In this document: positions 1 to 64,000 of the stretch, piece after piece
How positions within the stretch are numbered: the first letter of the stretch is position 1
How the letters are laid out: every line of letters starts with the position of its first letter
Source of the DNA: Bacillota bacterium
GTDB lineage: Bacteria; Bacillota; Dethiobacteria; DTU022
Assembly (NCBI GenBank): GCA_019428945.1
Contig: JAHYJM010000005.1
Coordinates: forward strand, 1,562-65,561
Direction: 5' to 3'
Length of the DNA stretch: 64,000 bases
The notes under the pieces: generated by a model
What the model was told of the DNA's origin: nothing
The model's database searches: none
What the model saw: the letters and a program-made list of their open reading frames with translations, nothing else
Position numbers and translations under genes: made by a program

Positions 1-80
1 CGGTGAAATCCGGTACGGGCAAAGGTTTTTACAGCCGCTTCTAAAATAACCTGGTACTTATCACCAGTTCTTTTGGCCAT
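1..80 (-). CDS. TetR-family transcriptional regulator, N-terminal HTH fragment (5' end of a gene running off the window)
   Basis: The minus-strand reading from ATG (rev-comp of 78-80) gives MAKRTGDKYQVILEAAVKTFARTGFH, a typical TetR HTH N-terminus. The RBS GGGGAGGG is the rev-comp of 84-92. Confidence 0.55.
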   Translation of the reverse strand, partial: MAKRTGDKYQVILEAAVKTFARTGFH

Positions 81-100
81 AATATCCCTCCCCTAAAAAT

Positions 101-116
101 GAATGAATACTCATTC
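101..116. promoter_or_regulatory. Palindrome GAATGA-N4-TCATTC, about 20 bp upstream of the TetR start; candidate TetR operator
   Basis: Read directly: GAATGAATACTCATTC has 6-bp perfect inverted arms. It lies between the divergent tetR and tig upstream regions. Confidence 0.3.
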
Positions 117-252
117 GCTATTTATTGTATATTATTTTGAGATAATAATCAAGATCTGTCGCAATTTTTAATTCTGTTATTTTTCTCCTTAATTCTCTTA
201 TCATTCCCTGTTGTCTAGCTTATTTTTATATGTTAATATATATTTGCTCGTT

Positions 253-282
253 AACGCCTCTCGAAAAGGCGTTTTTATTATT
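253..282 (+). terminator. Hairpin AACGCCT-CTCGAAA-AGGCGTT followed by TTTATTATT, immediately 5' of a TTGACA -35-like hexamer (283-288)
   Basis: 7-bp perfect stem plus T-rich tract on the plus strand. It probably insulates tig from upstream plus-strand transcription. Confidence 0.35.
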
Positions 283-384
283 GACACTGAGGCCGCGCAC
301 AGCGATCTGACTTAAAGGTATTTAAGAGGCATTTCAAGGCGATAAAGAGGCGATAAAGAATAGAAGTGTAAGGAGAGGAACGTA

Positions 385-1863
385 ATGTTGAAAAGCAAGG
401 AAAATATTGAGAATAGTAAGGTTAAGCTGGAGATCGAGGTAGCTGCTCCCGATGTCGACACTGCCCTGGCAAAAGCTTACAGAAAAGTTGTTAAAAAAGT
501 TAATCTGCCCGGATTCCGCAAAGGCAAGATTCCCCGCCGCATACTGGAATCGCGTTTTGGTCCGGAAATTTTACATGAGGAAGCGCTTGAGCTCCTTGTT
601 CCTTCCGCTTATGATAAAGCATTGGAAGAAGCTGATATAGATCCGATCAACCACCCTGATTTTGAACTTGTTCAGATTGAGGGAGGAAAGCCTTTAATCT
701 TTCACGCAGTTGTTGAAGTGCTTCCCCCGGTTGAAGTTGGCGAGTATAAAGGACTCAAGGCAGAGCAGGAAGAAGTCGAACTTGATGAAATGCAGATCGA
801 GCATCACTTATTCATGCTTAGAGAACAGAATGCGCGTCTGGTTCCAAGGGAAGAAGGCCCGGTAAAAGAGGGCGACATAGTAATGATAGACTTCAAAGGT
901 TATGTAGATGGTGAACCTTTTGAAGGTGGCGAAGCTGAAAACTATTCGCTTGAAATTGGTTCAAAATCATTTATTCCCGGTTTTGAAGAACAGTTAATTG
1001 GTGCTCACCCCGAAGAAGATATTGAAGTTAAGCTTAAGTTCCCAGATAATTACCGCAAAGAAGATGTCGCCGGAAAAGATGCAATCTTTAAGGTTAAAGT
1101 CAACCAGATTAAGGAGAAAGAGCTTCCTGAACTTGATGATGAATTTGTCAAAGAAGTAAGCGAGTTTGAAACCATTGAAGATATGAAGGCTGATTTAAGA
1201 GTTAAGATGCTGAAAAATGCAGAAGACCAGTCCTTATCAAAGCTGGAAGAAGAGCTGATCGAAAAAGTTGCATCCTCATCAGCGGTTGAAACTCCGAAAG
1301 TTCTTGTAGACAGACAGATTGACAGAATGCTTGGCGACCTTGAAAGTTACCTTCGGTATCAGGGCATGGGTTTGGACCAGTTCATAGAGATGTCAGGTAA
1401 AACCAGGGAAGAATTGCGCGAAGACAGAAGGGAAGAGGCAGAGCAGCGAGCCAAGGCCAACCTGGTTCTCGATGCCATTGCTAAAAAAGAAGGAATTACT
1501 GTTGAAGATAGCGAAATAGAGGCCAAAATAGCTGAAATTGCTGAAAGTTATAATGATGACCCTGAAAGGATCAGGGATATTCTTGAGAAGCAGGGCCGGA
1601 TTCCGGTCATGATGGAAGAGATTCGCATCCGCAAAGTGATTGACCTTCTTGTCGGGAACGCAGAAATTAAGAAAGTTAAGCCGAATAAACCTGAAAAGGA
1701 CAGTAAGCCAAAGAAAGCAAAGTCTGCCAAAGCGCCGGATTCGAAGGCGGAGCCGAAGGAAGCAAAAAAAGCAAAAACAACCGCTAAACCAAAAAAAACA
1801 GCGGCAGCAAAGACAGAAGATAAAGAAAAGAAACAGGAAAAAAAGGGAAATAAAGATAGTTAA
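385..1863 (+). CDS. tig: Trigger factor (ribosome-associated chaperone/PPIase) with a ~65-aa Lys/Ala-rich C-terminal extension
   Basis: N-terminus MLKSKENIENSKVKLEIEV...GFRKGKIPRRILESRFG is canonical trigger factor. The conserved order tig-clpP-clpX-lon follows. The tail reads KPKKAKSAKAPDSKAEPKEAKKAKTTAKPKK.... Confidence 0.95.
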   Translation: MLKSKENIENSKVKLEIEVAAPDVDTALAKAYRKVVKKVNLPGFRKGKIPRRILESRFGPEILHEEALELLVPSAYDKALEEADIDPINHPDFELVQIEGGKPLIFHAVVEVLPPVEVGEYKGLKAEQEEVELDEMQIEHHLFMLREQNARLVPREEGPVKEGDIVMIDFKGYVDGEPFEGGEAENYSLEIGSKSFIPGFEEQLIGAHPEEDIEVKLKFPDNYRKEDVAGKDAIFKVKVNQIKEKELPELDDEFVKEVSEFETIEDMKADLRVKMLKNAEDQSLSKLEEELIEKVASSSAVETPKVLVDRQIDRMLGDLESYLRYQGMGLDQFIEMSGKTREELREDRREEAEQRAKANLVLDAIAKKEGITVEDSEIEAKIAEIAESYNDDPERIRDILEKQGRIPVMMEEIRIRKVIDLLVGNAEIKKVKPNKPEKDSKPKKAKSAKAPDSKAEPKEAKKAKTTAKPKKTAAAKTEDKEKKQEKKGNKDS

Positions 1864-1928
1864 AATGTGATATAATATTATAAGTAAGAATGATTACTAA
1901 TAATTGATTTATGTGGGGAGGTTTCAAT

Positions 1929-2516
1929 ATGAGTTTACTGGTTCCAATGGTTGTTGAACAGACTAGCCGTGGTGAAAGGGCTTATGATATATATTCCCGC
2001 TTGCTAAAGGATAGAATTATCTTTCTAGGCAGTGCGATAGATGATAATGTGGCCAATCTGGTGGTGGCCCAGATGCTTTTTCTCGAATCTGAGGATCCGA
2101 AAAAAGATATAAATATATATATAAACTCTCCCGGCGGCTCGGTCTATGCCGGTATGGCTATCCTGGATACAATGCGCTATGTTAAGCCGTCGATTTCGAC
2201 TATATGTGTCGGTCTTGCTGCAAGTTTTGGCGCGGTTTTGCTTTCTGCCGGTGAAAAAGGTAAGCGTTTTGCCCTGCCCAATTCACGCATAATGCTGCAC
2301 CAGCCCATGGGCGGCGCCCAGGGTCAGGCAGTGGATATAGAAATACACGCACGCGAGATTCTAAAAACCCGTGAGTCACTGAACCAGATATTAGCAGATA
2401 ATACCGGCCAGCCGGTGGAAACTATCGCGCACGATACAGACCGCGACTTTTTCATGTCGGCAGATGATGCTAAAAACTATGGATTAATTGATGAGATCCT
2501 GGTTAACAGACCCTAA
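1929..2516 (+). CDS. clpP: ATP-dependent Clp protease proteolytic subunit
   Basis: [34 protein letters not shown] matches the ClpP N-terminus. I prefer the internal ATG at 1929 (RBS GGGGAGG upstream) over the ORF-track start at 1911. Confidence 0.95.
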
Positions 2517-2542
2517 TAGCGGAGTTGAGGTGAGTTCTCCAA

Positions 2543-3802
2543 ATGTTTAAATTTAATGAAGAAAAAGGACAGCTTAAATGTTCATTTTGCGGAAAGAGCC
2601 AGGAACAGGTGCGCAAGCTTGTGGCCGGCCCGGGTGTTTATATCTGCGATGAGTGCATTGAACTGTGCAATGAGATTATCGAAGAGGAAATAGGCGATGA
2701 GACCGAACTAGGTAAGGTTGAGCTGCCTAAGCCCCAGGATATCAAAGATGTGCTCGATCAGTATGTAATCGGCCAGGATGACGCCAAAAAGAGTCTTTCT
2801 GTGGCTGTTTACAATCATTACAAGCGTGTAAACGCCGGTCTGAAGGTGGAAGATGTTGAACTGCAGAAAAGCAACATCGTTCTGATTGGACCGACCGGGG
2901 TCGGGAAAACCCTGCTGGCGCAGACTCTTGCCCGTATCCTTAATGTACCTTTTGCTATAGCCGACGCTACCTCGCTGACCGAGGCGGGCTATGTTGGTGA
3001 AGATGTTGAAAATATCCTGCTTAAACTGATCCAGGCAGCTGACTATGACCTTGAAAAGGCTGAGAAAGGCATTGTCTATATTGACGAGATCGACAAGATT
3101 GCCCGTAAAACCGACAACCCCTCCATCACCCGTGATGTTTCCGGTGAGGGAGTTCAGCAGGCGCTGCTTAAAATTCTGGAAGGAACAGTAGCGAGCGTTC
3201 CACCCCAGGGTGGACGAAAACATCCGCACCAGGAATTTATGCAGATCGATACAACAGATATACTCTTTATTTGCGGTGGTGCTTTTGATGGCCTGGAAAA
3301 AATTGTGCAGAACCGTATTGGCAAAAAAGGTATCGGTTTCGGTGCAGAAGTAGTTTCCCGCGATGACGGTAACCTGGGAGCTATATTGAAGCAGATCCTG
3401 CCCCAGGACCTGCTGAAGTATGGCCTTATCCCTGAATTTGTTGGACGTATACCGGTTATTGCCACCTTGGATCCACTTGACAGTGAAGCGTTCGTGCGCA
3501 TTCTCAAAGAACCGCGCAACGCTTTGATTAAACAGTATCAGAAAATCTTTGAAATCGATGGCGTTGCCCTTGAATTCAAAGATAACTGTTTGCAGGCAAT
3601 TGCCGAGGAAGCGATGAAAAGAAATACGGGGGCCAGGGGCTTGAGGGCTATCCTGGAAGAAACTCTGCTCGATGTTATGTTTGACCTGCCTTCAAGAGAT
3701 GATATCGAAAGGTGTGTTATTACCCGGGAAGTTGTTATAAATAAAGAAGCGCCAATGCTTGCAACCAGGGATAAACGTAAAAAGAAAGAAGAGTCTGCTT
3801 AA
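2543..3802 (+). CDS. clpX: ATP-dependent Clp protease ATP-binding subunit ClpX
   Basis: Zinc-finger CSFCGK...CDEC, Walker A GPTGVGKT, and the LGF-like IGFG motif. Position is after clpP. Confidence 0.95.
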
Positions 3803-3927
3803 AGAACATGTAGGACTGTAACAGGTTTTAAGGATAAGCAAAACAAGGGAATAGAAAAGCGGGGAGCGAATATTTCTTGTAAAAGGGGCTTCTCGCTTTA
3901 TTTTTAAAAGAAAGGTGGTTTACAGTC

Positions 3928-6342
3928 ATGACCGTTAAGAAAGAACGATTACCGGTTCTTCCTCTGAGAGGGGTGCTGGTTTTTCCAAATATGGTATTAC
4001 ATCTTGATGTGGGACGCGAGCGTTCAATTTCCGCTCTTGAACGGGCAATGATGAAAGATAACCGGATTCTGCTTATAACACAGAAGGATGCCAAGGTTGA
4101 TGAGCCTGCCAGGGAGGATATTCACGATGTCGGTTCGGTTGCCCGTGTCAAACAGATGATCAAATTGCCCGGCGGAACTATCCGGGTTCTGGTTGAAGGG
4201 TTGAACCGGGCCAGAATCAGCGAGTTAATTACCGAAGAACTTTTTCTCGAAGCAGAAGTTGAAGTAATCGAAGACGACGCGAAAAAAACTCCGGAAATTG
4301 AAGCCCTGATGCGCAATGTTCTATACCAGTTTGAACAATATATTAAAATCAGCCGCAAGGTTCCGCCTGAAACTCTGACTACTGTTTCAGATATCGAGGA
4401 GCCGGGTCGTTTTACCGATATTATTGCTTCACACCTGAGCATGAAAATTCAACAGAAGCAGGAGCTTCTGGAAGCAATCGATCCCCGAAAGCGGCTTGAA
4501 GTTCTAAACGATATACTCAGCCGGGAAATGGAGATCCTTGAAATCGAGCGGAAAATCAATCTGCGTGTCAGGAAGCAGATGGAAAAGACACAGAAAGAAT
4601 ATTATCTGCGAGAGCAGATGAAGGCTATCCAAAAGGAGCTTGGCGAAAAAGATGAAAGAATGGCTGAAGCTGAAGAATACAGGGAAAAAATAGCTGAAGC
4701 AAAGCTTCCTGAGGAAGTTGAAGAGAAGGCGATCAAGGAAGTCGAACGACTTGAAAAAATGCCTCCGGCCGCTGCGGAAGGTACTGTGATAAGGACATAT
4801 CTTGACTGGCTTCTTGATCTGCCCTGGTCGGTGGATACAGAAGACAGGCTTGATCTTGATATGGCTGAACAGATCCTAGATGAAGATCATTATGGCCTGG
4901 AAAAAGTTAAAGAACGGATCATTGAATACCTTGCTGTAAGGCAGCTGGCCGAAAAGCTGAAAGGGCCGATTCTCTGCCTGATTGGGCCGCCCGGTGTGGG
5001 TAAGACTTCACTGGCCAAATCAGTGGCCAGGGCGCTTGAGCGTAACTTTGTCCGTATCTCTCTCGGAGGTGTACGTGACGAAGCTGAAATCCGTGGTCAC
5101 CGCCGAACTTATATTGGCGCTCTGCCCGGCCGGATTATTCAGGGCATGCGCCAGGCAAAATCTAAGAATCCTGTTTTTCTTATGGATGAAATAGATAAGA
5201 TGTCGACCGATTTCAGGGGGGACCCTTCATCTGCGCTTCTCGAGGTTTTAGACCCCGAACAGAACAGCGCTTTCAGTGACCACTATATTGAAGTTCCCTT
5301 TGATCTTTCACAGGTAATGTTTATAACCACTGGGAATACAACCTACAATATACCCCAGCCGCTGCTTGACAGGATGGAGTTAATTCATATTCCCGGTTAC
5401 ACCGAGGAAGATAAGGTTCAAATTGCCAGGCAGTATCTTATTCCGAAACAGCTAAAAGAGCACGGTTTAACTGAGAAAAACCTTGAAATATCCGAAGGCA
5501 CTGTAAGACGAATTATCCGTGAGTATACACGGGAAGCAGGTGTGCGTAACCTCGAACGCAATATTTCCGCTATTTGTCGTAAGGTGGCCCGTGAGGTCGT
5601 AAAAGATCGCGAAAAGCATATCAGGCTGACTAAAAGCAACCTGCAAAAATATCTCGGCGTTCCCCGTTACCGTTTTGGGGCAGCTGAAAAAGAAAACGAA
5701 GTGGGCGTTGCCACAGGTTTGGCCTGGACAGAAAGCGGCGGAGACATCCTCTCGATTGAAGTGAGCCTGATGAAAGGTAAGGGGAAAATGATTCTTACCG
5801 GGCAGCTTGGTGATGTAATGCAGGAATCAGCCAAGGCCGCAATGAGTTATATCCGTTCAAGGGCCGAATCGCTGGGGCTTGGAGAAAGCTTCTACGAAGA
5901 TATCGATATTCATATTCATGTTCCCGAAGGGGCGATACCAAAAGATGGGCCTTCTGCCGGTATTGCCATGGCTACTGCTCTTGCTTCTGCATTGACCAAA
6001 GTACCAATCAGGAAAGATGTAACCATGACCGGTGAAATTACCCTGCGTGGGCGCGTATTGCCCATAGGCGGGGTTAAGGAAAAAATGCTGGCAGCGCACC
6101 GTGCCGGAATAAAGAACATATTGCTTCCGGCTGAAAACCGTCGTGACTTAAGCGATATCCCGGCAAATGTGCGTCGAAAAGTTGAGGTAACACTGGTAGA
6201 ACATATGGATGAAGTTCTCGATATGGCCCTGGTAGAACCGGTTTGTCGGACGAAAAACGGCAGCAAGCGTAAAAAACTCAGGGAAGACAATCTTAACCTG
6301 CCGGCTGACAAAGAAAACCGTGATTCAGCCTTTCAACACTAA
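3928..6342 (+). CDS. lon: ATP-dependent protease Lon (LonA)
   Basis: 804 aa. N-terminal LON domain, AAA+ GPPGVGKTS, and the C-terminal protease motif [11 protein letters not shown] with catalytic Ser. Confidence 0.95.
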
Positions 6343-6402
6343 TAAAAGCAGCTTGCAGAATTACGGATACATAAATCAGGATCAATAAAAACTCGCAATC
6401 AG

Positions 6403-6440
6403 GGGGCAAGCATTAACAGCCTCTGCCCCCTTTTTATTTT
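6403..6440 (+). terminator. Rho-independent terminator after lon
   Basis: GGGGGC...GCCCCC stem followed by TTTTTATTTT. Confidence 0.7.
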
Positions 6441-6460
6441 AATCTAACGGAGTTAATAAA

Positions 6461-7042
6461 TTGAAAATTAACAAAGCTGAACTTAAAACCTCTGCCTACA
6501 GCGAAAACGATTTTCCTCCTTGGGATATGCCCGAGGTTTCCTTTATCGGGCGCTCAAATGTTGGCAAATCATCACTCTTGAACACCCTGATTGGCCGTAA
6601 AAATTTGGCCAGGATCAGCTCAACTCCCGGTAAAACCAGGGGACTCTACTTCTATGCCTTGAATGATAAACTATGCTTTGTTGATCTCCCCGGTTACGGT
6701 TATGCTAAAGTATCGAAAAAAGAACGTGAACGCTGGGCGCCAATTATTGAAGATTATCTTGCAACCAGAAGCAATCTACGCGGGTGTTTACACCTCATTG
6801 ATTGCCGTCACCAACCGACAGAAGATGACCGTTTAATGTCGGAATGGCTCCGGGCTCATACAATACCAACTATAACTGTGGCAACAAAATCAGACAAGAT
6901 GTCCCGGAGCGTTATGCTCAGGCAGCTGAAGGTTATCCGCACAGGTCTGGGACTATTTGATGAAGATCTGCTGCTGCCCTTTTCTTCCCGTACAGGAGCA
7001 GGTCGCGATGATTTGTGGAAAGCAATAATGAATGTAATTTAG
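6461..7042 (+). CDS. engB: Ribosome-biogenesis GTP-binding protein YsxC/EngB
   Basis: G1 motif GRSNVGKSSLLN, DLPGYGYAKVSK. The order lon-engB is conserved in Firmicutes. Start is TTG. Confidence 0.9.
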   Translation: MKINKAELKTSAYSENDFPPWDMPEVSFIGRSNVGKSSLLNTLIGRKNLARISSTPGKTRGLYFYALNDKLCFVDLPGYGYAKVSKKERERWAPIIEDYLATRSNLRGCLHLIDCRHQPTEDDRLMSEWLRAHTIPTITVATKSDKMSRSVMLRQLKVIRTGLGLFDEDLLLPFSSRTGAGRDDLWKAIMNVI

Positions 7043-7049
7043 TTAAAGG

Positions 7050-7835
7050 GTGATAAATTTGCCGTTTGCGGGAATTGATGTCGGTTCGCTCACAGCAGAA
7101 GTGGTGATTGTAGAACAGGGCAAAATTGTTAACTATACAATATGTCCCACAGGTTCCAACAGCAGAAAAGCGGCTGAAACTGCAATGAAAGAAGCGCTGC
7201 TGGGGGCAGATCTGAGCCTTTCGGATCTGCAGTACATCATTGCTACCGGTTACGGGCGTATAAATATTGATTTTGCCGATAAACGGGTTACTGAAATTAC
7301 CTGCCATGGGCGGGGCGCGCACTTTTGGAATCCCGATGTACGCACTATTATTGATATAGGCGGTCAGGACAGCAAAGTGATCAGGTTAAATACTGACGGC
7401 AGGGTTGTAGATTTTGCCATGAATGATAAGTGTGCCGCCGGCACAGGCCGTTTTTTGGAAGTGATGGCACAGGCTCTTGAAGTAGAACTGACCGGTCTGG
7501 CGGAACTGAGCGGAAAAGCGGAAAATACAGTTTCGATCAGCAGCATGTGTACTGTATTCGCTGAATCAGAAGTTGTATCCCTTATTGCCCGGGGGTTACC
7601 TCGGGAAGATATCGCCCGAGGGTTGCATCAGTCTATAGCAGATCGCACAGCCGGCCTTGTTAAAAGAGTTGGTCTTGAAGAACTTGTGATGATGACCGGT
7701 GGTGTGGCACGGAACAGTGCTGTTGTAAGCGCTCTTAATGACAAGCTGAAAACCGTAATCATCATTCCTCCCGAACCACAAATAGCAGGAGCGCTTGGCG
7801 CAGCTCTTCTGGCCGAAGAAGAAATAAAAACCTGA
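7050..7835 (+). CDS. BadF/BadG/BcrA/BcrD-family ATPase, HgdC-type CoA-substrate-specific enzyme activase (ATP-dependent [4Fe-4S] electron-transfer protein)
   Basis: Acetate/sugar-kinase-fold motifs GIDVGS and IIDIGGQDSK. The two conserved bridging-cluster cysteines are present (MNDKCAAGTGRFLE, SSMCTVFAESEV). Start is GTG at 7050 or TTG at 7059. Confidence 0.8.
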   Translation: MINLPFAGIDVGSLTAEVVIVEQGKIVNYTICPTGSNSRKAAETAMKEALLGADLSLSDLQYIIATGYGRINIDFADKRVTEITCHGRGAHFWNPDVRTIIDIGGQDSKVIRLNTDGRVVDFAMNDKCAAGTGRFLEVMAQALEVELTGLAELSGKAENTVSISSMCTVFAESEVVSLIARGLPREDIARGLHQSIADRTAGLVKRVGLEELVMMTGGVARNSAVVSALNDKLKTVIIIPPEPQIAGALGAALLAEEEIKT

Positions 7836-7859
7836 AATCACAATAATATATTATAATTA

Positions 7860-8411
7860 TTAATTTAATATATGCCCCAGGCCGTTATGCTGCAGGCTTT
7901 TTTTGATCTGAGTGCTTAATGCGGCTGCCAGCAGAACTTTTAGCAGGTCAAAAGGAATAAAAGGCAGCACACCTACAAGTAAAACCTGCTTGATGCTGTA
8001 TTGCATTAAGAGGGCAAGCTGCAGGGAGCCAAAGAGATATATGAAAAATATTGCCGGCAGCAAAGAAACAGCATTAAGAACATAAGAGTTCTTATAATAT
8101 TTTTTCATTAACAGACCGGTTATCAGGACTGCAGGTATAAATCCCCAGAGATAACCGCCGGTTGGGCCTGTAAGCATGTATATGCCACCTCTGGCCATCG
8201 AAAAAACAGGCGCTCCGGCTGCGCCAAGCAACAGGTAGGCAATTATTGTTAAAATACCTGCCCTGGGGCCCAGTAGGGCTCCGGCAATTAGCACGCCTAC
8301 CACCTGACCGGTGAAGGGTACCGGGCTGAAGGGCAGGGGTATTGCCACCTGTGCCAGAACAGCAATCAAGGCGGTAAATAAAGCAGAAGCGGTTAATTTT
8401 GCTATAGGCAT
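7860..8411 (-). CDS. bioY: Biotin transporter BioY (ECF-type S component)
   Basis: 183 aa polytopic membrane protein with a BioY-like sequence (GQVVGVLIAGALLGPRAG...PTGGYLWGF). It follows birA directly in the same operon. Confidence 0.85.
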   Translation of the reverse strand: MPIAKLTASALFTALIAVLAQVAIPLPFSPVPFTGQVVGVLIAGALLGPRAGILTIIAYLLLGAAGAPVFSMARGGIYMLTGPTGGYLWGFIPAVLITGLLMKKYYKNSYVLNAVSLLPAIFFIYLFGSLQLALLMQYSIKQVLLVGVLPFIPFDLLKVLLAAALSTQIKKSLQHNGLGHILN

Positions 8412-9367
8412 CAGGTTATCTCCCCGAAATTTAGATAATGTGTTTTTCCGGTATTGTCCTCTATAATCAAAGCTCCCTTTTCACTTAGGTTAACTGCTCT
8501 TCCGGTAAGCGATCCTCCAGGTCGGCTTATTGTAACCTGCTGACCAAGTGTTGAACTAAAATATTTCCACTTTTTATAAAAAGGGGAGAAACCATTGCTG
8601 AAAAAGAGTTTATAGTCATTTACCAGCGCTTTATAAATCTCCACCAGCATGTAAGTGCGATTATGGCGCTTACCGCTCTCGATAAACAGTGAGGTTGCCC
8701 TTTCTTTCAGCTCTGTGGGGAAAGTATCAGTGTTCTGACTGATATTAAGCCCGATTCCGACGATGATATATTCAATGCGATCAGGTTCGCCCTTTAACTC
8801 CGTTAGAACGCCTCCAAACTTCTTCGAGTTTATTAAGAGATCATTCGGCCACTTAACCTGCACCTGCAGGTTATGTATTTCACGGAAATAAGCGGCAATA
8901 GAAACGGCCGTAACAAGGGTTACCGGGGTGACCTCTTCAGGGGTTATATGTTCGGGGCGGAGAATAATTGAAAACCAGATCCCGCTTTTAGGCGGGGAGA
9001 ACCAATGACGTCCGAGACGCCCACGACCTTGCAGCTGCTCTTCAGCTGCAATGACACTATATCCTGGCGCACCGGATTCAGCCAGGATACGTGCTTCACG
9101 GTTTGTTGAATCAACTGAGTGTTTGCAAATTATTCTGTTTTCTATCAGCAGCCTGCTGTCCAAAAAATCTGGTTCAGTATCAAGTCTGTAACCGCGGTTG
9201 GTGACAGAACTGATTTCGTAACCTTCTTCTCGTAACCGTTCGATCTGCTTCCAGATTGCTGCCCGGCTGGTATCTGTGTTTTTACTTAGATCTGTTCCAG
9301 AAATAAACTGCCCTTTACAATCTTTCAGTTGTTTTAATATTTTTTCCCTGCTGTTGTTTTTATTCAC
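8411..9367 (-). CDS. birA: Bifunctional biotin-[acetyl-CoA-carboxylase] ligase / biotin operon repressor BirA
   Basis: N-terminal winged HTH (ISGTDLSKNTDTSRAAIWKQIERLREEG), catalytic GRGRLGRHW motif, and a C-terminal SH3-like domain. Confidence 0.9.
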   Translation of the reverse strand: MNKNNSREKILKQLKDCKGQFISGTDLSKNTDTSRAAIWKQIERLREEGYEISSVTNRGYRLDTEPDFLDSRLLIENRIICKHSVDSTNREARILAESGAPGYSVIAAEEQLQGRGRLGRHWFSPPKSGIWFSIILRPEHITPEEVTPVTLVTAVSIAAYFREIHNLQVQVKWPNDLLINSKKFGGVLTELKGEPDRIEYIIVGIGLNISQNTDTFPTELKERATSLFIESGKRHNRTYMLVEIYKALVNDYKLFFSNGFSPFYKKWKYFSSTLGQQVTISRPGGSLTGRAVNLSEKGALIIEDNTGKTHYLNFGEIT

Positions 9368-9418
9368 TACTACCCCCGGATGATAACTTTTGATAGAATA
9401 TAAGCGAGAAATCAGTGA

Positions 9419-9451
9419 TTGTCAACCCCGAACATTAATTATGGTTGACAA
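9419..9451. promoter_or_regulatory. BirA operator (bioO): TTGTCAACC-N15-GGTTGACAA inverted repeat upstream of birA-bioY
   Basis: 9-bp perfect inverted repeat read directly from the sequence. Spacing and half-site resemble the Firmicute BirA box TGTTAACC-N14/15-GGTTAACA. It is ~50 bp upstream of the birA start. Confidence 0.6.
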
Positions 9452-9542
9452 TTAAAGATGGCATCCGGCAAATCAAGTAAAAACTTTTATACTTCATTAA
9501 ACTAGTATTGATTGCCGGCAGATTTGATCCTCACGGAGCCTA

Positions 9543-9574
9543 CAAAAAAAAGACGCGGTTTGCATAACCGCGTC
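9543..9574 (-). terminator. Strong hairpin GACGCGGTT-TGCAT-AACCGCGTC with a U8 tract on the minus strand, upstream of the birA operator
   Basis: 9-bp perfect stem; an A8 run precedes it on the plus strand, which gives U8 after the stem on the minus strand. It would block minus-strand read-through into birA. Confidence 0.35.
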
Positions 9575-9698
9575 CAGCAAATATATATAAAAAGAGGGGG
9601 TCAACTCACATTTATTATAAAGGCTTAACATTACAGGAATATTACAATCAGGTTTTTTTTTCATTACATTAATAAAATTTTAATGAGGGAGTAATAAA

Positions 9699-11465
9699 AT
9701 GCGGCGTGCAGCCGATTTTGTGACAACTAAGCCGGTAATACTCGGAAGGGAAGCCAACGTTGAAAAAGTTCTTGATATTTTACTTAAGGCTGAAGATGGT
9801 TTAATTTGTCTGGGCAAAAACGGGATAATCAACCAGGTTATAACCTGTGAATCGGCTTTAGGTTCCATTAAAAACGCTTCAGGCAGTCGGAAACTGACTG
9901 CTGCCGATCTGGCGTTGAAGAAATTGGAAACTACCGGTACTGATACGTTTTGGCCCAATTTTATCGATAAACTTAATAACAACGGGATTGTGGCTGTTTT
10001 TGATTCGAACAAAACTATAATTGGAGTAATAACAATTAACAGTATTCTGAAAGAGCTGGCGGGTAAGACATTGGAGCTGGAACGAGAAATTGATGCAATT
10101 ATTAATTTTACATCTGACGAGATATTTGTAGCCGATGGTGACGGCAGGGTGTTGAGGGCTAATTCTGTATTTGAAGATAATTTTGGCGTCAAACTCGATT
10201 CCGTAATCGGCAAAAATGTTAATGAACTTGAAAAGAAAAAGATCTTCACACCATCTGTTACCAGGTTGGTTATCGATAAAAAGAGCACTCAAACAGTAAT
10301 TCAGTCCCGCCGCGATGGAAGGAAACTTTTAGCTACAGGTACCCCGGCTTTTAATGAAGACGGGTCAGTGTTCAGGGTTATTGTAAATACAAGAGATATT
10401 ACAAAGCTGAACAACTTAAAACAGCAGCTTGAAGAAGCGGAGTTGTTAAAAAACCGTTACCAGCAGGAACTGATTGAACTGCGGCAGGGTTACCTGCACA
10501 GTGGTGAAATTGTGGCTTCGAGTCCGGTCATGCTGGATCTCCTGAAAGTCGCCACTAAAATAGCTGCAGTTGATTCCACAGTGCTGCTTACAGGTGAATC
10601 AGGGGTGGGTAAGGGAATGATAGCCCGCTACATTCATAACACCAGCCCCCGCGCCGACAAACCTTTTACAGTCGTTAATTGTGGAGCGATTCCGGAAAAT
10701 CTTCTTGAAAGCGAGCTTTTCGGTTATGCCGGAGGCGCTTTTACAGGCGCCCGGCGTGAAGGAAAAATTGGTAAGCTGGAACTTGCTAACGAAGGGACCC
10801 TGTTTCTGGATGAAATAACCGAGCTTCCACTTAATCTGCAGGTTAAACTGCTGCATGTAATCCAGGAAGGAATAATCAGCCGTATTGGCGGAACCCGTGA
10901 GATAAAACTCAACCTGCGCTTTATTGCCGCTACAAACCGCGATATTGCCGGCCTGGTGGAGGAAGGCAAATTTCGTGAAGACCTCTATTTCAGGCTTGAT
11001 GTAATACCCTTAATAGTACCTCCTCTTCGGGAGAGACATGAAGATATTAAAGCCCTGGCCGGGCAGTTTTTAAGCAGACTTAACAGACGTTATCAGAAAG
11101 ATAAGTATTTCAACTCTGAAGTATATAGTTTCCTTGAGGAATATAACTGGCCGGGAAATGTTCGTGAACTGGAAAACCTGGTTGAAAGAATGATGATTGT
11201 AGTAGACAGCAGTGAGATAGGAGCAATCCATCTACCCCGGCGACTGACGGGAATTGAACAGGCGGAGATTCCCAAAAAACCGGCCATAAAGCTTGAGCCC
11301 TTAAAAGAGGCAAAAGAGAGTCTTGAACGTAGGCTGCTTATCGAAGCTCTTCGTGTTTGCAGGACAACATATGAAATTGCAGAGATTCTTAAAATAGACC
11401 AGTCAACGGTAGTACGCAAATTGAAGAAGTATAACCTGGTTACCGGGGGGCACGAAATAGATTAA
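9699..11465 (+). CDS. Sigma-54-dependent transcriptional activator (bEBP) with N-terminal CBS-like and PAS sensor domains (RocR/AcoR-like)
   Basis: AAA+ sigma-54 interaction domain with GESGVGKGMIARYIHNTSPR, the GAFTGA-like GGAFTGA motif, and a C-terminal Fis-type HTH (TYEIAEILKIDQSTVVRKLKK). Confidence 0.9.
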   Translation: MRRAADFVTTKPVILGREANVEKVLDILLKAEDGLICLGKNGIINQVITCESALGSIKNASGSRKLTAADLALKKLETTGTDTFWPNFIDKLNNNGIVAVFDSNKTIIGVITINSILKELAGKTLELEREIDAIINFTSDEIFVADGDGRVLRANSVFEDNFGVKLDSVIGKNVNELEKKKIFTPSVTRLVIDKKSTQTVIQSRRDGRKLLATGTPAFNEDGSVFRVIVNTRDITKLNNLKQQLEEAELLKNRYQQELIELRQGYLHSGEIVASSPVMLDLLKVATKIAAVDSTVLLTGESGVGKGMIARYIHNTSPRADKPFTVVNCGAIPENLLESELFGYAGGAFTGARREGKIGKLELANEGTLFLDEITELPLNLQVKLLHVIQEGIISRIGGTREIKLNLRFIAATNRDIAGLVEEGKFREDLYFRLDVIPLIVPPLRERHEDIKALAGQFLSRLNRRYQKDKYFNSEVYSFLEEYNWPGNVRELENLVERMMIVVDSSEIGAIHLPRRLTGIEQAEIPKKPAIKLEPLKEAKESLERRLLIEALRVCRTTYEIAEILKIDQSTVVRKLKKYNLVTGGHEID

Positions 11466-11493
11466 TGAAAAGCAACTGAAAATCCAACGGTTT

Positions 11494-11530
11494 GATGTGT
11501 AAATGCATTAAAATGATGTGTAAATGCATT
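11494..11530. promoter_or_regulatory. Two direct copies of GATGTGTAAATGCATTA, 20 bp centre-to-centre; candidate upstream activating sequences for the sigma-54 activator
   Basis: Exact 17-nt repeat at 11494-11510 and 11514-11530. Each contains the palindrome AATGCATT. They lie ~120-150 bp upstream of the -24/-12 element. Confidence 0.45.
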
Positions 11531-11646
11531 AGAGCTGGTGATATTTTTCTCAAATAAAAAAGTACATAAATCAATTATCCTGGGATAAGGCCTTAATTAG
11601 AGGCCTTATTCTTACTTTAAAGTTATTGGAGCCAGAAAAACAAATA

Positions 11647-11662
11647 TGGCACCAATATTGCA
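11647..11662 (+). promoter_or_regulatory. Sigma-54 (-24/-12) promoter TGGCAC-N5-TTGCA
   Basis: Exact consensus tggcaccaatattgca. It sits ~45 nt upstream of the aminotransferase ATG, with RBS GAAAGGGG in between. Confidence 0.75.
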
Positions 11663-11707
11663 CTATAATATGTTAAGAAACTCACAAGCAGAAAGGGGTT
11701 TAACTTT

Positions 11708-13051
11708 ATGAACCAGAAACCAGTTGGACCGGACTACGGGCCGGGACCGAACTCGCAGGAACTGATGAAATTGCGCGACGAAAATGTAGCCCGCGGCATA
11801 TCATACGTGATGCCGGTATTTGTCAAAGAAGCCAAAGGAGCGATTATTACCGATGTAGACGGCCGGGAATATATTGACTTTGTCAGCGGCATCGGGGTTT
11901 CGAACTTCGGCAACAACTACCCGGCCGTAGTCGAAGCGATTAAGAACCAGGCTGACCAGTATTTACACACCTGCTTCATGGTGACCATGTATGAACCTTA
12001 CGTAAAACTGGCCGAGAAACTGAATAAGATTACGCCCGGGGAATTTCAGAAGAAAACCGCCTTTTTCAACAGCGGGGCCGAAGCGGTTGAAAATGCCGTC
12101 AAGCTCTCGCGCCGCTACACGAAAAAGACAGCGATGATTTCGCTGGAGTGCGCCTTTCACGGCCGTACCCTGATGACAATGACCCTTACCTCGAAAGTAA
12201 AACCCTATAAATACGGCTTTGGACCCTTTGCCACCGACGTATACAAGATTCCGTCGGCCTACTGTTACCGCTGCCGCTTCGGGATGACCTACCCGGCCTG
12301 CGACCTGCACTGCGCCAGGTACTTAGAGCAGTTCTTTGCTGTTGAATGCGCCGCAGACAACGTTGCCGCCGTTATCGCCGAACCGGTCCAGGGCGAAGGC
12401 GGCTTTATCGTTCCCCCTAAAGACTACTTTAAAGTGCTCCATGAAATATGCCGGAAAAACGATGTGCTTCTAATCTTAGATGAAATCCAATCCGGCTTCT
12501 ACCGCACCGGAGGCGCCTTTGCCAGTGAGCACTACGGCATCGCCCCTGATTTGATCACCATGGCCAAATCGCTGGCCGGCGGAGTGCCGATCAGCGCGCT
12601 GACCGGCAGGGCCGAAGTGATGGATGCCGCAGGGCCCGGAGAAATCGGCGGTACCTATGGCGGTAACCCGATCGGCTGTGCCGCCGGACTGGCCGTGATG
12701 GAAGCGATCGAGAAAGACGATATTGCCGGCCAGGCGAAAAAGACAGCGGAACTTACAGCGACCCGGTTAGATGAAATGGCGGAGAAATATTCACTTATCG
12801 GCGAACATCGCGGTTTGGGCGCCATGCGGGCGATTGAGCTGGTAAAAGACAAAGCCAGCAAAGAGCCGGCAGCCGACGCGGCTAAGGCGATCGTCAAACG
12901 CTGCCATGAACGCGGCCTGATCATTATCACCGCCGGGATCTTTGGCAACGTGATCCGCTTCCTGATGCCCGTTAATATTACGGAGGAACAGCTAAACCGG
13001 GGCCTTGATATCCTGGAAGATGCTATTGCTGAAGAGCAGGGAGGAAAGTAA
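11708..13051 (+). CDS. Class-III PLP-dependent aminotransferase (GabT / omega-amino-acid:2-oxoglutarate aminotransferase family)
   Basis: 447 aa. Family-typical motifs: FNSGAEAVENAVKL, ILDEIQSGFYRTG, and the PLP lysine region DLITMAKSLAGG. Confidence 0.85.
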   Translation: MNQKPVGPDYGPGPNSQELMKLRDENVARGISYVMPVFVKEAKGAIITDVDGREYIDFVSGIGVSNFGNNYPAVVEAIKNQADQYLHTCFMVTMYEPYVKLAEKLNKITPGEFQKKTAFFNSGAEAVENAVKLSRRYTKKTAMISLECAFHGRTLMTMTLTSKVKPYKYGFGPFATDVYKIPSAYCYRCRFGMTYPACDLHCARYLEQFFAVECAADNVAAVIAEPVQGEGGFIVPPKDYFKVLHEICRKNDVLLILDEIQSGFYRTGGAFASEHYGIAPDLITMAKSLAGGVPISALTGRAEVMDAAGPGEIGGTYGGNPIGCAAGLAVMEAIEKDDIAGQAKKTAELTATRLDEMAEKYSLIGEHRGLGAMRAIELVKDKASKEPAADAAKAIVKRCHERGLIIITAGIFGNVIRFLMPVNITEEQLNRGLDILEDAIAEEQGGK

Positions 13052-13054
13052 AAT

Positions 13055-14851
13055 TTGTATGGAGTTTACGGCAAGCTTTTAATCGTTGATCTCAGTAAGA
13101 TGGACATCATCGAAAAAGAGCTTGAGCAAGAAGTATTTTATGAATTCCTGGGAGGCAGGGGCCTGGGCGCTTACCTGCTGGCAAAAATGCTGGCACCGGG
13201 TGAGGATCCGCTCTCTCCGAACAACGTTATTGTTTTTGCTACTGGACCTGCCACTGATTCAGGCCTGGCTCCTGCCTCCGGTTATGGTATTTTTACAAAA
13301 TCACCGGTAACCGGTCTTTTTACAGAAGCCTATGCGAAGGGATACTTGCCGTCGTTAATTAAGAGGACGGGTTATGATGCAATTGTTATAACCGGCGCGG
13401 CTTCGCATCCGAGTTTCATTACTATTTCTGAACTGGGTGTTAATTTCTATGATGCTGTAGAAACATGGGGAATGGATACAGATACAGCTGAAGGATCTAT
13501 TCTTAATGTTGTTGGTGCAACTGATTCAGAAGTGCTGGTAATCGGGCCTGCCGGGGAAAATATGATTGCTTCTGCCTGCTTAAAAAGTAATCGCCACAGA
13601 AGTTTCGGACGAGCTGGATTAGGGGCTGTTTTCGGATCGAAAAATTTAAAAGGCGTCGTTTTTAGGGGTGGCGCTAAAGCTGAGCTTTATGAAAGTGAAG
13701 CTTTTACTGGCTGGAATGATCAGTTCATTAGACGTTGTAATAATGAGGAAGAAGCGAAGGCGATAAAATTTTTTAGTATACCTTCGCTTGTAACCGTTGC
13801 CAATACAAGAGGCTTTTTTACTTCCGGTTATTGGGCTGAAGGACGGCTTGAGGGATGGGAAAAAATTGTTGAATCTTACCGCTCGGGTAAAGTGAGTGCA
13901 AAGGGTTTGAGTTGTCATAGTTGTTTATTAAGCTGCGACCAAGAAACCTTTATAAACTATGATCATTGCGGAAGAGGAGTTAAAGGACTGGATTACAACT
14001 ACTTAAGCGCGATTGGCGGCCTTTGCCGCATTACCAGCCTGGAAGATATAGTCAGCCTTGTAGACCTCTGCGAACAGCTCGGTATTGACCCTGTCAGCGC
14101 CGGGAATATAGCATCATTTGCTATTGAAGCCGGGTTAAGAGGCAAATTGGATAACCCGCCTCTTTATGGCAACTCTGATCGAATTGCCTTATTTTTGGAA
14201 TCCGTTGCATATAGGAAAGGTGAAGGAGTCATCTTTGCCGATGGTATCAGGGAAGCCGCCGCCATGTTGGATATGCCTGACCTTGCAGTGCATTTCAGAG
14301 GGCTTGAACCTGCCGGCTTTGATCCCAGGGTTATTAAAATAGTCGCCCTGTCGCATTTAGTATCGGGGTTCGGAGAATCAAATCCGGAGAGTTTCTATCT
14401 CTCCGGCCTCGGTTATGGCCTTTTTGATACAGAAAAGAGGAATAACCCTGCCCGTATTTTTGTTGAATACGAAGATAAAATGAATATTATTGACAGTCTT
14501 GTCTTCTGCCGAAACGCCCATAAGCTTATTCAATGGGAAAATTTAATAGCAGTTGTATTCCTTCTTACCGGAAAGCGTTACAGCGCAGCCGGCCTTCGCG
14601 CTGTTTCGGCCCGAAATCTTTCAACAATCAGGCTCTTCAATCTGAGCGAAGTCACTACGGGTATGGGAGACAGCCTGCCCTCCAGATTTATAGAAGAGCC
14701 GATAAATAATGAAAAAGATTTGGTAAAAGTTGAAGAATTGGAGCTGATGCTTAAAGATTATTATTTACTCAGAGGTTGGAATGAGAAAGGTATACCCCCT
14801 GCGGGGAACAATAATCAACAATTATTAAGGAGGACAATACAATGTCTGTAG
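13055..14851 (+). CDS. aor: Aldehyde:ferredoxin oxidoreductase, tungsten-dependent AOR family
   Basis: 598 aa. AOR N-terminus MYGVYGKLLIVDLS and the [4Fe-4S] ligand motif CHSCLLSC. Tungstate transporter genes are in the same window. Confidence 0.85.
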   Translation: MYGVYGKLLIVDLSKMDIIEKELEQEVFYEFLGGRGLGAYLLAKMLAPGEDPLSPNNVIVFATGPATDSGLAPASGYGIFTKSPVTGLFTEAYAKGYLPSLIKRTGYDAIVITGAASHPSFITISELGVNFYDAVETWGMDTDTAEGSILNVVGATDSEVLVIGPAGENMIASACLKSNRHRSFGRAGLGAVFGSKNLKGVVFRGGAKAELYESEAFTGWNDQFIRRCNNEEEAKAIKFFSIPSLVTVANTRGFFTSGYWAEGRLEGWEKIVESYRSGKVSAKGLSCHSCLLSCDQETFINYDHCGRGVKGLDYNYLSAIGGLCRITSLEDIVSLVDLCEQLGIDPVSAGNIASFAIEAGLRGKLDNPPLYGNSDRIALFLESVAYRKGEGVIFADGIREAAAMLDMPDLAVHFRGLEPAGFDPRVIKIVALSHLVSGFGESNPESFYLSGLGYGLFDTEKRNNPARIFVEYEDKMNIIDSLVFCRNAHKLIQWENLIAVVFLLTGKRYSAAGLRAVSARNLSTIRLFNLSEVTTGMGDSLPSRFIEEPINNEKDLVKVEELELMLKDYYLLRGWNEKGIPPAGNNNQQLLRRTIQCL

Positions 14852-16134
14852 AAGTACAAAAAAGCAAAAAAGAAGATAATACTCTAACTGCTACTTTAAA
14901 TATGATTAAACAGTCAATTGAGCTGTCAGAGCTTTCAAATGATGTTTATGAACATCTCAAAACACCGATGAGGTTTGTTGAAGTCGCTGTCCCGGTTGAA
15001 ATGGATGACGGCAGCACCAAGGTTTTTACCGGTTACCGTTCTCAGCACAATAATGTTTTCGGGCCTTATAAAGGCGGTATTCGTTATCACCCTGCTGTGA
15101 CCACCGACAGCATAAAAGCCCTGTCAATGTGGATGACGCTGAAATGTTCACTGGTTGGTGTTCCGTTTGGCGGTGGCAAAGGAGCTATTGTCTGCGATCC
15201 TCTTACAATGTCAATGAAAGAGAAAGAAAGAATGACTCGTAGTTATGTCCGGGTTCTCGGCTCAATCCTGGGACCGGAAACTGATATTCCTGCTCCCGAT
15301 GTTGCTACAGACGGACAGGTTATGGCCTGGATTGCAGATGAATACAGCAACATAATGAGAGTGCCTTCTTTTGGGGTTGTTACCGGTAAACCTTTGGCTG
15401 TGGGCGGTTGTGTAGGCCGGACAGAGGCAACAGGCAAAGGTGTTTTCTTCGTGACCAGGGAAGCGGCAGCAGCAACTGGTATGGATTTGGAGAAAGCCCG
15501 TGTAGCCGTACAGGGTTTTGGAAATGTAGGCAGTAATGCCGCAATTCTCTTTGCTGAAGCAGGCAGCCCTGTTGTAGCTGTCAGTGATGTTAGCGGTGGC
15601 GTATATAACCCGAAGGGACTGGATATTCTTGCCCTGGTCAATCATGTTGAGAGAACCGGTTTTGTAAAAGGATTTCCCGGTGGAGACGAAATAACAAATG
15701 CAGACCTTCTGACGATTGACTGCGATGTGCTTATTCCGGCAGCTCTTGAAAATCAGTTGAAAGGTGATAATGCTGATCAGGTCAAAGCGAAAATAATTAT
15801 TGAGGGAGCCAATGGCCCGACTACTCCCGAAGCCGATCATATCCTTAAGGATAATAATATATTACTTGTTCCTGATATTCTCGCCAACAGCGGAGGGGTT
15901 ACCGTATCTTACTTCGAGTGGGTCCAGAACAACTATGGTTTCCGCTGGGATTTAGGCACAGTTAACCGCCGACTGGAAGAGAAAATGACTGAAGCATTCA
16001 AGCTGGTTTACAGCTTCTATTGCGAAAAGTGCATCGGTTCCGATATGCGTACAGGTGCGTACAGGTATTCAATTCAACGCCTGGCTGAAGCAATGCAGTT
16101 CCGTGGCTGGATTCGCAACGGTACGCACAGTTAA
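14842..16134 (+). CDS. gdhA: Glutamate dehydrogenase (Glu/Leu/Phe/Val dehydrogenase family)
   Basis: Catalytic-lysine region KGGIRYHP...GVPFGGGKG and the Rossmann motif GFGNVGS. Confidence 0.9.
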   Translation: MSVEVQKSKKEDNTLTATLNMIKQSIELSELSNDVYEHLKTPMRFVEVAVPVEMDDGSTKVFTGYRSQHNNVFGPYKGGIRYHPAVTTDSIKALSMWMTLKCSLVGVPFGGGKGAIVCDPLTMSMKEKERMTRSYVRVLGSILGPETDIPAPDVATDGQVMAWIADEYSNIMRVPSFGVVTGKPLAVGGCVGRTEATGKGVFFVTREAAAATGMDLEKARVAVQGFGNVGSNAAILFAEAGSPVVAVSDVSGGVYNPKGLDILALVNHVERTGFVKGFPGGDEITNADLLTIDCDVLIPAALENQLKGDNADQVKAKIIIEGANGPTTPEADHILKDNNILLVPDILANSGGVTVSYFEWVQNNYGFRWDLGTVNRRLEEKMTEAFKLVYSFYCEKCIGSDMRTGAYRYSIQRLAEAMQFRGWIRNGTHS

Positions 16135-16147
16135 AAATAGTCCAGTT

Positions 16148-16182
16148 AAAGGGACAGGTGAGCGCCTGTCCCTTTAATTAGG
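16148..16182 (+). terminator. Rho-independent terminator after gdh
   Basis: AAAGGGACAGG-TGAGCG-CCTGTCCCTTT is an 11-bp perfect stem, followed by AATTAGGTTT. Confidence 0.7.
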
Positions 16183-16301
16183 TTTAATGTAGTAATAAAA
16201 ACGAATATTTGTTATAATTCTATATGAATTTCGGTATCTTTCTGTCACTTCCTGTAGGCTGAAGTTTAGAATCATAAATAGTGGTTTTCAAATCTCTTTA
16301 A

Positions 16302-16580
16302 ATGAGAGGAGAAGATATATTGTCGCGGGTTGTAAATACTGAAATAACTGCTGACCTTCTAATTAACCAGGATTGGTGTAAGGGGTGCGGCATCTGTATT
16401 GCTTTCTGTCCAAGGGAAGCTCTTTTTTTAGATGAAAAGGGAAAAGCAGAAAAAAATAATGAGAAGTGTACCTGTTGTGGAATTTGCGAAACATTTTGCC
16501 CTGATTTTGCACTGACTGTAGTAAAGAGGAGGCTTTCAGCAGATGGCGGAGACAAAGCCGGTTTTAATGCAAGGCAATGA
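16302..16580 (+). CDS. korD: 2-oxoacid:ferredoxin oxidoreductase delta subunit (2x[4Fe-4S] ferredoxin)
   Basis: Two CxxCxxCxxxCP motifs (CKGCGICIAFCP, CTCCGICETFCP). The true start is probably TTG near 16320, after the RBS GAGAGGAGAAG. The 3' end overlaps korA. Confidence 0.75.
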   Translation: MRGEDILSRVVNTEITADLLINQDWCKGCGICIAFCPREALFLDEKGKAEKNNEKCTCCGICETFCPDFALTVVKRRLSADGGDKAGFNARQ

Positions 16581-17670
16581 AGCCTGTGCTGAAGGTGCGA
16601 TCAGCGCCGGTGTAAGATTTTATGCCGGCTATCCGATAACACCATCAACAGAAATAGCCGAGCACATGGCAGCAAGATTGCCTGATCTCGGCGGTGTTTT
16701 TATCCAGATGGAAGATGAAATAGCCAGTATGGCTGCCGTGATTGGCGCCTCTATCGGTGGAATGCGAACCCTGACTGCAACAAGTGGTCCGGGATTTTCT
16801 TTGAAACAGGAGAATCTCGGCTATGCAATCATGGCTGAAATTCCCTGTGTTGTTGTTAATGTTCAGCGTATGGGACCAAGCACCGGAGTCCCGACAGCGC
16901 CGGCCCAGGGAGATGTTATGCAGGCCCGCTGGGGCACTCATGGTGATCACCCTATTATCGTTTTTTCACCGGCCTCTGTCTATGAAACTTTTTATCTTAC
17001 CATTGCTGCTGTCAACCTCAGCCAGAAGTTAAGGCAGCCGGTTATTATGCTGCTCGATGAAGTTATAGGGCATATGCGCGAAAAAGTGATGATTCCGGAG
17101 GCCGGTAAACTATTGGTGGAAAAATCTAGTGATAATATTCCTGCCGATTGGAAGCCTTATGACGAGAAGGGGTTGACTCCCCTGGTACCCTTTGGTTTTG
17201 GCCATTATTATCATGTAACCGGACTTTTCCATGACCAGTATGGTTTTCCCACAGGTGATCCGACCCAGGTTGAAAGAGCCCTGGACAGAATTCATGGTAA
17301 GCTGGAAAAGTATCGTGATGAAATAGTTCTAACCAACTACATCGGTCACAAGGAGCCCCGTGTTGTGATTATAACTTATGGTTGTACGGTCAGATCAGCC
17401 CGTGCTGTGGTTAAAAAAGCTTACTGGCAGAACCGTTTGCCGGTGGGACTGCTCAGTTTGCAGACAATTTGGCCTTTCCCCGGGAAAGAAGTTGCTGCTA
17501 TAGCAAAACAGGCAGATGTGATTATTGTGCCTGAAATGAACATGGGACAAATAGTCGGTGAAGTAGAAAGGTACGCCTGCGGTAATGCCGAGGTTGTGCC
17601 CCTTAACCGGTATGACGGAGAAATGATGTCTCCCGATCAAATATCCGAACTGTTAGGAAGGTGGCTGTAA
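16543..17670 (+). CDS. korA: 2-oxoacid (2-oxoglutarate/pyruvate-type):ferredoxin oxidoreductase alpha subunit
   Basis: N-terminus LMQGNEACAEGAISAGVRFYAGYPITPSTEI is typical of KorA/PorA. Confidence 0.85.
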   Translation: MAETKPVLMQGNEACAEGAISAGVRFYAGYPITPSTEIAEHMAARLPDLGGVFIQMEDEIASMAAVIGASIGGMRTLTATSGPGFSLKQENLGYAIMAEIPCVVVNVQRMGPSTGVPTAPAQGDVMQARWGTHGDHPIIVFSPASVYETFYLTIAAVNLSQKLRQPVIMLLDEVIGHMREKVMIPEAGKLLVEKSSDNIPADWKPYDEKGLTPLVPFGFGHYYHVTGLFHDQYGFPTGDPTQVERALDRIHGKLEKYRDEIVLTNYIGHKEPRVVIITYGCTVRSARAVVKKAYWQNRLPVGLLSLQTIWPFPGKEVAAIAKQADVIIVPEMNMGQIVGEVERYACGNAEVVPLNRYDGEMMSPDQISELLGRWL

Positions 17671-18476
17671 TGGAACAGCTGACCCAGGATTATTTACGCA
17701 CAAAAAAATTGCCTCATATCTGGTGTCCCGGTTGTGGAAACGGGATAGTTACTGCTGCGCTTGTAAGGGCTATTGAGCGTACCGGCTATGACCAGAGCGA
17801 GGTAGTGATTGTATCAGGAATTGGCTGTTCATCCAGGGCGGCCGGTTATTTAAATTTCAACACACTGCATACAACTCATGGCAGAGCGCTTGCATTTGCA
17901 ACCGGTTTGAAAATGGCCAGACCTGAACTGAAGCTCTTTGTTATCATGGGTGACGGAGACTGCAGTGCCATAGGCGGTAATCACTTTATTCATGCTGCAA
18001 GAAGGAATATCGATCTTAATGCAGTAATAATCAATAACCATATTTACGGGATGACAGGGGGACAGCATTCACCCTTAACCCCGACGGGTATGAAGGCAAC
18101 CACCGCTCCCGGCGGCACACTTGAGAGAGCCTTTGACCTGCTTGAACTGGCAAGGGGAGCCGGAGCTACTTTTGGAGCCCGTGGTAACGCTGCCCAGCCG
18201 CGACAGCTGGAACAGCTCATACTAAGGGCTGCCAATCATAAAGGATTTTCAGTTCTTGAAGCGCTTTCTCCCTGTCCGATTGCTTACGGCAGGCGCAATA
18301 AACTTGGCGGGGCAGTTGAGATGCTTCGTGAAATGAAAGACAGCGCTGTTTCGATGGAGAAAGCTTCAGGTATGGAGCCGGAAGAGCTGGAAGGTAAGAC
18401 CTTAAGCGGCGTCATATTCTCAACCGAAGCCCCGGAATTTTCGGAAGAATATTACCGGTCAATCGGCAAGGCGTAA
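17661..18476 (+). CDS. korB: 2-oxoacid:ferredoxin oxidoreductase beta subunit (TPP-binding)
   Basis: WCPGCGNG and the TPP motif GDGDCSAIGGNH. Confidence 0.85.
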   Translation: MAVMEQLTQDYLRTKKLPHIWCPGCGNGIVTAALVRAIERTGYDQSEVVIVSGIGCSSRAAGYLNFNTLHTTHGRALAFATGLKMARPELKLFVIMGDGDCSAIGGNHFIHAARRNIDLNAVIINNHIYGMTGGQHSPLTPTGMKATTAPGGTLERAFDLLELARGAGATFGARGNAAQPRQLEQLILRAANHKGFSVLEALSPCPIAYGRRNKLGGAVEMLREMKDSAVSMEKASGMEPEELEGKTLSGVIFSTEAPEFSEEYYRSIGKA

Positions 18477-18492
18477 AGCGGGAGGTAATTAT

Positions 18493-19071
18493 TTGAGTAA
18501 CAGGCAGGAAATTTTATTAACCGGAGCAGGCGGGCAGGGACTTATTCTCGCTTCAATCGTCCTGGCTGAAGCTGCGGTTAACGACAATAAAAATGTTGTA
18601 CAAACCCAGTCTTACGGCCCTGAAGCCCGTGGCGGGGCCAGTATGGCCGGGGTAATAATTGATGTTGATACAATCGAATATCCGAAGGTCACCAAACCTT
18701 CTGTGCTGCTCTGTATGAACCAGGCTTCATTTAACAAATATATTCCCAAGGTTGAACCGGGTTGTACTATCATCGTTGATTCAACATTTGTCAGCGGCCC
18801 TTACCGCGAAGATTATAAAATAAATGCTCTGCCTATTACGCAGGCCGCAAGAGAACAGCTGGGGCGCGAGGTTGTTGCCAACATGCTTGCTCTGGGCGCT
18901 ATTAATGCCGCCACAGGCCTGGTTGATCGGGAAATTTTCAGAGAAAGCATTTTTAAGTTAGCGCCCAAGGGAAGTGGTGAGCTCAATCAAAAGGCTTTTG
19001 ACCTGGGTTACCGACTCTATAATGAGGGTATGGGGCAGAATCTCGGAATATCTTCTCAAACCCCTCAATAA
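18493..19071 (+). CDS. korG: 2-oxoacid:ferredoxin oxidoreductase gamma subunit
   Basis: 192 aa. ILLTGAGGQGLILAS is the gamma-subunit N-terminus. Confidence 0.85.
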   Translation: MSNRQEILLTGAGGQGLILASIVLAEAAVNDNKNVVQTQSYGPEARGGASMAGVIIDVDTIEYPKVTKPSVLLCMNQASFNKYIPKVEPGCTIIVDSTFVSGPYREDYKINALPITQAAREQLGREVVANMLALGAINAATGLVDREIFRESIFKLAPKGSGELNQKAFDLGYRLYNEGMGQNLGISSQTPQ

Positions 19072-20326
19072 AAGGGTTATCCTGGTTGTTGTCGTTACCG
19101 TTATTGCTACTGAGCTTTTTATTGTAACTGATATAGGGCCTTTTCGATTTTCAATTGGCACTGTTGTTTTTGTCTACGCTATTCTCAGCCTCAACCACAT
19201 CTTGATCATCCCAACAGCTGTAATGGTTGCATTCTCAACTCTTCTTCTCAGGGTTGGGTTGGACTACTTCTTTTGGCTTCCCCGCGAATATTTTAATTTT
19301 ATGGTCGCTCACCAGTATTCTGGTGTAGTTTATTTTATGCTTCTCGCTTTAATTTTAAAGTTAGGCGGTATAAGAGAAGGCACAAGAAATATATCATTAA
19401 CCCTGGTGCTCTATCTTGGTGGAGCAGTAATTCTGTCTAACCTGGCTGAAGCGCTGGTAAGGGTTTCTTCGGTTGATATTTTTACTTTAGTAAATCTGAT
19501 TATTTTAATCCTTATGTCTTCTGTACAGGTATTTCTGGTCACCAGCCTGGTTAACATCAGCCAGTTTCAGAAAACCCTGGTCATGGATGAACAGCAGCGT
19601 GTCAGTTATGAAAAGATGCTGATCATCGCTTCCGAGCTTTATGATGAGCTATTTTATATGCAGAAATCAATGGAAAACATAGAAAATATTATGGCTAAAA
19701 GTTACAATTTACACAAGCGTTTAAAAGAACTCAAGCTTGCCGACAGGTCTTTTGAACATTCTGCTCTCGAAATTGCGGAAGAAGTGCATGAAGTAAAAAA
19801 AGATACAATCCGTATTCTGGCCGGTTTGGGTGAAGCGCTCAAAATCAGAAAAGAAAAACCGGTTATGAACCTCTCTGAGATACTTGACCTTGTCATTAAA
19901 ACCAACCGTAGTTACAGTCAGAGTCTCGATAAGAAAATTCAGTACAGTCTGAGGATCGAAGAAGATCTTGAAGTTGAGCAGATCTACCCACTGCTGGCAA
20001 TTCTTAACAACCTGGTTTCTAACGCGGTCGAAGCAATAACATCTGAGGGGTTAATTCACCTGGTGATCAGGTGCAGAAACTCTATCCTGAGAATATATGT
20101 TTGTGACAACGGCGAACCAATAAAGGATCGTGACAGAAACCTTATGTTCGAACCCGGTTACACCACCAAGTTTTCAGCCGAAGGAGTTCCATCGACAGGC
20201 ATAGGTCTTGCTTATGTCAAAGGCCTGGTGGAAAACTTCAGGGGCAGGGTTGTGTACAGGAAAATTAAAGAAGAAAAATGTTTTATTGTTATGATTCCAG
20301 CTGGAAGTATTTCCGGAGGCCAATAA
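18974..20326 (+). CDS. Multi-pass membrane sensor histidine kinase (GHKL ATPase; GlnK/LytS-like family)
   Basis: N-terminal hydrophobic helices. H-box region RSFEHSALEIAEEVHEVKKD. GHKL N-box and G-box (NNLVSNAVEAI, GIGLAYVKGLVE). The annotated start overlaps korG by ~100 nt and no clean in-frame start exists after the korG stop, so the start is uncertain. Confidence 0.7.
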   Translation: MVSSIKRLLTWVTDSIMRVWGRISEYLLKPLNKRVILVVVVTVIATELFIVTDIGPFRFSIGTVVFVYAILSLNHILIIPTAVMVAFSTLLLRVGLDYFFWLPREYFNFMVAHQYSGVVYFMLLALILKLGGIREGTRNISLTLVLYLGGAVILSNLAEALVRVSSVDIFTLVNLIILILMSSVQVFLVTSLVNISQFQKTLVMDEQQRVSYEKMLIIASELYDELFYMQKSMENIENIMAKSYNLHKRLKELKLADRSFEHSALEIAEEVHEVKKDTIRILAGLGEALKIRKEKPVMNLSEILDLVIKTNRSYSQSLDKKIQYSLRIEEDLEVEQIYPLLAILNNLVSNAVEAITSEGLIHLVIRCRNSILRIYVCDNGEPIKDRDRNLMFEPGYTTKFSAEGVPSTGIGLAYVKGLVENFRGRVVYRKIKEEKCFIVMIPAGSISGGQ

Positions 20327-20327
20327 G

Positions 20328-21254
20328 ATGAATGATTTTACTTTTTTCATAATTGACGATGACCTTGCCTGCCGTCGGATCCTGTCACAGATTATTGAAG
20401 ATGAAAGTCTTGGTGAAGTGATTGGCGAACTGCCTGATGGGCATGGTAATGTTGTCGGAACAATATTATACCATCAGCCCGAGGTGCTGCTTGTTGACCT
20501 CTTAATGCCGGGTAAAGATGGAATAGAGATTGTTGAACAGCTCAGAGATAGAAACTACCGGGGTAAAATTGTGATGATATCGCAGGTGGAAAAAAAGGAA
20601 ATGGTTGCCCAGGCATATGCTGCCGGTATCGAATTCTATATAAATAAGCCTGTTAACAGGGTTGAAGTTATTTCAGTAATCAAGAATATAACCGAACGTT
20701 TGAGAATGGAACGTTCATTTGAGCAAATGAGAGATTCACTCGAAGCCCTGGACCGAATCGGCAGTCTCAGAAGAGGTGCAGTATCCAGGGAAAGCAGGCA
20801 GCCCGATCAGGATATAATCAAAGAAAAAACACGTGAAATATTAGCTGATCTGGGATTGATTGGTGAACCGGGAAGCCATGATCTGATCCAGGTTGTCCTG
20901 TTTTTGAATACTGTTCCCGATGTGGAGAAATATCTTGGCGAATACAGGCGCCTTAAAGATCTTTACCAGGCAGTTCAGGAAAAATATTTACGTGAAGAAG
21001 AAAAACAGACTGATGTGCGCGCTATTGAGCAGCGGGTGCGTCGTGCGATCAGGCATGCTATGGATCATGTGGCTGCCCTGGGCATTGAAGATTATAATAA
21101 CCCTACCTTTGAACGCTACGGATCAAAGTTCTTCGATTTTAATGAGCTTCGCGTGAAAATGAAAGAGTTGGAGCAGGAGATGGAGGTACCGACAAAGACC
21201 CGGGTAAACATCAAACAGTTTATAAACGCTCTTTACTGGGAAATTAAAAAGTAA
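20328..21254 (+). CDS. Response regulator with receiver domain and GlnL/YcbB-type C-terminal output domain
   Basis: Receiver domain with DD...D...K signature (FIIDDD, LLVDLLMPGKDG, ISQVEKKEM). The ~180-aa non-HTH C-terminal domain resembles the YcbB family. The gene follows the kinase by 1 nt. Confidence 0.7.
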   Translation: MNDFTFFIIDDDLACRRILSQIIEDESLGEVIGELPDGHGNVVGTILYHQPEVLLVDLLMPGKDGIEIVEQLRDRNYRGKIVMISQVEKKEMVAQAYAAGIEFYINKPVNRVEVISVIKNITERLRMERSFEQMRDSLEALDRIGSLRRGAVSRESRQPDQDIIKEKTREILADLGLIGEPGSHDLIQVVLFLNTVPDVEKYLGEYRRLKDLYQAVQEKYLREEEKQTDVRAIEQRVRRAIRHAMDHVAALGIEDYNNPTFERYGSKFFDFNELRVKMKELEQEMEVPTKTRVNIKQFINALYWEIKK

Positions 21255-21280
21255 ATTTCCCCCGACTCAAAGCCGCGCCT

Positions 21281-21309
21281 TGACTTTCAACCTTACTAAT
21301 AATACTATT
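21281..21309 (+). promoter_or_regulatory. Candidate sigma-A promoter for valS (TTGACT-17-TACTAT)
   Basis: Hexamers read directly. No T-box motif was found in the 165-nt gap upstream of valS. Confidence 0.3.
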
Positions 21310-21419
21310 TAAAAAGTTGATTTGGTAAACCTTATGGATGACGAAGCGGTGATTTTATGCGAGTTTTTTTATTTGAATTTCTGTCTTCTGTCTCCTAACC
21401 TAACGAGGTGACTTAATAA

Positions 21420-24101
21420 ATGTCCGAAACAACATTGCCCCCTGTTTATGACCCGGCCGCCGTTGAAGAAAAACTGTACCAGTTCTGGTTAGATGGTGAG
21501 TATTTCAAAGCGGCCCGTGAGGCAGGACGACAGACTTTTACCATTGTTATCCCCCCGCCTAACGTTACCGGTTCTCTGCATATGGGTCATGCACTCAACA
21601 ATACTGTTCAGGATATTTTAATTCGCTGGAAACGGATGCAGGGATATGATACACTCTGGCTTCCCGGTTCTGATCATGCCGGAATAGCTACTCAGACTGT
21701 AGTTGAAAAACATCTGGCCGAAGAGGGTTTAGACAGCCGTCAAATGGGACGGGAAGCTTTCATTGAGAGAGTCTGGGAGTGGAAAGAGAAATATCATGCC
21801 CGGATAACGAAGCAGCTTTATCGTCTCGGTGTATCATGTGATTGGTCCCGTGAACGCTTTACAATGGATGAAGGCTGTTCAAAAGCGGTGCGTAAAGTAT
21901 TTGTCGATCTTTACCGGCGTGGATTAATATACCGGGGAGATTACATGATTAACTGGTGTCCCCGTTGTCATACAGCCCTCTCTGATATTGAAGTTGAGCA
22001 TGAGGACGAATCTTCATCTCTCACTCATATATGTTACCCCCTTGAAGATGGCAGCGGTTCAATATCTGTTGCCACTACCCGTCCTGAAACGATGTTGGGT
22101 GATACAGGTGTGGCAGTGCATCCGGATGATAAACGTTACCGTAAACTAGTTGGCAAATATGTGATACTGCCGCTTCTTGACCGGCCCATACCAATAGTAG
22201 CTGATGAATATGTCGACCCCGAATTCGGCAGCGGAGCCGTTAAGGTTACTCCCGGACACGATCCGAACGATTTTGCTATCGGACAGCGTCATAAACTTGA
22301 TTTGATCAAGATAATTGATGAAGATGCCAGAATGACTGAAGCAGCAGGCCCTTATGCCGGTCTGGATCGTTATGAATGCCGGGAGAAAGTAGTTGCCGAT
22401 CTGCAAAAGCTGGGCGCTGTAGAAAAAATTGAGGTTTATGACCATGCTGTTGGCCGCTGCCAGCGCTGCAGCACGGTGGTAGAACCTCTTATTTCGAGAC
22501 AGTGGTTTGTAAAAATGAAGCCTCTGGCTGAACCGGCACTGCAGGTCGTAAATGATGATCTGACCCGTTTTGTGCCCCCCCGCTTCACCCGCATTTACAA
22601 AAATTGGGTTGAGAATATACGGGACTGGTGTATTTCACGCCAGATATGGTGGGGACACCGCATACCCGCTTGGTACTGTGCCTGCGGTGAAGTTATTGTT
22701 GATTATGCTGAACCGAAAAACTGTCCCTCCTGCGGTGGCAGCTCGATTGAACAGGATCCGGATGTTCTTGATACCTGGTTCAGTTCAGCCCTCTGGCCCT
22801 TTTCTACCCTGGGCTGGCCTGATGAAACACCTGATCTTAAGCATTATTACCCCACTTCAGTGCTGGTTACTGCTTATGATATTATATATTTCTGGGTTGC
22901 CAGGATGATGTTCATGGGATTAGCTTTCATGGGGGAAGTACCATTTAATACAGTTTATATAACTGGTTTGGTGCGTGATGCTCAGGGTCGTAAAATGAGT
23001 AAATCGCTTGGTAACGGTATTGATCCCCTTGAAGTTATCGAAAACTATGGTGCAGACACATTGCGGTTTACGCTCATTACCGGTCAGGCGCCCGGTAATG
23101 ACCAGCGATTTCGTCAGGAAAGCGTTGAGGCAGGGCGCAATTTTGCAAACAAGGTATGGAATGCCTCGCGGTTTGTGTTAATGAATCTTTATGATGAAGG
23201 AAGCAGCGAGCCGGATTTTCCCCGTTTCGAGCCGGAAAGCCTTCCCACCGGGCTGAACCGGGCAGACCGTTGGATTTTGCATCGATATAATGAAACTGTG
23301 ATAAAAGCGACCGCCTTGCTTGAAAAGCACGAGCTTGGTGAAGCAGCGCGCCTTATATATGAATATTTGTGGAACGATTTTTGTGACTGGTATGTAGAAA
23401 TAAGCAAATATTATTTGTACCGCACAGATGGCAGCAGTGAAGCCGATCAAGATCGCCGCCGCACCCGTTCGATGCTCTCTTACCTTCTCGACGGTGTCAT
23501 GAAACTGCTTCACCCCTTTATGCCATTTATTTCTGAGGAAATTTGGCAGCAGCTACCCTATCGTGATGGAAAAACATTAGTAAGAGCAGACTGGCCGAAA
23601 GCGCTTGACTCACTTAATTTCCCGGTTGAAGCGACAGAAATATCACTTTTGCATGAGGTAGCCAGGGCGATCAGAAACCTGCGCAGCCAGGTTAAGCTGC
23701 CGCCGGGCAAAAAAGCGGCAGTTGTTGTCCGGGCTTCAGGAAATATAGCTAAATGCCTGCAGGAAGAAAGTCATCAGCTCAACAAGCTTGCTTTTGCTGA
23801 ACCGCTGACGGTTTCGCCTGAAGCAGCAAAGCCGGAACAGGCCCTGACAGCTATTATCGGCGATGAAATTGATGTTTACCTGCCCCTGGAAGGAGTAATT
23901 GATTTCGAAGCTGAAATAAATCGCCTGCAGAAGGAACTTGGGCAGTTAGAGGTTGAAATTAAAAAAACTGAAAGTAAGCTTGGCAGCCCCGGTTTTATCA
24001 ATAAAGCACCTGCAGAAGTTGTGGAGAAAGAAAAAGCCCGCCGGGATGAGCAGGAAACAAAGCTTGTAAAACTCCGGGAACGCCTGGAGGAGCTAAACTA
24101 A
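21420..24101 (+). CDS. valS: Valyl-tRNA synthetase
   Basis: 893 aa class-I aaRS. The HIGH motif appears as PNVTGSLHMGHA and the KMSKS motif is present. The C-terminal coiled-coil is present. Confidence 0.95.
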   Translation: MSETTLPPVYDPAAVEEKLYQFWLDGEYFKAAREAGRQTFTIVIPPPNVTGSLHMGHALNNTVQDILIRWKRMQGYDTLWLPGSDHAGIATQTVVEKHLAEEGLDSRQMGREAFIERVWEWKEKYHARITKQLYRLGVSCDWSRERFTMDEGCSKAVRKVFVDLYRRGLIYRGDYMINWCPRCHTALSDIEVEHEDESSSLTHICYPLEDGSGSISVATTRPETMLGDTGVAVHPDDKRYRKLVGKYVILPLLDRPIPIVADEYVDPEFGSGAVKVTPGHDPNDFAIGQRHKLDLIKIIDEDARMTEAAGPYAGLDRYECREKVVADLQKLGAVEKIEVYDHAVGRCQRCSTVVEPLISRQWFVKMKPLAEPALQVVNDDLTRFVPPRFTRIYKNWVENIRDWCISRQIWWGHRIPAWYCACGEVIVDYAEPKNCPSCGGSSIEQDPDVLDTWFSSALWPFSTLGWPDETPDLKHYYPTSVLVTAYDIIYFWVARMMFMGLAFMGEVPFNTVYITGLVRDAQGRKMSKSLGNGIDPLEVIENYGADTLRFTLITGQAPGNDQRFRQESVEAGRNFANKVWNASRFVLMNLYDEGSSEPDFPRFEPESLPTGLNRADRWILHRYNETVIKATALLEKHELGEAARLIYEYLWNDFCDWYVEISKYYLYRTDGSSEADQDRRRTRSMLSYLLDGVMKLLHPFMPFISEEIWQQLPYRDGKTLVRADWPKALDSLNFPVEATEISLLHEVARAIRNLRSQVKLPPGKKAAVVVRASGNIAKCLQEESHQLNKLAFAEPLTVSPEAAKPEQALTAIIGDEIDVYLPLEGVIDFEAEINRLQKELGQLEVEIKKTESKLGSPGFINKAPAEVVEKEKARRDEQETKLVKLRERLEELN

Positions 24102-24104
24102 ACG

Positions 24105-25460
24105 ATGAATACAGAAAAACGTTATGAAGAAGCTCTGAATTGGATTCACGGTCTCGGTCGTTTTGGAATTAAACCCGGTCTGGAAAGGATTACTGCGCTT
24201 CTTGAAATGCTTGGCAATCCGCATCATAACATTTCCTTTGTTCACATCGGAGGGACCAACGGAAAAGGTTCGACTGCTGCGATGCTGGCTTCTATTCTAA
24301 GAACAGCGGGCTTAAATATCGGCCTCTATACTTCGCCCTATCTTTTATCTTTCACAAACCGGATGGCTGTTAACGGCAGCGACATAAATCAGGGTGATCT
24401 CGCTGATCTTGTTGATGAGATTAAACCTTTAATTGATCAGATATTAAACGATCCTGAACTGGGGCAACCGACCGAATTTGAAGTTGTTACTGTTCTGGCG
24501 TTAACCTATTTTGCCCGGCAAAAAGTAGATCTGGTTGTGCTTGAAGTAGGGCTTGGTGGCAGATTGGATGCAACAAACGTTGTTATTCCAATTTTGAGTA
24601 TTATTACCAACATCAGCTTGGAGCATACGGAAATTCTTGGAGATACCATCACAAAAATTGCCGGTGAAAAAGCAGGTATCATCAAGCCTGGCAGGCCGCT
24701 CCTGACAGCCTCATCAGATGAAGAAGTTCTGAAACTATTTGAAGATCGCTGTCATGAACTTAGAGCGCCGCTTTACAGGGTTTATCCGCCAGTTGAGCAG
24801 GCTTCCTTTAAGTCTGAGCACCGCCCTGTGGCTATCTCGCAAGATATCACTCCGGAAGGTCAGTATTTTTCTTACAGAGGTTTTAAATGGGGCTTTGATC
24901 ATCTTTTTATTCGACTGCGCGGAAAATATCAGCTTGAAAATGCCTGTACTGCTCTTGCCGCAGCTGAAATAATATCCGGAAAGGGTTTTCCGATTGATGA
25001 AGAAGCTGTTCGAAAAGGGCTGGCTGAAACAGTCTGGCCGGGTCGCCTGGAACTAATGCAAAATGAGCCCCTCCTGATTATGGACGGGGCACATAACCCG
25101 GCAGCAATAGAAAAGCTGGCTGAAGCATTTCCGCTCTATTTTGATTATAGAAGACTTATACTGATTTTCGGTATGCTTGCCGATAAAGATATGGCTTCTA
25201 TGCTGAATACTATATTGCCTATTGCCGATATAGTTATTTTTACCCGCCCTTTGCTGCCGCGAGCTGCTGAACCGGAATCAGTTGCAGCTTATGCCATAGA
25301 AAAACTCGGTTACAGCAAAGAATGCTATATTGTCGGTCACTATGGCGAAGCACTGGAAAAAGCTCTGGGAATTGCCGCGCCCGGCGATGCTATCCTGGTT
25401 ACCGGGTCGCTTTATACAGTCAGCGATATACGTGCGTATTGGGTAGGGCATCGCAGATAA
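24105..25460 (+). CDS. folC: Folylpolyglutamate synthase / dihydrofolate synthase
   Basis: Mur-ligase-family P-loop HIGGTNGKGST. The order valS-folC is conserved. Confidence 0.9.
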   Translation: MNTEKRYEEALNWIHGLGRFGIKPGLERITALLEMLGNPHHNISFVHIGGTNGKGSTAAMLASILRTAGLNIGLYTSPYLLSFTNRMAVNGSDINQGDLADLVDEIKPLIDQILNDPELGQPTEFEVVTVLALTYFARQKVDLVVLEVGLGGRLDATNVVIPILSIITNISLEHTEILGDTITKIAGEKAGIIKPGRPLLTASSDEEVLKLFEDRCHELRAPLYRVYPPVEQASFKSEHRPVAISQDITPEGQYFSYRGFKWGFDHLFIRLRGKYQLENACTALAAAEIISGKGFPIDEEAVRKGLAETVWPGRLELMQNEPLLIMDGAHNPAAIEKLAEAFPLYFDYRRLILIFGMLADKDMASMLNTILPIADIVIFTRPLLPRAAEPESVAAYAIEKLGYSKECYIVGHYGEALEKALGIAAPGDAILVTGSLYTVSDIRAYWVGHRR

Positions 25461-25607
25461 TTCGGCAGATAATTGTTATTATTGCCAGTTTGTGAAAAGA
25501 ACCTTTTGATGCAGGAGTTTAAAGAGATATCACGAAATCATATGAGGTGTTTATTTTTCTCTGCCAAAAAGTTTCTTAAATATAACAGGAAAGGGTGAAC
25601 TAAGTTT

Positions 25608-26933
25608 ATGGGCAGCGCGGTCTTTAAAGGAGGCGTTCATCCGGACTATCATAAAGAGATAACAGCGACTATGGCTGTATCGAAGATGAAAGCCCCTTCT
25701 ACAGTAGTAATTCCTCTGCAACAGCATATTGGCGCACCCTGTGAACCTCTCGAAGGAATCGAAGAAGGTGTCCGAGTTAAAATGGGGCAAAAAATTGCCG
25801 ACAGTAGTGGTTTTGTTTCCGCTCCCATCCATGCAAGTGTATCGGGTACAATTAAAGCCATCGGCCCGTACAATCATCCCCTCGGACGTCCGGTTAATGC
25901 GATTACGATTGAGTCGGATGGACAGGAAGAGTGGGATGAGAAAGTTAAACCGGCAGGTAATCTGGAGAACCTTACCCCGGATGATCTACGCAAAATCATT
26001 CGTGAAGCCGGAATTGTCGGCTTGGGCGGAGCCACCTTCCCGGCTCATGTCAAGTTGTCGCCACCACCGGAGAAAAAAATTGATTATGTAGTTATCAACG
26101 GCGCTGAGTGTGAACCGTACCTGACAGCGGATCACCGGGTTATGCTTGAAAATCCTGAAGAAATAATCTTCGGTCTAAAAGTGATGATCAAAGCGTTGGG
26201 TGCCGAGAAAGGCGTGATCGGTATTGAAGACAATAAAGCCGATGCAATCAGGGTTATGGAGCAGGCAGTTGCCGGTGAAGATAACATAACAGTAGCCCAT
26301 TTGCATACCAAATACCCCCAGGGCGCTGAAAAAATGCTGATCCAGGTTACAACCGGGCGTATAGTACCTTCCGGCGGCCTTCCTCTTGATATAGGTGTTG
26401 TAAACCATAACGTGGGGACAGCCGTTGCCATAACAAGCACTATACGCGAAGGTAAGCCTTTAATTGAAAGAGTTGTTACAGTTACAGGTTCTGGAATCAA
26501 TAAACCGGCAAATCTTCTGGTAAAGGTGGGAACACTGGTTTCAGAAGTGCTTGATGTCTGCGGTGGTTTAAAGGAAGATACCAGAAAGCTGATCACTGGC
26601 GGCCCGATGATGGGTCTGGCCCAGCCAAATACTGATATTCCGGTGATTAAAGGTACCTCCGGAATTCTCGCCCTGACCGACCAGGATGTATATATTGCAG
26701 AAAGCAGTCCCTGTATCCGCTGTGCCAAATGTGTGGAGGCTTGTCCGGTTCAACTGCTGCCTACATCTATAGCGCAGGCAGCCGAGCATGACCTGTTTAA
26801 AAAAGCCGAAAAACTCCATGCCATGGATTGTTTTGAGTGTGGCTGCTGTTCATATGTTTGTCCTTCAAAAATACCTTTAACTCAGTTAATAAGAATTGCC
26901 AAAGCGGAAATAGCGAAAGCGAATAAAAAGTAG
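25608..26933 (+). CDS. rnfC: Rnf complex subunit C (NADH-binding, 2x[4Fe-4S])
   Basis: GGVHPDYHKE N-terminus and the C-terminal ferredoxin motifs CIRCAKCVEACP, CFECGCCSYVCP. Confidence 0.9.
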   Translation: MGSAVFKGGVHPDYHKEITATMAVSKMKAPSTVVIPLQQHIGAPCEPLEGIEEGVRVKMGQKIADSSGFVSAPIHASVSGTIKAIGPYNHPLGRPVNAITIESDGQEEWDEKVKPAGNLENLTPDDLRKIIREAGIVGLGGATFPAHVKLSPPPEKKIDYVVINGAECEPYLTADHRVMLENPEEIIFGLKVMIKALGAEKGVIGIEDNKADAIRVMEQAVAGEDNITVAHLHTKYPQGAEKMLIQVTTGRIVPSGGLPLDIGVVNHNVGTAVAITSTIREGKPLIERVVTVTGSGINKPANLLVKVGTLVSEVLDVCGGLKEDTRKLITGGPMMGLAQPNTDIPVIKGTSGILALTDQDVYIAESSPCIRCAKCVEACPVQLLPTSIAQAAEHDLFKKAEKLHAMDCFECGCCSYVCPSKIPLTQLIRIAKAEIAKANKK

Positions 26934-26964
26934 CCTGCTTTGCAAGGGAGGGAAGTGATAGATA

Positions 26965-27930
26965 ATGGATAACAAAATGGTAGTTTCATCTTCTCCGCAT
27001 ATCAGGAGCCTTGAATCAGTTCAAAGTGTTATGATTGATGTTCTGATAGCCTTGTTTCCCGCTGCCCTGATGGCAGTGCTCCTATTTGGATACAAGGCTT
27101 TGATAACCATGATTATATCTGTGGTAACAGCAATGCTTGTAGAAGCTCTTTGGTTACGGAAGCGTGATATATTTAGCGACGGCAGCGCCGCAGTCACAGG
27201 CCTTCTGTTCGCCATGGTTCTGCCGCCAGCACCGCCGTGGTGGCTGGTAGTTGTAGGTGTGGCCTCGGCGATTATAATCGGCAAACAGGTTTTCGGCGGT
27301 ATCGGTTACAATATCTTTAACCCTGCCCTGGTTGGCAGAGCGGTTGTTGTAATGTCCTGGGGTGGTTATCTGGTTGGGCGAGTATGGTCGCAGCCGCAGC
27401 CTTTTGCCTTAACGGCAGATATTTCTGCTATAACTACGGCGACTCCGCTCGGAGGGCAGGAAGAAGCTCTCGCGGTTAGCCTGACAAACCTCTTTATAGG
27501 CAATGTGGCCGGATGCCTCGGTGAAACATCAACCCTGGCGCTTCTGCTCGGCGCTGCATGGCTCTATTACAAGGGGCATATCGATCTGCGTATACCCGGG
27601 GGATTTATTGGTGTCGTATTCATAATGGGCGCTATCTTCGGTGGAGGTTTTTACGGTGGAGCTCTGACAACAGGTCTTTTCCATGTATTGGCGGGAGGCG
27701 TAATGCTTGGTGCGCTATTCATGGCTACCGACATGGTTACAACGCCAGTTACAGCCAAGGGCAAATTAATATTTGGTATTGGTTGCGGAATTATTACAAT
27801 GATGATCAGGTTGTGGGGCACCTTGCCTGAAGGTGTTACCTTTGCCATATTATTAATGAATGCTGTAACCCCGATTATCGATAACTTTACAGTGCCACAA
27901 CAGTTTGGGGGGGTGAAGAAGAGTGCGTAA
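26965..27930 (+). CDS. rnfD: Rnf complex subunit D (NqrB-like membrane subunit)
   Basis: SSPHIRS N-terminus, polytopic membrane protein, and the flavinylation-region motif TGATPLG-like. Confidence 0.9.
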   Translation: MDNKMVVSSSPHIRSLESVQSVMIDVLIALFPAALMAVLLFGYKALITMIISVVTAMLVEALWLRKRDIFSDGSAAVTGLLFAMVLPPAPPWWLVVVGVASAIIIGKQVFGGIGYNIFNPALVGRAVVVMSWGGYLVGRVWSQPQPFALTADISAITTATPLGGQEEALAVSLTNLFIGNVAGCLGETSTLALLLGAAWLYYKGHIDLRIPGGFIGVVFIMGAIFGGGFYGGALTTGLFHVLAGGVMLGALFMATDMVTTPVTAKGKLIFGIGCGIITMMIRLWGTLPEGVTFAILLMNAVTPIIDNFTVPQQFGGVKKSA

Positions 27931-29071
27931 TATTATAAAACTGTCTGTTACTCTTGCTGTAGTCGGTATTATATCTGCCGCTCTTCTGACCGGTGTGTAT
28001 AATGTTACCGCTCCGATCATTGCCGAACGGCAGGAAGCGGAATACAGGCAAGCCCTGGAACTTTATTTTCCCGGCTTCGCCAGCTATGACAGCGAAGAAA
28101 TTGGCGATGATTACTTTGATTTAATCTACGATGGTTCTGATGAACTGATTGGCATTATGGGCACGATTGAGCAGCAGGGTTATGATGGAACGATAACTTA
28201 TAACCTGGCCATGGACGATTCGGGTTCAATAATCGGAGTCAGGGTTGTATCCCACTCTGAAACTCCGGGTATCGGTGACGTAATCACCACTGAAGTTTTT
28301 CAGGAACAGTTTTTCGGTAAGAACTATGAAGATCCTATCGTAGCCGGCGATGATGTTAATGCAATTACCGGCGCTACAGTCAGCAGTTCTGCAATGATAA
28401 ATTCAATCAGGCGGGTTAGCGGAGTGGTTGCGGAGAACTTCCTGGGCGTTGAATCAGTTGCGATTGATATCTCTGAAGTACCGGATGGAACTTACCAGGG
28501 ATCAGCTCCCGGCCTTGGCGGCGAATTGACTGTTGAGGTTGAGGTTTCCGATGGAGTAATTGTCAGTATTGAGGTTATTGAACACAATGAAACGCCTACT
28601 TATTTTATTGAAGCATACCCCTTTATACCTGAACAGATTATTGCTGAACAGCATTTTGATATAGATACCCAAACAGGCGCTACCATCAGTTCTGAAGCAA
28701 TAATCGAGGCTGTTCAGAATGCCCTTCGTGAGGCTCTCGGCATCGAGGTCGGAGAAGAACCGGAAGAAGAGCCTGTTGATATAAATATCAGCGAAATCCC
28801 CGACGGAATCTACGTCGGCAGTGGTGAAGGTTTTTATGGTCCGATTACTGTTGAAGTCGAAGTTGCGGGTGGGCAGATAGTCAGTATAGTGATAACCGGG
28901 CAGGATGAAACTCCGGAATATTTCAGGGAGTCGAATCCGCTGATTCCGGAACGGATAATTGAGGAACAAAGTCTTGATATCGATACAAGCACCGGAGCAA
29001 CTTTTAGCGCCAAAGGTATTGTGCAGGCTGTTCTAAACGCTCTGGACAGTGAAAGTGGAGGTGAAGACTGA
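27923..29071 (+). CDS. rnfG: Rnf complex subunit G with three FMN-binding (FMN_bind) domains
   Basis: N-terminal membrane anchor plus an RnfG core ending in the flavinylation motif NAITGATVSS. Two additional ~100-aa repeats follow, each with T[QS]TGAT[IF]S. The protein is 382 aa against a typical ~200 aa. Confidence 0.85.
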   Translation: MRNIIKLSVTLAVVGIISAALLTGVYNVTAPIIAERQEAEYRQALELYFPGFASYDSEEIGDDYFDLIYDGSDELIGIMGTIEQQGYDGTITYNLAMDDSGSIIGVRVVSHSETPGIGDVITTEVFQEQFFGKNYEDPIVAGDDVNAITGATVSSSAMINSIRRVSGVVAENFLGVESVAIDISEVPDGTYQGSAPGLGGELTVEVEVSDGVIVSIEVIEHNETPTYFIEAYPFIPEQIIAEQHFDIDTQTGATISSEAIIEAVQNALREALGIEVGEEPEEEPVDINISEIPDGIYVGSGEGFYGPITVEVEVAGGQIVSIVITGQDETPEYFRESNPLIPERIIEEQSLDIDTSTGATFSAKGIVQAVLNALDSESGGED

Positions 29072-29702
29072 TATGAAAGCAACTAGTCCTTATATGCAGG
29101 ACCTCACCCGGGGTATAATTAAAGAGAATCCGGTCTTTATTGCCCTGCTGGGTATGTGCCCCACACTCGGGGTCACAGCATTTATTGTTAACGGTGTCGG
29201 TATGGGGCTTGCGGCAACAGCTGTATTAATTGCTTCTAACCTGGTAATTTCCCTGTTGCGCAACTTTATACCCCCACAGGTGCGCATACCCTGCTTTATC
29301 GTGATTATCGCCACTTTTGTTACTATAATTGAAATGGTCCTGCAGGCTTTTCAACCTGTATTGTACGAAGCACTTGGCGTGTTTGTACCGTTAATTGTCG
29401 TTAACTGTATCATTTTGGGCAGAGCTGAAGCATTTGCCAGCAAAAGGCCGGTAATACGATCTCTATTAGATGGCATTGGCATGGGGATCGGATTTACCCT
29501 TGCCCTTTTTATTTTAGCAGCAGTACGTGAAATACTCGGTCATGGAACTATTCTTGGCCCCGACCCGGATAGCGCCATCCATCTTTTTGGGGCAAATTTT
29601 GAACCGATGGCTCTTTTTGCTCAGCCTGCAGGTGCGTTCATTGCCCTGGGGCTACTTCTGGCCATTGTGAATTTGCTCTTTAAGCGCTTTAACATTAATT
29701 AG
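29049..29702 (+). CDS. rnfE: Rnf complex subunit E
   Basis: NqrD/RnfE-type sequence (ENPVFIALLGMCPTLGV). The real start is probably ATG 29073. Confidence 0.9.
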   Translation: MKVEVKTDMKATSPYMQDLTRGIIKENPVFIALLGMCPTLGVTAFIVNGVGMGLAATAVLIASNLVISLLRNFIPPQVRIPCFIVIIATFVTIIEMVLQAFQPVLYEALGVFVPLIVVNCIILGRAEAFASKRPVIRSLLDGIGMGIGFTLALFILAAVREILGHGTILGPDPDSAIHLFGANFEPMALFAQPAGAFIALGLLLAIVNLLFKRFNIN

Positions 29703-29746
29703 GTGAATCAGACTGATATGTCTGTTAGCCTGGGCAGGAGGATAAT

Positions 29747-30328
29747 ATGGAAAAGCTGCTTTCAATTATATTTATCTATATTTTTGTAGAAAACTTTGTT
29801 TTGCAGCGATTTTTCGGGATCTGTCCGTTTTTAGGTGTTTCCCGGAAAATGGAAACTGCAATCGGGATGAGCATGGCGGTTGTATTTGTCATGACTATTG
29901 CTACACTTGTGACCTGGTTGCTCTATAATTTTATTTTGGTTCCATTTAACCTGACTTACCTTCAGATAGTAACCTTTATCTTGGTTATAGCGTCGCTGGT
30001 TCAACTTGTAGAGATAGTGCTGCGGAAGATCAGCCCCACTCTTTACCAGGGTTTGGGGATCTTTTTACCGCTAATAACCACCAACTGTGCGGTAATGGCA
30101 GTTGCTCTCCTGGCAGTAAGGCAGGAGTTTTCCCTGTTAGAAGCGGTCGTGTTTGCCATCGCTGCATCTATAGGTTTCTCTTTGGCCCTTATTATTATGG
30201 CCGGAATCAGGGAACGACTCGAATTAGCCAAGATGCCCGATGTATTACAGGGATCTGCAGTGACGTTGGTTACTGCCGGTATATTGTCACTGGCATTTTT
30301 AGGGTTTAAGGGAATGTTGACTTTATAG
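29747..30328 (+). CDS. rnfA: Rnf complex subunit A
   Basis: NqrE/RnfA-type sequence, 193 aa, six transmembrane helices. Confidence 0.9.
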   Translation: MEKLLSIIFIYIFVENFVLQRFFGICPFLGVSRKMETAIGMSMAVVFVMTIATLVTWLLYNFILVPFNLTYLQIVTFILVIASLVQLVEIVLRKISPTLYQGLGIFLPLITTNCAVMAVALLAVRQEFSLLEAVVFAIAASIGFSLALIIMAGIRERLELAKMPDVLQGSAVTLVTAGILSLAFLGFKGMLTL

Positions 30329-30365
30329 AGACATTCTTTGATATAATTTACTATTCTTATGCGAG

Positions 30366-31232
30366 GTGAATTTAACCGTGCTAATAATATATGCAATAGC
30401 TGCATTAGGTGTAATCGGCCTCCTCTTTGGTCTTTTCCTCGGTGTGGCAGCCCGTTTTTTTGCAGTAGACACCGACCCGCGTGTTGAAGCCGTAAAAGAG
30501 GAATTACCGGGAGCTAACTGCGGCGCCTGTGGTTATGCCGGGTGTGCAAACTTTGCTGAAGCAGTAGTAAGCGGTGAAGCAAAAGTCAATGGCTGTATCC
30601 CGGGAGGAGATGAAACCTCTAAAGCAATTGCAGGCTTATTGGGACAGGAAGTCGGAAGTTCTGTTCAGCCGGTGGCTACTGTCTTTTGCATCGGGGACAG
30701 CTTCAAAACCAGTGATAAGTTTATTTATGACGGTGTAGCTGATTGTGAGGTGGCTGGTAACTTCCTTGGTGGATTTAAAACATGCAGTTATGGTTGCCTG
30801 GGATATGGCAACTGTGTGAAAGCCTGTCTATTTGATGCAATAAAAATGGGTGAGCACGGACTGCCTGTTGTTGATACAGAGAAATGTACCGGCTGCGGGT
30901 TATGCGCAAATGCCTGCCCGAGAACTATCATTAAGATGCTTCCCAGGGGCGATAGCGGCTATCTGGTTCTGTGCAACTCACATGATCGGGGTAAGTCAGT
31001 ATCCAAAGCCTGTGAAGTCGGCTGTATAGCCTGCAAGGCATGTGTGAAGGTTTGCCCGGAAGAGGCTATAGTGATGGAGGATAATCTGGCCGTGATAGAT
31101 CTGGAAAAATGCACCGACTGCGGCAAGTGCGCCGAAAAATGCCCTCCTGTGACGATATACAGGCGCAACGCCATTCCTACGGAGGCGCAGGCGCTTGCCT
31201 ATGCCGCGGAAAAATCAGCAGAGTCGGCCTAG
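30366..31232 (+). CDS. rnfB: Rnf complex subunit B (polyferredoxin)
   Basis: N-terminal anchor plus multiple Cys clusters (CTGCGLCANACP, CIACKACVKVCP, CTDCGKCAEKCP). Confidence 0.9.
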   Translation: MNLTVLIIYAIAALGVIGLLFGLFLGVAARFFAVDTDPRVEAVKEELPGANCGACGYAGCANFAEAVVSGEAKVNGCIPGGDETSKAIAGLLGQEVGSSVQPVATVFCIGDSFKTSDKFIYDGVADCEVAGNFLGGFKTCSYGCLGYGNCVKACLFDAIKMGEHGLPVVDTEKCTGCGLCANACPRTIIKMLPRGDSGYLVLCNSHDRGKSVSKACEVGCIACKACVKVCPEEAIVMEDNLAVIDLEKCTDCGKCAEKCPPVTIYRRNAIPTEAQALAYAAEKSAESA

Positions 31233-31351
31233 TTCGGATCTGTCTTTTACGGCAGGATTTAGTTTAGGCCTTTGCTGAAGCAATAACAACTGTTACAGGC
31301 AGGTTTTGAGCGATCATAAACCGAATTTGTAACATGCAGACAAGATAATGA

Positions 31352-31402
31352 CTGAAGCGGGATCAAGTTCAAAATGTGATCTATTCCCGCTTCAGCTTTA
31401 TT
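31352..31402 (+). terminator. Candidate intrinsic terminator/attenuator between rnfB and the antiporter module
   Basis: CTGAAGCGGGA / TCCCGCTTCAG is an 11-bp stem with a 22-nt loop, followed by CTTTATT. Confidence 0.4.
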
Positions 31403-31485
31403 GGGAGTCGTCTACAGTAATAATGGCATTAGGAAAGAATTATCTCTCAAATCTCCTGATTCTAACTACCGAGGTGGAGATAAAC

Positions 31486-31977
31486 ATGAACAGGCAGTGG
31501 TTAAACTACATTGGTATAACACTAATTCTATTGGTTTTCTGGATAGCTGTTAGTGGCTCCCTTAGTTGGCCGCAGCTTGTCGTTGGCCTGGCAACGGCTA
31601 TCTTTGTAACTTATTTTAATCGTAATTTACTGATCACTGCTGAAGAAAGACCGCCAATTCGGCTGCGAACTATAATCTGGTTATTTGGTTATCTTTTTCA
31701 GCTGCTTTGGGCGATTGTGATTGCTAATTTTCATGTGGCCTGGATAGTAATGCATCCTAAAATGCCGATTGAGCCAAACCTTGTCTCGCTGGAGGTTGAT
31801 ATCGATAGAGTATCGAGTCGTGTATTGCTTGCAAATTCCATTACCCTTACTCCCGGAACACTGACAGTACTTGCCGATGAAAAGAAATTTCTTGTTCATG
31901 CCCTGACAGTTTCAAGCGGAGAAGATCTTAAAGAATGGAGTTTAATTGACCGAATCAGGGAAATGGAGGAGGCCTGA
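31486..31977 (+). CDS. mrpE: Mrp/Mbh-type antiporter small subunit E (MnhE/MbhA-like)
   Basis: ATG 31486 with RBS GAGGTGGAG. The membrane N-terminus plus a soluble C-terminus is typical of MnhE. It is the first gene of a run in MbhA-H-like order. Confidence 0.7.
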   Translation: MNRQWLNYIGITLILLVFWIAVSGSLSWPQLVVGLATAIFVTYFNRNLLITAEERPPIRLRTIIWLFGYLFQLLWAIVIANFHVAWIVMHPKMPIEPNLVSLEVDIDRVSSRVLLANSITLTPGTLTVLADEKKFLVHALTVSSGEDLKEWSLIDRIREMEEA

Positions 31978-31979
31978 TC

Positions 31980-32261
31980 ATGAATATCTCTCAGATCCTT
32001 GATTTTTCGTACAACCTGGGCGCTATTCTGGTCATGCTGATGATCTTTCTTTCGCTGATCAGGGCGTTAAAAGGGCCGACTGCTCCTGACAGGGTTGCGG
32101 CAATCAATATCATCGGCACAAAAACTGTTGTTATTATTACCCTGATTGCCCGGATCTATGAACAGATTTACTTTTTGGATGTAGCTATGGTTTATGCCCT
32201 GATGAGCTTTATTACTACTGTAGGTGTGGCCAAATACCTTGAGAAGGGAGCTCTTGACTGA
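31980..32261 (+). CDS. mrpF: Mrp/Mbh-type antiporter subunit F (MnhF)
   Basis: 93 aa, three transmembrane helices, MnhF-like. Confidence 0.7.
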   Translation: MNISQILDFSYNLGAILVMLMIFLSLIRALKGPTAPDRVAAINIIGTKTVVIITLIARIYEQIYFLDVAMVYALMSFITTVGVAKYLEKGALD

Positions 32262-32592
32262 TATTAATCACCTGATAGAACCATTATTTGATTTAATATC
32301 ACTGATCAGCCTGATCGGGGGTCTCTTTTTTCTCTTTGTAGGAACGGTAGGGCTCCTGAGACTTCCTGATGTTTTTAACAGGCTGCATGCTACAACCAAA
32401 TGCGATACTTTAGGGGCAGGGTTGGTTCTTCTCTCTCTTGCTGTGCAGAGCACCCCTGCGACTGGTATAAGGCTTGCCCTGATTATTATTTTTATAATCG
32501 TTACTAACCCGACGGCAGCACATGTTATAGCGCGGGCAGCATATAAAACAGGTATTAAACCGCTTACCGGCAGGAGGTTATCTGATGACTGA
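32224..32592 (+). CDS. mrpG: Mrp/Mbh-type antiporter subunit G (MnhG)
   Basis: The MnhG-like sequence includes LRLPDVFNRLHATTKCDTLGAG. The start is probably TTG ~32254. Confidence 0.7.
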   Translation: MWPNTLRRELLTDINHLIEPLFDLISLISLIGGLFFLFVGTVGLLRLPDVFNRLHATTKCDTLGAGLVLLSLAVQSTPATGIRLALIIIFIIVTNPTAAHVIARAAYKTGIKPLTGRRLSDD

Positions 32593-32824
32593 TATTCTAA
32601 ATATACTCCTCCTTTTATTTTTGATCGTATGTGCCGTTGGTGTCGCTCATATTCGAGACCTGCTAAGCGCGGTAATCCTCTTTTCTGCTTTCGGTTTAAT
32701 AATGGCTATAATTTGGCAGCAGCTCGGCGCTCCCGACATTGCCATGGTTGAAGCTGCTCTCGGAACCGGTGTGGCAGCGCTTCTGCTTATTGCTGCGATA
32801 AGCAAAACTAAGCGCGCTGAATAA
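32585..32824 (+). CDS. Small membrane subunit, DUF4040/MbhD-like (MnhB N-terminal-half homologue)
   Basis: 79 aa, two to three transmembrane helices. Its position after G matches MbhD in Mbh/Mbx-type operons. Confidence 0.5.
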   Translation: MTDILNILLLLFLIVCAVGVAHIRDLLSAVILFSAFGLIMAIIWQQLGAPDIAMVEAALGTGVAALLLIAAISKTKRAE

Positions 32825-32847
32825 CTTTAAGCCGGGAGGTAACCTGA

Positions 32848-33192
32848 ATGTCCTACATCCTTATACTATTTTTAGTCATACTGGCTATATTTTTACGTTT
32901 TGTGATAGGGGTAGAGCTGAGAAGCATCCTGACCATATACCTTCTTGGTTTAATTGTGTACCTCTTTAGCTTTACTGTGGCAGAGATGCCTCCCTTTGGC
33001 AGACCTGATAATCCGGCTTTCAATGAAGTTCCTGCTCGCTATCTTGAAGCAGGCCCCTCCGAAACAGGGGCAATTAATATTATAAGCAGCGTAATTACAG
33101 ATTACAGGGCTTTTGACACCCTTGGTGAAGCGACTGTTCTTTTTGTGGCTATAGCTGCTGCCGTTGCAACTCTCAAATCGCACCGATATTAA
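32848..33192 (+). CDS. MnhB-domain small membrane subunit (MbhE-like)
   Basis: The ITDYRAFDTLGE motif is characteristic of MnhB-related domains. Confidence 0.6.
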   Translation: MSYILILFLVILAIFLRFVIGVELRSILTIYLLGLIVYLFSFTVAEMPPFGRPDNPAFNEVPARYLEAGPSETGAINIISSVITDYRAFDTLGEATVLFVAIAAAVATLKSHRY

Positions 33193-33201
33193 AAGGGGGA
33201 G

Positions 33202-33660
33202 ATGATGTTGGAAGATCAAATTGTCCGGATAACCAGCCGACTGGTAGCCCCTTTTATTCAGGTTTACGGTATATATGTTATTCTGCATGGACACCTCTCG
33301 CCCGGTGGTGGTTTTTCAGGCGGGGCAATTTTCGGAGCAAGCCTGGTTTTAATTGCGCTTTCATTTAATCTTGAAGCCGGGGTAAAACAGATATCACACC
33401 AGACAGCATCTGTTTTAGAGAGCGGCGGCGCTCTCGGTTTTACTGTAACCGGCCTGATTGCGATCGCGCTCGGGGGTAATTATCTTGCGAACCGTGCGGC
33501 CGGTTTTCCACTCGGTGAAGCAGGACAGTTTTTCAGTTCAGGAGCAATTATGGTTATAACTGTTTTTGTCGGGATTAAAGTTGCAAGTACCATTACAACT
33601 CTTTTTTACAATATTATTGAGAAGGAGACCCCTCATGGAAACAGTAAGCAGGCTGACTGA
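33202..33660 (+). CDS. MnhB/MrpB-like membrane subunit (MbhF-like)
   Basis: HGHLSPGGGFSGGAIFG is the MrpB-core signature. Confidence 0.6.
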   Translation: MMLEDQIVRITSRLVAPFIQVYGIYVILHGHLSPGGGFSGGAIFGASLVLIALSFNLEAGVKQISHQTASVLESGGALGFTVTGLIAIALGGNYLANRAAGFPLGEAGQFFSSGAIMVITVFVGIKVASTITTLFYNIIEKETPHGNSKQAD

Positions 33661-34003
33661 AAACTATTTTTATCTCGTGGCGATTATTTTATTCGTGATA
33701 GGTACCCACACTATGCTTACTCATTCCAACATGATCAAAAAAGTCATTGCTATGAATATCATGGATAGTTCAGTTTTCCTGCTCTTTGTTGCCATCGGTT
33801 ACACTCACGGCGCTCAAGCCCCTATCATCAGAGATGGTGCTGATATAGTCTATGCGAATCCGCTTCCCGGAGCGCTGATTGTTACCGGTATAGTTGTGGC
33901 TGTCAGTGTAACGGCTTATGCACTGAGCATCATTGTCAAAATCCAGAGAAGTTACGGAACCATTGATTGTGATGAAATTTGTGAGTTAAGGAGCGATGAT
34001 TAG
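33635..34003 (+). CDS. mrpC: Mrp/Mbh antiporter subunit C (NuoK-like)
   Basis: ATG 33635 with RBS GAGAAGGAGA. The NuoK/MnhC-like sequence includes MNIMDSSVFLLFVAIGY. Confidence 0.7.
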   Translation: METVSRLTENYFYLVAIILFVIGTHTMLTHSNMIKKVIAMNIMDSSVFLLFVAIGYTHGAQAPIIRDGADIVYANPLPGALIVTGIVVAVSVTAYALSIIVKIQRSYGTIDCDEICELRSDD

Positions 34004-35481
34004 TGGAGTCTGCCGGCCATCAACCGGTCTTAATTATAGTAACACTTCTAATAAGCGCTTTTCTTTCCCCGCTACTTTACCGGTGGAGGAAATTTCTGTC
34101 TGGAATGGTTCTGCTGGCAGCTTTGACAGGAGCTTTTGTTACTGCGCTTACACTTCTCGGTCAGGTAGCCCGCTCCGGCGAGCTCTCATACTACCTGGGC
34201 AACTGGCCTCCTCCCTGGGGGATTGAGCTGGTAATAGATCCACTGCGTGTATATATGCTTCTTGTTGTTACAGGAGTAAGTCTTTGGATTTTTGTTTATG
34301 CACTGCGTGATCTTGAGCATGAACTTCATCATGATGTGATAGGCTGGTATTATTCACTGTATGCTTTGCTTGTTGCTTCTATGTCAGCTATGACCCTGAC
34401 TAATGATTTATTTAACCTTTTTGTCCTGATGGAGATATGTGCAATTTCTGCCTGCGCCATTATTACTATTAAAGACAAGCGGGAATGTTTAGAGGCCGGT
34501 TTTAAATATTTGATCATGAGCGCCATGGGTACGGGCTGTTTTTTACTTGGGGTTGCAATGATTTATATGGTAACAGGCTATCTTAATTTCTCTTTTATTC
34601 AAACAGGACTGGCTGCTGCCCTGTCTGAATATCCTTTAAATATTTTTACAGCCGCAGCACTTTTTATAGTTGCTTTCGGCACTAAAGCAGCTCTCTTTCC
34701 TTTACATGTCTGGCTGCCCGATGCTCATGCTTCTGCTCCATCGCCTTCCAGCGCAATGCTGTCGGGATTGGTTATAAAAATTTATGCCTTTGCTCTTTTT
34801 ATGATATTTTACAGAGTATTCCCCCGCTCGTTGCTTGATGCCATTCCGCTGAATGAAATCATACTCTGGCTTGGCGCGATGGGAGTTATGTTTGGTTCCA
34901 TTTATGCTATGCTGCAGACTGATCTGAAAAAAATGCTTGCATACTCAAGCATTGGGCAGATTGCCTTCATTTTTATGGGCATTGGCCTCGATCAACCACT
35001 GGCTTTGACTGGAGGCCTTTACCATATTATGGTTCATGCTTTTACCAAGTCAATGCTGTTTATGTCAGCCGGTGCGATAATCTATTCTACAGGTGTTCGC
35101 CGCATCAGCGATCTGGCTGGAATTGGAAGAGTATTGCCCATTCCACTGCTGGCGTTTACCATAGGCAGCGCTTCGATGATTGGGCTGCCCGGAACAGGCG
35201 GATTAATAAGCAAATGGTACCTGGCCCTGGGGGCACTAGAAACGGGGCGAATCTTTTTTTTACTGGTTATTCTGGCCAGCAGCCTGCTTAATGCGATCTA
35301 TTACATGCCTATAGTGATCAATGCTTTTATGAGCGGAGATGAGTTTAAAGAAAAAGTAAAAACTGTACCTCCTTCGATGCAGGCCACCCTGGTTGTGGGT
35401 ATTTTGCTTGTAGTGATCAGCGGGATATTTTCCCGACAGATAATTGTTCTATTCGAACAGGCTTTAACATCTTTATATTAA
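34003..35481 (+). CDS. mrpD: Mrp/Mbh antiporter-like large subunit D (NuoN/NuoM family)
   Basis: 492 aa. Antiporter-module motifs are present (LFPLHVWLPDAHASAPSPSSAMLSG). Confidence 0.8.
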   Translation: MESAGHQPVLIIVTLLISAFLSPLLYRWRKFLSGMVLLAALTGAFVTALTLLGQVARSGELSYYLGNWPPPWGIELVIDPLRVYMLLVVTGVSLWIFVYALRDLEHELHHDVIGWYYSLYALLVASMSAMTLTNDLFNLFVLMEICAISACAIITIKDKRECLEAGFKYLIMSAMGTGCFLLGVAMIYMVTGYLNFSFIQTGLAAALSEYPLNIFTAAALFIVAFGTKAALFPLHVWLPDAHASAPSPSSAMLSGLVIKIYAFALFMIFYRVFPRSLLDAIPLNEIILWLGAMGVMFGSIYAMLQTDLKKMLAYSSIGQIAFIFMGIGLDQPLALTGGLYHIMVHAFTKSMLFMSAGAIIYSTGVRRISDLAGIGRVLPIPLLAFTIGSASMIGLPGTGGLISKWYLALGALETGRIFFLLVILASSLLNAIYYMPIVINAFMSGDEFKEKVKTVPPSMQATLVVGILLVVISGIFSRQIIVLFEQALTSLY

Positions 35482-35552
35482 GCAACTATAATATCCGTAT
35501 TTTAGTTGAAATATTCAGGTAATAACCATATAATAAGCTATAACGTGTTAAG

Positions 35553-37088
35553 TTGGGAGTGGTGGTATTGGATCAAGCATCAATCATCATAATCATGGTA
35601 GTAATTGTTGCATTGCCTGTTGTTATGACTCCGGTTCTTATGTATATCTGCCGCATTTCCGACCGATTGCGCAACGGCCTTGCCATTTTAACCGCGGCGG
35701 CAACTTTTATTCTCACCTTATTGCTATATCCCTTCATCCGGGACGGGGGAGTAGTTCAGCAGAGTTTGTTTGAAATTCTGCCTAACCTTGAAATATCAAT
35801 TCATCTCGATATTCTAAGCTTTAGCCTTGCAGCTTTGGCCTCATTCATATGGTTGCTTTGTACCATTTATTCTATTGACTATATGGCCAAGGAGCATGCC
35901 TGCAGCAGATATTATCCGGTCCTTATTTTTACTTTGGGTGCCTGCCAGGGAATATTCTTTGCCGGGGATCTTTTCAGTCTTTTTGTATTCTTTGAACTCA
36001 TGTCTATTATTGCCTATATCCTGATTATTCATGAGCAGACCGAGGAAGCCCTGAAAGCCGGGTATAAATACTTGGTGATGACTATTATCGGCGGTTTGGC
36101 GCTGTTCTTTGGAATTATTATTGTTTTTGAAATCGGCGGCACCGTTTCTCTCGGTGTGGGTGTTATAATCGGTGAACCTTCATTACTGGCCCTAATTGCT
36201 TTTATCTGTTTTCTGATTGGTTTTGGGATGAAGGCCGGAATGTTTCCCTTACATGTCTGGCTGCCTGATGCACACCCTGTTGCTCCCTCGCCGGCCAGCG
36301 CACTGCTTTCCGGAGTGATGCTTAAAACAGGCGCCTACGGTTTAATTCGGGTTGTATTTCATGTCTATTCTGTTGATCTTCTCAGAAGCAGTGGTTGGAA
36401 TAATATCCTGGCGATTCTTGCTGTTATAACCATACTGCTTGGTTCGGCCGTAGCCCTCACGCAGACTGATATAAAACGCCGTCTTGCATATTCCAGTATC
36501 AGCCAGCTCGGTTATGTTTTGCTTGGGCTGAGTATTTTAAACAACAATGCCCTTACAGGAGCAGTCTTTCATATTTTCAGCCACGCTTTTATGAAGAGCG
36601 CACTCTTCCTTGCAGCAGGGGCAATAATATGGAAAACAGGAATTCGCAACATTAATGATATGAAAGGCCTGGGCAGGTTAATGCCCGTTACCATGGGCAG
36701 TTTTTCGTTAGCCGCTCTGGCCATGATCGGTATTCCGCCTCTGAACGGGTTCCTTAGCAAGTGGACCCTTGCCCTTGGCGCTCTTGATGCAGGTATGCCT
36801 GGGTATGTTATGGTTCTTTTAATAAGCAGCCTGCTTAATGCTCTTTACTATCTGCCCATAATAATTCCGGCTTTCTTTGAATCACCTGAAGGCGAAGAGA
36901 TTAATGATCATGGGGATGAGGGAAGCCATGAAGTCTTGTTTAAAATCAAGGAAGCGACTCCGTTGATGCTTTCGGCAATAGTTATTCTTGCCCTCTGTAC
37001 AATATTCTTTGGATTAACGCCAAACAATATTATCTTTTCTTTATCGCGCCTCACGGCCCTGTTTTTACTGGGGGGAGGGTCCTTCTAA
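35553..37088 (+). CDS. Second antiporter-like large subunit (NuoM/MrpD family)
   Basis: 511 aa. Paralogous motifs are present (MFPLHVWLPDAHPVAPSPASALLSG). Confidence 0.8.
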   Translation: MGVVVLDQASIIIIMVVIVALPVVMTPVLMYICRISDRLRNGLAILTAAATFILTLLLYPFIRDGGVVQQSLFEILPNLEISIHLDILSFSLAALASFIWLLCTIYSIDYMAKEHACSRYYPVLIFTLGACQGIFFAGDLFSLFVFFELMSIIAYILIIHEQTEEALKAGYKYLVMTIIGGLALFFGIIIVFEIGGTVSLGVGVIIGEPSLLALIAFICFLIGFGMKAGMFPLHVWLPDAHPVAPSPASALLSGVMLKTGAYGLIRVVFHVYSVDLLRSSGWNNILAILAVITILLGSAVALTQTDIKRRLAYSSISQLGYVLLGLSILNNNALTGAVFHIFSHAFMKSALFLAAGAIIWKTGIRNINDMKGLGRLMPVTMGSFSLAALAMIGIPPLNGFLSKWTLALGALDAGMPGYVMVLLISSLLNALYYLPIIIPAFFESPEGEEINDHGDEGSHEVLFKIKEATPLMLSAIVILALCTIFFGLTPNNIIFSLSRLTALFLLGGGSF

Positions 37089-39368
37089 TTGTTTGCTGCC
37101 GCTCCGGAACTACTTTCCGACCTGAGCCGGGTATACTATTCTTCCCTGCCGCTATGGATTACACTGCTGCCGCTATTAACCGGTATCGGGCTCTATTTTG
37201 TTAAAAACAGCGCGGAGACTCTCCGTAAGGTTGTTTCTTTGCTGGCCTCGCTTGCTGTACTGGTCGGAGTGATGCTGTTATTGCCGATGGTATTGTCAGG
37301 GACAGTTAAGTATGATCTGATCGATTTTATGCAAATGGGTCTATTTTTTGAAGTTGACCTGGTTGGCTGGATTTTTGCTTTTCTGATAGCCTTTATCTGG
37401 TCTTTAGCCACGCTGTTTTCATTTGCCTATATGGATTTCGAGCACAATAGACGCCGCTATTACAGTGTATTGATTTTTACGCTCGGAGCTACCCTGGGCG
37501 TGGTTCTAGCCGGTGACTTTTTTACACTTTTCCTGTTCTTTGAAATGATGACTCTTTCATCCTTTATTCTGGTTATTCATGAACAGAATCGCGAGGCTAT
37601 GCAGGCAGGTATTCTGTACCTTTATCTCGGTATAGCCGGAGGCCTGGCGCTGCTTTTTGCCATCATGATGCTTTATTCAGCCACGGGAACTGTAAATATA
37701 GTGCCTGTGCTGGAAGACCTGGGCGCCAATCGAACCTTAATTTATATCATGTTTTTGATTGGCTTTGGAGTTAAAGCCGGACTTGTTCCGCTGCACATCT
37801 GGCTGCCTCAGGCTCATCCTGTTGCTCCTTCCCCGGCAAGCGCACTTCTTTCCGGTATAATGATCAAAGCCGGCGCTTACGGTATTTTTAGAGTATCTCT
37901 TATACTCTTTACCTCACCTGGCGAAATCGGTGCAGCAGATGCTTCATACCTTTTTAATGTAGGATCTGTATTGATGTGGATTGGTATCATCACCATGCTG
38001 TCCGGAGCGATAATGGCCCTTCTGCAGAGCAATATGAAAAGGATCCTGGCTTACAGCAGCGTCAGCCAGATCGGTTATATCGCAACCGGGCTTGGCGCTG
38101 CAGTCTTTATGGGCACTGAAGGCGCAATGGGATTTGCCGGTGCCATCTATCACATAATTAATCATGCTTTTTTCAAGGCAGGTCTCTTTATGATGGTTGG
38201 TACAATTTATCTCTATACGCATGAACTGGAATTGTCTAAGCTTGGTGGTATGTTTAAAAAAATGCCCCTGGTTGGTATCACATTTATTATTGCAGCCTTC
38301 GGTATTGCCGGTATTCCGGGCTTTAACGGATATCCCAGCAAAACTCTGATCCATGATGCTTTACTGATTGCCATTAAATTTAATGATCTTTTTAGCATTG
38401 AACTGGCTGAAAAAATATTTACGCTAACCAGCGCACTGACAATCTGCTACTTTATTAAGCTTTTCAGAGGGGTATTCTTAGGACCTGTTCCTGAAAAGCT
38501 CGATCGTGAATATAAACTGGCCCTGTCAATAAAGGCGGTATTAACCACATTTGCAGCGATCATTGTTGCTATTGGCTTATTCCCGAATTTTATTCTTGAA
38601 CGTTTTCTGGTACCTCCTGCCGAGTTTTTAAAATATGAAGGTTATGCCATGGATCATCTTTATCACTTCAATTTTTTTGAATGGCATCCTGTCGAAGCAA
38701 TGCTTGTTGTTATTATTCTGGCAGTGGTCATTTATTTGCCGGGAGCTTATCGAAACTGGTTTTCCTGGCAGCCGCCCCCCTGGCTCAGTATTTACGCTCT
38801 CCTTTACCGGCCCCTGACACATCGTCTCATGATTCTCACCTGTAAAGCCGGGCTAATTCTTGACTCGTCGGTTGATAATGCTTACAATCAATCAGGCAGT
38901 GCAGCACGGAATATGTGTGATTATGTGGGCAACATCGATCATGGTCTGGACAGTTTTTATCATAAGTGGGGGTTGATCGGCAGTAAGTTGGCGGAACGTT
39001 CCAGAGATATGGATCAGAAACTGGACGGTTTCTATCAAAGATCAGGTCAAGCAGCCAGGAAGCTTGCCGATAAATCAGCTGATATGGACTCAGCTCTAGA
39101 TAAAGCATATCAGAAAACCGGAAAAGCCGCTCAGAATTTAGCTAAACAGTCATCAGATCTTGATAAAGCGATAAATGTCGTATATGATCAGGCCGGTAAA
39201 AAAACCAGGGATGAAGTGGAAAAGCGGCTGGCAGGGAAACAAGAAAAACATGATAAAGCAGAGAGTGATAAATGGAGCACCAAGAATTTGAGTTTTGATA
39301 ATCTGCTTCTTGTCCTTGTTCTCGGTATAGTACTTTTTATTATCTTCTACTTCGGGAGATCATCATAA
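37089..39368 (+). CDS. mrpA: Antiporter-like large subunit (NuoL/MrpA family) with a ~190-aa C-terminal repeat extension and terminal transmembrane anchor
   Basis: 759 aa. The core is LVPLHIWLPQAHPVAPSPASALLSG. The tail holds 5 tandem ~25-aa repeats of the form [FAV]Y[QHD]xxGxxAxxLAxxSxDxDxxL, followed by the hydrophobic LLLVLVLGIVLFIIFYF. Confidence 0.8.
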   Translation: MFAAAPELLSDLSRVYYSSLPLWITLLPLLTGIGLYFVKNSAETLRKVVSLLASLAVLVGVMLLLPMVLSGTVKYDLIDFMQMGLFFEVDLVGWIFAFLIAFIWSLATLFSFAYMDFEHNRRRYYSVLIFTLGATLGVVLAGDFFTLFLFFEMMTLSSFILVIHEQNREAMQAGILYLYLGIAGGLALLFAIMMLYSATGTVNIVPVLEDLGANRTLIYIMFLIGFGVKAGLVPLHIWLPQAHPVAPSPASALLSGIMIKAGAYGIFRVSLILFTSPGEIGAADASYLFNVGSVLMWIGIITMLSGAIMALLQSNMKRILAYSSVSQIGYIATGLGAAVFMGTEGAMGFAGAIYHIINHAFFKAGLFMMVGTIYLYTHELELSKLGGMFKKMPLVGITFIIAAFGIAGIPGFNGYPSKTLIHDALLIAIKFNDLFSIELAEKIFTLTSALTICYFIKLFRGVFLGPVPEKLDREYKLALSIKAVLTTFAAIIVAIGLFPNFILERFLVPPAEFLKYEGYAMDHLYHFNFFEWHPVEAMLVVIILAVVIYLPGAYRNWFSWQPPPWLSIYALLYRPLTHRLMILTCKAGLILDSSVDNAYNQSGSAARNMCDYVGNIDHGLDSFYHKWGLIGSKLAERSRDMDQKLDGFYQRSGQAARKLADKSADMDSALDKAYQKTGKAAQNLAKQSSDLDKAINVVYDQAGKKTRDEVEKRLAGKQEKHDKAESDKWSTKNLSFDNLLLVLVLGIVLFIIFYFGRSS
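38876..39240 (+). repeat. Five diverged tandem 75-nt (25-codon) coding repeats in the mrpA-like C-terminal region
   Basis: At DNA level, GATATGGATCAGAAACTGGACGGTTTCTATCAAAGATCAGG resembles GATATGGACTCAGCTCTAGATAAAGCATATCAGAAAACCGG. At protein level, the matching repeats are FYQRSGQAARKLADKSADMD and AYQKTGKAAQNLAKQSSDLD. Confidence 0.6.
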
Positions 39369-39383
39369 AAGGAGCTGCAATTA

Positions 39384-40454
39384 TTGGAGCAGGGAGAAGA
39401 GAAAATCAGTCCTTCAAAAAGCATTTTAAAACGGATAATTACTGATCCAAAATATATATTTCTTCTATTTACTTTTATTATTGTGATAATAATTCTGGTT
39501 TATCGCAGCCCGGCTGCAGGGCAGATGGTCACTTATCAGCGGGTTATGATGGACACCGCAGTTGAACTGCGGTTTGAAACTGCTCCGGGAAGTGCGGCAG
39601 ATGCAATTGCAGAAAGTGTATTTACCGAAATTGAACGGCTTGAAAAGTTGTTTAGCCGGAGCCTGCCTGAGAGTGATGTGAGCAGAGTTAATTTTCAGGC
39701 CGGAGTAAGTTCAGTGCCAGTCAGTAGTGATGTTCTCCATGTTACAGAAAAGGCTTTACATTATGGAGAGATCAGCGGGGGGGCTTTTGATCCAACGATA
39801 GCGCCCCTGATTGATTTATGGGGCTTTTTTGGCCAGGATTACCGGCTGCCTGCGAAAGATGAGATAGAGGCTGTTCTGCCTCTTGTTGATTATCGTTTAC
39901 TGGCTGTTGACAGAAACAACTCTGAATTATTTTTACCTGATCGTGACATGGCTCTCGAACTCGGGGGTATCGCCAAAGGATATATTGTCGGCAGAAGTTT
40001 GGAGATCCTTAAAGAATCCGGCATTTCCAGCGCTTTCGTCAATGCCGGTGGTGACATAGGGTTGATCGGTTTACGCCCCGATGGCACGTCGTGGCGAATT
40101 GGTATTCGCCATCCCCGGGACGCTAATAAGGTGATCGCAGTTATTCCGGCAGAAGGCGGAGCAGTTGTTACATCCGGTGATTACGAGAGAACATTTGAGG
40201 TTTCAGGTGTCAACTACCATCATATCCTGGATCCTCAAAATGGTATGCCTGCTGTACTTTTAACAAGCGTTACTATTGTTGCAGACACTGCCATTGCTGC
40301 TGATGCTCTTTCTACGACAATTTTTGTACTCGGGCCGGATCAGGGACTGGCCTTAATTGAACAGCTGTCTGGTGTGGAAGGTGTCTTAATCACGCCCGAT
40401 CTCGAAATTATAGTTTCAAGCGGTCTGGTAGATATCATTGAACTGCATCCATAA
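39384..40454 (+). CDS. apbE: FAD:protein FMN transferase (ApbE family), membrane-anchored
   Basis: ApbE motifs AFDPTIAPLIDLWGF and GGIAKGY, with an N-terminal signal anchor. It is the flavinylation enzyme for RnfG/RnfD-type FMN_bind domains. Confidence 0.85.
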   Translation: MEQGEEKISPSKSILKRIITDPKYIFLLFTFIIVIIILVYRSPAAGQMVTYQRVMMDTAVELRFETAPGSAADAIAESVFTEIERLEKLFSRSLPESDVSRVNFQAGVSSVPVSSDVLHVTEKALHYGEISGGAFDPTIAPLIDLWGFFGQDYRLPAKDEIEAVLPLVDYRLLAVDRNNSELFLPDRDMALELGGIAKGYIVGRSLEILKESGISSAFVNAGGDIGLIGLRPDGTSWRIGIRHPRDANKVIAVIPAEGGAVVTSGDYERTFEVSGVNYHHILDPQNGMPAVLLTSVTIVADTAIAADALSTTIFVLGPDQGLALIEQLSGVEGVLITPDLEIIVSSGLVDIIELHP

Positions 40455-40492
40455 TTGATGCGGGAAGCTCATATACAACGGAAGGAATAAAT

Positions 40493-41056
40493 ATGTCCGA
40501 TACAAGGATAACTTTGCGCAGTCGCCTGAATTACCTGACATATCTGGCAGTGCTGATTACATTTGCCGTGGTTATTCACACTGTTGAGGCGGCGCTTCCC
40601 TTACCAATGCCGGTACCGGGCGTAAGGCTTGGCCTGGCTAATATTATTACATTGCTTACGCTGGTTTTATTTGGCCTGAAGAGCGGACTTCTGGTTTCTA
40701 TGACACGTTCAGTGCTTGGCAGTATATTTGTTGGCGGGCTTTTCGGTTTTGGCTTCTGGCTCAGTTTTAGCGCCGGTATCGTGAGCTGTCTGGCTATGGC
40801 CATGGTCCTGCAGCTTCAGAAGAGAGGCCTGGTCAGCCTTATTTCGGTCAGTGTAATCGGAGCAGCTACTCATAATATAACTCAGTTGGCTCTGGCAAGT
40901 GTGATTATTGCAAATGCAACACTATTTACCGGTTATTATCCTTTTCTGCTGCTCCTGTCTGTCCCTACCGGTCTTTTTACAGGCCTTGCTGCATATTACC
41001 TTGAGGGTGTGACCAGGAGAATGATTAAACAAAGCGGCACGGGGGTCTTTAAATGA
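40493..41056 (+). CDS. Gx-transporter / heptaprenyl-diphosphate-synthase-component-I-like (PF07456-type) polytopic membrane protein
   Basis: 187 aa with ~5 transmembrane helices, Gly-rich. It is immediately downstream of apbE, a recurrent neighbourhood for this family. Confidence 0.5.
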   Translation: MSDTRITLRSRLNYLTYLAVLITFAVVIHTVEAALPLPMPVPGVRLGLANIITLLTLVLFGLKSGLLVSMTRSVLGSIFVGGLFGFGFWLSFSAGIVSCLAMAMVLQLQKRGLVSLISVSVIGAATHNITQLALASVIIANATLFTGYYPFLLLLSVPTGLFTGLAAYYLEGVTRRMIKQSGTGVFK

Positions 41057-41655
41057 ACCTTATCCTGGCATCTGCTTCGCCGCGTCGTGCCGAGCTTTTA
41101 AAGCAGGCCGGTATTCCTTTCAGTGTGGAAATTCCGGGTATAGAAGAAGCAATCGAAAAAAGTGTATCTCCAAGAGGCCTTGTTCTTAAACATGCCTGCC
41201 GGAAAGCTCTTGCAGTTTCTGAACGTTGCAAAGAAGGCTATATACTCTCTGCAGACACAATTGTTGTTCTTGAAAGTGAAATTATGGGAAAGCCGGCTGA
41301 TGAAAAAGAGGCCAGTCAAATGCTTGGCCGTTTGAGTGGTGAAAAGCATGAGGTTTTTACCGGGTTGGCGCTCATGAATGCTTCGACAGGCATGCTTGAA
41401 ACCGGGGCAGAGGTAACGTCAGTATGGATGAAGCAACTTGATATCAGCCATATCGAGGCTTACATTGCGACAGGTGAAACTTTTGACAAGGCAGGAGCGT
41501 ATGGAATTCAAGGCAGGGCAGGTTTGTTCATTGAGAAGATTGAAGGCTGTTATACAAATGTTGTCGGATTACCCCTTGGTTTACTTTTTGATCTCATCTC
41601 GCGTATGGATGTTCCAATATGGCTGAGCCGAAAGGATGGCGATAATGCAAAATGA
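41053..41655 (+). CDS. maf: Maf-like nucleoside triphosphate pyrophosphatase
   Basis: LILASASPRRAELLKQAGIPF is the Maf N-terminus. Confidence 0.9.
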   Translation: MNLILASASPRRAELLKQAGIPFSVEIPGIEEAIEKSVSPRGLVLKHACRKALAVSERCKEGYILSADTIVVLESEIMGKPADEKEASQMLGRLSGEKHEVFTGLALMNASTGMLETGAEVTSVWMKQLDISHIEAYIATGETFDKAGAYGIQGRAGLFIEKIEGCYTNVVGLPLGLLFDLISRMDVPIWLSRKDGDNAK

Positions 41656-42334
41656 TTCAATAATGATCAGGGACCTTCCCCTGGAGGAAAGACCGAGAGA
41701 AAAACTAAAATCCCTGGGTGCAGGAGCGCTAACCAATGCTGAATTGTTAGCTATTTTGATCCGCACGGGCAATAAGAATGAATCGGCTGTTCAGCTTGCT
41801 ACAAGGATACTGGCCCGGGGCGGAAGTTTAAGAAACCTGCCGGATCTTTCCCTGGAGGATTTGCAGGAAAACAGGGGTATCGGTCCCGATAAAGCAGTGA
41901 CAATAAAAGCAGCGCTTGAGCTGGGCTGCCGTCTGGCCACAGCGCCGCGGGAAGCATCAGGTAGTATAACCAGTCCGAGGCAGGCTGCAGATTTATTTAT
42001 GGAAGATCTGCGCTATAAGAAAAAAGAGTATTTTAAAATTCTCCTTTTGAATACAAAAAATCATATTATCTCCAGGGAAGAAATATCAGTAGGAAGCCTC
42101 AGCGCCTCTATCGTTCATCCAAGAGAAATATTTAACATCCCCCTGCGTAAAAGTGCTTCTTCGGTAATCCTTTTTCACAACCACCCCAGTGGTGATCCTA
42201 CCCCAAGCCAGGAAGATCTTGAAGTTACCAGGCGACTGGTAGATGCCGGTAATATTCTTGGTATAGTAGTCCGTGATCATATTATCATAGGGGATGGCTG
42301 CTTCTTTAGTTTTCGGGAAAAAGGCTTGATATAG
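41636..42334 (+). CDS. radC: RadC-like JAB-domain protein (UPF0758)
   Basis: HhH region plus the JAMM motif HNHPSGDPTPSQED. Confidence 0.85.
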   Translation: MAIMQNDSIMIRDLPLEERPREKLKSLGAGALTNAELLAILIRTGNKNESAVQLATRILARGGSLRNLPDLSLEDLQENRGIGPDKAVTIKAALELGCRLATAPREASGSITSPRQAADLFMEDLRYKKKEYFKILLLNTKNHIISREEISVGSLSASIVHPREIFNIPLRKSASSVILFHNHPSGDPTPSQEDLEVTRRLVDAGNILGIVVRDHIIIGDGCFFSFREKGLI

Positions 42335-42412
42335 CTAACACTTATCAGCAGAGGAATTATATGGTATCATTCTTTTAGAATAGTGGAAAAATATATATGC
42401 AAAAAAATATAA

Positions 42413-44239
42413 TTGAGCCGAGCAGTTAAAAAAATGATTTTGCAGGGAGAAATAATGACTTTAATTAAAGACAGGCTTGAATCAGTTCTTAAAAAAGTGC
42501 AGAAACCTGCGCGTTATCTGGGCAATGAATGGAATGCCGTTCATAAAGAGCATCATAAGACAGCGGTTAAAATGGCCTTTGCTTTTCCTGACCTCTATGA
42601 AGTCGGCATGTCGAACCAGGGGCTGAAAATACTTTATGAAAGTGTCAATGCCCATAATAATTTACTCATGGAAAGAGTTTTTGCCCCGGCTGTTGATATG
42701 GAGGCAGAGATGCGGAAACAGAATCTACCTCTTTTTTCCTTAGAGAGTGCTACGCCGCTTGCAGAATTTGATCTAATCGGATTTTCTTTGCAGTATGAGT
42801 TAAGTTATACCAATGTATTAAATATGCTTGATCTGGCCGGCTTACCCCTCTTCAGCAGTGAACGAAACGATAATGACCCGCTTGTGATTGGCGGCGGACC
42901 ATGCAGCTTTAATCCGGAACCGCTCGCCCCGTTTTTTGATCTTTTTATCCTTGGAGAATCTGAAGAGGCTTTGCCCGCCCTGCTGCTTAATTTAGCCGCT
43001 TACAAAGAAAGCGGCAGAAATAGAAGAGATATGCTGAAGCGATTTTCAGCAATGGCCGGAGTTTATGTGCCGGATTTTTTTGATCCCCTTTATAATGAGA
43101 GCGGTGTATTGGAAAGAGTTAAAAAGAATGATTCAACTGTGCCTGCACGGGTGGTTAAGAATACGGTGTCAAATTTGGATGGAGCGCCATATCCGACTGC
43201 CCCGGTTGTTCCCTACATCCAGACAGTGCATGACCGCGCGGTTGTAGAACTGTTTAGGGGGTGTGCAAGAGGCTGCAGGTTTTGTCAGGCAGGCTATATT
43301 TTCAGACCTGTACGGCGTCGCAGTCCGGAAAAAATTATTTCTATTGCAAAAGATCTAACAGCTGCAACCGGCTATGATGAACTTTCACTCTCATCACTCA
43401 GCAGTAGTGACTACCCGCAGGTTGATGAACTGATCAAAGAGATAGATCAGGCTTTAAGGGGTGACAAAGTCAGGTGCAGTCTGCCGTCGCTGCGTCTTGA
43501 TTCATATTCTGTTGAGCTTGCCGATCGTCTGCACCAGGGCAGGCGTAGCAGCCTTACCTTTGCTCCGGAAGCAGCAACGGAACGCCTGCGTAAGGTGATT
43601 AAAAAAAATATTTCAGAAGATGATATCTATACCGCGCTGAGCGATGCCGTAGCTGCAGGATGGCAGGGTTTTAAACTGTATTTTATGATTGGCCTGCCAA
43701 CCGAGACCAATGAAGATGTAGAGGCTATTGTAACAATGTGCAGAGACATTCGTGATCGTTACCGCGGCAGAGTCAGGGGTACCCTGAAGCTCTCAGTAAG
43801 CGTTGCTACCTTTGTGCCGAAGGCAAATACTCCATTTCAATGGGAACCTCAGCTTTCATTTCAGGAAATAATTGAGCGACAACAAATTCTGATCGATGGT
43901 TTCAGAAAAATACAGGGGATTGACTTAAGCTGGCATGATGCAGAAACAAGTTTTCTTGAAGCTGTTTTTGCCCGGGGCGACCGCCGACTTGCTCTCCTTT
44001 TGGAAAAGGCCTGGCGTCTCGGATGCCGGCTTGATGGTTGGTCTGAACATTTTTCATTTGACTTATGGCAGCAGGCGTTTAAGGAAACAGGTATAAATGG
44101 TGAGGCATATGCTAATAGGCGTTTTTCTTATGACGACTGCCTCCCGTGGGATCATCTGGATTGCGGTACAGATAAAGAATATTTTATCAGGGAACATAAA
44201 CTTGCTTATTCCTGCCAGGATGACGGGGGGAGTAATTAA
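42413..44239 (+). CDS. B12-binding-domain radical SAM protein (TIGR03960-like, associated with RNase E/G)
   Basis: The radical-SAM cysteine triad reads CxxxCxxC (CARGCRFCQAGY). 608 aa. The conserved partner DUF2344 and RNase G follow it. Confidence 0.8.
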   Translation: MSRAVKKMILQGEIMTLIKDRLESVLKKVQKPARYLGNEWNAVHKEHHKTAVKMAFAFPDLYEVGMSNQGLKILYESVNAHNNLLMERVFAPAVDMEAEMRKQNLPLFSLESATPLAEFDLIGFSLQYELSYTNVLNMLDLAGLPLFSSERNDNDPLVIGGGPCSFNPEPLAPFFDLFILGESEEALPALLLNLAAYKESGRNRRDMLKRFSAMAGVYVPDFFDPLYNESGVLERVKKNDSTVPARVVKNTVSNLDGAPYPTAPVVPYIQTVHDRAVVELFRGCARGCRFCQAGYIFRPVRRRSPEKIISIAKDLTAATGYDELSLSSLSSSDYPQVDELIKEIDQALRGDKVRCSLPSLRLDSYSVELADRLHQGRRSSLTFAPEAATERLRKVIKKNISEDDIYTALSDAVAAGWQGFKLYFMIGLPTETNEDVEAIVTMCRDIRDRYRGRVRGTLKLSVSVATFVPKANTPFQWEPQLSFQEIIERQQILIDGFRKIQGIDLSWHDAETSFLEAVFARGDRRLALLLEKAWRLGCRLDGWSEHFSFDLWQQAFKETGINGEAYANRRFSYDDCLPWDHLDCGTDKEYFIREHKLAYSCQDDGGSN

Positions 44240-44964
44240 TGGTTCGAATTGGGTTTCTTTTTTCACGCACCGGCCATTTGGCTTATCTCTCGCATCTTGA
44301 TATGTTAAGGCTTTTTATCCGCGCCTTGCGTAGGGCTGATTTGAACCTTGCTTTTAGCCAGGGATTTAACCCGCACCCTCGACTTACCCTGGCCCTGCCT
44401 CTGCCGCTTGGCGTCACAGCCTCAAATGAACCGGGAGAAGTATATTTTGACGGCGTGGTAACATCTGAAACATTTAAATCAGAAATTGAGAAACAGCTGC
44501 CGGAAGGCCTGCAGATAATAAAAGCAGTGCCAATTGAGCCTGATGCCCCCGCGCTTGCTGCTCTTGTTGAAGCTGCCATGTACCGGGCAGAACTAAGGAG
44601 TTTTTCTGACCTGAGTTTAGAAAACCGGGATCCGGGCAAACTGATCCAAAATTCTTTAGAAATGCTTTTACAAAAAGAAGAAATTTTAGCTTCCCGAACA
44701 GGTAAAAAGAAAAAAATCAGTTACCTCAATGTCCGCCCCTACATCATTGAGGCAGAGTCAGAGCTTACCCCCGGCGGGCTGGCAGTATTGAAGCTGCTCT
44801 TAAAGGCAGGAAGCCGTGGTGGAGTTTCACCGGTATTTCTGTTGGATCAACTAGCGCTTGAAAGTGGCTTCCCGTCATTAAGGGCTGTTTGCTGGAATTT
44901 ACACCGTGAATCAATTTACTATCAAGACGGTGATACTCTGCAGCCTTTGTCTGAAAGGATGTGA
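44239..44964 (+). CDS. Radical-SAM-linked protein, DUF2344/TIGR03936 family
   Basis: 241 aa. Its position between the TIGR03960-type rSAM and rng is conserved in Clostridia. Confidence 0.65.
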   Translation: MVRIGFLFSRTGHLAYLSHLDMLRLFIRALRRADLNLAFSQGFNPHPRLTLALPLPLGVTASNEPGEVYFDGVVTSETFKSEIEKQLPEGLQIIKAVPIEPDAPALAALVEAAMYRAELRSFSDLSLENRDPGKLIQNSLEMLLQKEEILASRTGKKKKISYLNVRPYIIEAESELTPGGLAVLKLLLKAGSRGGVSPVFLLDQLALESGFPSLRAVCWNLHRESIYYQDGDTLQPLSERM

Positions 44965-44973
44965 GCGATTATT

Positions 44974-46656
44974 ATGGATAAAAAGATTATAGTCAATTGT
45001 GATAACAGGGCTACAAGGGTAGCCATGCTGGAGAAGGGAAAACTGGTTGAATTAGATATAGAAAGGCCTTTACAGTACAGGGTAGTTGGCAATCTCTACA
45101 AGGGTACTGTCGCAAATGTACTGCCGGGAATGCAGGCTGCCTTTGTCGATATAGGACTTGAGAAAAATGCATTTCTCTATGTAGATGATGTGTCCTCAGA
45201 TTGGGATGATGAAACTCCGCCACCGGCGCGCGGTACAATTGATAAGCTTTTACAGGTAGGCGAAGAGATTATGGTTCAGGTGATTAAGGAGCCATATGGT
45301 AGCAAAGGGGCCAGGGTAACAGGGCAGATTACTATTCCGGGGCGTTACCTGGTTTTAGTTCCCGGCGCTGATTATATTGGAGTTTCGAGAAGAATTGAAA
45401 GTCAGGCCGAACGTGAAAGGCTGCGGCGTGAAGTTGAGAATTTAAAACCGGAGCAGCTTGGTTTGATCGTGCGAACCGTTGCAGAAGGTGTAGACAGTGA
45501 AGTAATGGCCCAGGATCTACAGTTCCTGGTTCAGTTGTGGAACCGTATCCTGACCCGTTTTCAGCAGAAAGCAGCGCCGGCCATTCTCTACCAGGACTTA
45601 TCTCTTACCTGTCGCATCGCCCGGGATCTTTTCGTGGAAGAATTCAGCAGTTTCCTGATAGATAATGAGCATGAGTATGATAAAGTCAGGGAGATAGTTG
45701 ATTATATATCACCTCATCTGAAAAATAAGGTTAAGCTGTACCAGGAAGATGAACCAATTTTTGAGCGTTATGGGGTTGAAAAAGAGATAGAAAAGGCCCT
45801 TGCCCGCCAGGTATGGTTGAAAAGCGGCGGTTACCTGGTTTTTGATGAGACAGAAGCGCTTACTGTAGTTGATGTCAATACAGGTCGTTATATCGGCCGC
45901 AGGAATCTGGCAGATACAATACTTAAAACAAATCTCGAGGCAGCTGATGAAATTGCCCGGCAGGTCCGGCTGCGGGATATTGGTGGAATTATTATTATCG
46001 ATTTCATAGATATGAGTATTGAAGATCACAGGCGAAAGGTTATCGATAAGCTGAACTATGCGATTAAAAGTGATCGTACAAAAACCTATGTGCTCGGCCT
46101 GACAAACCTCGGCCTGGTTGAAATGACCCGTAAAAAGGTGCGACAGGATCTCTCCGAGTATCTACAGCAGCCCTGTCCTTACTGCGGCGGTTCAGGGCGC
46201 GTTTTAACCCCACTGGTTATCAGTACCCGTATTGAAAGCCAGCTTAAGCAGGAACTCAAGGATGAGAGGAGCAGGGCAGTCCTTGTTGAAATGCACCACG
46301 AGGTTGCGGCAATTATCATCGGCAGTGGCGGTGGTAACCTGAAAAAACTTGAGGATGAATTAGGCCGGCATATTTTTATCAGGGGTACAGAAGATATTCA
46401 TATTGAGCAGTACAGAATAGTTGCCCGGGGAAGCCATAAAGAGATTCAGTCCCTGGCTCTTCCTGTTAAAGCTGGAGATACCCTTGATTTGACTATAGAA
46501 GAACCGCATTCGTCGAACCCCAGCCATGGGATTGCCCGTATAAAGGGTTTTGTAATTAATGTAGAAGGAGCGGGCGATAAAGTAGGTGAATCGGTTAAAG
46601 TAGAAATTAAGGATGTAAATCGTACTTTTGCCCGGGCAATCCTTAAAAGCAAATAA
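44974..46656 (+). CDS. rng: Ribonuclease G/E family endoribonuclease
   Basis: S1 domain N-terminus (VGNLYKGTVANVLPGMQAAFVDIG), the DNase-I-like catalytic region, and a zinc-link CPYCGGSG. Confidence 0.9.
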   Translation: MDKKIIVNCDNRATRVAMLEKGKLVELDIERPLQYRVVGNLYKGTVANVLPGMQAAFVDIGLEKNAFLYVDDVSSDWDDETPPPARGTIDKLLQVGEEIMVQVIKEPYGSKGARVTGQITIPGRYLVLVPGADYIGVSRRIESQAERERLRREVENLKPEQLGLIVRTVAEGVDSEVMAQDLQFLVQLWNRILTRFQQKAAPAILYQDLSLTCRIARDLFVEEFSSFLIDNEHEYDKVREIVDYISPHLKNKVKLYQEDEPIFERYGVEKEIEKALARQVWLKSGGYLVFDETEALTVVDVNTGRYIGRRNLADTILKTNLEAADEIARQVRLRDIGGIIIIDFIDMSIEDHRRKVIDKLNYAIKSDRTKTYVLGLTNLGLVEMTRKKVRQDLSEYLQQPCPYCGGSGRVLTPLVISTRIESQLKQELKDERSRAVLVEMHHEVAAIIIGSGGGNLKKLEDELGRHIFIRGTEDIHIEQYRIVARGSHKEIQSLALPVKAGDTLDLTIEEPHSSNPSHGIARIKGFVINVEGAGDKVGESVKVEIKDVNRTFARAILKSK

Positions 46657-46681
46657 AAAAGGGCGGAGTCTTTGCCCCGCC
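46655..46681 (-). terminator. Intrinsic terminator for tupABC (hairpin plus U6 on the minus strand; bidirectional with the rng 3' end)
   Basis: GGCGG...CCGCC stem with an A6 run on the plus strand, which gives U6 after the stem on the minus strand. Confidence 0.5.
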
Positions 46682-46793
46682 AAATGGTGGAATAAATCAT
46701 ACAGTTAAACAAAATAGAAGTTGAACGGAGCAGCAATCCGGTCAGCTTTTATTTTTAGGGTATTTAAGGTTTTAAAGAGTGCATCTTCACCGG

Positions 46794-47579
46794 TCAATAG
46801 ACCATTTTCCCTTCTACAAAAAGCCGGGTACTTTCATTGTCAGGTTTCGAGAAAATTTTTTCTGTAGGGCCCATTTCAACTATTTTACCCTGGTTTATGA
46901 ATATAACCTGGTCGGCTATACGCTTTGCCTGAAAGACGTTGTGGGTGACCATGATGACGGTGATTGCTTTATCACGGGCCATTTTGATGATCATCTCTTC
47001 AATTAATTCTATATTGCCCGGATCAAGGTTGGCTGTTGGCTCATCAAGAAGCAGTATTTCCGGCTCGAAAGCAACCGCCCTGGCGATAGCTACTCTTTGG
47101 GCTTCACCCCCGGAAAGTGTTTCTGCCCGCCGGCTGGCCAGTTCAGTCATTCCAATCTGATCGAGAAGGGAGTTTACCCTGATTTCAATTTCCTTTTTAT
47201 TGAAACCGCGGGCTTTGAGACCGTAAGCTATGTTATTCCAGACGGTATCCTTAAATAAAAGGGTTTTTTGAAAGACAAGAGCCATATTGCGCTGTAGGGT
47301 TAGCTTTCCCAGCCCATTTTTTGGTGCAGGCTCGCCATTATATAGGATTTCCCCACTGCTTTGATCCGTTAGCATGTTTATAATTCTTAGCAGGGTGCTT
47401 TTACCGGCGCCGCTGGGTCCGATAACTCCATATATGCAGCCTTTGGTAAGAATGAGCTCATTAATATAAAGTACTTCTTCATCATATATCTTTCTGACTG
47501 CTTTCATTTCAAGCAGAATATTTTCACAGTTAATTTTTTTTGCCTCCTTTCTGGATTGTATAAAGGACTGAATTGACAA
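46794..47579 (-). CDS. tupC: Tungstate/molybdate-type ABC transporter ATP-binding protein (TupC-like)
   Basis: Walker A GPSGAGKST, ABC signature LSGGEAQRV, Walker B LLLDEP. It is in an operon with TupA/TupB-like genes. Confidence 0.8.
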   Translation of the reverse strand: MSIQSFIQSRKEAKKINCENILLEMKAVRKIYDEEVLYINELILTKGCIYGVIGPSGAGKSTLLRIINMLTDQSSGEILYNGEPAPKNGLGKLTLQRNMALVFQKTLLFKDTVWNNIAYGLKARGFNKKEIEIRVNSLLDQIGMTELASRRAETLSGGEAQRVAIARAVAFEPEILLLDEPTANLDPGNIELIEEMIIKMARDKAITVIMVTHNVFQAKRIADQVIFINQGKIVEMGPTEKIFSKPDNESTRLFVEGKMVY

Positions 47580-48228
47580 TAAAGGAAATCATCAGCAGAA
47601 TAATTCCCAATCCGATTGCCAGTTCAAAATTGCCTTTTCTTGTTTCGAGGACTATAGCGGTTGTCATAACTCTGGTGTGGCCTTCAATATTGCCGCCGAC
47701 GATCATAACCGCGCCAACCTCTGCCACTACCCTGCTAAAACCGGTGATTACTGCTCCCAGGATAGCATAGCGTGATTCTTTAACGACTGTCCATGCCGCC
47801 AGCGCAGAACCTGCACCAAGAGATCTGGCCGTTTCTTCAATTTCTCCTCCTTTGGCCCTGATCCCGACCATAGTCAGACCGATCACAATTGGTGAGGCAA
47901 GAAATACCTGGGCGATGATCATTGCTGATGGAGTATAAAGCAGACCAAGCACTCCAAGCGGTCCCTGCCTTGAGAGAATTAAGAAGATGATTAAACCGGC
48001 CACAACCGGAGGCATGCCCATAAATGTAAAGATGATTTTATTGAAAAAGCCGGTCTTTTTTTCTTCCTTTAAACCAAGTAAAGTACCAATGGGCACTCCG
48101 ATTAGAGTAGCTAATAAAATAGCAGTAATCGATACACGCAGTGATAACAGAACAATTGTCAGCAGATCCGGGTCAAATGATATGATCAGGCGAAGCGCTT
48201 CCAATAAACCTTCATATAGTCGGGACAA
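47530..48228 (-). CDS. tupB: Tungstate ABC transporter permease (TupB-like)
   Basis: 232-aa permease with 5-6 transmembrane helices. It lies between tupA and tupC. Confidence 0.8.
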   Translation of the reverse strand: MSRLYEGLLEALRLIISFDPDLLTIVLLSLRVSITAILLATLIGVPIGTLLGLKEEKKTGFFNKIIFTFMGMPPVVAGLIIFLILSRQGPLGVLGLLYTPSAMIIAQVFLASPIVIGLTMVGIRAKGGEIEETARSLGAGSALAAWTVVKESRYAILGAVITGFSRVVAEVGAVMIVGGNIEGHTRVMTTAIVLETRKGNFELAIGLGIILLMISFIVNSVLYTIQKGGKKN

Positions 48229-48445
48229 TAACTTACCTCCATTAAAAAAAATAGGCGCGCTCCTGAAGCATGATCTAAACTGTTTATAATACAGGCAGGT
48301 CAGAGGAGCGCACCCAGCTCGTATGGCTTATTTAAATTTGTCTCCCTGTAAAGGATTTATTTCTTATTATTTTTATGACGTGAAAGCTTTTTATAAAAAT
48401 CTGTAACAGATAAAGTCTTTTATAAAAAACTCACTTGCTCATTAA

Positions 48446-48474
48446 CCGGCGCTCCTGCATCGCAGGAGCGCCGG
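48446..48474. other. Perfect 13-bp palindromic hairpin (CCGGCGCTCCTGC-ATC-GCAGGAGCGCCGG) immediately 3' of tupA, inside the 250-nt tupA-tupB gap
   Basis: Read directly. A second imperfect hairpin sharing the GCGCTCCTG/CAGGAGCGC arms lies at ~48244-48300. Confidence 0.5.
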
Positions 48475-48480
48475 ACCTTT

Positions 48481-49380
48481 TTATTCCAATCCGTAACCTG
48501 GGAAGAAGAGTGTCTCGCCGTTAACCTGGTAAGAATTGATCAGGTTTTGCCCTTCTTCCGACATGAGGAATTCTACGTACATCATGGCATATTCGTACTT
48601 AATGCCCTCATGTAATTCAGGATTGACAGCCATGACGCCATACTGGTTAAAAAGAACCGGATCGCCTTCCAGCGCTATAACCAGGTCAATACTGTCTTTC
48701 ATTGAAACATAAGTGCCGCGGTCGGTAAGAGTATATCCGAGACGTTCATTGGCATGGTTAATTGTATCGCCCATACCCTGGCCGATTGACTCATACCAGC
48801 TTTCGCCTGCCGGATCAATACCGGCTGCTTCCCAGAGACGCAGTTCCATCCGGTGCGTTCCAGAATCATCGCCCCGTGATACAAAGATAGCGCCGCTGTC
48901 GGCAATTAAAGACATCGCTTCTGCTGCAGTTGTTACACCACCCACGCCAGCTGGATCCTCAGCAGGGCCAACAAAGATAAAGTCATTATACATGACATCA
49001 TAACGGTCTACAAAATAACCATCCTCTACGCCCTGCAGTTCTGATCCCCGATCGTGAACAAGCAAAACGTCAGCATCTCCACTGCGGCCGGTTTCCAACG
49101 CGGCCCCGGTGCCCTGGGAAACCACCCTGACTTCGAGGCCAGTTTGTTCTGTAAAAATTGGGTTAAGAAAATCGAGCAGGCCTGAATCATAGGTGCTAGT
49201 TGTGGTAGCCAGGATAATAAAGTCATCAATTAGCTCAACTTCTTCTTCCGGTGTGGTTTCTTCTTCAACCGGTTCTTCAACCGGGGCTCCTTCTTCTGCG
49301 CATCCGGCAAAGAATAAAAGTGCTGCCATAAGCATTAAACCAAATAAAAGCTTAAACTGAATTGAACTACGGTTAAACAT
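48481..49380 (-). CDS. tupA: Tungstate-binding periplasmic lipoprotein TupA
   Basis: Lipoprotein signal LLFFAGC and the TTTS oxyanion-binding motif (ILATTTSTYDSGLLDFL). Confidence 0.8.
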   Translation of the reverse strand: MFNRSSIQFKLLFGLMLMAALLFFAGCAEEGAPVEEPVEEETTPEEEVELIDDFIILATTTSTYDSGLLDFLNPIFTEQTGLEVRVVSQGTGAALETGRSGDADVLLVHDRGSELQGVEDGYFVDRYDVMYNDFIFVGPAEDPAGVGGVTTAAEAMSLIADSGAIFVSRGDDSGTHRMELRLWEAAGIDPAGESWYESIGQGMGDTINHANERLGYTLTDRGTYVSMKDSIDLVIALEGDPVLFNQYGVMAVNPELHEGIKYEYAMMYVEFLMSEEGQNLINSYQVNGETLFFPGYGLE

Positions 49381-49440
49381 TAAAAGTCCACTCTCCTCTT
49401 GGTAGTATATTAATTAATACTATGCTTTAATCCGCTGGAA

Positions 49441-49570
49441 AGATGGTCGTGGCATACAACCACGAGAGCCTTCTTTCCGCAACGGGAGGCACAGCTGTTT
49501 CCGGCCGTACCCCAGCCTGCTATTCATGACGCTGCAAGATCGCTTTAGAATGAACAGGTCGAAGGTAAAA
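49441..49570 (-). ncRNA. Structured 5'-leader element E1 directly abutting the tupA RBS; candidate Moco/Tuco-class riboswitch (translation-control type)
   Basis: Shares the conserved blocks CCTTCTTTCCGCAACGGGAGGC, GTTTCC and GATCGAAGG with E2 and E3. It is followed on the minus strand by AAGAGGAGAG (RBS) and the tupA ATG. Confidence 0.45.
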
Positions 49571-49621
49571 CTTTTAGAAATGCTTTATTCCTTAACACTT
49601 CACCCCCCTTGTTTGGTCAAC

Positions 49622-49795
49622 AAAAAAAATCGCAGTTTCCCATGGGTAAGTGCGATTTTAATAACTTTCCTTGATCCTTCTTTCCGCAATGGGAGGCCCG
49701 GCCGTTTCCAGCTAAACCCTGTCGTCCACCTTTCGTAGCAACATGTAGTGCTTTAGATACAGTGGATCGAAGGTTATTATTTAATTGTTAGCAAG
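49622..49795 (-). ncRNA. Structured element E2 with intrinsic-terminator expression platform; candidate Moco/Tuco-class riboswitch (transcription-termination type), in tandem upstream of E1/tupA
   Basis: ~85% identical to E3 over ~150 nt. The minus-strand hairpin ATCGCA..TGCGAT (49629-49656) is followed by U8. Confidence 0.45.
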
Positions 49796-49890
49796 CACAC
49801 TATATCAGGATATTTAAACCATGTCAACTTTGGCAGGTGATCAAAACCGGGCTGGTTTTGCCAGGTTGTTATAAAAAAATATCCTGATTT

Positions 49891-50766
49891 TTAGGCTTTA
49901 CCTACCTTTCCCTTATCCTCTATGGCAGCAGGAACATCTTCACGGTAGATGGTGGAACCGACTTCTCCTCCATCAAGTGCACTGCTAATACTTCCCGGTA
50001 CAAGCCCGTTGATAATCCGGATCTCTTTCAAGTTTTTGGCTGAAAGCAGGTATTCAAGTACGGCTCTTTCAATTACCAGGTCTTCCAAATCTCTTTCGAT
50101 TAAATCTTTTGCGCTGATTCTGGGAATCAACTCCGCATTTGAGTCAATTTTAGGATTATCCGTATAGAGCCCATCGACATCTTTGACATAGATACATTGC
50201 TTTGCGCCGATGACTTCTGCGAGCAAAAATGCTCCCACATCTGTGCGGTTCTGAGGCAATCGTCCTTCAGTCGGGAGCGGCTCCCAGTATCCGTAGGGAG
50301 GCATGCCGTGAACAACAGGAATGCATCCCTGGGCAAAATAGGCACCCAGCTTGGGTATGTCATCGTGGCCGATTTTAATTCCCCCGTAAGGGCTAAGCAG
50401 GGTGGAAAGGATTAACGCATTCTGTTCAGATACGCTCTGACCCAACTTTGCTATTATACCTGTGGGCATTCCCAGCTCCATGGCTATAGCGTAAACGTGG
50501 CGGGAACGAGTGCCTCCGCCAGTAGAGATTATCATTTTATGCTTTTTTGCGTTACTGACGATCTCTTCTATAATTGGTATTACTGCTTTAGCTCCGATGT
50601 CGGTAATACTTTGACCGCCGACTTTCAATACGCTGACATCGGGGAATACCTTGAAAGGTTCACCATATTCAAGACTTTTTAAAAAAGACTTACCAACCAG
50701 TGATTCACCCATCAGCTTGCTTTTCAGGTGAAGCCTTTTACTGTCTTTTTCCCGAATTAAAGCCAT
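49891..50766 (-). CDS. Amino-acid-kinase (AAK) superfamily protein (UMP-kinase / isopentenyl-phosphate-kinase / Mo-storage-protein-like fold)
   Basis: The N-terminal nucleotide-binding motif VLKVGGQSITD and MIISTGGGTRSRH. 291 aa. Last gene of the element-controlled operon. Confidence 0.7.
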   Translation of the reverse strand: MALIREKDSKRLHLKSKLMGESLVGKSFLKSLEYGEPFKVFPDVSVLKVGGQSITDIGAKAVIPIIEEIVSNAKKHKMIISTGGGTRSRHVYAIAMELGMPTGIIAKLGQSVSEQNALILSTLLSPYGGIKIGHDDIPKLGAYFAQGCIPVVHGMPPYGYWEPLPTEGRLPQNRTDVGAFLLAEVIGAKQCIYVKDVDGLYTDNPKIDSNAELIPRISAKDLIERDLEDLVIERAVLEYLLSAKNLKEIRIINGLVPGSISSALDGGEVGSTIYREDVPAAIEDKGKVGKA

Positions 50767-50818
50767 ACTTAGTCATTATCCTTCCAGGTTAATAAATTTA
50801 GGTTGCACAATGAACACA

Positions 50819-51043
50819 TTAATCATCATCTTCATCATCTAGATCGTCATTATGTTTGCCGGCTTCAAGGTAAACCACTTCTGCGCCTACAGCATCGGCT
50901 ATCTGCTCAACTTCCATCTTCCGAATATGCTTAATTTTGAACTTTACGTCAACGTCAGTTACTGCTACTATGGCGAAACGCGGTTTTTTCTCGCCATCTT
51001 TAACCTTTCGGCGTTCGCGAATAAAAATTTTCCCGCTACCCAT
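50819..51043 (-). CDS. Small protein (74 aa) with a poly-acidic C-terminal tail (DDLDDEDDD), function unknown
   Basis: ORF with RBS GGAGG, sitting between two co-oriented genes. Confidence 0.5.
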   Translation of the reverse strand: MGSGKIFIRERRKVKDGEKKPRFAIVAVTDVDVKFKIKHIRKMEVEQIADAVGAEVVYLEAGKHNDDLDDEDDD

Positions 51044-51129
51044 CTCATCACCTCCTAAATAGCATTATTAAGAATAGATTTAACTTATTATAATATATTA
51101 AATTCTTTATGTCACAATTATATCTATTT

Positions 51130-51885
51130 TTAATGATGCCGGCGAAGGTATTCCATGGGACAGGTTTGCCAGGAAGCCTGCTTATTGATATCATGATTCG
51201 GAACAACCAATAAAACTTTACGGTTGTTGATTAAAACGCCCTTCACTTTTTCCCCTAGTTTAATAACTGTATCATCTGAAAGTATCATGCCGGATAAATC
51301 CTCAACTGAGTCTATGGCAGTAGAATTTAGAAGAACCTTAACTGAAGTTGTTTCACCCGGTTTACCCAGTTCATACTTTCCCCTAAAACGCCCATCGCTG
51401 CCGCTTAATCGTAAACCTACCCCGGCCAGAGCTCCAATTACTCCATGGCCGGTTCCGCCATGTTCTGATAATCGTATATTTAGTGATGCAGCGAGATCAT
51501 AGGCGCTCGACTTGCTTAGGACTTCAACCTTAGCTCTACGGCCAAATCCAACTAAAGCCTCTTTTTGTTGATCGGAGAGAATATCAGCATTTGCCAGACA
51601 AAATCCCGGATCAGATCCGTTAGCTCTATATTGAACGAGAAGTTTGGGAAATAACTTTAAGAGCATTTCGGACCTTTTGGTATCCACTTCTGTCGTCACT
51701 GACATGGCGCTGTTATGAGAAGTATAAGGGATGGAAGGGTGAACGAAAAGCTGATGCCTCACCACTCCTGAAAAAGCGATCCCACTGTTAGCCTCAATTT
51801 CACTGACAATCTTTGTCAGCAGGCGCCCTGTTCCCATTTCTGTTGTATGGTTGTCCGTGTCATCTATGCCAATGATAACTTTCAT
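51130..51885 (-). CDS. Conserved hypothetical protein with N-terminal IGIDDTD motif (possibly TiaS-type kinase-domain-like), first gene after element E3
   Basis: 251 aa, no transmembrane segments. MKVIIGIDDTDNHTTEMGTGRL. The TiaS resemblance is recalled and low-confidence. Confidence 0.6.
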   Translation of the reverse strand: MKVIIGIDDTDNHTTEMGTGRLLTKIVSEIEANSGIAFSGVVRHQLFVHPSIPYTSHNSAMSVTTEVDTKRSEMLLKLFPKLLVQYRANGSDPGFCLANADILSDQQKEALVGFGRRAKVEVLSKSSAYDLAASLNIRLSEHGGTGHGVIGALAGVGLRLSGSDGRFRGKYELGKPGETTSVKVLLNSTAIDSVEDLSGMILSDDTVIKLGEKVKGVLINNRKVLLVVPNHDINKQASWQTCPMEYLRRHH

Positions 51886-52039
51886 TGTTTTATTCCACCA
51901 TCACTATCAGTTTTAAGCAAAAAATAGAGCTGATTTTTTTGCCGGCAAACTTTCCAACTACTTTGCAGTCAGAAAAACCATTGTTTTTTAAGTATTCCCT
52001 GCTAAACAAAATATTTCCTCCAGGGCATAATTAAAGACT

Positions 52040-52200
52040 AAAAAATCGCATCTTCCCGGTGAGAAATGCGATCAATTTATACTTGTGGTGATCCTTCTTT
52101 CCGCAACGGGAGGCGCGGCCGTTTCCAGCCGAACCCTGTCGTCCACCTTTCATAGCAGTATCAAGTGCCTTAGAAACAGTAGATCGAAGGTGATACATAT
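52040..52200 (-). ncRNA. Structured element E3 (aptamer-like region plus hairpin/U6 terminator) upstream of the 51885 operon; candidate Moco/Tuco-class riboswitch
   Basis: Conserved core GTGGTGATCCTTCTTTCCGCAACGGGAGGCGCGGCCGTTTCCAGCC...GATCGAAGG. The terminator ATCGCA..TGCGAT (52045-52072) is followed by U6 on the minus strand. Confidence 0.45.
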
Positions 52201-52299
52201 TTGATTGTTAACTACACTATGCATTTTATAACAAATATCTTAATTGGTCAAGAAAATTGATCAATATTACTTTGTTTTGGGTAGTTTTTTTGGGTTTGT

Positions 52300-52328
52300 T
52301 TGACAAAGCATTACCAGCGTGTTAAAAT
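52300..52328 (+). promoter_or_regulatory. Sigma-A promoter for rplU (TTGACA-17-TAAAAT), with an ~88-nt leader downstream (possible L21 leader)
   Basis: Hexamers read directly. It is divergent from element E3. Confidence 0.5.
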
Positions 52329-52422
52329 CTCGATTAGACTTATAACCGCACGAAGAAGGTCCAAAATGCCCCGCAAAGCATTGGGCTACCAGCTTCGGCG
52401 AGTCCTTACGGGGGGTTTGTTT

Positions 52423-52734
52423 ATGTACGCAATTATTGAAACGGGCGGTAAGCAGTACCGCGCTGAAGAAGGCAAAATTGTTCGCGTGGAAAAGCTGCCG
52501 GCTGAAAAAGGTGAAGCAGTAAAGTTTGAAAAAGTTTTAATGTGTGTCAATGAAGAAGAAACACAGGTAGGAAAGCCTTATCTCGAAGGCTGCAAGGTTG
52601 ACGGGAAGGTTGTTGGAGTAGGCCGCGGGCGAAAGATTATTGTCTTCAAGTTTAAACCGAAGAAGAATTACCGCCGTAAACAAGGCCATCGCCAGCCTTA
52701 TACCGATGTTCTAATCAACAGTATCAGTATTTAA
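52423..52734 (+). CDS. rplU: 50S ribosomal protein L21
   Basis: [21 protein letters not shown] 52423 with RBS GGGGGG; the ORF-track start at 52300 is too far upstream. Confidence 0.9.
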
Positions 52735-52783
52735 ATAAAATATTATTAAAATCATATGACAATCGGAAAGAGAGGTGTCATAA

Positions 52784-53056
52784 ATGGCTCATAAAAAAGG
52801 TGTAGGCAGTTCACGCAACGGTCGCGACAGCAACGCAAAAAGGCTTGGCGTCAAACGTTATGGCGGACAGATGGTTAAAGCCGGCAGTATCCTCATCCGG
52901 CAGAGGGGAACCAGGTTCCACCCCGGAATTAATGTGGGAAAAGGCAGTGACGATACGCTTTTTGCAACGGTTGATGGGCGAGTGACATTTGAATATAATG
53001 GTCGTGCCAAGAAACAGGTTAGTGTTTATCCTGAAGAAAGTGCAGCAGCTAACTAG
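52784..53056 (+). CDS. rpmA: 50S ribosomal protein L27 (no N-terminal propeptide)
   Basis: [29 protein letters not shown]. No prp/ysxB gene lies between rplU and rpmA. Confidence 0.95.
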
Positions 53057-53131
53057 ATCGGCATGGTCCGGGTTTATACCCGGACCTTTCTTTATATCCC
53101 AGTAACCAGCTTTGCAGGTGATCTCAGGCTA

Positions 53132-54412
53132 ATGTTTGTAGATGAAATGGAGCTATCTGTTCGCGGAGGCCGCGGCGGCGACGGTGTGGTTTCGTTCCGC
53201 CGGGAAAAGTATGTTCCCAAGGGCGGCCCCGATGGTGGAGATGGCGGAGACGGCGGAAGTGTATACCTGTGGGCTGATCCCTCCAAACACAGTTTTCTGG
53301 ACCTGCGTTACAAACGAATATTAAAAGCCTCCGACGGAAGCCCGGGACGAAGTAAAAACCAGCATGGCGCTTCAGGGGAGGATCTTTTGGTGCCTGTTCC
53401 CCTGGGCACTATTGTTCGTGATAAAAATAATAAAGTTCTTGCCGACTTGGTTATTGCAGGTCAGCGGGCACTCGTTGCTCCAGGAGGAAAGGGCGGAAAA
53501 GGAAACGCCCGTTTCGCCAGTTCAAGGCGGCGTGCGCCACGTCTGGCTGAGAAGGGGTTACCTGGTTTTGAACGCGAGATCTTTCTCGAGCTCAAACTGA
53601 TGGCTCAGGTAGGCTTGGTAGGATTTCCTAATGCCGGTAAATCGACATTGTTAAGCAGAATAACCGAAGCAAAACCGAAAATTGCTTCTTATCCCTTTAC
53701 TACCCTTACTCCAAATCTTGGTGTTGTTAAAGTTGGAGATGAGGGTAGTTTTGTTGTAGCTGATTTGCCCGGTTTAATTGAAGGCGCAAGCGAAGGAGCC
53801 GGCCTGGGTCACCGTTTTCTACGTCATGTGGAAAGAAACCTTCTTTTACTGTTTCTTATAGACCTGTCCCCTGATGCGCATCCCAAACCTGTAGAAGCTT
53901 ACAGCTTGCTTAAAGGTGAACTTACTGCATTTAGCCCTGGATTAACCGACTACCCCGGAGTTATTGTTGGAAACAAACTTGATGTTGAAGGTAGCGCAGA
54001 TCGTTTTGAAGAGCTGCGTAACTCTGTCGGTGATGCAAAAATAGATGAATTAGCCTTTTTTGCCATTTCAGCAGCTACCGGCCAGGGTGTAAGCAAACTT
54101 CTGAAATATTTATTCACCCGGGTCAATGAATTATCTGAAGGAAAAACCGTGATTGATGAGGAAGAAATAATTAGGGCGTCTGAGAGCGAGCAGCTGCCAC
54201 TGGCTATAGATAAAGTTGAAGATGTTTTTGTGGTAAAAGGCACGGCGATAGAGAAAGCGGCAGCCAGAACTGACTTTGATAACGATGAAGCTTTGTTGCG
54301 TTTTCAGAATTATACCCGTCGGAGCGGCGTTGACAAAGAACTGCGCAGGATGGGTATAAAAGAAGGAGATACGGTGCGCATCGGGGATGAAGAATTTACA
54401 TACTATGAGTAA
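53132..54412 (+). CDS. obg: GTPase Obg/CgtA
   Basis: Gly-rich Obg fold (GGRGGDGVVSFRREKYVPKGGPDGGDGGDGG), G domain (GFPNAGKST), and the C-terminal OCT/TGS domain. Confidence 0.9.
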   Translation: MFVDEMELSVRGGRGGDGVVSFRREKYVPKGGPDGGDGGDGGSVYLWADPSKHSFLDLRYKRILKASDGSPGRSKNQHGASGEDLLVPVPLGTIVRDKNNKVLADLVIAGQRALVAPGGKGGKGNARFASSRRRAPRLAEKGLPGFEREIFLELKLMAQVGLVGFPNAGKSTLLSRITEAKPKIASYPFTTLTPNLGVVKVGDEGSFVVADLPGLIEGASEGAGLGHRFLRHVERNLLLLFLIDLSPDAHPKPVEAYSLLKGELTAFSPGLTDYPGVIVGNKLDVEGSADRFEELRNSVGDAKIDELAFFAISAATGQGVSKLLKYLFTRVNELSEGKTVIDEEEIIRASESEQLPLAIDKVEDVFVVKGTAIEKAAARTDFDNDEALLRFQNYTRRSGVDKELRRMGIKEGDTVRIGDEEFTYYE

Positions 54413-54433
54413 TATTTAAGGAGAGCTGTTAGC

Positions 54434-55081
54434 TTGTTTTTCGAAACAACCAGGAATAAGGCAGGTAAACTCAAAATAGGGCTGATGGGTGGTACTTTTG
54501 ATCCGATTCATGTGGGTCACCTTGTTACTGCAGAGGAAGCAAGACAGCAGTTTGATCTTGATTATGTTATTTTTGTTCCGACAGGTGTTCCTCCCCATAA
54601 AGATAATGAAATGATTTCACTGCCTGAACATCGTTTCCTGATGACTTCGCTGGCTGTAATGTCGAACCCTGCTTTTTTCGTATCGCGAATTGAAATCGAA
54701 CAAAAAGAGCCTACCTTTACTATCGACACGGTCAGGCATTTTGGATCCTGGAAAAACCCGGAACCCGAAATTTTCTTTATTACAGGCGCGGACGCCATAT
54801 TAGAGATCTTTACCTGGAAAGATTATGAAGAGCTACTGAGATTAAGTACATTTATTGCAGTCTCAAGGCCGGGATATTCACTTGACCGCTTCCACGAAAC
54901 CCTTGACCGTACCTGCCCTGACATGCAGCAAAAGGTGCACCTGCTGGAAATACCGGCCTTGGCGGTCTCTTCAACATTTATCAGGGAGCGGGTAGCGTTG
55001 GGCAAAACTATAAAATATTTAACTCCCGAGCCTGTTGAACAGTATATTAAGAAGCATGGGTTATACAGGGTGAGCAGCTAG
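54434..55081 (+). CDS. nadD: Nicotinate-nucleotide adenylyltransferase
   Basis: GLMGGTFDPIHVGHL (HxGH motif). TTG start. Confidence 0.9.
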   Translation: MFFETTRNKAGKLKIGLMGGTFDPIHVGHLVTAEEARQQFDLDYVIFVPTGVPPHKDNEMISLPEHRFLMTSLAVMSNPAFFVSRIEIEQKEPTFTIDTVRHFGSWKNPEPEIFFITGADAILEIFTWKDYEELLRLSTFIAVSRPGYSLDRFHETLDRTCPDMQQKVHLLEIPALAVSSTFIRERVALGKTIKYLTPEPVEQYIKKHGLYRVSS

Positions 55082-55140
55082 CAGCGCAGGTAGTACAGAC
55101 CTAGTTATAGGTTATAATATAAGCGGAGGTGTCTTATTAG

Positions 55141-55392
55141 ATGGCAAAAACTTTGTATGTGGGGAATATTCCCTGGAGCACCAAAGAAACCGATCTGGAG
55201 CAGTTTTTTTCACAGTATGGTGAAGTACTTGAATGTCGAATTATCACTGAGCGTGCCACCGGGCGTTCCCGTGGATATGGCTTTGTGGAAGTAAACGATG
55301 ATTGTATCGATGATATGCTGGAAAAAACTAATGGCGCTGAACTTGAAGGCCGGAAGCTGGTCGTTAACGAAGCTAAACCGCGCGAACAGTAA
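55141..55392 (+). CDS. RRM-type RNA-binding protein (83 aa)
   Basis: RNP2 (LYVGNI) and RNP1 (RGYGFVEV). Confidence 0.8.
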   Translation: MAKTLYVGNIPWSTKETDLEQFFSQYGEVLECRIITERATGRSRGYGFVEVNDDCIDDMLEKTNGAELEGRKLVVNEAKPREQ

Positions 55393-55464
55393 CTATACCG
55401 GTAAGAAGTTGCCGAAGAAGGTCTATAGAAATTATTATTAAGTATTATTACAAAAAAATTATGA

Positions 55465-56058
55465 TTGAAGGTCCGTGGCCGGCTGATGAAACCAGAAGAG
55501 AGCCAAAAATTAATGCAAAAGATCCTCGATGGAAGGCTCTACCGGCATTGTCTTGGAGTGGCTGAGGCGGCTGAAACCCTGGCCTGCCGCTTCGGAGCAG
55601 ACCCAGGCAGGGCTTATGTTGCCGGGATGGTTCATGATTATGGCAAACGTTACAGCTTTCAGGAATTAATTAATAAAGCGGCGGAACTTAAGCTTTCCCT
55701 GGACAGGGTTACAATACGTGAGTGTAAGCTGCTTCATGCTCCTGTGGGAGCCGCTCTAGTTGAGTTGGAACTGGGAATCACCGATCCCGGGATAATAAAG
55801 GCAGTTGCCAGCCATACCACCGGACGGCCGGGGATGACTCTTCTGGAAAAAATTATTTACCTGGCTGACTATATAGAAGCCGGCCGCAGGTATGAAGGCG
55901 TTGAAAAGATTAGAGGAGCAGCAATTAATGATCTTGACGGGGCCCTGCTCATAGCAGTTAATCATGCTTTGAATTCTGTTATAGCCAGGGGATTATTACT
56001 GCACCCGTGTTCTGTCGCTTTTCGTAACAGCCTGCTGGTTGACATCTCCGGCAGGTAA
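55465..56058 (+). CDS. yqeK: HD-domain protein YqeK (bis(5'-nucleosyl)-tetraphosphatase family)
   Basis: HD motif (YRHCLGV...HDYGKRYS). Conserved position after nadD. Confidence 0.85.
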   Translation: MKVRGRLMKPEESQKLMQKILDGRLYRHCLGVAEAAETLACRFGADPGRAYVAGMVHDYGKRYSFQELINKAAELKLSLDRVTIRECKLLHAPVGAALVELELGITDPGIIKAVASHTTGRPGMTLLEKIIYLADYIEAGRRYEGVEKIRGAAINDLDGALLIAVNHALNSVIARGLLLHPCSVAFRNSLLVDISGR

Positions 56059-56085
56059 AGATCAAATCTTTGGAGGTGATGTTAT

Positions 56086-56457
56086 TTGGCACAGGTAACG
56101 GCCGGTGACTCCCGGGAACTGGCCCTCTATGCCGCTGAACTGGCATCGGAAAAGAAAGGACATGAACCATACCTTTTGGAGGTTGGTCAGGTCTCGATTG
56201 TAGCTGATTATTTTTTACTGGTGACCGGAACTACAGCAGTACAGGTGAGATCTATCTGCGATCACCTGACTGAAAAGCTTAAGAAAGAAGGGCTCCAGGC
56301 ACTGCGAATTGAAGGTTACAGTGAAGCCTGGTGGGTAGTGTTAGACTATGGAGCCCTGGTAATACATGTTTTTCAACCAGAGGCAAGGACATTTTATGAC
56401 CTTGAGCGGTTGTGGTGTGAAGCGCCGCAGGTAATGCTTGAGCCGGTTAATGATTAA
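56086..56457 (+). CDS. rsfS: Ribosomal silencing factor RsfS (Iojap family)
   Basis: 123 aa, DYFLLVTGTT...WVVLDYGALVIHVF. Confidence 0.9.
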   Translation: MAQVTAGDSRELALYAAELASEKKGHEPYLLEVGQVSIVADYFLLVTGTTAVQVRSICDHLTEKLKKEGLQALRIEGYSEAWWVVLDYGALVIHVFQPEARTFYDLERLWCEAPQVMLEPVND

Positions 56458-56474
56458 ACATATATAACTTCAGA

Positions 56475-57371
56475 GTGTTTTTACCTCAGGTGATTATAAT
56501 GAATAGTGAAGATCATTTACGCAAAATTATTCTTGATGCTGCTGTTGAAGGAACCGATCCTGCAGGAGGCAGTTATCTGTATCTGACTTTGCAGAGCACA
56601 GGGTTGATAGCTTCTGAAAACAATCTTAGCAATCGTGTGGTGGAATTAGCCGCCCTTAAAGCAGATATCATTCCTGATCGTTATCAGCGCAGTATCGGCA
56701 CTGTTGGAACAAAGGGTCAGATTAAGCTGCTCGAAGCTAAAGTCGGTGTGATAGGTGCCGGCGGTCTGGGTGGTTTTGCGCTTGAACTTTTATCCCGAAT
56801 GGGCGTAGGTCGGCTTGTAGTTGTTGATGGAGACAACTTCGCTGACAGCAACCTTAACCGTCAACTTTTTGGGCTTGAAACGAATCTGGGTAAATCCAAG
56901 GTGCGGGCCGCGGCTGAACGCATAATTGAAGTCAACAGTTCTGTCGAATTGGAAACACACCACTGCCTGGGCACAAGTTCGAACCTGCCTGAAATATTCA
57001 GGGGATGCGATCTTGTTCTTGATTGTCTTGACAACCTTCCATCGCGTTTTGACCTGGAGAAAGTATGCGGAGAGCTTGAAATCACGATGATTCACGGAGC
57101 AATTGCAGGATTTCTGGGCCAAATAGCCGTGATCAGACCGGATCAGCCTTTACTTTCGGCAATATATGGCAATATAGCTGAAAGTGGCGCAAAGAAGGGT
57201 GTAGAGACACAACTTGGCAACCCTGCAGCTACACCTGCAATGCTAGCTTCATGGCAGGCGAGCGAAGCGGTTAAATACCTGGCAGGGTTGGAAGGAGTTC
57301 TGGCTTCCAATAAATTGTTAATTATTGACATGCAAGCCGGAGAATCATACCAGGTTGAGGTAAGCCCCTGA
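56475..57371 (+). CDS. ThiF/MoeB/HesA-family E1-like adenylyltransferase with ~85-aa N-terminal extension
   Basis: Rossmann motif VGVIGAGGLGGFALELLSRMGVGRLVVVDGD. Confidence 0.75.
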   Translation: MFLPQVIIMNSEDHLRKIILDAAVEGTDPAGGSYLYLTLQSTGLIASENNLSNRVVELAALKADIIPDRYQRSIGTVGTKGQIKLLEAKVGVIGAGGLGGFALELLSRMGVGRLVVVDGDNFADSNLNRQLFGLETNLGKSKVRAAAERIIEVNSSVELETHHCLGTSSNLPEIFRGCDLVLDCLDNLPSRFDLEKVCGELEITMIHGAIAGFLGQIAVIRPDQPLLSAIYGNIAESGAKKGVETQLGNPAATPAMLASWQASEAVKYLAGLEGVLASNKLLIIDMQAGESYQVEVSP

Positions 57372-57387
57372 AAAAGATATAATGCTA

Positions 57388-57416
57388 TTGACAAGGTGCA
57401 TTGCCGTGCATATAAT
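57388..57416 (+). promoter_or_regulatory. Consensus sigma-A promoter TTGACA-17-TATAAT driving the leuS leader
   Basis: Perfect hexamers and spacing, read directly. Confidence 0.65.
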
Positions 57417-57422
57417 GTTATG

Positions 57423-57782
57423 TGTACTCGAGGTGCCATATAGATTTTGATGAAGGGAAGCAGTAAGCAGGAATGTTTTCTCAGAGAGCCGGCGCCTGGT
57501 GAAAACCGGCAGGCGGAACTGCTGAACTCGTCCCGGAGAAGCAGCGGTAAATTTTTAAAACGCTGCCGTAAACCGGCGTTAACGGTAGAAAGAGGGCAGC
57601 ATATCATGGGGCTGTGGCGCAGGGGGAGCGCGCTTCCTTGGCATGGAAGAGGCCGCGGGTTCAATTCCCGCCAGCTCCACCACATTTTGTCTGACCAATA
57701 AGGGTGGTACCGCGGGTATGAATCCGTCCCTTGACAGGGCGGATTTTTTATTTGGTGAAACATATGGAGACGGAGGTTTAAT
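57423..57782 (+). promoter_or_regulatory. T-box riboswitch leader of leuS (Leu, CUC specifier), interrupted by a tRNA gene
   Basis: The 5' part reads GAUGAAGGGAAGCAGUA (Stem-I base GA motif), ...GAACUCG (specifier-loop candidate) and AGAGAG/GGUGAAAA (distal elements). The 3' part carries the T-box sequence AATAAGGGTGGTACCGCGG (57697-57715) and the terminator ATCCGTCCCT/AGGGCGGAT+T6 (57722-57749). The RBS GGAGACGGAGG precedes the ATG. Confidence 0.65.
57608..57683 (+). tRNA. tRNA-Ala (anticodon GGC)
   Basis: Cloverleaf folded by hand. 7-bp acceptor with a G3:U70 wobble, discriminator A73, D-stem GCGC/GCGC, anticodon stem CTTCC/GGAAG, loop UUGGCAU (GGC), T-stem GCGGG/CCCGC with TTCAATT loop, and an encoded CCA. 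Confidence 0.85.
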
Positions 57783-60263
57783 ATGGTGACGAACTATAAT
57801 CCTGCCGAAATCGAAGAAAAATGGCAGCAGAAATGGGCTGAGGATGATTCCTTCCGCTCGGAAATCGACCATGATAAAACCAAGTATTATGTCCTGGAGA
57901 TGTTCCCCTATCCATCAGGGAAACTGCACATGGGCCATATGCGCGTCTATTCAATTGGTGATGTACTGGCTCGTTTTTTACGTATGCGCGGCTTCAATGT
58001 TATTCATCCAATGGGTTGGGATGCTTTTGGTCTTCCTGCAGAAAATGCAGCAATAGATCACCGGGTTAACCCGGCAATCTGGACTGAACAGAATATAGAA
58101 CATATGAAAAAACAGCAGAACCGGCTGGGAGTCAGCTATGACTGGAGTCGTGAGGTTAATACCTCTGCTCCTGATTATTATCGTTGGTCCCAGTGGTTAT
58201 TTCTTTTAATGTATAAACGCGGGCTGGCTTATAAGAAACAGGCCAGTGTTAACTGGTGTGAAACCTGTGAAACTGTGCTGGCAAATGAACAAGTGGAAAA
58301 GGGTCTTTGCTGGCGCTGTTCATCAGTAGTTGAAACACGTGATCTCGAACAATGGTTTTTACGTATAACTGAATATGCCGAACGTTTGCTTTATGATCTG
58401 GATAAGCTGGAAGATTGGCCTGAAAGGGTCAAAACTATGCAGCACAACTGGATCGGTCGCAGCGAAGGTGCTGAAATAGCATTTAAGGTGAAGGAAATAC
58501 CGGAAGAAGAGGTACGCACATTTACTACCCGGCCTGACACTCTCTTCGGGGTTACATCTATGGTTCTTGCTCCGGAACACCCGCTGGTTAAAAAATTAGT
58601 TGAGGGTACCGAAAGAGAGAAAGATGTAATGGACTTTGTCGCCAGGGTCAGAAAAGAGAGCGAAATTGAACGCACCGCAGATGAGGCGCCAAAAATCGGA
58701 CTATTTACCGGGCGCCATGTTGTTAATCCGATCAATGGTGAAGAAATCCCTGTCCTGGTTGGCAATTATGTCCTGATGGGCTATGGAACAGGTGCAGTAA
58801 TGGGTGTACCCGCTCATGATCAGCGGGATTTCGAATTCGCCAAAAAACATAAACTGCCGATAAGGATAGTTATCCAGCCTGAAGGCGAAGAACTTGATGA
58901 ACACACTATTACAGAAGCTTATACCGGTGAAGGTGTAATGGTGAACTCCGGCAGTTTTAACGGCCTTAATAATACAGAAGGCATGAAGAAAGTGACTGAG
59001 TACCTTAAAGAGAAAGGGCTCGGTGATTTCAGGGTTACTTTCCGGTTGCGGGATTGGCTGATTTCAAGGCAGCGATACTGGGGCGCTCCGATACCGATTG
59101 TCTATTGTGATAAGTGTGGAACAGTACCTGTTCCTGAAACTGATCTGCCCGTTAAACTGCCTCATGATGTGGAGCTATCAGGGAACAGGGTTCCGGGTCT
59201 TGCCCATTATGAAGAGTTTGTTAAGGCTACCTGTCCGGTTTGTGGCGAACCGGCGCGTCGTGAAACTGATACAATGGATACTTTTATATGCTCATCCTGG
59301 TACTTTTTCAGGTATGCCAGCCCACATTCACAAATTGCGCCATTTGAGAAGGATGATGTTGATTATTGGATGCCGGTTGATCAGTATATCGGGGGGATTG
59401 AACATGCAGTGCTCCATCTTCTTTATGCCCGGTTTTTCACCAAGGTTTTGTTTGATGCAGGAATGACCAGGGCAGAAGAACCTTTCAGCCGCCTGTTGGC
59501 CCAGGGAATGGTCTACAAGGATGGCGCTAAAATGTCCAAATCAAAGGGTAATGTGGTAACACCTGATGAAATTGTTGAAAGGTACGGCGCCGACACCGGA
59601 CGTCTCTTTATATTGTTTGCGGCTCCTCCCGAAAAAGATCTTGACTGGAATGACCAGGGGGTAGAAGGTTCGCATCGTTTTCTTCGCCGGGTCTGGCGTC
59701 TTGTAGTGGAATGCCGCGAGCAGTTTGCCACCGGAAAGGGCAATGCAGATCATGGTGAAAAGGAAGCTGAGCTTGAAAGAGTTTTGCATGCGACAATCAG
59801 GAAAGTTACGCACGACATTGAGAAGAGATTTAACTTTAACACAGCGATCAGCGCTATCATGGAGCTGGTCAATGCCATCTATAATTACCGTCTCAGCGTT
59901 GAAGAGGTTAAACAAAACAATAGTCTGTTAAAAGAGACGCTCGTAAAAACAATATTACTGCTGGCGCCTTTTGCACCTCACCTTGCTGAAGGGGCATGGA
60001 ATCTGCTTGGATACAAAGAGAGTGTGCACAAACAGAGCTGGCCCGAGTTCGATACAGTTAAACTGGTAGTTGATGAAGTTGAAATTGTTGTCCAGATTAA
60101 CGGTAAAGTACGCGGCAGAATGGTTGTCCCAGTCGACTTTAATGAAGATGACCTTGCCGAAGCTGCCCGTGAAAATGAGCGTATCAGTGAGCTCATCGAA
60201 GGCAGAGAGGTAGTTAAAATCATAGCAGTTAAAGGACGACTGGTTAACATAGTAGTCCGTTAG
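57783..60263 (+). CDS. leuS: Leucyl-tRNA synthetase
   Basis: 826 aa. The HIGH motif appears as HMGH and the KMSKS motif is present. The CP1 editing domain is present. Confidence 0.95.
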   Translation: MVTNYNPAEIEEKWQQKWAEDDSFRSEIDHDKTKYYVLEMFPYPSGKLHMGHMRVYSIGDVLARFLRMRGFNVIHPMGWDAFGLPAENAAIDHRVNPAIWTEQNIEHMKKQQNRLGVSYDWSREVNTSAPDYYRWSQWLFLLMYKRGLAYKKQASVNWCETCETVLANEQVEKGLCWRCSSVVETRDLEQWFLRITEYAERLLYDLDKLEDWPERVKTMQHNWIGRSEGAEIAFKVKEIPEEEVRTFTTRPDTLFGVTSMVLAPEHPLVKKLVEGTEREKDVMDFVARVRKESEIERTADEAPKIGLFTGRHVVNPINGEEIPVLVGNYVLMGYGTGAVMGVPAHDQRDFEFAKKHKLPIRIVIQPEGEELDEHTITEAYTGEGVMVNSGSFNGLNNTEGMKKVTEYLKEKGLGDFRVTFRLRDWLISRQRYWGAPIPIVYCDKCGTVPVPETDLPVKLPHDVELSGNRVPGLAHYEEFVKATCPVCGEPARRETDTMDTFICSSWYFFRYASPHSQIAPFEKDDVDYWMPVDQYIGGIEHAVLHLLYARFFTKVLFDAGMTRAEEPFSRLLAQGMVYKDGAKMSKSKGNVVTPDEIVERYGADTGRLFILFAAPPEKDLDWNDQGVEGSHRFLRRVWRLVVECREQFATGKGNADHGEKEAELERVLHATIRKVTHDIEKRFNFNTAISAIMELVNAIYNYRLSVEEVKQNNSLLKETLVKTILLLAPFAPHLAEGAWNLLGYKESVHKQSWPEFDTVKLVVDEVEIVVQINGKVRGRMVVPVDFNEDDLAEAARENERISELIEGREVVKIIAVKGRLVNIVVR

Positions 60264-60277
60264 CCGGAGGCGTATAT

Positions 60278-61621
60278 TTGACTTATATAAAAGAAGGGCA
60301 GATTTTACAGCCTTTTCTGGTTGAAGCGGTTCGCGAACATAATGCTCTGCCTTTAACCGGCCGCTGTAATCTGTCCTGTATTTTTTGCAGTCACCGGCAT
60401 AACCCGCCCGATATCAAAGCTTTCAGTTTTGCTCCTCTTTCCGAAGGGTTGTGGTCCGATCTTGCACAATACCTCGATCCCGGACGCAAAATAATTATTG
60501 GTGAATCTGCTACTCGTTTGCGTGAGGGAGAACCATTTACACATCCGCAGATCTACCGGATCCTTGAAAGGCTGCGCCTGCTCTACCCTGAAACTGCAAT
60601 TCAGATTACTACCAATGCTGCTCTTATTAATGAAAATGCGCTGAAAATATTGGCCACCCTGAAACCCCTCGAAATGGTTATATCTTTAAACAGCGCCACT
60701 GCCGCCGGGCGCAATCTGCTGATGAATGATTTCCGGCCTGAAAATGCGCTTCGGGTTTTATCGATGATGAACAATTACAACATACCTTTCCACGGCAGTC
60801 TGGTCGCGCTTCCGCACCTGGTCGGATTTGACGATCTCAGAAAGACTATTGTATTTCTTGACCAGGCCGGGGCCTTGACTGTCAGATTACTCTTGCCCGG
60901 GTACACTGCTTTTAGCGACCTTGCAGTTGTTCCTCCGCCGGGAACATCTGAGATCCTCTACAGTTTTGTTTCTGAAATAAAAAGTGAGTTAAAAGGCGTA
61001 TTACTTGCCGAACCGCCTCTTATAGAGAACCTTGATTCTGTTGTTGAGGGAGTAAATGTTAACAGCCCGGCATTTAGTGCCGGTATAATGGCAGGCGATA
61101 TAGTTACAGAAATCAACGGTATTGAAACTTTGAGCAGGGTCGGAACTTTTAACACTTTATACAGCAGTTATAATCCGGTATTAACCGTAAAGCGCGGCAG
61201 TGATTTTATTAAAGTCTCAAGCAGTAAGAAGGGGTCAGAATCTTTCGGCCTGATCATGAATTACGATCTTGATCCCGATCAAATTAAACGTGTGAAAGAG
61301 AGCTTGAATCTAAGCGCGAGTGCGCTTATGCTTCTCTCGAAACCTGCTTTAAAGCGCTGGGAGGTAGCTGCTGACAAATTTGATATCAAGAATTTAACCT
61401 TTCAAGCCGTCGATTCACTTTACTTCGGTGGTTCGATAAACTGTGCCGGTCTGCTAACAGTCAGAGATTTTCAGCAGGCTTATAATAATGCTAACAATCC
61501 TCTTTCATTTGACAATATTTTAGTGCCCGCTGTTGCATTTGACAGCAACGGCCAAGACCTCAGCGGAAGCAGCTACCTTAACCTTAAAACCGGAAGTATT
61601 CCGGTTACCCTTGTAACCTGA
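60278..61621 (+). CDS. Radical SAM protein with C-terminal PDZ domain (DUF512-type)
   Basis: CNLSCIFC (CX3CX2C) and the PDZ region GIMAGDIVTEINGIE. Confidence 0.7.
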   Translation: MTYIKEGQILQPFLVEAVREHNALPLTGRCNLSCIFCSHRHNPPDIKAFSFAPLSEGLWSDLAQYLDPGRKIIIGESATRLREGEPFTHPQIYRILERLRLLYPETAIQITTNAALINENALKILATLKPLEMVISLNSATAAGRNLLMNDFRPENALRVLSMMNNYNIPFHGSLVALPHLVGFDDLRKTIVFLDQAGALTVRLLLPGYTAFSDLAVVPPPGTSEILYSFVSEIKSELKGVLLAEPPLIENLDSVVEGVNVNSPAFSAGIMAGDIVTEINGIETLSRVGTFNTLYSSYNPVLTVKRGSDFIKVSSSKKGSESFGLIMNYDLDPDQIKRVKESLNLSASALMLLSKPALKRWEVAADKFDIKNLTFQAVDSLYFGGSINCAGLLTVRDFQQAYNNANNPLSFDNILVPAVAFDSNGQDLSGSSYLNLKTGSIPVTLVT

Positions 61622-61645
61622 ATCACCTAATAATTACCGGATCCC

Positions 61646-61674
61646 TTGACAGCTATATATTCAAATTATATAAT
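61646..61674 (+). promoter_or_regulatory. Consensus sigma-A promoter TTGACA-17-TATAAT upstream of the Asp23-family gene
   Basis: Read directly. A ~130-nt leader follows. Confidence 0.5.
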
Positions 61675-61803
61675 ATAGTAGACAGTTCTAAATAATTCGT
61701 ACACATCAGCATAAAAAACAACATATTTAGGCAACTTATTGTCAGGTTTACATGCAGCCGGTTTAAATTTTCCGGCTTTTATAATCTATAAGGAGGAAAT
61801 AAA

Positions 61804-62271
61804 ATGGTCAAACAGGAAAAAGATATGCTTGAAAAAGAACAAACTACCGGTGTTGGAGAAGCTGTTTTAAAACCGGATCCGACAAAAGAAGGAGACAGTA
61901 TTAAAATCTCCTCAGAGGTAATTGCAATTATTGCCGGAATAGTATCCAGCGACATCCCTGGTATAGCCGGTATGAGTGGAGGCCTCGTCGGCGGCATTGC
62001 AGAAAAATTAGGGCGCCGTGACCTGACCAAGGGCATTAAAGTTATTGTTGACGGTGATAAAGTTAAGATTGACATGAACGTAATAGCCGAGTATGGTGTT
62101 TCCATTGTTGAAGCGACCGATAAACTGAAAAATGCTATTCGCGGTAATGTGGAAAAAACAACCGGTTTGAAAGTTAAGGCAATCAACATTAACGTTCTGG
62201 GCATTAATGTTCCGGAAGAGGAAGAGCCTGAAGAAGAAAAGGAAGAGAAAAAAGATAAAGAAAGCAAATAA
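61804..62271 (+). CDS. Asp23/Gls24-family alkaline-shock protein with acidic C-terminal tail
   Basis: EVIAIIAGIVSSDIPGIAGMSGGLVGGIAEKLG is a DUF322/Asp23 signature. Confidence 0.85.
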   Translation: MVKQEKDMLEKEQTTGVGEAVLKPDPTKEGDSIKISSEVIAIIAGIVSSDIPGIAGMSGGLVGGIAEKLGRRDLTKGIKVIVDGDKVKIDMNVIAEYGVSIVEATDKLKNAIRGNVEKTTGLKVKAININVLGINVPEEEEPEEEKEEKKDKESK

Positions 62272-62309
62272 GAACAAGTTAGCATAAATTGAGAATTATT
62301 GGTTTAGAA

Positions 62310-62340
62310 AAGCGTCCGCAAATGGGCGCTTTTTTCTTTT
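62310..62340 (+). terminator. Rho-independent terminator after the Asp23 gene
   Basis: AGCGTCC...GGGCGCT stem followed by TTTTTTCTTTT. Confidence 0.65.
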
Positions 62341-62443
62341 CAGGTAGAATTTACAGAGGGAAAAGTGATTGTTAAATAGAATAAAAAGACTGTTCAAGCT
62401 TAATATATAGTTAAAAGATATATATCTTTAGGAGGTTGTTTAT

Positions 62444-63040
62444 ATGCTTGATTGGATCAGGGAGAAAGGCGGCATAAACGAAAAAGTAATTATCGGTCTC
62501 CTGGTTTTACTCTTGATTAGCGGCGGAATCTGGAGAGGGGCACAACAGAACCTGAACAGCTCTTCCCTAACCCAGGTCGGTGCCGGCGATATAACTGAGC
62601 ATGCTGAGCCTGAGCCTGAATTGATCACTGTTCACCTGGTTGGCGCTGTTATGAACCCGGGTGTTTATCATCTGCAAGAAGGAGCCAGGGTTTATGAATT
62701 GCTTGAACTAGCGGGGGGATTCAATGATGATGCCGAACAAGAAACATTAAACCAGGCCCGGCCGCTTATTGACGGGGAGCAGATCTATATTTTAAAGGCC
62801 GGTGAACTGCCCGGGCAAGAAATGGGTTCTTTTGGCAGCAATTCCAAAAAAGTAAATATAAATAAGGCAGGGGCAGCTGAGCTGGCGACCCTGCCGGGTA
62901 TAGGTGAAGTTCGGGCTAACCAGATCATTGCTCACCGTGAAAAGCACGGGTATTTTACTCAGATTCGAGAATTGATGGATGTGAGCGGTATCGGCGAAAA
63001 AACTTTTGAAAACCTGGAAGAACTAATTACGATATATTAA
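62444..63040 (+). CDS. comEA: Competence protein ComEA (DNA receptor, tandem HhH)
   Basis: N-terminal anchor, SLBB region, and the C-terminal HhH motif INKAGAAELATLPGIGEVRANQII. Confidence 0.85.
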   Translation: MLDWIREKGGINEKVIIGLLVLLLISGGIWRGAQQNLNSSSLTQVGAGDITEHAEPEPELITVHLVGAVMNPGVYHLQEGARVYELLELAGGFNDDAEQETLNQARPLIDGEQIYILKAGELPGQEMGSFGSNSKKVNINKAGAAELATLPGIGEVRANQIIAHREKHGYFTQIRELMDVSGIGEKTFENLEELITIY

Positions 63041-63044
63041 ATTG

Positions 63045-64000
63045 TCATTGCCAGGCTTTCAGGTATTCTTCCTGTGCGCAGGTAAGTTTATCAATAGTTA
63101 TTCCCATTGCTTCAAGCTTAATCGCAGCAATATTTTGATCAAACTGTTCGGGAAGCTTTATAACTGATTTCGGCAGATTTTTGCCTTCACGAAGCAAATA
63201 AAGCATTGCTTCGAATTGCAGAGCGAATGAAAGATCCATAATTTCTGCCGGATGACCGTCACCTGCAGCAAGGTTGACCAGGCGTCCTTCGCCGAGCAGG
63301 TAAACTCTTCTGCCATTATTTAATTTATATTCATCAATATTCTGGCGCGGCTGACCCATGTTTTTCCCAAGGGTTGCCAGTGCATTTTTGTCTATCTCCA
63401 CATCAAAGTGGCCGGCGTTACTCAATATTGCGCCATCTTTTAGAAGTTCAACATGTTCTGCGGCGATAATTCCACGGCAACCTGTAGTAGTCACAAATAT
63501 ATCACCGATTTTAGCTGCTTCGAGCATGGGCATAACCCTGAAGCCTTCTACTGCTGCTTCCAGGGCATGAACAGGATCGACTTCTGTAATAATTACATTT
63601 GCGCCAAGCCCGGCAGCACGCATCGCCACACCGCGTCCGCACCAGCCAAAGCCGGAAATAACAACATTCTTTCCTGATATTAGCAGGTTGGTTGTGCGCA
63701 TAATACCATCCCATACTGACTGTCCGGTGCCGTAACGGTTGTCAAAAAGGTATTTGCACATGGAGTCGTTAACGGCAATTACCGGAAAAGTAAGTTTACC
63801 TTCCGCTGCCATTGCTCTCAGGCGAATCAGGCCTGTAGTTGTTTCCTCAGCACCTCCGATCACCTGGTCAATTAAGTCGGGACGATCACGGTGAAGCATC
63901 GTGATTAAATCTCCGCCATCATCAATGATCAAATTCGGGCCACTATCGATTGTACTGCGAATATGGCTGTTATATTCTTCGGTGGTAGCGCCATGCCATC
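63045..64000 (-). CDS. ahcY: Adenosylhomocysteinase (C-terminal ~300 aa; the 5' end lies beyond the window)
   Basis: The NAD-binding motif GFGWCGRG is present, with the flanking sequence [31 protein letters not shown] and the C-terminal [10 protein letters not shown]. The ORF is still open at the window edge. Confidence 0.9.

Follow-up and report, generated by a model that had tools for sequence, protein, structure and literature searches.

The RocR regulon of Bacillus subtilis (rocDEF, rocABC and rocG) combines sigma-54 with a PAS-type activator, and it includes a class-III aminotransferase (RocD), an aldehyde-oxidising enzyme (RocA) and an NAD-specific glutamate dehydrogenase (GDH; RocG). 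An experimental precedent for a sigma-54-dependent GABA shunt cluster comes from B. thuringiensis, where GabR binds a region with 21-bp repeats, GABA and succinic semialdehyde act as inducers, and the cluster couples gabT to gabD, a semialdehyde dehydrogenase gene transcribed together with gabR (PMC4279683). A regulon reconstructed in Clostridium places an AOR-family gene (aor-moaD) under a sigma-54 promoter and a dedicated activator, AorR, with the motif TGT-N10-12-ACA and a proposed role in acid reduction for alcohol synthesis (PMC6615313). In Pyrococcus furiosus, FOR, a member of the same enzyme family, has been proposed to oxidise glutaric semialdehyde (PMC12096430), the chemistry that the operon logic discussed below requires.

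Here we analysed a 64-kb window (the whole stretch of DNA under study) from the genome of an uncultured anaerobic member of the Bacillota. We consider it reasonably probable that the locus is a sigma-54-dependent catabolic operon of three genes, switched on by an activator encoded upstream, and that the neighbouring korDABC genes are separate from it. The locus differs from the roc genes in having a GabT-family aminotransferase where roc has one of the ornithine type, and an AOR-family aldehyde enzyme where roc has an ALDH; its genes are packed into one compact operon, which includes neither arginase nor permease. As in B. thuringiensis, a PAS-AAA+-HTH activator is encoded beside its target and a TGGCA...TTGCA promoter lies 5' of a GabT-family aminotransferase gene (PMC4279683); the operon here, however, joins the aminotransferase to an AOR-family protein and a GDH, and the activator carries an extra N-terminal region of ~120 residues and has PrdR as its top score. 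The Clostridium system shares the combination of a Firmicute AOR-family gene, a sigma-54 promoter and a dedicated activator (PMC6615313), but it has no aminotransferase or GDH, and its AOR is presumed to be catalytically canonical. The activator, repeats, promoter and enzyme genes listed in a first-pass annotation of this DNA were all recovered as described, and the features are given below.

9699..11465, + strand: bEBP with a weak CBS-like N-terminus, PAS, AAA+ with GAFTGA, and HTH (Pfam, NCBIfam)
11493..11510, unstranded: UAS site 1, TGATGTGTAAATGCATTA, dyad TGATG-N8-CATYA; exact copy, equivalent site in related loci
11514..11531, unstranded: UAS site 2, identical to site 1 and 21 bp downstream; exact copy, found in related loci
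11582..11612, + strand: hairpin with U-rich tail between UAS and promoter (dG -18.5 kcal/mol, z -3.6)
11647..11662, + strand: sigma-54 promoter TGGCAC-N5-TTGCA (-24/-12), TGGCACCAATATTGCA; exact match
11708..13051, + strand: GabT-family omega-amino acid:2-oxoglutarate aminotransferase, class III (TIGR00700, PDB matches, residues)
13055..14851, + strand: AOR/WOR-family protein, 'group A' variant (AFOR_N, AFOR_C); 4Fe-4S cysteines kept, catalytic second shell dismantled
14842..16134, + strand: GDH, RocG/GudB-like (Pfam ELFV domains); start overlaps the AOR-like end by 10 nt
16142..16180, + strand: strong hairpin directly 3' of the GDH gene (dG -26.3 kcal/mol, z -7.5)
16229..16272, + strand: kor promoter region, with TTTCGGT, TTTCTGT and TTCCTGT at a 10-bp period, then -10 TAGAAT (16267-16272)
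16302..19071, + strand: korDABC, four-subunit 2-oxoacid:ferredoxin oxidoreductase with its own promoter (Pfam, NCBIfam)
16302-16580: korD (Fer4)
16543-17670: korA (POR_N with PFOR_II)
17661-18476: korB (TPP_enzyme_C)
18493-19071: korC (POR)
18974..21254, + strand: membrane histidine kinase (start uncertain; HATPase_c) and YcbB/GlnL-type response regulator (Response_reg and YcbB)

Sigma-54 promoter and activator

The perfect TGGCAC-N5-TTGCA promoter reported in the first-pass annotation proved to be an exact match: scanning the 64 kb with TGGCAY-N5-TTGCW returned 11647-11662 as the sole match (0.17 expected), and its TGGCA and TTGC are invariant in 8/8 related loci. The two 17-nt repeats reported beside it are likewise exact copies (11494-11510 and 11515-11531), although the second ends at 11531 and not at 11530; with the T that precedes each, they reach 18 nt at a period of 21 bp. 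Their suggested role as a UAS is supported by phylogenetic footprinting, but the units are dyad-symmetric sites and not simple direct repeats. The promoter and repeats exceed what chance would give: in all eight related loci the -24/-12 bases and the two repeat units hold their positions, while the rest of the intergenic sequence has diverged. The dyad sites lie 116-154 bp 5' of the -24 element, inside the 80-200 bp span expected for activator sites, with the bEBP gene adjacent. Most related loci also have a hairpin with a T-run at the place of 11582..11612, where bEBP transcription probably terminates.

The bEBP shows all the hallmarks of a sigma-54 activator, with a Sigma54_activat domain (PF00158, 222 bits), AAA_lid and HTH_8/HTH_50 domains, and the motifs GGAFTGA and GESGVGKG (Walker A). 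Its previously noted PAS sensor and CBS-like part were both found, the CBS domain being borderline (24.8 bits against a 24-bit cutoff). PrdR was the top family (NF041552 equivalog, full-length alignment), but the score of 426 bits falls below the 795-bit cutoff; we rejected this identity and regard the bEBP as PrdR-like in architecture only. In 9 related loci the bEBP gene likewise stands 5' of the operon, and no rpoN was seen within the 64-kb window. By analogy with B. thuringiensis GabR, the activator would bind the TGATG-N8-CATYA sites, sense an omega-amino acid or semialdehyde, and then remodel the sigma-54 RNA polymerase.

Aminotransferase and glutamate dehydrogenase

As judged from sequence, the sigma-54 unit is three genes only, encoding the GabT-family aminotransferase, the AOR-family protein and the RocG/GudB-like GDH. 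The spacing is tight, with a 3-nt gap between the first two genes and a 10-nt overlap between the last two, and the locus holds no transporter gene. The aminotransferase scored 554.9 on TIGR00700 (GABAtrnsam; cutoff 506.65) and stayed below the cutoffs of the narrower PRK models, and its top PDB matches were bacterial GabT/PuuE. A comparison of active-site residues with GabT, which the first-pass annotation had proposed, agreed with this placement: in the alignment the substrate-binding residues I50, R141, E211, K268 and R398 of E. coli GabT are kept, as are D239, Q242 and T297, and the differences are V241 to I and Y138 to F. Going by family membership, GABA or 5-aminovalerate would be the candidate donor of an omega-amino group to 2-oxoglutarate; the chain length, and the identity of the donor itself, are likewise putative.

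A RocR-type arginine/ornithine route would instead require an ornithine delta-aminotransferase, with the AOR converting glutamate semialdehyde to glutamate in the role of RocA and the GDH taking that of RocG. We find this very improbable. The three-function pattern does parallel rocD, rocA and rocG, archaeal enzymes annotated as GabT can use ornithine, and in one other locus (L065) an ornithine/putrescine carbamoyltransferase-family gene adjoins an aminotransferase-AOR pair. However, the aminotransferase lies above the GabT equivalog cutoff, OAT-type structures score far lower than GabT/PuuE, and arginase or arginine deiminase genes are absent from the locus.

The top PDB matches of the GDH were B. 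subtilis-type NAD-specific enzymes of the catabolic GudB/RocG type. In the three-gene catabolic operon that we favour, the GDH would regenerate 2-oxoglutarate with release of ammonium and NADH. This catabolic NAD type also bears on a reductive, biosynthetic alternative, in which the AOR-family enzyme would use reduced ferredoxin to turn a dicarboxylate into the aldehyde, for amination by the aminotransferase, with glutamate coming from the GDH, e.g., for GABA as a solute. Acetogen AORs do reduce acids, and in Clostridium such aor genes are under sigma-54/AorR control (PMC6615313); an Mrp antiporter and a soda-lake relative (L009) could in addition suggest osmotic or alkaline stress. Against the GDH type, the amino-acid permease in an independent version of the module (L064), and the mostly catabolic operons controlled by the characterised or reconstructed Firmicute bEBPs of this architecture that we consulted (PMC6615313, PMC4279683), we give this alternative almost no weight.

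An AOR-family protein with a dismantled second shell

The AOR-family protein matched AFOR_N and AFOR_C at 202 and 226 bits, and P. furiosus AOR and FOR (PDB 1AOR and 1B25), which have the same two-domain fold family, at 257 and 202 bits. The four 4Fe-4S cysteine ligands are common to them (C287, C290, C294 and C485, equivalent to PfAOR C288, C291, C295 and C494). No WorS/N/ABC subunit genes adjoin the gene, whose neighbours are those for the aminotransferase and the GDH. In contrast with PfAOR, the second-shell residues T243, E313, Y427 and H448 are replaced by I242, N315, F (in GLEPAGF) and N443, and R76, T344 and R445 by G, P and F; all seven are near-universal in ~80 sampled AORs, and the importance of the first four is documented (PMC12096430, PMC13328260). 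The family conserves 92 positions, of which the protein retains 77 (R182, R186, K196, D345 and D480 among them); the 15 that have changed include T243, E311, E313 and H448, and R76, T344 and R445 are lost. The loss of T243, E313, Y427 and H448 is shared only by P0001-P0006 and P0011, these positions vary within the sub-clade, and sister genomes retain the second-shell residues at the same operon position. The AOR-like gene evolves under purifying selection (dN/dS ~0.16), compared with 0.02-0.08 for neighbouring genes.

Because all four conserved second-shell residues are replaced, aldehyde oxidation by this protein is doubtful, and the working tungsten AOR assumed in the first-pass annotation does not fit the residues found here. 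By alignment, the protein has lost its proton-relay residues, and the aldehyde step is probably impaired or changed, although an altered mechanism may still oxidise aldehydes. In the window's sub-lineage it appears to be a constrained Fe-S, possibly pterin, protein. Ferredoxin-linked aldehyde oxidation is plausible for the ancestral operon, where a canonical tungsten AOR would have used ferredoxin to turn the semialdehyde into the dicarboxylate, but doubtful in this sub-lineage; the canonical form persists in the sister genomes, and Desulfobacterota and Desulfosporosinus have versions that were assembled independently. With regard to a putative tungsten bis-pyranopterin cofactor, the window also encodes a TupABC-like transporter under Moco/Tuco riboswitches.

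The dismantled second shell, with Fe-S cysteines kept under purifying selection, could also point to a RocG-like GDH under sigma-54 as the core of the locus, as for B. subtilis rocG, with the AOR-like protein as a pseudoenzyme or neofunctionalised Fe-S partner of the GDH and the aminotransferase as an accessory amino-group feeder. The bEBP, AOR-like and GDH genes are present in every related locus covering that region, every group A locus has the stop of the AOR-like gene overlapping the start of the GDH gene, and the GDH is nearest to GudB/RocG. The unit can do without the aminotransferase gene, since L005, a close relative, lacks it and retains the AOR-like and GDH genes behind the same promoter. 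Nonetheless, of the six group A loci five keep the aminotransferase, which is highly conserved (dN/dS 0.075), a canonical AOR occupies the same place in sister genomes, and we know of no GDH that requires an Fe-S partner. A GDH core of this kind seems to us quite unlikely.

The kor genes and their neighbours

All delta, alpha, beta and gamma Kor subunits are present. KorA scored 516 bits (PRK08659; cutoff 411), and the top match of the beta subunit was of the 2-oxoglutarate type at 302.6 bits, below the 364-bit cutoff; a 2-oxoglutarate specificity is thus suggested by best matches only. All 7 loci inspected have a hairpin after the GDH gene; its T-run is canonical in L003, L005, L006 and L008, and a U-tract is lacking in the window and in L001. 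The hairpin marks the operon end, yet the missing U-tract predicts a weak terminator here, and read-through into kor is possible. A sigma-70-type -10 and 10-bp-phased direct repeats lie 5' of korD in 8/8 loci, and they are kept in L008, where a foreign gene stands between GDH and kor. No second sigma-54 promoter or UAS was found upstream of kor. Given the hairpin after the GDH gene and the kor promoter, KOR is a neighbour and not a shown member of the regulon, contrary to its earlier inclusion in the sigma-54 unit; korDABC would be a separate transcription unit, linked to the operon only metabolically via 2-oxoglutarate.

A histidine kinase/response regulator pair lies 3' of kor in most related loci, and the response regulator shares the YcbB output domain with the B. 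subtilis GlnK-GlnL (YcbA-YcbB) system. The sites of GlnL are direct repeats at a 10-bp period, which the TTTCTGT repeats 5' of korD resemble. This GlnK/GlnL-like system is a candidate regulator that probably controls kor; its target here would be a 2-oxoacid:ferredoxin oxidoreductase, whereas that of GlnK-GlnL in B. subtilis is glsA-glnT.

The kor evidence also weighs on a single sigma-54/RocR-like regulon with a closed ferredoxin-reducing route from the aminotransferase through a working tungsten AOR and the GDH to KOR. All enzyme families are adjacent with conserved synteny, the post-GDH hairpin lacks a U-tract here, the window holds rnf genes together with the riboswitch-controlled TupABC-like genes, and the oxidation proposed for FOR (PMC12096430) would supply the chemistry. 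We regard this route as unlikely, with T243, E313, Y427 and H448 missing from the window AOR and variable within its sub-clade, and with kor having its own conserved promoter and repeats, no sigma-54 elements upstream, and a position separable from GDH in L008.

Aminotransferase-AOR pairs in other genomes

At least nine other sampled loci, spread over Desulfobacterota, Bacillota and one archaeon, pair a class-III aminotransferase gene with an AOR gene. Sigma-54-like promoters were found at seven loci, a count that takes in two where an aminotransferase gene is only nearby. One of the seven (L064) has the arrangement permease-aminotransferase-ferredoxin-AOR-GDH, and in L024 the pair is followed by a 3-hydroxyacid dehydrogenase-like gene. 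These independent pairs support the aminotransferase-to-aldehyde-to-AOR logic as an undescribed module. In the window, rnf genes 6.5 kb downstream offer a sink for reduced ferredoxin. The closed pathway first proposed for this DNA is backed in its aminotransferase, AOR and GDH logic, but not in its KOR step or in a working AOR.

Two linked readings may be considered: sigma-54 aminotransferase-AOR(-GDH) operons would be a widespread undescribed ferredoxin-linked omega-amino route in anaerobes, and the AOR of the present lineage would have been converted to work with the GDH. In the conversion half, the AOR homologue would be a constrained protein with Fe-S and possibly pterin cofactors, its active-site shell aprotic and variable, and it would be partnered with the translationally coupled GDH, e.g., as a redox partner or sensor and not as an aldehyde oxidase. 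Taken together, the two readings are speculative and, in our estimate, decidedly unlikely; the first, if true, would assign a physiological function to Class I tungsten oxidoreductase clades that are otherwise orphans. Among the remaining genes of the window is the Mrp antiporter, and the relative L009 originates from a soda lake.

The sigma-54 switch

Domain and motif searches recovered every feature that the first-pass annotation had listed within 9.7-19.1 kb, which it read as one sigma-54 regulon of an aminotransferase, a tungsten aldehyde:ferredoxin oxidoreductase (AOR), a glutamate dehydrogenase (GDH) and a 2-oxoacid:ferredoxin oxidoreductase (KOR). As a whole, that interpretation is partly supported.

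9699-11465 (+), sigma-54 enhancer-binding activator (bEBP) with PAS, Sigma54_activat, AAA-lid and HTH domains and GAFTGA and Walker A motifs
11494-11510 and 11515-11531, exact repeat copies (18-nt units including the preceding T; period 21 bp)
11647-11662 (+), sigma-54 promoter TGGCACCAATATTGCA, exact match
11708-13051, class-III aminotransferase (TIGR00700 GabT equivalog, 554.9 against a cutoff of 506.65)
13055-14851, AOR-family protein, middle gene of the operon
14842-16134, GDH, third gene of the operon
16302-19071, korD, korA, korB and korC, four subunit genes

Syntenic loci were found through the AOR protein in uncultured Bacillota, one of them (labelled Syntrophomonadaceae) from soda-lake sediment, and all are flanked by clpX-lon-engB-bioY-birA and valS-folC. 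Proteins encoded nearby share 75-96% identity with their window counterparts, and the intergenic DNA has mostly diverged. A profile search of genome contigs with the AOR alignment gave, among the matches listed, mostly distant AORs and one locus of the same clade (L009); it sampled gene context well but is a poor guide to taxonomy. Every related locus also has, between engB and bioY, a stand-alone acyl-CoA dehydratase activase of the BcrAD/BadFG family (7050-7835, +, in the window; TIGR00241, 290 bits), with no dehydratase partner gene nearby.

These comparisons establish the architecture and the conservation of the switch. The perfect TGGCAC-N5-TTGCA promoter that had been claimed is exact, and is the sole match to TGGCAY-N5-TTGCW in the 64-kb window. 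TGGCA(C/T)-N5-TTGC is kept ~45-60 bp ahead of the first operon gene in 8/8 loci, as are two upstream sites with the consensus dyad T(G/A)ATG-N8-(G)CAT(C/T)A. The two exact 17-nt repeats named as a candidate UAS are present (the end had been placed one base short) and conserved in position; given the dyad consensus, these "direct repeats" are two copies of one palindromic, predicted activator site. In most of the eight loci a hairpin (dG -18.5 kcal/mol in the window) separates the activator sites from the promoter and probably terminates transcription of the bEBP gene. An additional TGATG-N8-CATYA match at 7991-8008, a single site inside the bioY coding sequence, was taken as chance. A canonical intrinsic terminator at 9551-9575 (-; dG -16 kcal/mol, U8 tail), between the bEBP start and the birA promoter, points leftward with no evident gene upstream on that strand.

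The activator had been described as carrying CBS-like and PAS sensor domains; PAS is confirmed, and CBS is borderline (24.8 bits versus a 24-bit cutoff). Among curated families PrdR scores best, at 426 bits far under the 795-bit cutoff. The nearest experimental precedent is GabR/gabT of B. thuringiensis: its activator has the same architecture, its sigma-54 promoter is accompanied by 21-bp repeats, and GABA and succinic semialdehyde act as inducers (PMC4279683). An AOR under sigma-54 control has a precedent in AorR (PMC6615313), and a semialdehyde role has already been proposed for FOR (PMC12096430). The window locus is a variation on sigma-54 operons for amino-acid catabolism that are already known (GabR/gabT, RocR/roc).

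The end of the operon and the kor genes

The operon genes are tightly packed, with a 3-nt gap between the aminotransferase and AOR-like genes followed by a 10-nt overlap between the AOR-like and GDH genes. Directly 3' of GDH the window has a strong hairpin (dG -26.3 kcal/mol, z -7.5). A hairpin occupies this position in 7/7 loci examined, with canonical T-runs in four; in the window and in syntenic locus L001 it has no U-tract, and some transcription may read through there.

Upstream of korD, the heptamers TTTCGGT, TTTCTGT and TTCCTGT recur with a 10-bp period (16229-16255; kept in 8/8 loci) and are followed by a -10 element, TAGAAT at 16267-16272 and TAAAAT or TATAAT in other loci. This block stays with kor in syntenic locus L008 despite a 989-residue gene inserted between GDH and kor. 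Neither a sigma-54 promoter nor a dyad site was found upstream of kor. Direct repeats that are in phase and overlap the -35 region are typical of response-regulator sites, and the kor heptamers presumably resemble the GlnL binding site; in most loci kor is followed by a histidine kinase and a YcbB/GlnL-type regulator. The kor promoter and repeats, the lack of sigma-54 elements and the downstream regulator pair together argue that kor is an adjacent unit, predicted to be under its own control and linked to the operon at most metabolically. The loci thus resolve into a three-gene unit and a separate kor promoter, and the assignment of KOR to the sigma-54 regulon is not supported.

A terminator-like site at 16401-16420 lies within the korD Fe-S domain and was treated as chance. 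The protein inserted in L008 (13503-16472 of that locus) has receiver and PPDK_N (PEP-utilising) domains; the same locus lacks the kinase-regulator pair after kor, and its GDH is replaced by a paralogue only 34% identical.

Aminotransferase and GDH

The nearest solved relatives of the aminotransferase are bacterial GabT and PuuE (450-370 bits), and it keeps the E. coli GabT residues I50, R141, E211, D239, Q242, K268, T297 and R398. This residue set is consistent with a predicted omega-amino acid substrate bearing a distal carboxylate and with 2-oxoglutarate as acceptor; the active-site check proposed earlier thus points to GabT, with chain length not readable from sequence. The GDH is closest to NAD-specific GudB/RocG-type enzymes, which suggests a catabolic role. 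In the mechanism we propose, the PAS activator would sense a ligand, the aminotransferase would transaminate a GABA-type substrate and GDH would recycle 2-oxoglutarate.

Residues ~166-185 of the aminotransferase form a four-cysteine loop, C-x2-C-x9-C-x3-C (YCYRCRFGMTYPACDLHC), possibly a site for a metal or an Fe-S cluster. E. coli and mycobacterial GabT lack this motif, which is kept in related loci and also present in the GabT-like aminotransferases adjoining AORs in two more distant loci (L024 and L065).

An AOR-like protein with a stripped second shell

We compared the AOR-like protein with P. furiosus AOR (whose numbering is used here), with its clade, and with a sample of ~80 AOR homologues from bacteria and archaea; all three comparisons show changes at many conserved sites. 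In group A, made up of the window protein and its nearest relatives (P0001-P0006 and P0011, seven clusters at 90% identity), T243 is replaced by I/V/L, E313 by N/F/S/Y and Y427 by F, and H448 is N/R/Y/H; E311, R76, T344, R445 and Y452 are also replaced. Two recent reviews single out T243, E313, Y427 and H448 as conserved second-shell residues of aldehyde-oxidising members and rest their proposed mechanisms on them (PMC12096430, PMC13328260). Group A keeps 77 of the 92 positions that are at least 85% conserved in the family, including the four cluster cysteines, R182, R186, K196, D345 and D480, and the second-shell residues are among the 15 changed. The replacements vary between members, a pattern that looks more like lost constraint at these positions than like a new catalytic set that became fixed.

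An alignment artefact would account for such losses; HMMER posterior probabilities are, however, high over these segments and MAFFT agrees, which rules it out. A decaying pseudogene is likewise ruled out by the reading frame, intact in all seven clusters, and by dN/dS of ~0.16 in two independent pairs (neighbouring genes, 0.02-0.08). The sister loci of group B (L007, L008, L009 and L091) share the operon and synteny and keep every canonical residue; their branches are short and those of group A long. An AlphaFold model from a 14-sequence alignment was poor (mean pLDDT 49).

As judged from these alignments, the window sub-lineage has an AOR stripped of its catalytic shell yet retained. An AOR-family gene is where a tungsten enzyme oxidising the aldehyde had been placed, but its second-shell residues are replaced and the aldehyde step in the window operon is doubtful. 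The ancestral and group B operons would carry out a ferredoxin-linked oxidation of the semialdehyde. One group A locus (L005) has lost the aminotransferase and keeps the AOR-like and GDH genes under the same promoter; in five further group A loci the aminotransferase is retained.

Group A proteins also have a conserved C-terminal tail, RR(T/S)(I/L)(Q/K)CL (window 14810-14851; P0003-P0009), whose coding sequence runs over the GDH start codon and which brings in a conserved cysteine without counterpart in most AORs. Their closest canonical relatives end in RRISNVCRS.

The aminotransferase-AOR module in other anaerobes

Among AOR loci sampled from species-representative genomes, the aminotransferase-AOR arrangement occurs in at least nine others, from Desulfobacterota, Bacillota and one archaeon. 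GabT-like aminotransferases (46-56% identical) directly adjoin the AOR gene in six (Desulfohalobiaceae, Desulfobacteraceae, Desulfofustis, Desulfobacterium and two other Bacillota) and lie within a few kb of it in two or three further loci. The Desulfobacterota pairs fall in the AOR clade sister to that of the window, and the other pairs in distant clades. Sigma-54-like -24/-12 elements lie upstream of the units in L014, L018, L020, L025, L057 and L064, and several module loci have PAS-AAA+-HTH activators ~40% identical from the PAS domain onward. In the Desulfosporosinus locus (L064), an amino-acid permease, a different class-III aminotransferase, a ferredoxin, an AOR and a GDH have come together independently. 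A gene of the 3-hydroxyisobutyrate-dehydrogenase family, which includes succinic semialdehyde reductases, comes after the pair in L024, and the pair faces an aldehyde dehydrogenase. As a general design, the logic of an aminotransferase feeding an aldehyde to AOR is thus real: the pairs recur across loci, several with sigma-54-like promoters.

Our literature search for AOR coupled to GabT or semialdehydes found no paper describing the module, and a paper on the Desulfovibrio sigma-54 regulome makes no mention of AOR or aminotransferases. Two points stand out: a module that is spread across anaerobes and undescribed, and a lineage keeping a shell-stripped AOR. A defined physiological role was available for tungsten oxidoreductases in only 5/92 clades in a 2026 survey (PMC13328260). 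An AOR between a GabT-type aminotransferase and GDH, with a dedicated sigma-54 activator, suggests a concrete, testable one: ferredoxin-linked oxidation of semialdehydes from GABA or 5-aminovalerate, in place of the NAD(P)-dependent dehydrogenase that the classical GABA shunt uses. Canonical and catalytically stripped versions at the same operon position in sister genomes form a natural experiment, and comparing them could reveal what the conserved residues do and why the scaffold stays once they are gone. They also carry a warning for annotation, as the family-level label "aldehyde ferredoxin oxidoreductase" masks loss of the active-site shell.

Metal and ferredoxin context

49454-49576 (-) and 49661-49784 (-), tandem Moco/Tuco riboswitch aptamers (RF01055) upstream of Tup-like genes
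48481-49380 (-), TupA-like binding protein
47530-48228 (-), TupB-like permease
46794-47579 (-), ABC ATPase
52078-52201 (-), third Moco/Tuco riboswitch, upstream of 51130-51885 (-) and 49891-50766 (-)

The Tup-like genes look like a tungstate or molybdate uptake system controlled by two riboswitches in tandem. With rnfCDGEAB, an Mrp antiporter and ApbE 6-20 kb downstream of the operon (25608-40454, +), they show a ferredoxin-based, tungsten- or molybdenum-using physiology, which leaves the missing AOR residues unrescued.

The Mrp-type cation/proton antiporter is multi-subunit. The RnfG homologue (27923-29071) has 382 residues and three FMN_bind matches; typical RnfG proteins are smaller. Below the third riboswitch, 51130-51885 encodes a 251-residue protein with no Pfam match and weak NCBIfam matches only (methanogenesis marker 11, TiaS), and 49891-50766 an amino-acid-kinase-family protein. 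Since molybdenum storage proteins belong to that family, the two may serve together in storing or handling Mo/W. A complete-looking tRNA-Ala(GGC) at 57608-57682 (66.9 bits in Rfam; also called by ARAGORN) lies within the variable region of the leuS T-box leader (57441-57734, +), which has 98 nt where the T-box model has 15 nt; leuS follows at 57783-60263.

Follow-up and report, generated by a model that had tools for sequence, protein, structure and literature searches.

A conserved gene block of Bacillota from alkaline habitats joins rnf, a split-MrpA antiporter module of Mbh/Mbs-like architecture and apbE

Introduction

The Mrp antiporters with solved structures from Bacillus pseudofirmus (7QRU), Anoxybacillus (6Z16) and Dietzia (7D3U) belong to the canonical groups 1 and 2, whose gene clusters start with the A subunit (mrpABCDEFG or mrpA'CDEFG). 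The membrane arms of the P. furiosus complexes Mbh (6CFW) and Mbs (6U8Y) have another gene order in common, A to H, and come with a MbhM/NuoH-like subunit, MbhI and a redox module, MbhJKLN or MbsJKLN. In Mbs, the subunit MbsH' carries a C-terminal helical extension past its antiporter-like domain.

Antiporter genes next to those of the Rnf complex have been described before. Natranaerofaba carboxydovora ANCO1 (ACONDI_00389-00396 region) has the arrangement rnfCDGEAB, mnhEFG-mbhD-mbhE-mnhB-mnhC-mrpD-L and apbE-PF07456-maf...radC-mreB. This layout is already noted in the literature: Sorokin et al. 2020 remarked on the Rnf-Mnh locus and read it as we do here, as linking H+ and Na+ gradients and as pH homeostasis (PMC8359318). 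In Ca. Contubernalis alkaliaceticus (Dethiobacteria), which has a Na+-type ATP synthase c subunit, Rnf is encoded by HUE98_01685-01710 and an antiporter by HUE98_01720-01765; the adjacency was left uncommented, and the ten antiporter genes were also labelled 'putative membrane part of NADH:quinone oxidoreductase' (PMC10608574). Judged from the locus tags in that paper alone, six rnf genes, one intervening gene and ten antiporter genes follow each other. In Methanosarcina acetivorans rnf and mrp co-occur, a Na+-pumping Rnf is paired functionally with the Mrp antiporter, and mrp is strongly acetate-induced, with transcript levels that fall in the range of those of rnf, itself an abundantly expressed cluster (PMC2838876). 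The clusters of this archaeal methanogen are, however, not adjacent, its Mrp is of group 1 (mrpABCDEFG), and it is not an alkaliphile (PMC2838876).

Results

Gene content of the block

The window, a stretch of 64,000 nucleotides from contig JAHYJM010000005.1, appears to stem from an alkaliphilic anaerobe of the Dethiobacteria/Natranaerobiales radiation. A sequence-only reading had proposed a contiguous block of rnf, antiporter and apbE genes in MbhA-H rather than mrpABCDEFG order, free of a hydrogenase catalytic module. Pfam bears this out for all 17 genes, which lie on the plus strand at the predicted positions: rnfCDGEAB (25608-31232), ten Mrp genes in the order MnhE, MrpF, MnhG, MbhD, MbhE, MnhB, MnhC, two MrpD-like subunits and a 759-aa NuoL/MbsH'-like subunit (termed L), and apbE. 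With the gene that follows, the features are:

25608..26933, +, rnfC, 441 aa (Pfam RnfC_N, Complex1_51K, SLBB, Fer4)
26965..27930, +, rnfD, 321 aa (NQR2_RnfD_RnfE, 1.6e-106)
27923..29071, +, rnfG, 382 aa, unusually long (three tandem FMN_bind domains)
29049..29702, +, rnfE, 217 aa (Rnf-Nqr, 2.7e-67)
29747..30328, +, rnfA, 193 aa (Rnf-Nqr, 2.2e-57)
30366..31232, +, rnfB, 288 aa, full length (FeS and several Fer4)
31486..31977, +, mnhE/mbhA-like, 163 aa (MNHE; best PDB match MbsA 6u8y_A, 1e-21; also MbhA 6cfw_A)
31980..32261, +, mrpF/mbhB-like, 93 aa (MrpF_PhaF)
32224..32592, +, mnhG/mbhC-like, start uncertain (PhaG_MnhG_YufB; NCBIfam NF009314 and TIGR01300 above cut-offs)
32585..32824, +, mbhD-like (DUF4040), 79 aa (MbhD; best PDB match 6cfw_D)
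32848..33192, +, mbhE-like, 114 aa (MbhE, PF20501)
33202..33660, +, mnhB/mbhF-like, 152 aa (MnhB; NCBIfam NF006248 above cut-off; best PDB matches MbsE, MbhF)
33635..34003, +, mnhC/mbhG/NuoK-like, 122 aa (Oxidored_q2; NCBIfam subunit C models)
34003..35481, +, mrpD-1 (D1), antiporter-like, 492 aa (Proton_antipo_M; best PDB matches MbsH 2e-58, MbhH 3e-56)
35568..37088, +, mrpD-2 (D2), antiporter-like, ~506 aa (Proton_antipo_M, 1.8e-72; best PDB match MbhH, 6.5e-68)
37089..39368, +, L, terminal NuoL/MbsH'/MrpA-N-like, 759 aa (Proton_antipo_M, PDB matches, alignment)
39384..40454, +, apbE, FMN transferase, 356 aa (ApbE, 1.9e-87), starting 15 nt past L
40493..41056, +, PF07456 (Hpre_diP_synt_I) membrane protein (Pfam; weak ECF S-component similarity)

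All six Rnf subunits are thus encoded in one cluster (Pfam E-values 1e-15 to 1e-106), and their lengths are ordinary except for RnfG. In this subunit three flavinylation motifs, D..[ST]GAT, are intact; they lie near residues 146, 257 and 353, and ApbE is encoded in the same block. The PF07456 gene travels with apbE, as it adjoins apbE or FMN_bind genes in six related loci (L002, L013, L015, L016, L064 and L070). Rnf is presumably a ferredoxin:NAD+ oxidoreductase and a predicted primary electrogenic pump, Na+-pumping as argued for its relatives.

Every functional part of a Mrp antiporter was found with Pfam and NCBIfam, namely the N- and C-terminal domains of MrpA and subunits B, C, D, E, F and G; the module is therefore complete as a stand-alone antiporter. 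MrpA is split over three genes, L, mbhD and mbhE, of which the latter two match the first and second half of the canonical MrpA C-terminal domain (residues ~620-687 and ~710-775 of the NCBIfam MrpA models), and MrpD is duplicated. mnhE starts with ATG 31486, preceded by the Shine-Dalgarno (SD) sequence GAGGTGGAG, and mnhC with ATG 33635, preceded by AAGGAG. For mrpD2, placed by Pfam at ~35553-37088, TTG 35568 is the most likely start, judging from an SD sequence and start codon conserved in the alignment.

The sequence-only reading was also right in counting three antiporter-like subunits, since D1, D2 and L all retain the TM5 Glu, the TM7, TM8 and TM12 Lys and the His/His/Lys motif. The TM5 Glu and the three Lys are also invariant across 13 L homologues. 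The antiporter domain of L spans residues ~20-515 and is followed by a tail with five 25-residue tandem repeats (residues 591-715, nt 38859-39233; autocorrelation peaks at lags 25 and 50) and a single C-terminal TM anchor (residues 736-758). AlphaFold2 predicts helices at 568-656 and 666-728 and the TM helix at 736-758; in much of the tail pLDDT stays under 50. The repeat-built helix is unusually long, and its length is variable.

Relationship to Mbh, Mbs and canonical Mrp

Six subunits (E, MbhD, B, D1, D2 and L) were compared with solved structures; in every case the best relative came from P. furiosus Mbh or Mbs and never from the Bacillus, Anoxybacillus or Dietzia Mrp structures. The membrane module follows the MbhA-H order, L resembles MbsH' in having a helical C-terminal extension, and the window differs from both archaeal complexes by an additional MrpD and by the five repeats in the L extension. 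No NuoB, NuoD, NuoH, NuoI or [NiFe] subunit was found in the cluster or among the ~50 annotated ORFs of the window, an annotation that left out ~12 ORFs of at least 150 aa, mainly at 6.4-9.4, 46.8-52, 54.4-57.4 and 61.8-63.9 kb. In the absence of MbhM, MbhI and an MbhJKLN- or MbsJKLN-like redox module from this set, the locus is not a member of the Mbh/Mbs/Mbx family.

With canonical Mrp the module shares all seven functional parts and the charged residues, but it starts with E instead of A, has a split MrpA and a doubled MrpD, and is less similar to these antiporters than to Mbh/Mbs; most NCBIfam equivalog cut-offs were not reached. Its order, E F G A-C(1) A-C(2) B C D D A-N, is that of neither group 1 nor group 2, and in the scheme of Ito et al. 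2017 it fits only the class 'group 3 / irregular, anaerobe-type' (PMC5703873). A module of the same type was annotated as MrpEFGBBBCD+DD in the NPL-UPA2 MAG (PMC6305446). Complex I (Nuo/Ndh) was rejected as an assignment: only NuoK-like and NuoL/M/N-like subunits occur in the cluster, and NuoA, NuoH, NuoJ and the Q- and N-modules are missing.

The N. carboxydovora locus is among the most similar layouts described. It differs from the window by moaC between rnfB and mnhE, by a single MrpD and hence two antiporter-like subunits, and by an RnfG with two instead of three FMN domains; the large subunits are 41% identical.

Conservation of the linkage

The block rnf-(moaC)-mrp-apbE-hep-maf-radC occurs in ~15 related loci of Bacillota from soda lakes and serpentinite, including N. 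carboxydovora, and all carriers come from alkaline habitats. The sandwich of mrp between rnf and apbE is real. In Dethiobacteria and Natranaerobiales the adjacency persists even where L is just ~40% and the Rnf subunits ~50% identical. D1, D2 and L of the rnf-linked loci group in a single clade, and the linkage therefore probably had a single origin and reflects one event rather than recurrent selection. The block is embedded in a strongly syntenic Bacillota backbone, valS-folC...maf-radC, which by itself slows its rearrangement. With one origin inside so stable a backbone, the adjacency could be due to inertia rather than selection.

In 29 of the 44 assessable loci the E-F-G-MbhD-MbhE-B-C-D-(D)-L module has no rnf beside it and lies between unrelated flanks. 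The carriers belong to several phyla and include Actinomycetota, Izemoplasmatales, Elusimicrobia, Alkaliphilus and a Methanosarcinales MAG. Since these modules stand alone beside unrelated genes, they work without a redox partner. One lineage (L013) keeps moaC-mrp-apbE and lacks rnf, and in L072 a related module is directly preceded by a molybdopterin oxidoreductase gene. Of the module, L038 and L064 have kept just the D2-L pair beside rnf; rnfB is truncated to 98 aa there, and the locus holds no small Mrp subunits; these two loci are not easily explained by an independent antiporter.

Transcription signals

Two elements of regulatory appearance lie within the block:

31352..31402, +, terminator-like hairpin with interrupted T tract, in the 253-nt rnfB-mnhE gap (dG -21.1 kcal/mol)
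35506..35534, +, promoter-like element TTGAAA-17-TATAAT in the AT-rich mrpD1-mrpD2 gap (11 of 12 consensus matches)

The hairpin has its arms at 31352-31363 and 31384-31395 and the tail CTTTATTGG. It had been placed inside a gene, which does not hold, because the true mnhE start at 31486 leaves it in the intergenic gap. It matched no Rfam family in a window-wide scan at the gathering threshold and is not repeated within the window. Its sequence is not conserved in the relatives, whose gaps measure 16 to 228 nt, and several close relatives have a gap of just 16-58 nt without a hairpin. Strong terminator-like hairpins lie 3' of rnfB in L002, L011, L012 and L070 as well as in the window, and TTGACA-17-TAxACT promoters are predicted upstream of moaC-mrp in L015 and L070. 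The hexamers of the mrpD1-mrpD2 element recur at the aligned position in 9 of 11 sequences (the window, L003, L004, L005, L007, L008, L009, L011 and L012), although their flanks diverge. Because of the rnfB hairpins in several lineages and this conserved promoter-like element, the block probably comprises two or three transcription units. The first would be rnfCDGEAB, the second mnhE to mrpD1, reached by read-through of a leaky hairpin, and the third mrpD2-L-apbE-hep onward, driven by the internal promoter.

Discussion

The explanation we favour, with a probability of about 0.6, is that Rnf and Mrp are two separate membrane complexes which are encoded by neighbouring genes and share an ion circuit. 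Rnf would act as the primary pump, and Mrp, as a stand-alone CPA3 cation/proton antiporter with split MrpA and Mbh/Mbs-like architecture, would serve pH and Na+ homeostasis. The membrane potential generated by Rnf may be used by Mrp to take up H+ and extrude Na+, which would acidify the cytoplasm and interconvert Na+ and H+ gradients. ApbE and the PF07456 membrane protein would mature the covalently flavinylated Rnf subunits, with RnfG of the window needing three FMNs. The long amphipathic repeat helix of L probably clamps the row of subunits. We propose rnf-moaC-mrp-apbE-hep-maf-radC as the ancestral arrangement, which would have arisen once.

It is possible, though clearly less probable, that the two systems have no specific relationship, and that a housekeeping pH/Na+ antiporter was inserted once between rnfB and apbE, was held there by the valS-folC...maf-radC backbone and is regulated independently. 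The single clade of linked loci, the many modules with unrelated flanks, the lineage that has moaC-mrp-apbE without rnf, the hairpins after rnfB and the promoters before moaC-mrp are all in agreement with this. However, the adjacency persists at considerable sequence divergence across both Dethiobacteria and Natranaerobiales, several close relatives have short gaps without a hairpin, and a gene that Rnf needs, apbE, follows mrp within the block. Moreover, all carriers live in alkaline habitats, where both functions are physiologically interdependent.

The sequence-only reading had suggested an Rnf-coupled Na+/H+ converting module. This proposal is supported in part: the conserved sandwich speaks for it, and the single linkage event, the rnf-free modules and the hairpins and promoters between units speak against it. 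Of the two observations that it had itself named as contrary, an efficient terminator behind rnfB and module relatives that are common beside unrelated genes, we found part: rnfB hairpins do occur, and the module type has unrelated neighbours in most assessable loci. That coupling extends to a supercomplex, with Rnf as the redox input of the Mrp-type arm, or at least of mrpD2-L, in analogy to Mbh, Mbs or complex I, is unlikely. The module is of the type that docks to redox modules in archaea, D2, L and apbE lie behind their own predicted promoter, the repeat helix of L is unusually long and variable, and L038 and L064 retain just D2 and L directly after the 98-aa RnfB. Against these points, a NuoH/MbhM-type coupling subunit and MbhI are missing, the Rnf subunits have ordinary lengths apart from RnfG, the module is complete as a Mrp and common without Rnf, and several lineages have terminators and promoters between the units. 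No solved Rnf structure is known to include antiporter-like subunits. Less probable still is the more specific version in which the arm, minimally mrpD2-L with its lateral helix, docks on Rnf in place of the hydrogenase or sulfane-reductase module, so that rnfCDGEA, 98-aa rnfB, D2 and L of L038 and L064 would be the minimal form. Least probable of all, the ten genes could form the membrane arm of a NuoEF-, hydrogenase- or formate-dehydrogenase-type enzyme encoded elsewhere, as the complex I label in Ca. Contubernalis (PMC10608574) and the molybdopterin oxidoreductase of L072 hint, but NuoH-, NuoA-, NuoJ-type and Q-module genes are absent from the cluster and the ~50 annotated ORFs, the Mrp-specific E, F, G and B are all present, and the neighbours of most related modules are unrelated genes.

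Alkaliphilic fermenters, acetogens and syntrophs lack a respiratory chain, and need both a membrane potential and a cytoplasm more acidic than the pH 10-12 outside. A locus that combines the sole primary pump, Rnf, with a Mrp antiporter and the Rnf maturation enzyme would mark this lifestyle with a compact genetic signature. With the carriers N. carboxydovora and Ca. Contubernalis in culture, it is also a concrete experimental target. If Rnf were physically coupled to the arm, a new class of respiratory complex would result, which the present evidence does not favour. In bacteria the 'archaeal' Mbh/Mbs-type arm occurs widely as an antiporter in its own right, and such bacterial arms bear on models in which complex-I-like enzymes were assembled from Mrp modules.

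Results

Organization of the gene block

Pfam annotation confirmed the contiguous rnf, Mrp-type antiporter and apbE block that the sequence-only reading had described. Its coordinates and gene order hold, and three antiporter-like subunits are indeed encoded. Its features are:

25608-31232, + strand: rnfC, D, G, E, A and B (Pfam)
directly after the rnfB block, + strand: ten Mrp-type genes for MNHE, MrpF, MnhG, MbhD (DUF4040), MbhE, MnhB, an MnhC/NuoK-like protein and three Proton_antipo_M proteins (Pfam)
31352-31395: hairpin in the 253-nt rnfB-mnhE gap
31486, + strand: corrected ATG start of mnhE
33635, + strand: corrected start of mnhC
35506-35534: promoter-like element TTGAAA-17-TATAAT (11/12 consensus matches) in the AT-rich mrpD1-mrpD2 gap 35482-35567
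35568, + strand: probable corrected start of mrpD2
39384-40454, + strand: ApbE (Pfam)

The Proton_antipo_M proteins have 492, ~506 and 759 aa; the first two are encoded by mrpD1 and mrpD2 (D1 and D2), and the largest is the terminal NuoL/MbsH'/MrpA-N-like subunit, here called L. ValRS and FolC are encoded 5' of rnf, and a PF07456 membrane protein (gene hep), Maf and RadC 3' of apbE. Where the window is annotated, its genes are those of a Bacillota housekeeping backbone (tig, clpX, lon, valS, folC, RNase G, obg, leuS). RnfG (27923-29071, 382 aa) contains three tandem FMN_bind domains, and the flavinylation motif D..[ST]GAT is intact in 3/3. It resembles multi-flavin extracytoplasmic electron-transfer proteins. 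Among relatives of the rnf-mrp clade, RnfG has one to four such domains, with four in loci L038 and L064 of our scan of other genomes (see below).

On the - strand, a 2.8-kb stretch contains three Moco (molybdenum/tungsten cofactor) riboswitch aptamers (49454-49576, 49661-49784 and 52078-52201), of which two are arranged in tandem, and an aldehyde:ferredoxin oxidoreductase gene is located at 13055-14851. Upstream of leuS, a Leu T-box leader (57441-57734, + strand, specifier CUC, 111.8 bits) has, after Stem III and before the antiterminator, a 98-nt insertion in place of the 15 nt of the Rfam model. This insertion constitutes a complete tRNA-Ala(GGC) gene (57608-57682; Rfam 66.9 bits, also found by ARAGORN), an unusual case of a tRNA gene nested in a T-box riboswitch leader.

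The antiporter genes encode a complete Mrp module

NCBIfam matches MbhD and MbhE to canonical MrpA models (residues ~620-775) and MnhB to MrpB, while the MrpA/NuoL-like antiporter domain is supplied by L. By these assignments all canonical Mrp functions are present (A-N, A-C, B, C, D, E, F and G), together with one extra MrpD. The TM5 Glu, the TM7/TM8/TM12 Lys and the His/His/Lys motif are kept in D1, D2 and L, and are invariant in 13 L homologues. None of the large subunits reached an NCBIfam equivalog cut-off.

Searched against solved structures, all six subunits tested have their best relative in Pyrococcus furiosus Mbh (6CFW) or Mbs (6U8Y) rather than in Bacillus, Anoxybacillus or Dietzia Mrp. 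The Mbh-like gene order noticed earlier thus extends to the sequences themselves.

PDB matches of six subunits of the window module
L: MbhH, 5.7e-60; MbsH', 1e-48
D1: MbsH, 2e-58
D2: MbhH, 6.5e-68
E: MbsA (best match)
B: MbsE (best match)
MbhD: 6cfw_D (best match)

In contrast to the Mbh and Mbs enzymes, the window cluster lacks both the coupling subunit (MbhM/NuoH) and a redox module, and its gene content therefore does not correspond to an Mbh/Mbs-type enzyme. Its genes predict a complete Mrp of group 3, or the irregular class, which is typical of anaerobes (Ito et al. 2017, PMC5703873). The NPL-UPA2 MAG contains an Mrp of the same type, annotated as 'MrpEFGBBBCD, MrpDD' (PMC6305446).

The tail of L is built from repeats

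Between the antiporter domain and the single C-terminal TM helix of L lie five tandem 25-residue amphipathic repeats (aa 591-715, window 38859-39233) with the consensus LDxAYxKSGxxARxLAxxSxDxD. L and 10/10 homologues with a tail long enough for the test show autocorrelation maxima at lags 25 and 50. Since 25 residues correspond to ~7 helical turns, each repeat would show the same face, and the repeats are consistent with a lateral, amphipathic NuoL-HL-type helix. AlphaFold2 placed helices at 568-656 and 666-728 plus the TM anchor with low confidence (pLDDT 34-57), so that the tail may run as a lateral strut or fold into a bundle. Repeat copy number among L orthologues ranges from 0 to about 6-8 and is not correlated with how many antiporter-like subunits a locus encodes, so that a strict ruler model with one repeat per subunit was rejected.

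Signals between the genes

The hairpin reported by the sequence-only reading exists, but with mnhE starting at ATG 31486 its position is the 253-nt rnfB-mnhE intergenic gap. Downstream of rnfB, strong hairpins with a T-rich tail are present in the window (-21 kcal/mol) and in loci L002 (-24), L011 (-22), L012 (-20) and L070 (-19.5), while L004, L005, L007 and L020 have gaps of 16-78 nt and no hairpin. Among close relatives this gap measures between 16 and 254 nt, and its sequence is unconserved. Rfam at the gathering threshold, applied to the whole window, gave no match in the gap, and the hairpin arms matched well only each other within the window, which excludes a dispersed repeat. TTGACA-17-TA(C/A)ACT precedes moaC in L015 and L070; the rnfB-mnhE gap of the window itself yielded no sigma-70-like site, and expression of mnhE to mrpD1 there probably depends on read-through.

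The hexamers TTGAAA and TATAAT of the mrpD1-mrpD2 gap recur at the aligned position in 9/11 aligned sequences (window included) although the surrounding bases diverge, and are followed by a conserved SD and a TTG, CTG or GTG start codon. We regard this element as a probable internal promoter, predicted from sequence, for mrpD2-L-apbE-hep-maf-radC.

Distribution of the arrangement

A scan with one genome per GTDB species yielded 79 loci, which were mapped with the window proteins. The full rnf-mrp-apbE sandwich was found in L003-L012 and L020, from soda-lake MAGs labelled Syntrophomonadaceae or Bacillota (L identity 52-76%), and also in L015, L017 and L070, which are more distant and stem from MAGs of Samail/CROMO-type serpentinite and other origin (40-44%). 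Natranaerofaba carboxydovora (Natranaerobiales) has the order rnfCDGEAB-moaC-mnhEFG-mbhD-mbhE-mnhB-mnhC-mrpD-L-apbE-PF07456-...maf...radC-mreB. The gene moaC lies directly 5' of mnhE in L002, L013, L015, L017 and L070, and between rnfB and mnhE in distant clade members. The long gap of the window is not a decayed moaC, as tblastn gave no signal and the 253 nt hold no remnant. In L013, a close relative of L017, moaC-mrp-apbE-hep-maf-radC has no rnf upstream.

Among the 44 loci with a readable upstream region, 15 are credibly linked to rnf and 29 are not. Weak matches to rnfE, rnfC and rnfG in L042, L072, L050 and L075 (23-37% identity, including the 25% rnfE match of L042) were discounted, as were 'rnfC/rnfD' of the Anoxynatronum locus L037, which belong to a molybdopterin-oxidoreductase cluster separated from mrp by dCTP deaminase, CBS and unidentified genes. 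Unlinked loci occur in Actinomycetota, Izemoplasmatales, Elusimicrobia, Alkaliphilus, Anoxynatronum, a Methanosarcinales MAG and others. They have unrelated flanks (metallo-beta-lactamase, chorismate synthase, fasciclin, VTT, ABC binding protein, DAG kinase), with a molybdopterin oxidoreductase in L072 as sole exception. A distance-based neighbour-joining tree of the large subunits of all loci, which has no support values and no Mrp group 1/2, Mbh or Mbs references (PDB bit scores served as proxy for that comparison), unites D1, D2 and L of the rnf-linked loci in one clade, and the linkage therefore probably arose once.

Two related MAGs (L038, 3176-13057; L064, 3046-12968) encode rnfCDGEA, a 98-aa RnfB reduced to TM and FeS domain without ferredoxin-like domains, and then only D2-like and L-like subunits before NusG_II-PF07456-maf-radC; small Mrp subunits and apbE are absent from this locus. 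The copy number of L-like genes is plastic: L010 (7819-14169) has D1, D2 and three L-like paralogues of 677-688 aa, L020 (6884-11046) two L-like subunits, and Dethiobacter alkaliphilus an orphan L gene without Mrp neighbours (L001, 10001-12349). In a Symbiobacterium MAG (L016, 2053-8291), D2-D2-L is followed by an FAD_binding_2 flavoprotein reductase, PF07456 and a 3xFMN_bind protein, and thus another Mrp-type module adjoins extracytoplasmic flavinylation genes.

Discussion

The proposal that the antiporter forms an Rnf-coupled Na+/H+ converting module is partly supported. We favour, with a probability of about 0.6, two separate complexes in one ion circuit, encoded by a block that would be an inherited signature of an alkaliphilic anaerobic Bacillota clade and probably comprises two to three transcription units. 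Pure neighbourhood inertia appears rather unlikely to us. A physical Rnf-Mrp supercomplex is attractive because the D2-L pair is retained with a truncated RnfB in L038 and L064, but the coupling subunit is missing, and we give this reading very little credit. Least probable is a membrane arm of some other redox enzyme; no hydrogenase, NuoH or NuoB/D/I was detected among ~50 scanned window ORFs (~12 ORFs of at least 150 aa lay outside the scan).

With two complexes in one circuit, Rnf would act as the primary electrogenic pump, and the stand-alone Mbh/Mbs-style Mrp would use the potential made by Rnf to take up H+ and expel Na+ in an alkaliphile. Rnf flavinylation would be the task of ApbE and the PF07456 protein, and a promoter before mrpD2 would allow expression of apbE without reading through the whole block.

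The rnf-mrp arrangement has already been noted in passing. The Rnf-Mnh locus of N. carboxydovora was remarked on by Sorokin et al. 2020 (PMC8359318), who saw in it a connection of the H+ and Na+ gradients and a role in pH homeostasis, and for Ca. Contubernalis alkaliaceticus, Rnf and ten antiporter genes were listed in consecutive locus tags and a Na+ ATP synthase was inferred (PMC10608574). In Methanosarcina acetivorans rnf and mrp co-occur, and mrp is strongly acetate-induced, with transcript levels within the range of the abundantly expressed rnf cluster (PMC2838876). The literature searched held no further explicit study of Rnf-Mrp adjacency or coupling. More original are the by-products of the analysis, namely the conserved internal promoter-like element, the putative repeat-built lateral helix, the multi-FMN RnfG and the tRNA-Ala nested in the leuS T-box leader.

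Follow-up and report, generated by a model that had tools for sequence, protein, structure and literature searches.

What does the G subunit of an Rnf complex do with two FMN-binding domains beyond its own, and are those domains genuine? The question arises in the window (the whole 64,000-nucleotide stretch of DNA analyzed here), where an operon of the order rnfC-D-G-E-A-B occupies positions 25608-31232. We address it here from the composition of the protein and its homologues, and then weigh where the additional flavins could carry electrons.

Domain composition of the window RnfG

All six Rnf subunits score above their NCBIfam cut-offs. The genes that matter for the argument are these:

25608-26933, forward strand: rnfC (TIGR01945, 579 bits against a cut-off of 246)
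26965-27930, forward strand: rnfD, whose product has a predicted flavinylation site of its own, ITTATPLG (TIGR01946, 306 bits against 207)
27923-29071, forward strand: rnfG, an RnfG core with two extra FMN_bind domains (382 aa, GTG start)
29073-29702, forward strand: rnfE (TIGR01948, 253 bits against 213)
29747-30328, forward strand: rnfA (TIGR01943, 265 bits against 229)
30366-31232, forward strand: rnfB, polyferredoxin type (NF005503, 258.5 bits against 252; TIGR01944, 131 against 69)
39384-40454, forward strand: apbE, FAD:protein FMN transferase with an N-terminal membrane anchor (PF02424, E=1.9e-87)

The rnfG reading frame overlaps the stop of rnfD by 8 nt, and its GTG start is preceded by GGGGGGTGA. 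The likely start of rnfE is ATG 29073; the alternative listed start, GTG 29049, gives a 23-nt overlap with rnfG, and the rnfE orthologue in the relative L005 encodes 209 aa. The TTATPL of the rnfD product aligns with that of the solved RnfD 7zc6_D. The rnfB gene is three genes downstream of rnfG and is followed by a weak terminator-like hairpin (31239-31256); promoter matches in a scan of rnf, mrp and apbE stayed at chance level. The initial annotation placed apbE in the same locus. The gene is indeed nearby and on the same strand, but it stands outside the rnf operon, more than five genes beyond rnfG and 10.3 kb downstream, with the 8-kb mrp antiporter operon separating it from rnfB. Its product, which has a hydrophobic segment near the N-terminus (YIFLLFTFIIVIIILVY), is the presumed flavinylating enzyme for both RnfD and RnfG.

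The RnfG protein is divided as follows:

27923-28066, forward strand: N-terminal transmembrane anchor and linker helix, aa 1-48 (hydrophobic segment LSVTLAVVGIISAALLTGV)
28178-28414, forward strand: D1, the core FMN_bind domain, aa 86-164 by Pfam (TGAT 149-152; predicted acceptor T152, codon 28376-28378)
28451-28735, forward strand: D2, the first extra FMN_bind domain, aa 177-271 (TGAT 251-254; predicted acceptor T254, codon 28682-28684)
28736-28768, forward strand: acidic, Glu/Pro-rich D2-D3 linker LGIEVGEEPEEE
28769-29056, forward strand: D3, the second extra FMN_bind domain, aa 283-378 (TGAT 357-360; predicted acceptor T360, codon 29000-29002)

An RnfG core (aa 1-175) is thus followed by two further FMN_bind domains of ~95 aa. 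The RnfG profile TIGR01947 matches aa 9-165 of the N-terminal 175 residues with 111 bits (cut-off 102). Pfam FMN_bind (PF04205) finds three matching stretches in the whole protein (E=4.1e-49), and each domain scanned alone exceeds the gathering cut-off of 22 bits: 60.5 bits for D1 (E=2.5e-16), 65.7 for D2 (E=6.2e-18) and 54.3 for D3 (E=2.1e-14). The count bears out the three domains proposed in the initial annotation, and the separate scans of D2 and D3 exclude that the C-terminal repeats are something other than FMN_bind. The [ST]GAT motifs begin at residues 149, 251 and 357; each domain keeps its TGAT, with T152, T254 and T360, in the contexts quoted when the protein was first annotated. D3 is 56% identical to D2 at the amino-acid level, and the extra domains share 27-35% identity with the RnfG core.

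The structural relatives of the core and of the extra domains are different. Foldseek returns the RnfG chains 7zc6_G, 8rb8_G and 9eri_G as best matches of D1 (target TM 0.62-0.65), and 7zc6_G is also its closest solved relative by sequence (E=5.9e-12), with the TGAT at 149-152 aligned with the ITGAT of that chain. The N-terminal segment aligns with the N-terminus of 7zc6_G as well; AF2 models a helix at aa 2-48 and then a beta-rich domain, and no lipobox cysteine is found in this N-terminal region. By analogy with the solved Rnf structures, the protein would face outward. The closest solved relative of D2 by sequence is instead 8p2b (CbFMN4 domain 1, E=1.9e-12), and in Foldseek both D2 and D3 match 8p2b with a TM of 0.87, an rmsd of 1.4-1.6 Å and 41-42% identity.

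As to the arrangement of the domains, for which the initial annotation proposed a structural prediction, the AlphaFold single-chain models are confident for the single domains but not for the geometry between them, as global confidence is low (pTM 0.52-0.56). The D2-D3 linker falls below a pLDDT of 50 over aa 277-284 in one model and over aa 278-283 in another, and contains six D+E and zero K+R over aa 273-284. In contrast, the D1-D2 junction is modeled with a pLDDT of ~80. Because of the low pTM and the disordered acidic linker, flexibly tethered beads forming a relay fit these models better than a rigid wire.

Authenticity and conservation of the added domains

Tandem domains of this kind could stem from an assembly-induced repeat, a caveat already attached to the initial annotation, or be non-functional copies in decay. 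The exact window protein is without record in public assemblies, which leaves room for such an origin. Everything else speaks against it. The coding DNA of D2 and D3 is 65.7% identical over 140 nt, and Tandem Repeats Finder reports no domain-length repeat. Homologues of the same architecture come from separate sources (NCBI, JGI, ENA and Logan assemblies): the three-domain layout occurs in 45 of the 121 sequences of our homologue set, which comprises the query and the 120 best-scoring representatives of 90%-identity clusters. In the unsaturated pair L001/L002, dN/dS is 0.04-0.08 and alike in D1, D2 and D3; strong purifying selection acts on each of the three. With the motifs invariant or nearly so across homologues (see below), we regard the reading as artefact or decay as extremely improbable and effectively refuted, and the caveat of an assembly duplication can be dismissed.

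The residues to which flavins are predicted to attach are conserved. The acceptor Thr/Ser is retained in 186/186 extra domains and 121/121 cores of the homologue set; among second extra domains the motif is kept in 45/45, including one TGGT, one TGAS and one SGAT. In D2, residues T251, G252, A253 and T254 are invariant across 72 homologues, and L174 and G175 at the D1-D2 junction are nearly invariant. At least D2 is present in all 120 of the closest homologues, counted as best-scoring cluster representatives. In the search of representatives, summed repeat scores inflate the ranks, which were therefore left out as an estimate of frequency.

The gene neighborhood is shared with relatives, in which the synteny valS-folC-rnfCDGEAB-mrp is common (the rnfC-D-G-E-A-B order recurs in L001-L003, L005 and L008) and the number of domains per RnfG varies from 2 to 5: two in L003, three in L001 and L002, four in L005 and L006, and five in L008. 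These relatives are uncultured Syntrophomonadaceae-like Bacillota. Two other matches were rejected as RnfG for lying outside any rnf operon: one from Anaerococcus tetradius (L004) and P0122 (L007), a protein of 1154 aa with nine FMN_bind stretches and an RnfG-like N-terminus.

Where the additional flavins could lead

The initial annotation took three covalent flavins on the outward-facing subunit to form an extended extracytoplasmic wire. Such a role is plausible and agrees with what is proposed in the genome survey of Meheust, Huang, Rivera-Lugo, Banfield & Light (2021, eLife 10:e66878), namely that multi-flavinylated RnfGs offer electrons a further route, to acceptors outside the cytosol. 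Our own preference, held at roughly even confidence, is for an Rnf G subunit whose D2-D3 flavin relay branches off to extracytosolic partners. In this model, a normal RnfG module (anchor, linker helix and FMN domain) would have gained two C-terminal FMN_bind modules resembling those of free-standing proteins with several flavins, CbFMN4 among them. T152, T254 and T360, as well as the RnfD threonine, are the predicted targets of FMN transfer by the membrane-anchored ApbE. D1 would keep the usual shuttling at the outer face, between the [2Fe-2S] cluster of RnfA/E and the RnfD flavin, while a short flavin relay off D1, made up of D2 and of D3 on its flexible tether, would pass electrons to, or take them from, extracytosolic acceptors or donors. 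The data above establish what the domains are, that their motifs and their place in the operon are kept, that they are conserved under purifying selection and that their number varies among relatives; covalent flavinylation at the three sites, electron transfer from one domain to the next, and any outside partner, with its identity, are inferred. Against this model, the window encodes no candidate partner for the relay, and an exit branch at RnfG would entail partial uncoupling of the pump. Moreover, RnfG is a swinging shuttle that spans ~35 Å, and for this reason two extra C-terminal domains might hinder the swing instead of extending its reach.

The extra flavins may alternatively serve the complex itself, with all electrons remaining on the path from ferredoxin to NAD+. 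D2 and D3 would then act as an electron buffer, as stepping stones across the ~35 Å that separate the RnfA/E cluster from the flavin of RnfD, or as a means of tuning the swing. This reading draws on the locus, since the 64-kb window encodes no extracytosolic reductase, cytochrome, other partner oxidoreductase or second FMN_bind gene, and on the universal presence of D2 among the closest homologues. The conserved D1-D2 junction, modeled with far better confidence than the disordered D2-D3 linker, hints at a fixed two-flavin unit, and RnfG shuttling is known as the slow, poorly understood step. Against it, every Rnf and Nqr complex characterised so far manages with a single-domain RnfG; a domain number of 2 to 5, depending on the syntenic relative, is hard to square with a precise intramolecular geometry; and the extra domains are nearer to free-standing flavoprotein modules than to the RnfG core. 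We consider a role confined to the complex rather unlikely. Housekeeping redox chemistry fed by a trickle of Rnf electrons, either reductive iron assimilation or detoxification of O2 and other oxidants at the surface, appears very unlikely to us. Many flavinylation clusters are linked with iron transporters in the 2021 survey (Meheust 2021), the gene for P0122 adjoins ApbE and an iron-type ABC transporter, and SaFMN3 once reduced reacts with O2 (Tong et al. 2023). However, no iron transporter adjoins the rnf operon here or in the relatives, where the conserved neighbor is mrp, and it would be costly to couple such chemistry to the cell's main energy-conserving pump.

The branching relay that we prefer admits a bolder form, which we hold to be doubtful: in this uncultured, probably haloalkaliphilic, Syntrophomonadaceae-like lineage, Rnf itself may be the point at which electrons of ferredoxin or NADH leave the cell, or electrons enter it, in extracellular or direct interspecies electron transfer. 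They would travel along 2-5 covalent flavins on RnfG, a chain without cytochromes, with Na+ movement retained and the number of domains setting the reach. If true, syntrophs would possess a flavin-only route of extracellular electron transfer coupled to an ion pump. More generally, should electrons leave or enter Rnf by way of the extra flavins, an energy-conserving ion pump of anaerobes would double as a cytochrome-free module for extracellular electron transfer, with a bearing on electron disposal by syntrophic and alkaliphilic Firmicutes and on how flavin-based conduits are designed. The variant is also relevant to how the RnfG/NqrC shuttle swings, for which 2-5 domains amount to a natural perturbation series of weighted shuttles; the syntenic operons of close relatives, with 2, 3, 4 and 5 domains, are a convenient comparative set.

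Comparison with known systems

The novelty implied for a multi-domain RnfG is not supported, as the architecture was published in 2021: that survey describes "multi-flavinylated RnfGs" and assigns them to RNF by an RnfB encoded in the same flavinylation-associated cluster (Meheust 2021, eLife 10:e66878). The window RnfG shares with them an rnf cluster that contains rnfB, more than one PF04205 domain with the [S/T]GA[S/T] motif in each, and an ApbE encoded in the genome. It is a real further example of a design catalogued then, and not a discovery. The description given there is at survey level only, and the rnf-mrp Syntrophomonadaceae-like lineage with 2-5 domains is not discussed in its accessible text; the Christensenellales variants described there bear a multi-haem cytochrome domain, which the window RnfG is without. 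The literature we searched yielded no flavinylation, redox or transfer experiment on any multi-domain RnfG.

As in canonical RnfG and NqrC (7ZC6_G of C. tetanomorphum, 9ERI_G of A. woodii, 8RB8_G of A. vinelandii and the NqrC of V. cholerae), the gene lies between those for the D and E subunits. The usual RnfG size of ~200 aa given in the initial annotation is correct, with canonical solved chains of 189-237 aa that carry one flavin and a TIGR01947 profile of 187 positions. In contrast to this pattern of one FMN domain in ~190-240 aa, the window protein has 382 aa, three domains and three predicted flavin sites; length and domain number are the departure that defines this RnfG variant.

The closest parallels to D2 and D3 themselves are CbFMN4 and SaFMN3 (Tong et al. 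2023, BBA Adv; 8P2B and 8P2A), which have FMN_bind domains of the same compact type, flexible linkers and an N-terminal membrane anchor. CbFMN4 co-expressed with ApbE was purified as a fluorescent flavoprotein whose number of FMN was unconfirmed by mass spectrometry, and for SaFMN3 three FMN on threonines were demonstrated (Tong et al. 2023). Both are, however, free-standing proteins that lack an RnfG core and are not described as Rnf subunits, and their linkers are rich in small residues, whereas that of the window RnfG is acidic and proline-rich.

Listeria PplA offers a further likeness, as a surface protein with two FMN_bind domains flavinylated by ApbE/FmnB that delivers electrons to outside acceptors. 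PplA is a lipoprotein and receives its electrons from Ndh2, demethylmenaquinone and EetAB. In the window, the domains are joined to a subunit of an ion pump linked to ferredoxin and NAD+, the N-terminus of the protein has no lipobox cysteine, and none of the scanned window ORFs corresponds to Listeria-type EET genes (PplA, ndh2, eetA/B, dmkA/B or fmnA/B). The Rnf complex of Methanosarcina acetivorans with MmcA is comparable in having an extra outward carrier with multiple cofactors and a proposed branch to external or membrane acceptors; there, c-type haems reside on the separate subunit MmcA, while in the window the covalent flavins are predicted on RnfG itself.

Domain organization of RnfG

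The reading frame that the initial annotation described as an RnfG with three FMN-binding domains is present exactly as stated. It sits in a complete operon, with rnfD on its 5' side and rnfE on its 3' side, its start overlapping the rnfD stop by 8 nt and preceded 5' by the purine-rich GGGGGGTGA; all other Rnf subunits exceed their own NCBIfam cut-offs. The relevant features are as follows.

25608-31232: complete operon rnfC-D-G-E-A-B
27923-29071, + strand: rnfG, GTG start, 382 aa
31348-39368: mrp Na+/H+ antiporter operon, 8 kb, directly 3' of rnfB
39384-40454, + strand: apbE (PF02424, E=1.9e-87)

FMN_bind (PF04205) matches RnfG three times in Pfam (whole-protein E=4.1e-49), and each of three pieces scanned singly exceeds the gathering cut-off of 22 bits.

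FMN_bind scores of the separate RnfG pieces.
D1 (core), aa 1-175: 60.5 bits
D2 (first extra domain), aa 176-278: 65.7 bits
D3 (second extra domain), aa 281-382: 54.3 bits

All three pieces retain the flavinylation motif as TGAT, starting at aa 149, 251 and 357, so the predicted FMN acceptors are T152, T254 and T360. A normal RnfG makes up the first 175 aa: this stretch scores 111 bits against the RnfG profile TIGR01947 (cut-off 102), and its best solved relative is Clostridium tetanomorphum RnfG (7zc6_G, E=5.9e-12), followed by those of A. vinelandii and A. woodii. The AlphaFold core begins with the long helix expected of RnfG (aa 2-48), which leads into an alpha/beta domain, and the best PDB matches to the model by Foldseek are RnfG chains (7zc6_G, 8rb8_G, 9eri_G). 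Solved RnfG chains measure 189-237 aa; the extra ~200 aa are thus a genuine extension, and we consider the three-domain architecture very nearly certain. The protein is extremely acidic (Asp+Glu 70 vs Lys+Arg 12; 19 vs 1 in D2).

AlphaFold was run on full-length RnfG and on the soluble part (aa 49-382), giving mean pLDDT of 77.6 and 79.7 and pTM of just 0.56 and 0.52, respectively. Local confidence is below pLDDT 50 in the D2-D3 linker (GEEPEEEP) and ~80 at the D1-D2 junction, where L174 and G175 are near-invariant in homologues; this suggests a better defined D1-D2 pair with D3 on a flexible tether. The interpretation in the initial annotation is partly supported: its domain calls and motifs are right, and its extended electron "wire" is hypothetical and would probably be flexible.

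The rnf-mrp-apbE locus

The placement of apbE in the same locus holds only loosely, because the gene, although on the same strand, lies 10.3 kb downstream of rnfG with the 8-kb mrp operon between. Its product carries a hydrophobic N-terminal anchor. RnfD ITTATPLG aligns to TTATPL of solved RnfD 7zc6_D; with every predicted site in use, the Rnf complex would have four covalently bound FMN. Immediately 3' of apbE (pair, 39384-41056) is a PF07456 gene for a polytopic membrane protein of the 'heptaprenyl diphosphate synthase component I' type, which matches no NCBIfam model; maf and radC follow. We take PF07456 to share a Pfam clan with ECF S-components, and on that ground the protein might provide the outer face with flavin.

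The mrp operon encodes MnhE, MrpF, MnhG, MbhD/E-like, MnhB and MnhC proteins of a multisubunit cation/proton antiporter, with three large antiporter-like subunits (492, 511 and 759 aa). Its linkage to rnf recurs in relatives' loci L001-L003, L005 and L008, even where RnfG is just 38% identical, which suggests coupled Na+/H+ cycling. For two genes the listed start seems set too far upstream: ATG 29073 (209 aa, as in locus L005) is a likelier start of rnfE than GTG 29049 inside rnfG, and mnhE (start region 31348-31490) is listed at 209 aa and is 163 aa in relatives, so an internal Met is probably its start.

In the 64-kb window rnfG is the sole FMN_bind reading frame, and no candidate electron acceptor gene was found near it. 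The remainder comprises housekeeping genes and a ferredoxin-reducing amino-acid catabolic cluster just upstream of the rnf region (9699-19071), in which a sigma-54 activator (PAS + AAA) precedes class-III aminotransferase, aldehyde:ferredoxin oxidoreductase, Glu/Leu/Phe/Val dehydrogenase and 2-oxoacid:ferredoxin oxidoreductase genes. Between obg and an amino-acid-kinase-family gene, a 251-aa frame (51130-51885, - strand) gave no Pfam hit at E≤1e-5.

Domain number and origin among relatives

A search of 5.8 billion proteins (E≤1e-10) returned 246 RnfG relatives as 90%-identity cluster representatives.

Extra FMN_bind domains in the query and the best 120 of 246 relatives.
One: 69/121 sequences, about 273-285 aa
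Two: 45/121, 371-394 aa
Three: 1/121 (P0002), 490 aa
Four: 6/121, 556-571 aa

In this set the motif-final Thr/Ser is present in all 186 extra domains and all 121 cores. The closest genome records are L001 and L002, titled "uncultured Syntrophomonadaceae bacterium" (73-75% identity), and L003, a "Bacillota bacterium"; a homologue with two domains belongs to "Firmicutes bacterium ML8_F2", and every named relative is a MAG. The ML8_F2 label presumably denotes Mono Lake and, with the mrp operon, would hint at a haloalkaline habitat. Among relatives the valS-folC-rnfCDGEAB-mrp synteny is constant and RnfG domain number varies: two in L003 (285 aa), three in L001 and L002, four in L005 and L006. The more distant L008 has five, and retains the rnf-mrp linkage with other upstream neighbours.

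A sequencing or assembly duplication is scarcely credible. D2 and D3 share 56% protein identity and just 65.7% coding-DNA identity (140 aligned nt), TRF found no domain-length repeat in the DNA, and many relatives share the layout and keep the motifs. The unsaturated pair L001/L002 gives dN/dS values of 0.08 (D1), 0.04 (D2) and 0.06 (D3); the extra domains are thus constrained as much as the core.

The best solved relative of D2 is domain 1 of CbFMN4 (8p2b, E=1.9e-12; Foldseek target TM 0.87, rmsd 1.4-1.6 Å). The extra domains are nearer to this free-standing multi-flavin protein (41-42% identity) than to D1 (just 27-35%), and the simplest history would be that a CbFMN4-like module was fused to RnfG and then multiplied by tandem duplication, with some copies lost.

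An RnfG-like N-terminus with many FMN_bind domains does not by itself identify an RnfG. P0122 (L007, 6001-9465; 1154 aa, nine FMN_bind stretches) has such an N-terminus and lies outside any rnf operon, beside NusG_II, ApbE and Peripla_BP_2/FecCD/ABC iron-type transporter genes; it stands alone as a multi-flavin protein, possibly connected with iron uptake. A separate hit, from Anaerococcus tetradius (L004), has no rnf genes among its neighbours.

Proposed role and known multi-flavin proteins

RnfG/NqrC is a swinging shuttle across ~35 Å, from the RnfA/E [2Fe-2S] cluster to the RnfD FMN (2025 RNF/NQR review), so extra C-terminal domains are mechanistically non-trivial. We propose that D1 would keep this role, that ApbE would flavinylate all three sites, and that D2 and D3 would form a tethered flavin relay, a side branch by which electrons could move between the outer-face flavin of Rnf and partners outside the cytosol. 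Triple flavinylation is likely; for the side-branch function we see close to an even chance. A purely internal role for D2/D3, as buffer or stepping-stone, is rather unlikely, even with D2 present throughout the query and best 120 of 246 relatives and the D1-D2 junction conserved. Less probable still is a housekeeping function, namely iron reduction or the scavenging of oxidants.

Any connection of the branching relay with electron transfer out of the cell, or between species, is so far speculative. The literature discusses cultured soda-lake members of the Syntrophomonadaceae as syntrophs that transfer electrons directly, and the draft genome of one soda-lake syntroph of this family, 'Ca. Syntrophonatronum acetioxidans', is reported to contain 'two genes for subunit G' of Rnf, each bearing an export signal (PMC6295475); these may represent a multi-domain RnfG, like the one described here, that was split or mis-called.

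We found no experimental study of multi-domain RnfG in the literature, and the 2025 RNF/NQR and ApbE reviews do not mention it. The three-domain RnfG is a fresh example of an architecture already on record: a survey of 31,910 genomes described multi-flavinylated RnfGs and proposed that they open a second route for electrons to acceptors outside the cytosol (Méheust et al. 2021, eLife, PMC8238504). What is added is a clade of uncultured Syntrophomonadaceae-like bacteria whose rnf-mrp operons are syntenic while their RnfG proteins carry 2-5 flavin domains. Among known systems, three covalent FMN are attached to threonines of SaFMN3 when it is produced together with ApbE, and CbFMN4, isolated as a fluorescent flavoprotein, is predicted to carry four FMN, a number that mass spectrometry could not confirm (Tong et al. 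2023). The tethered domains predicted here agree with "beads-on-a-string" models of multi-flavinylated proteins (Huang et al. 2024).
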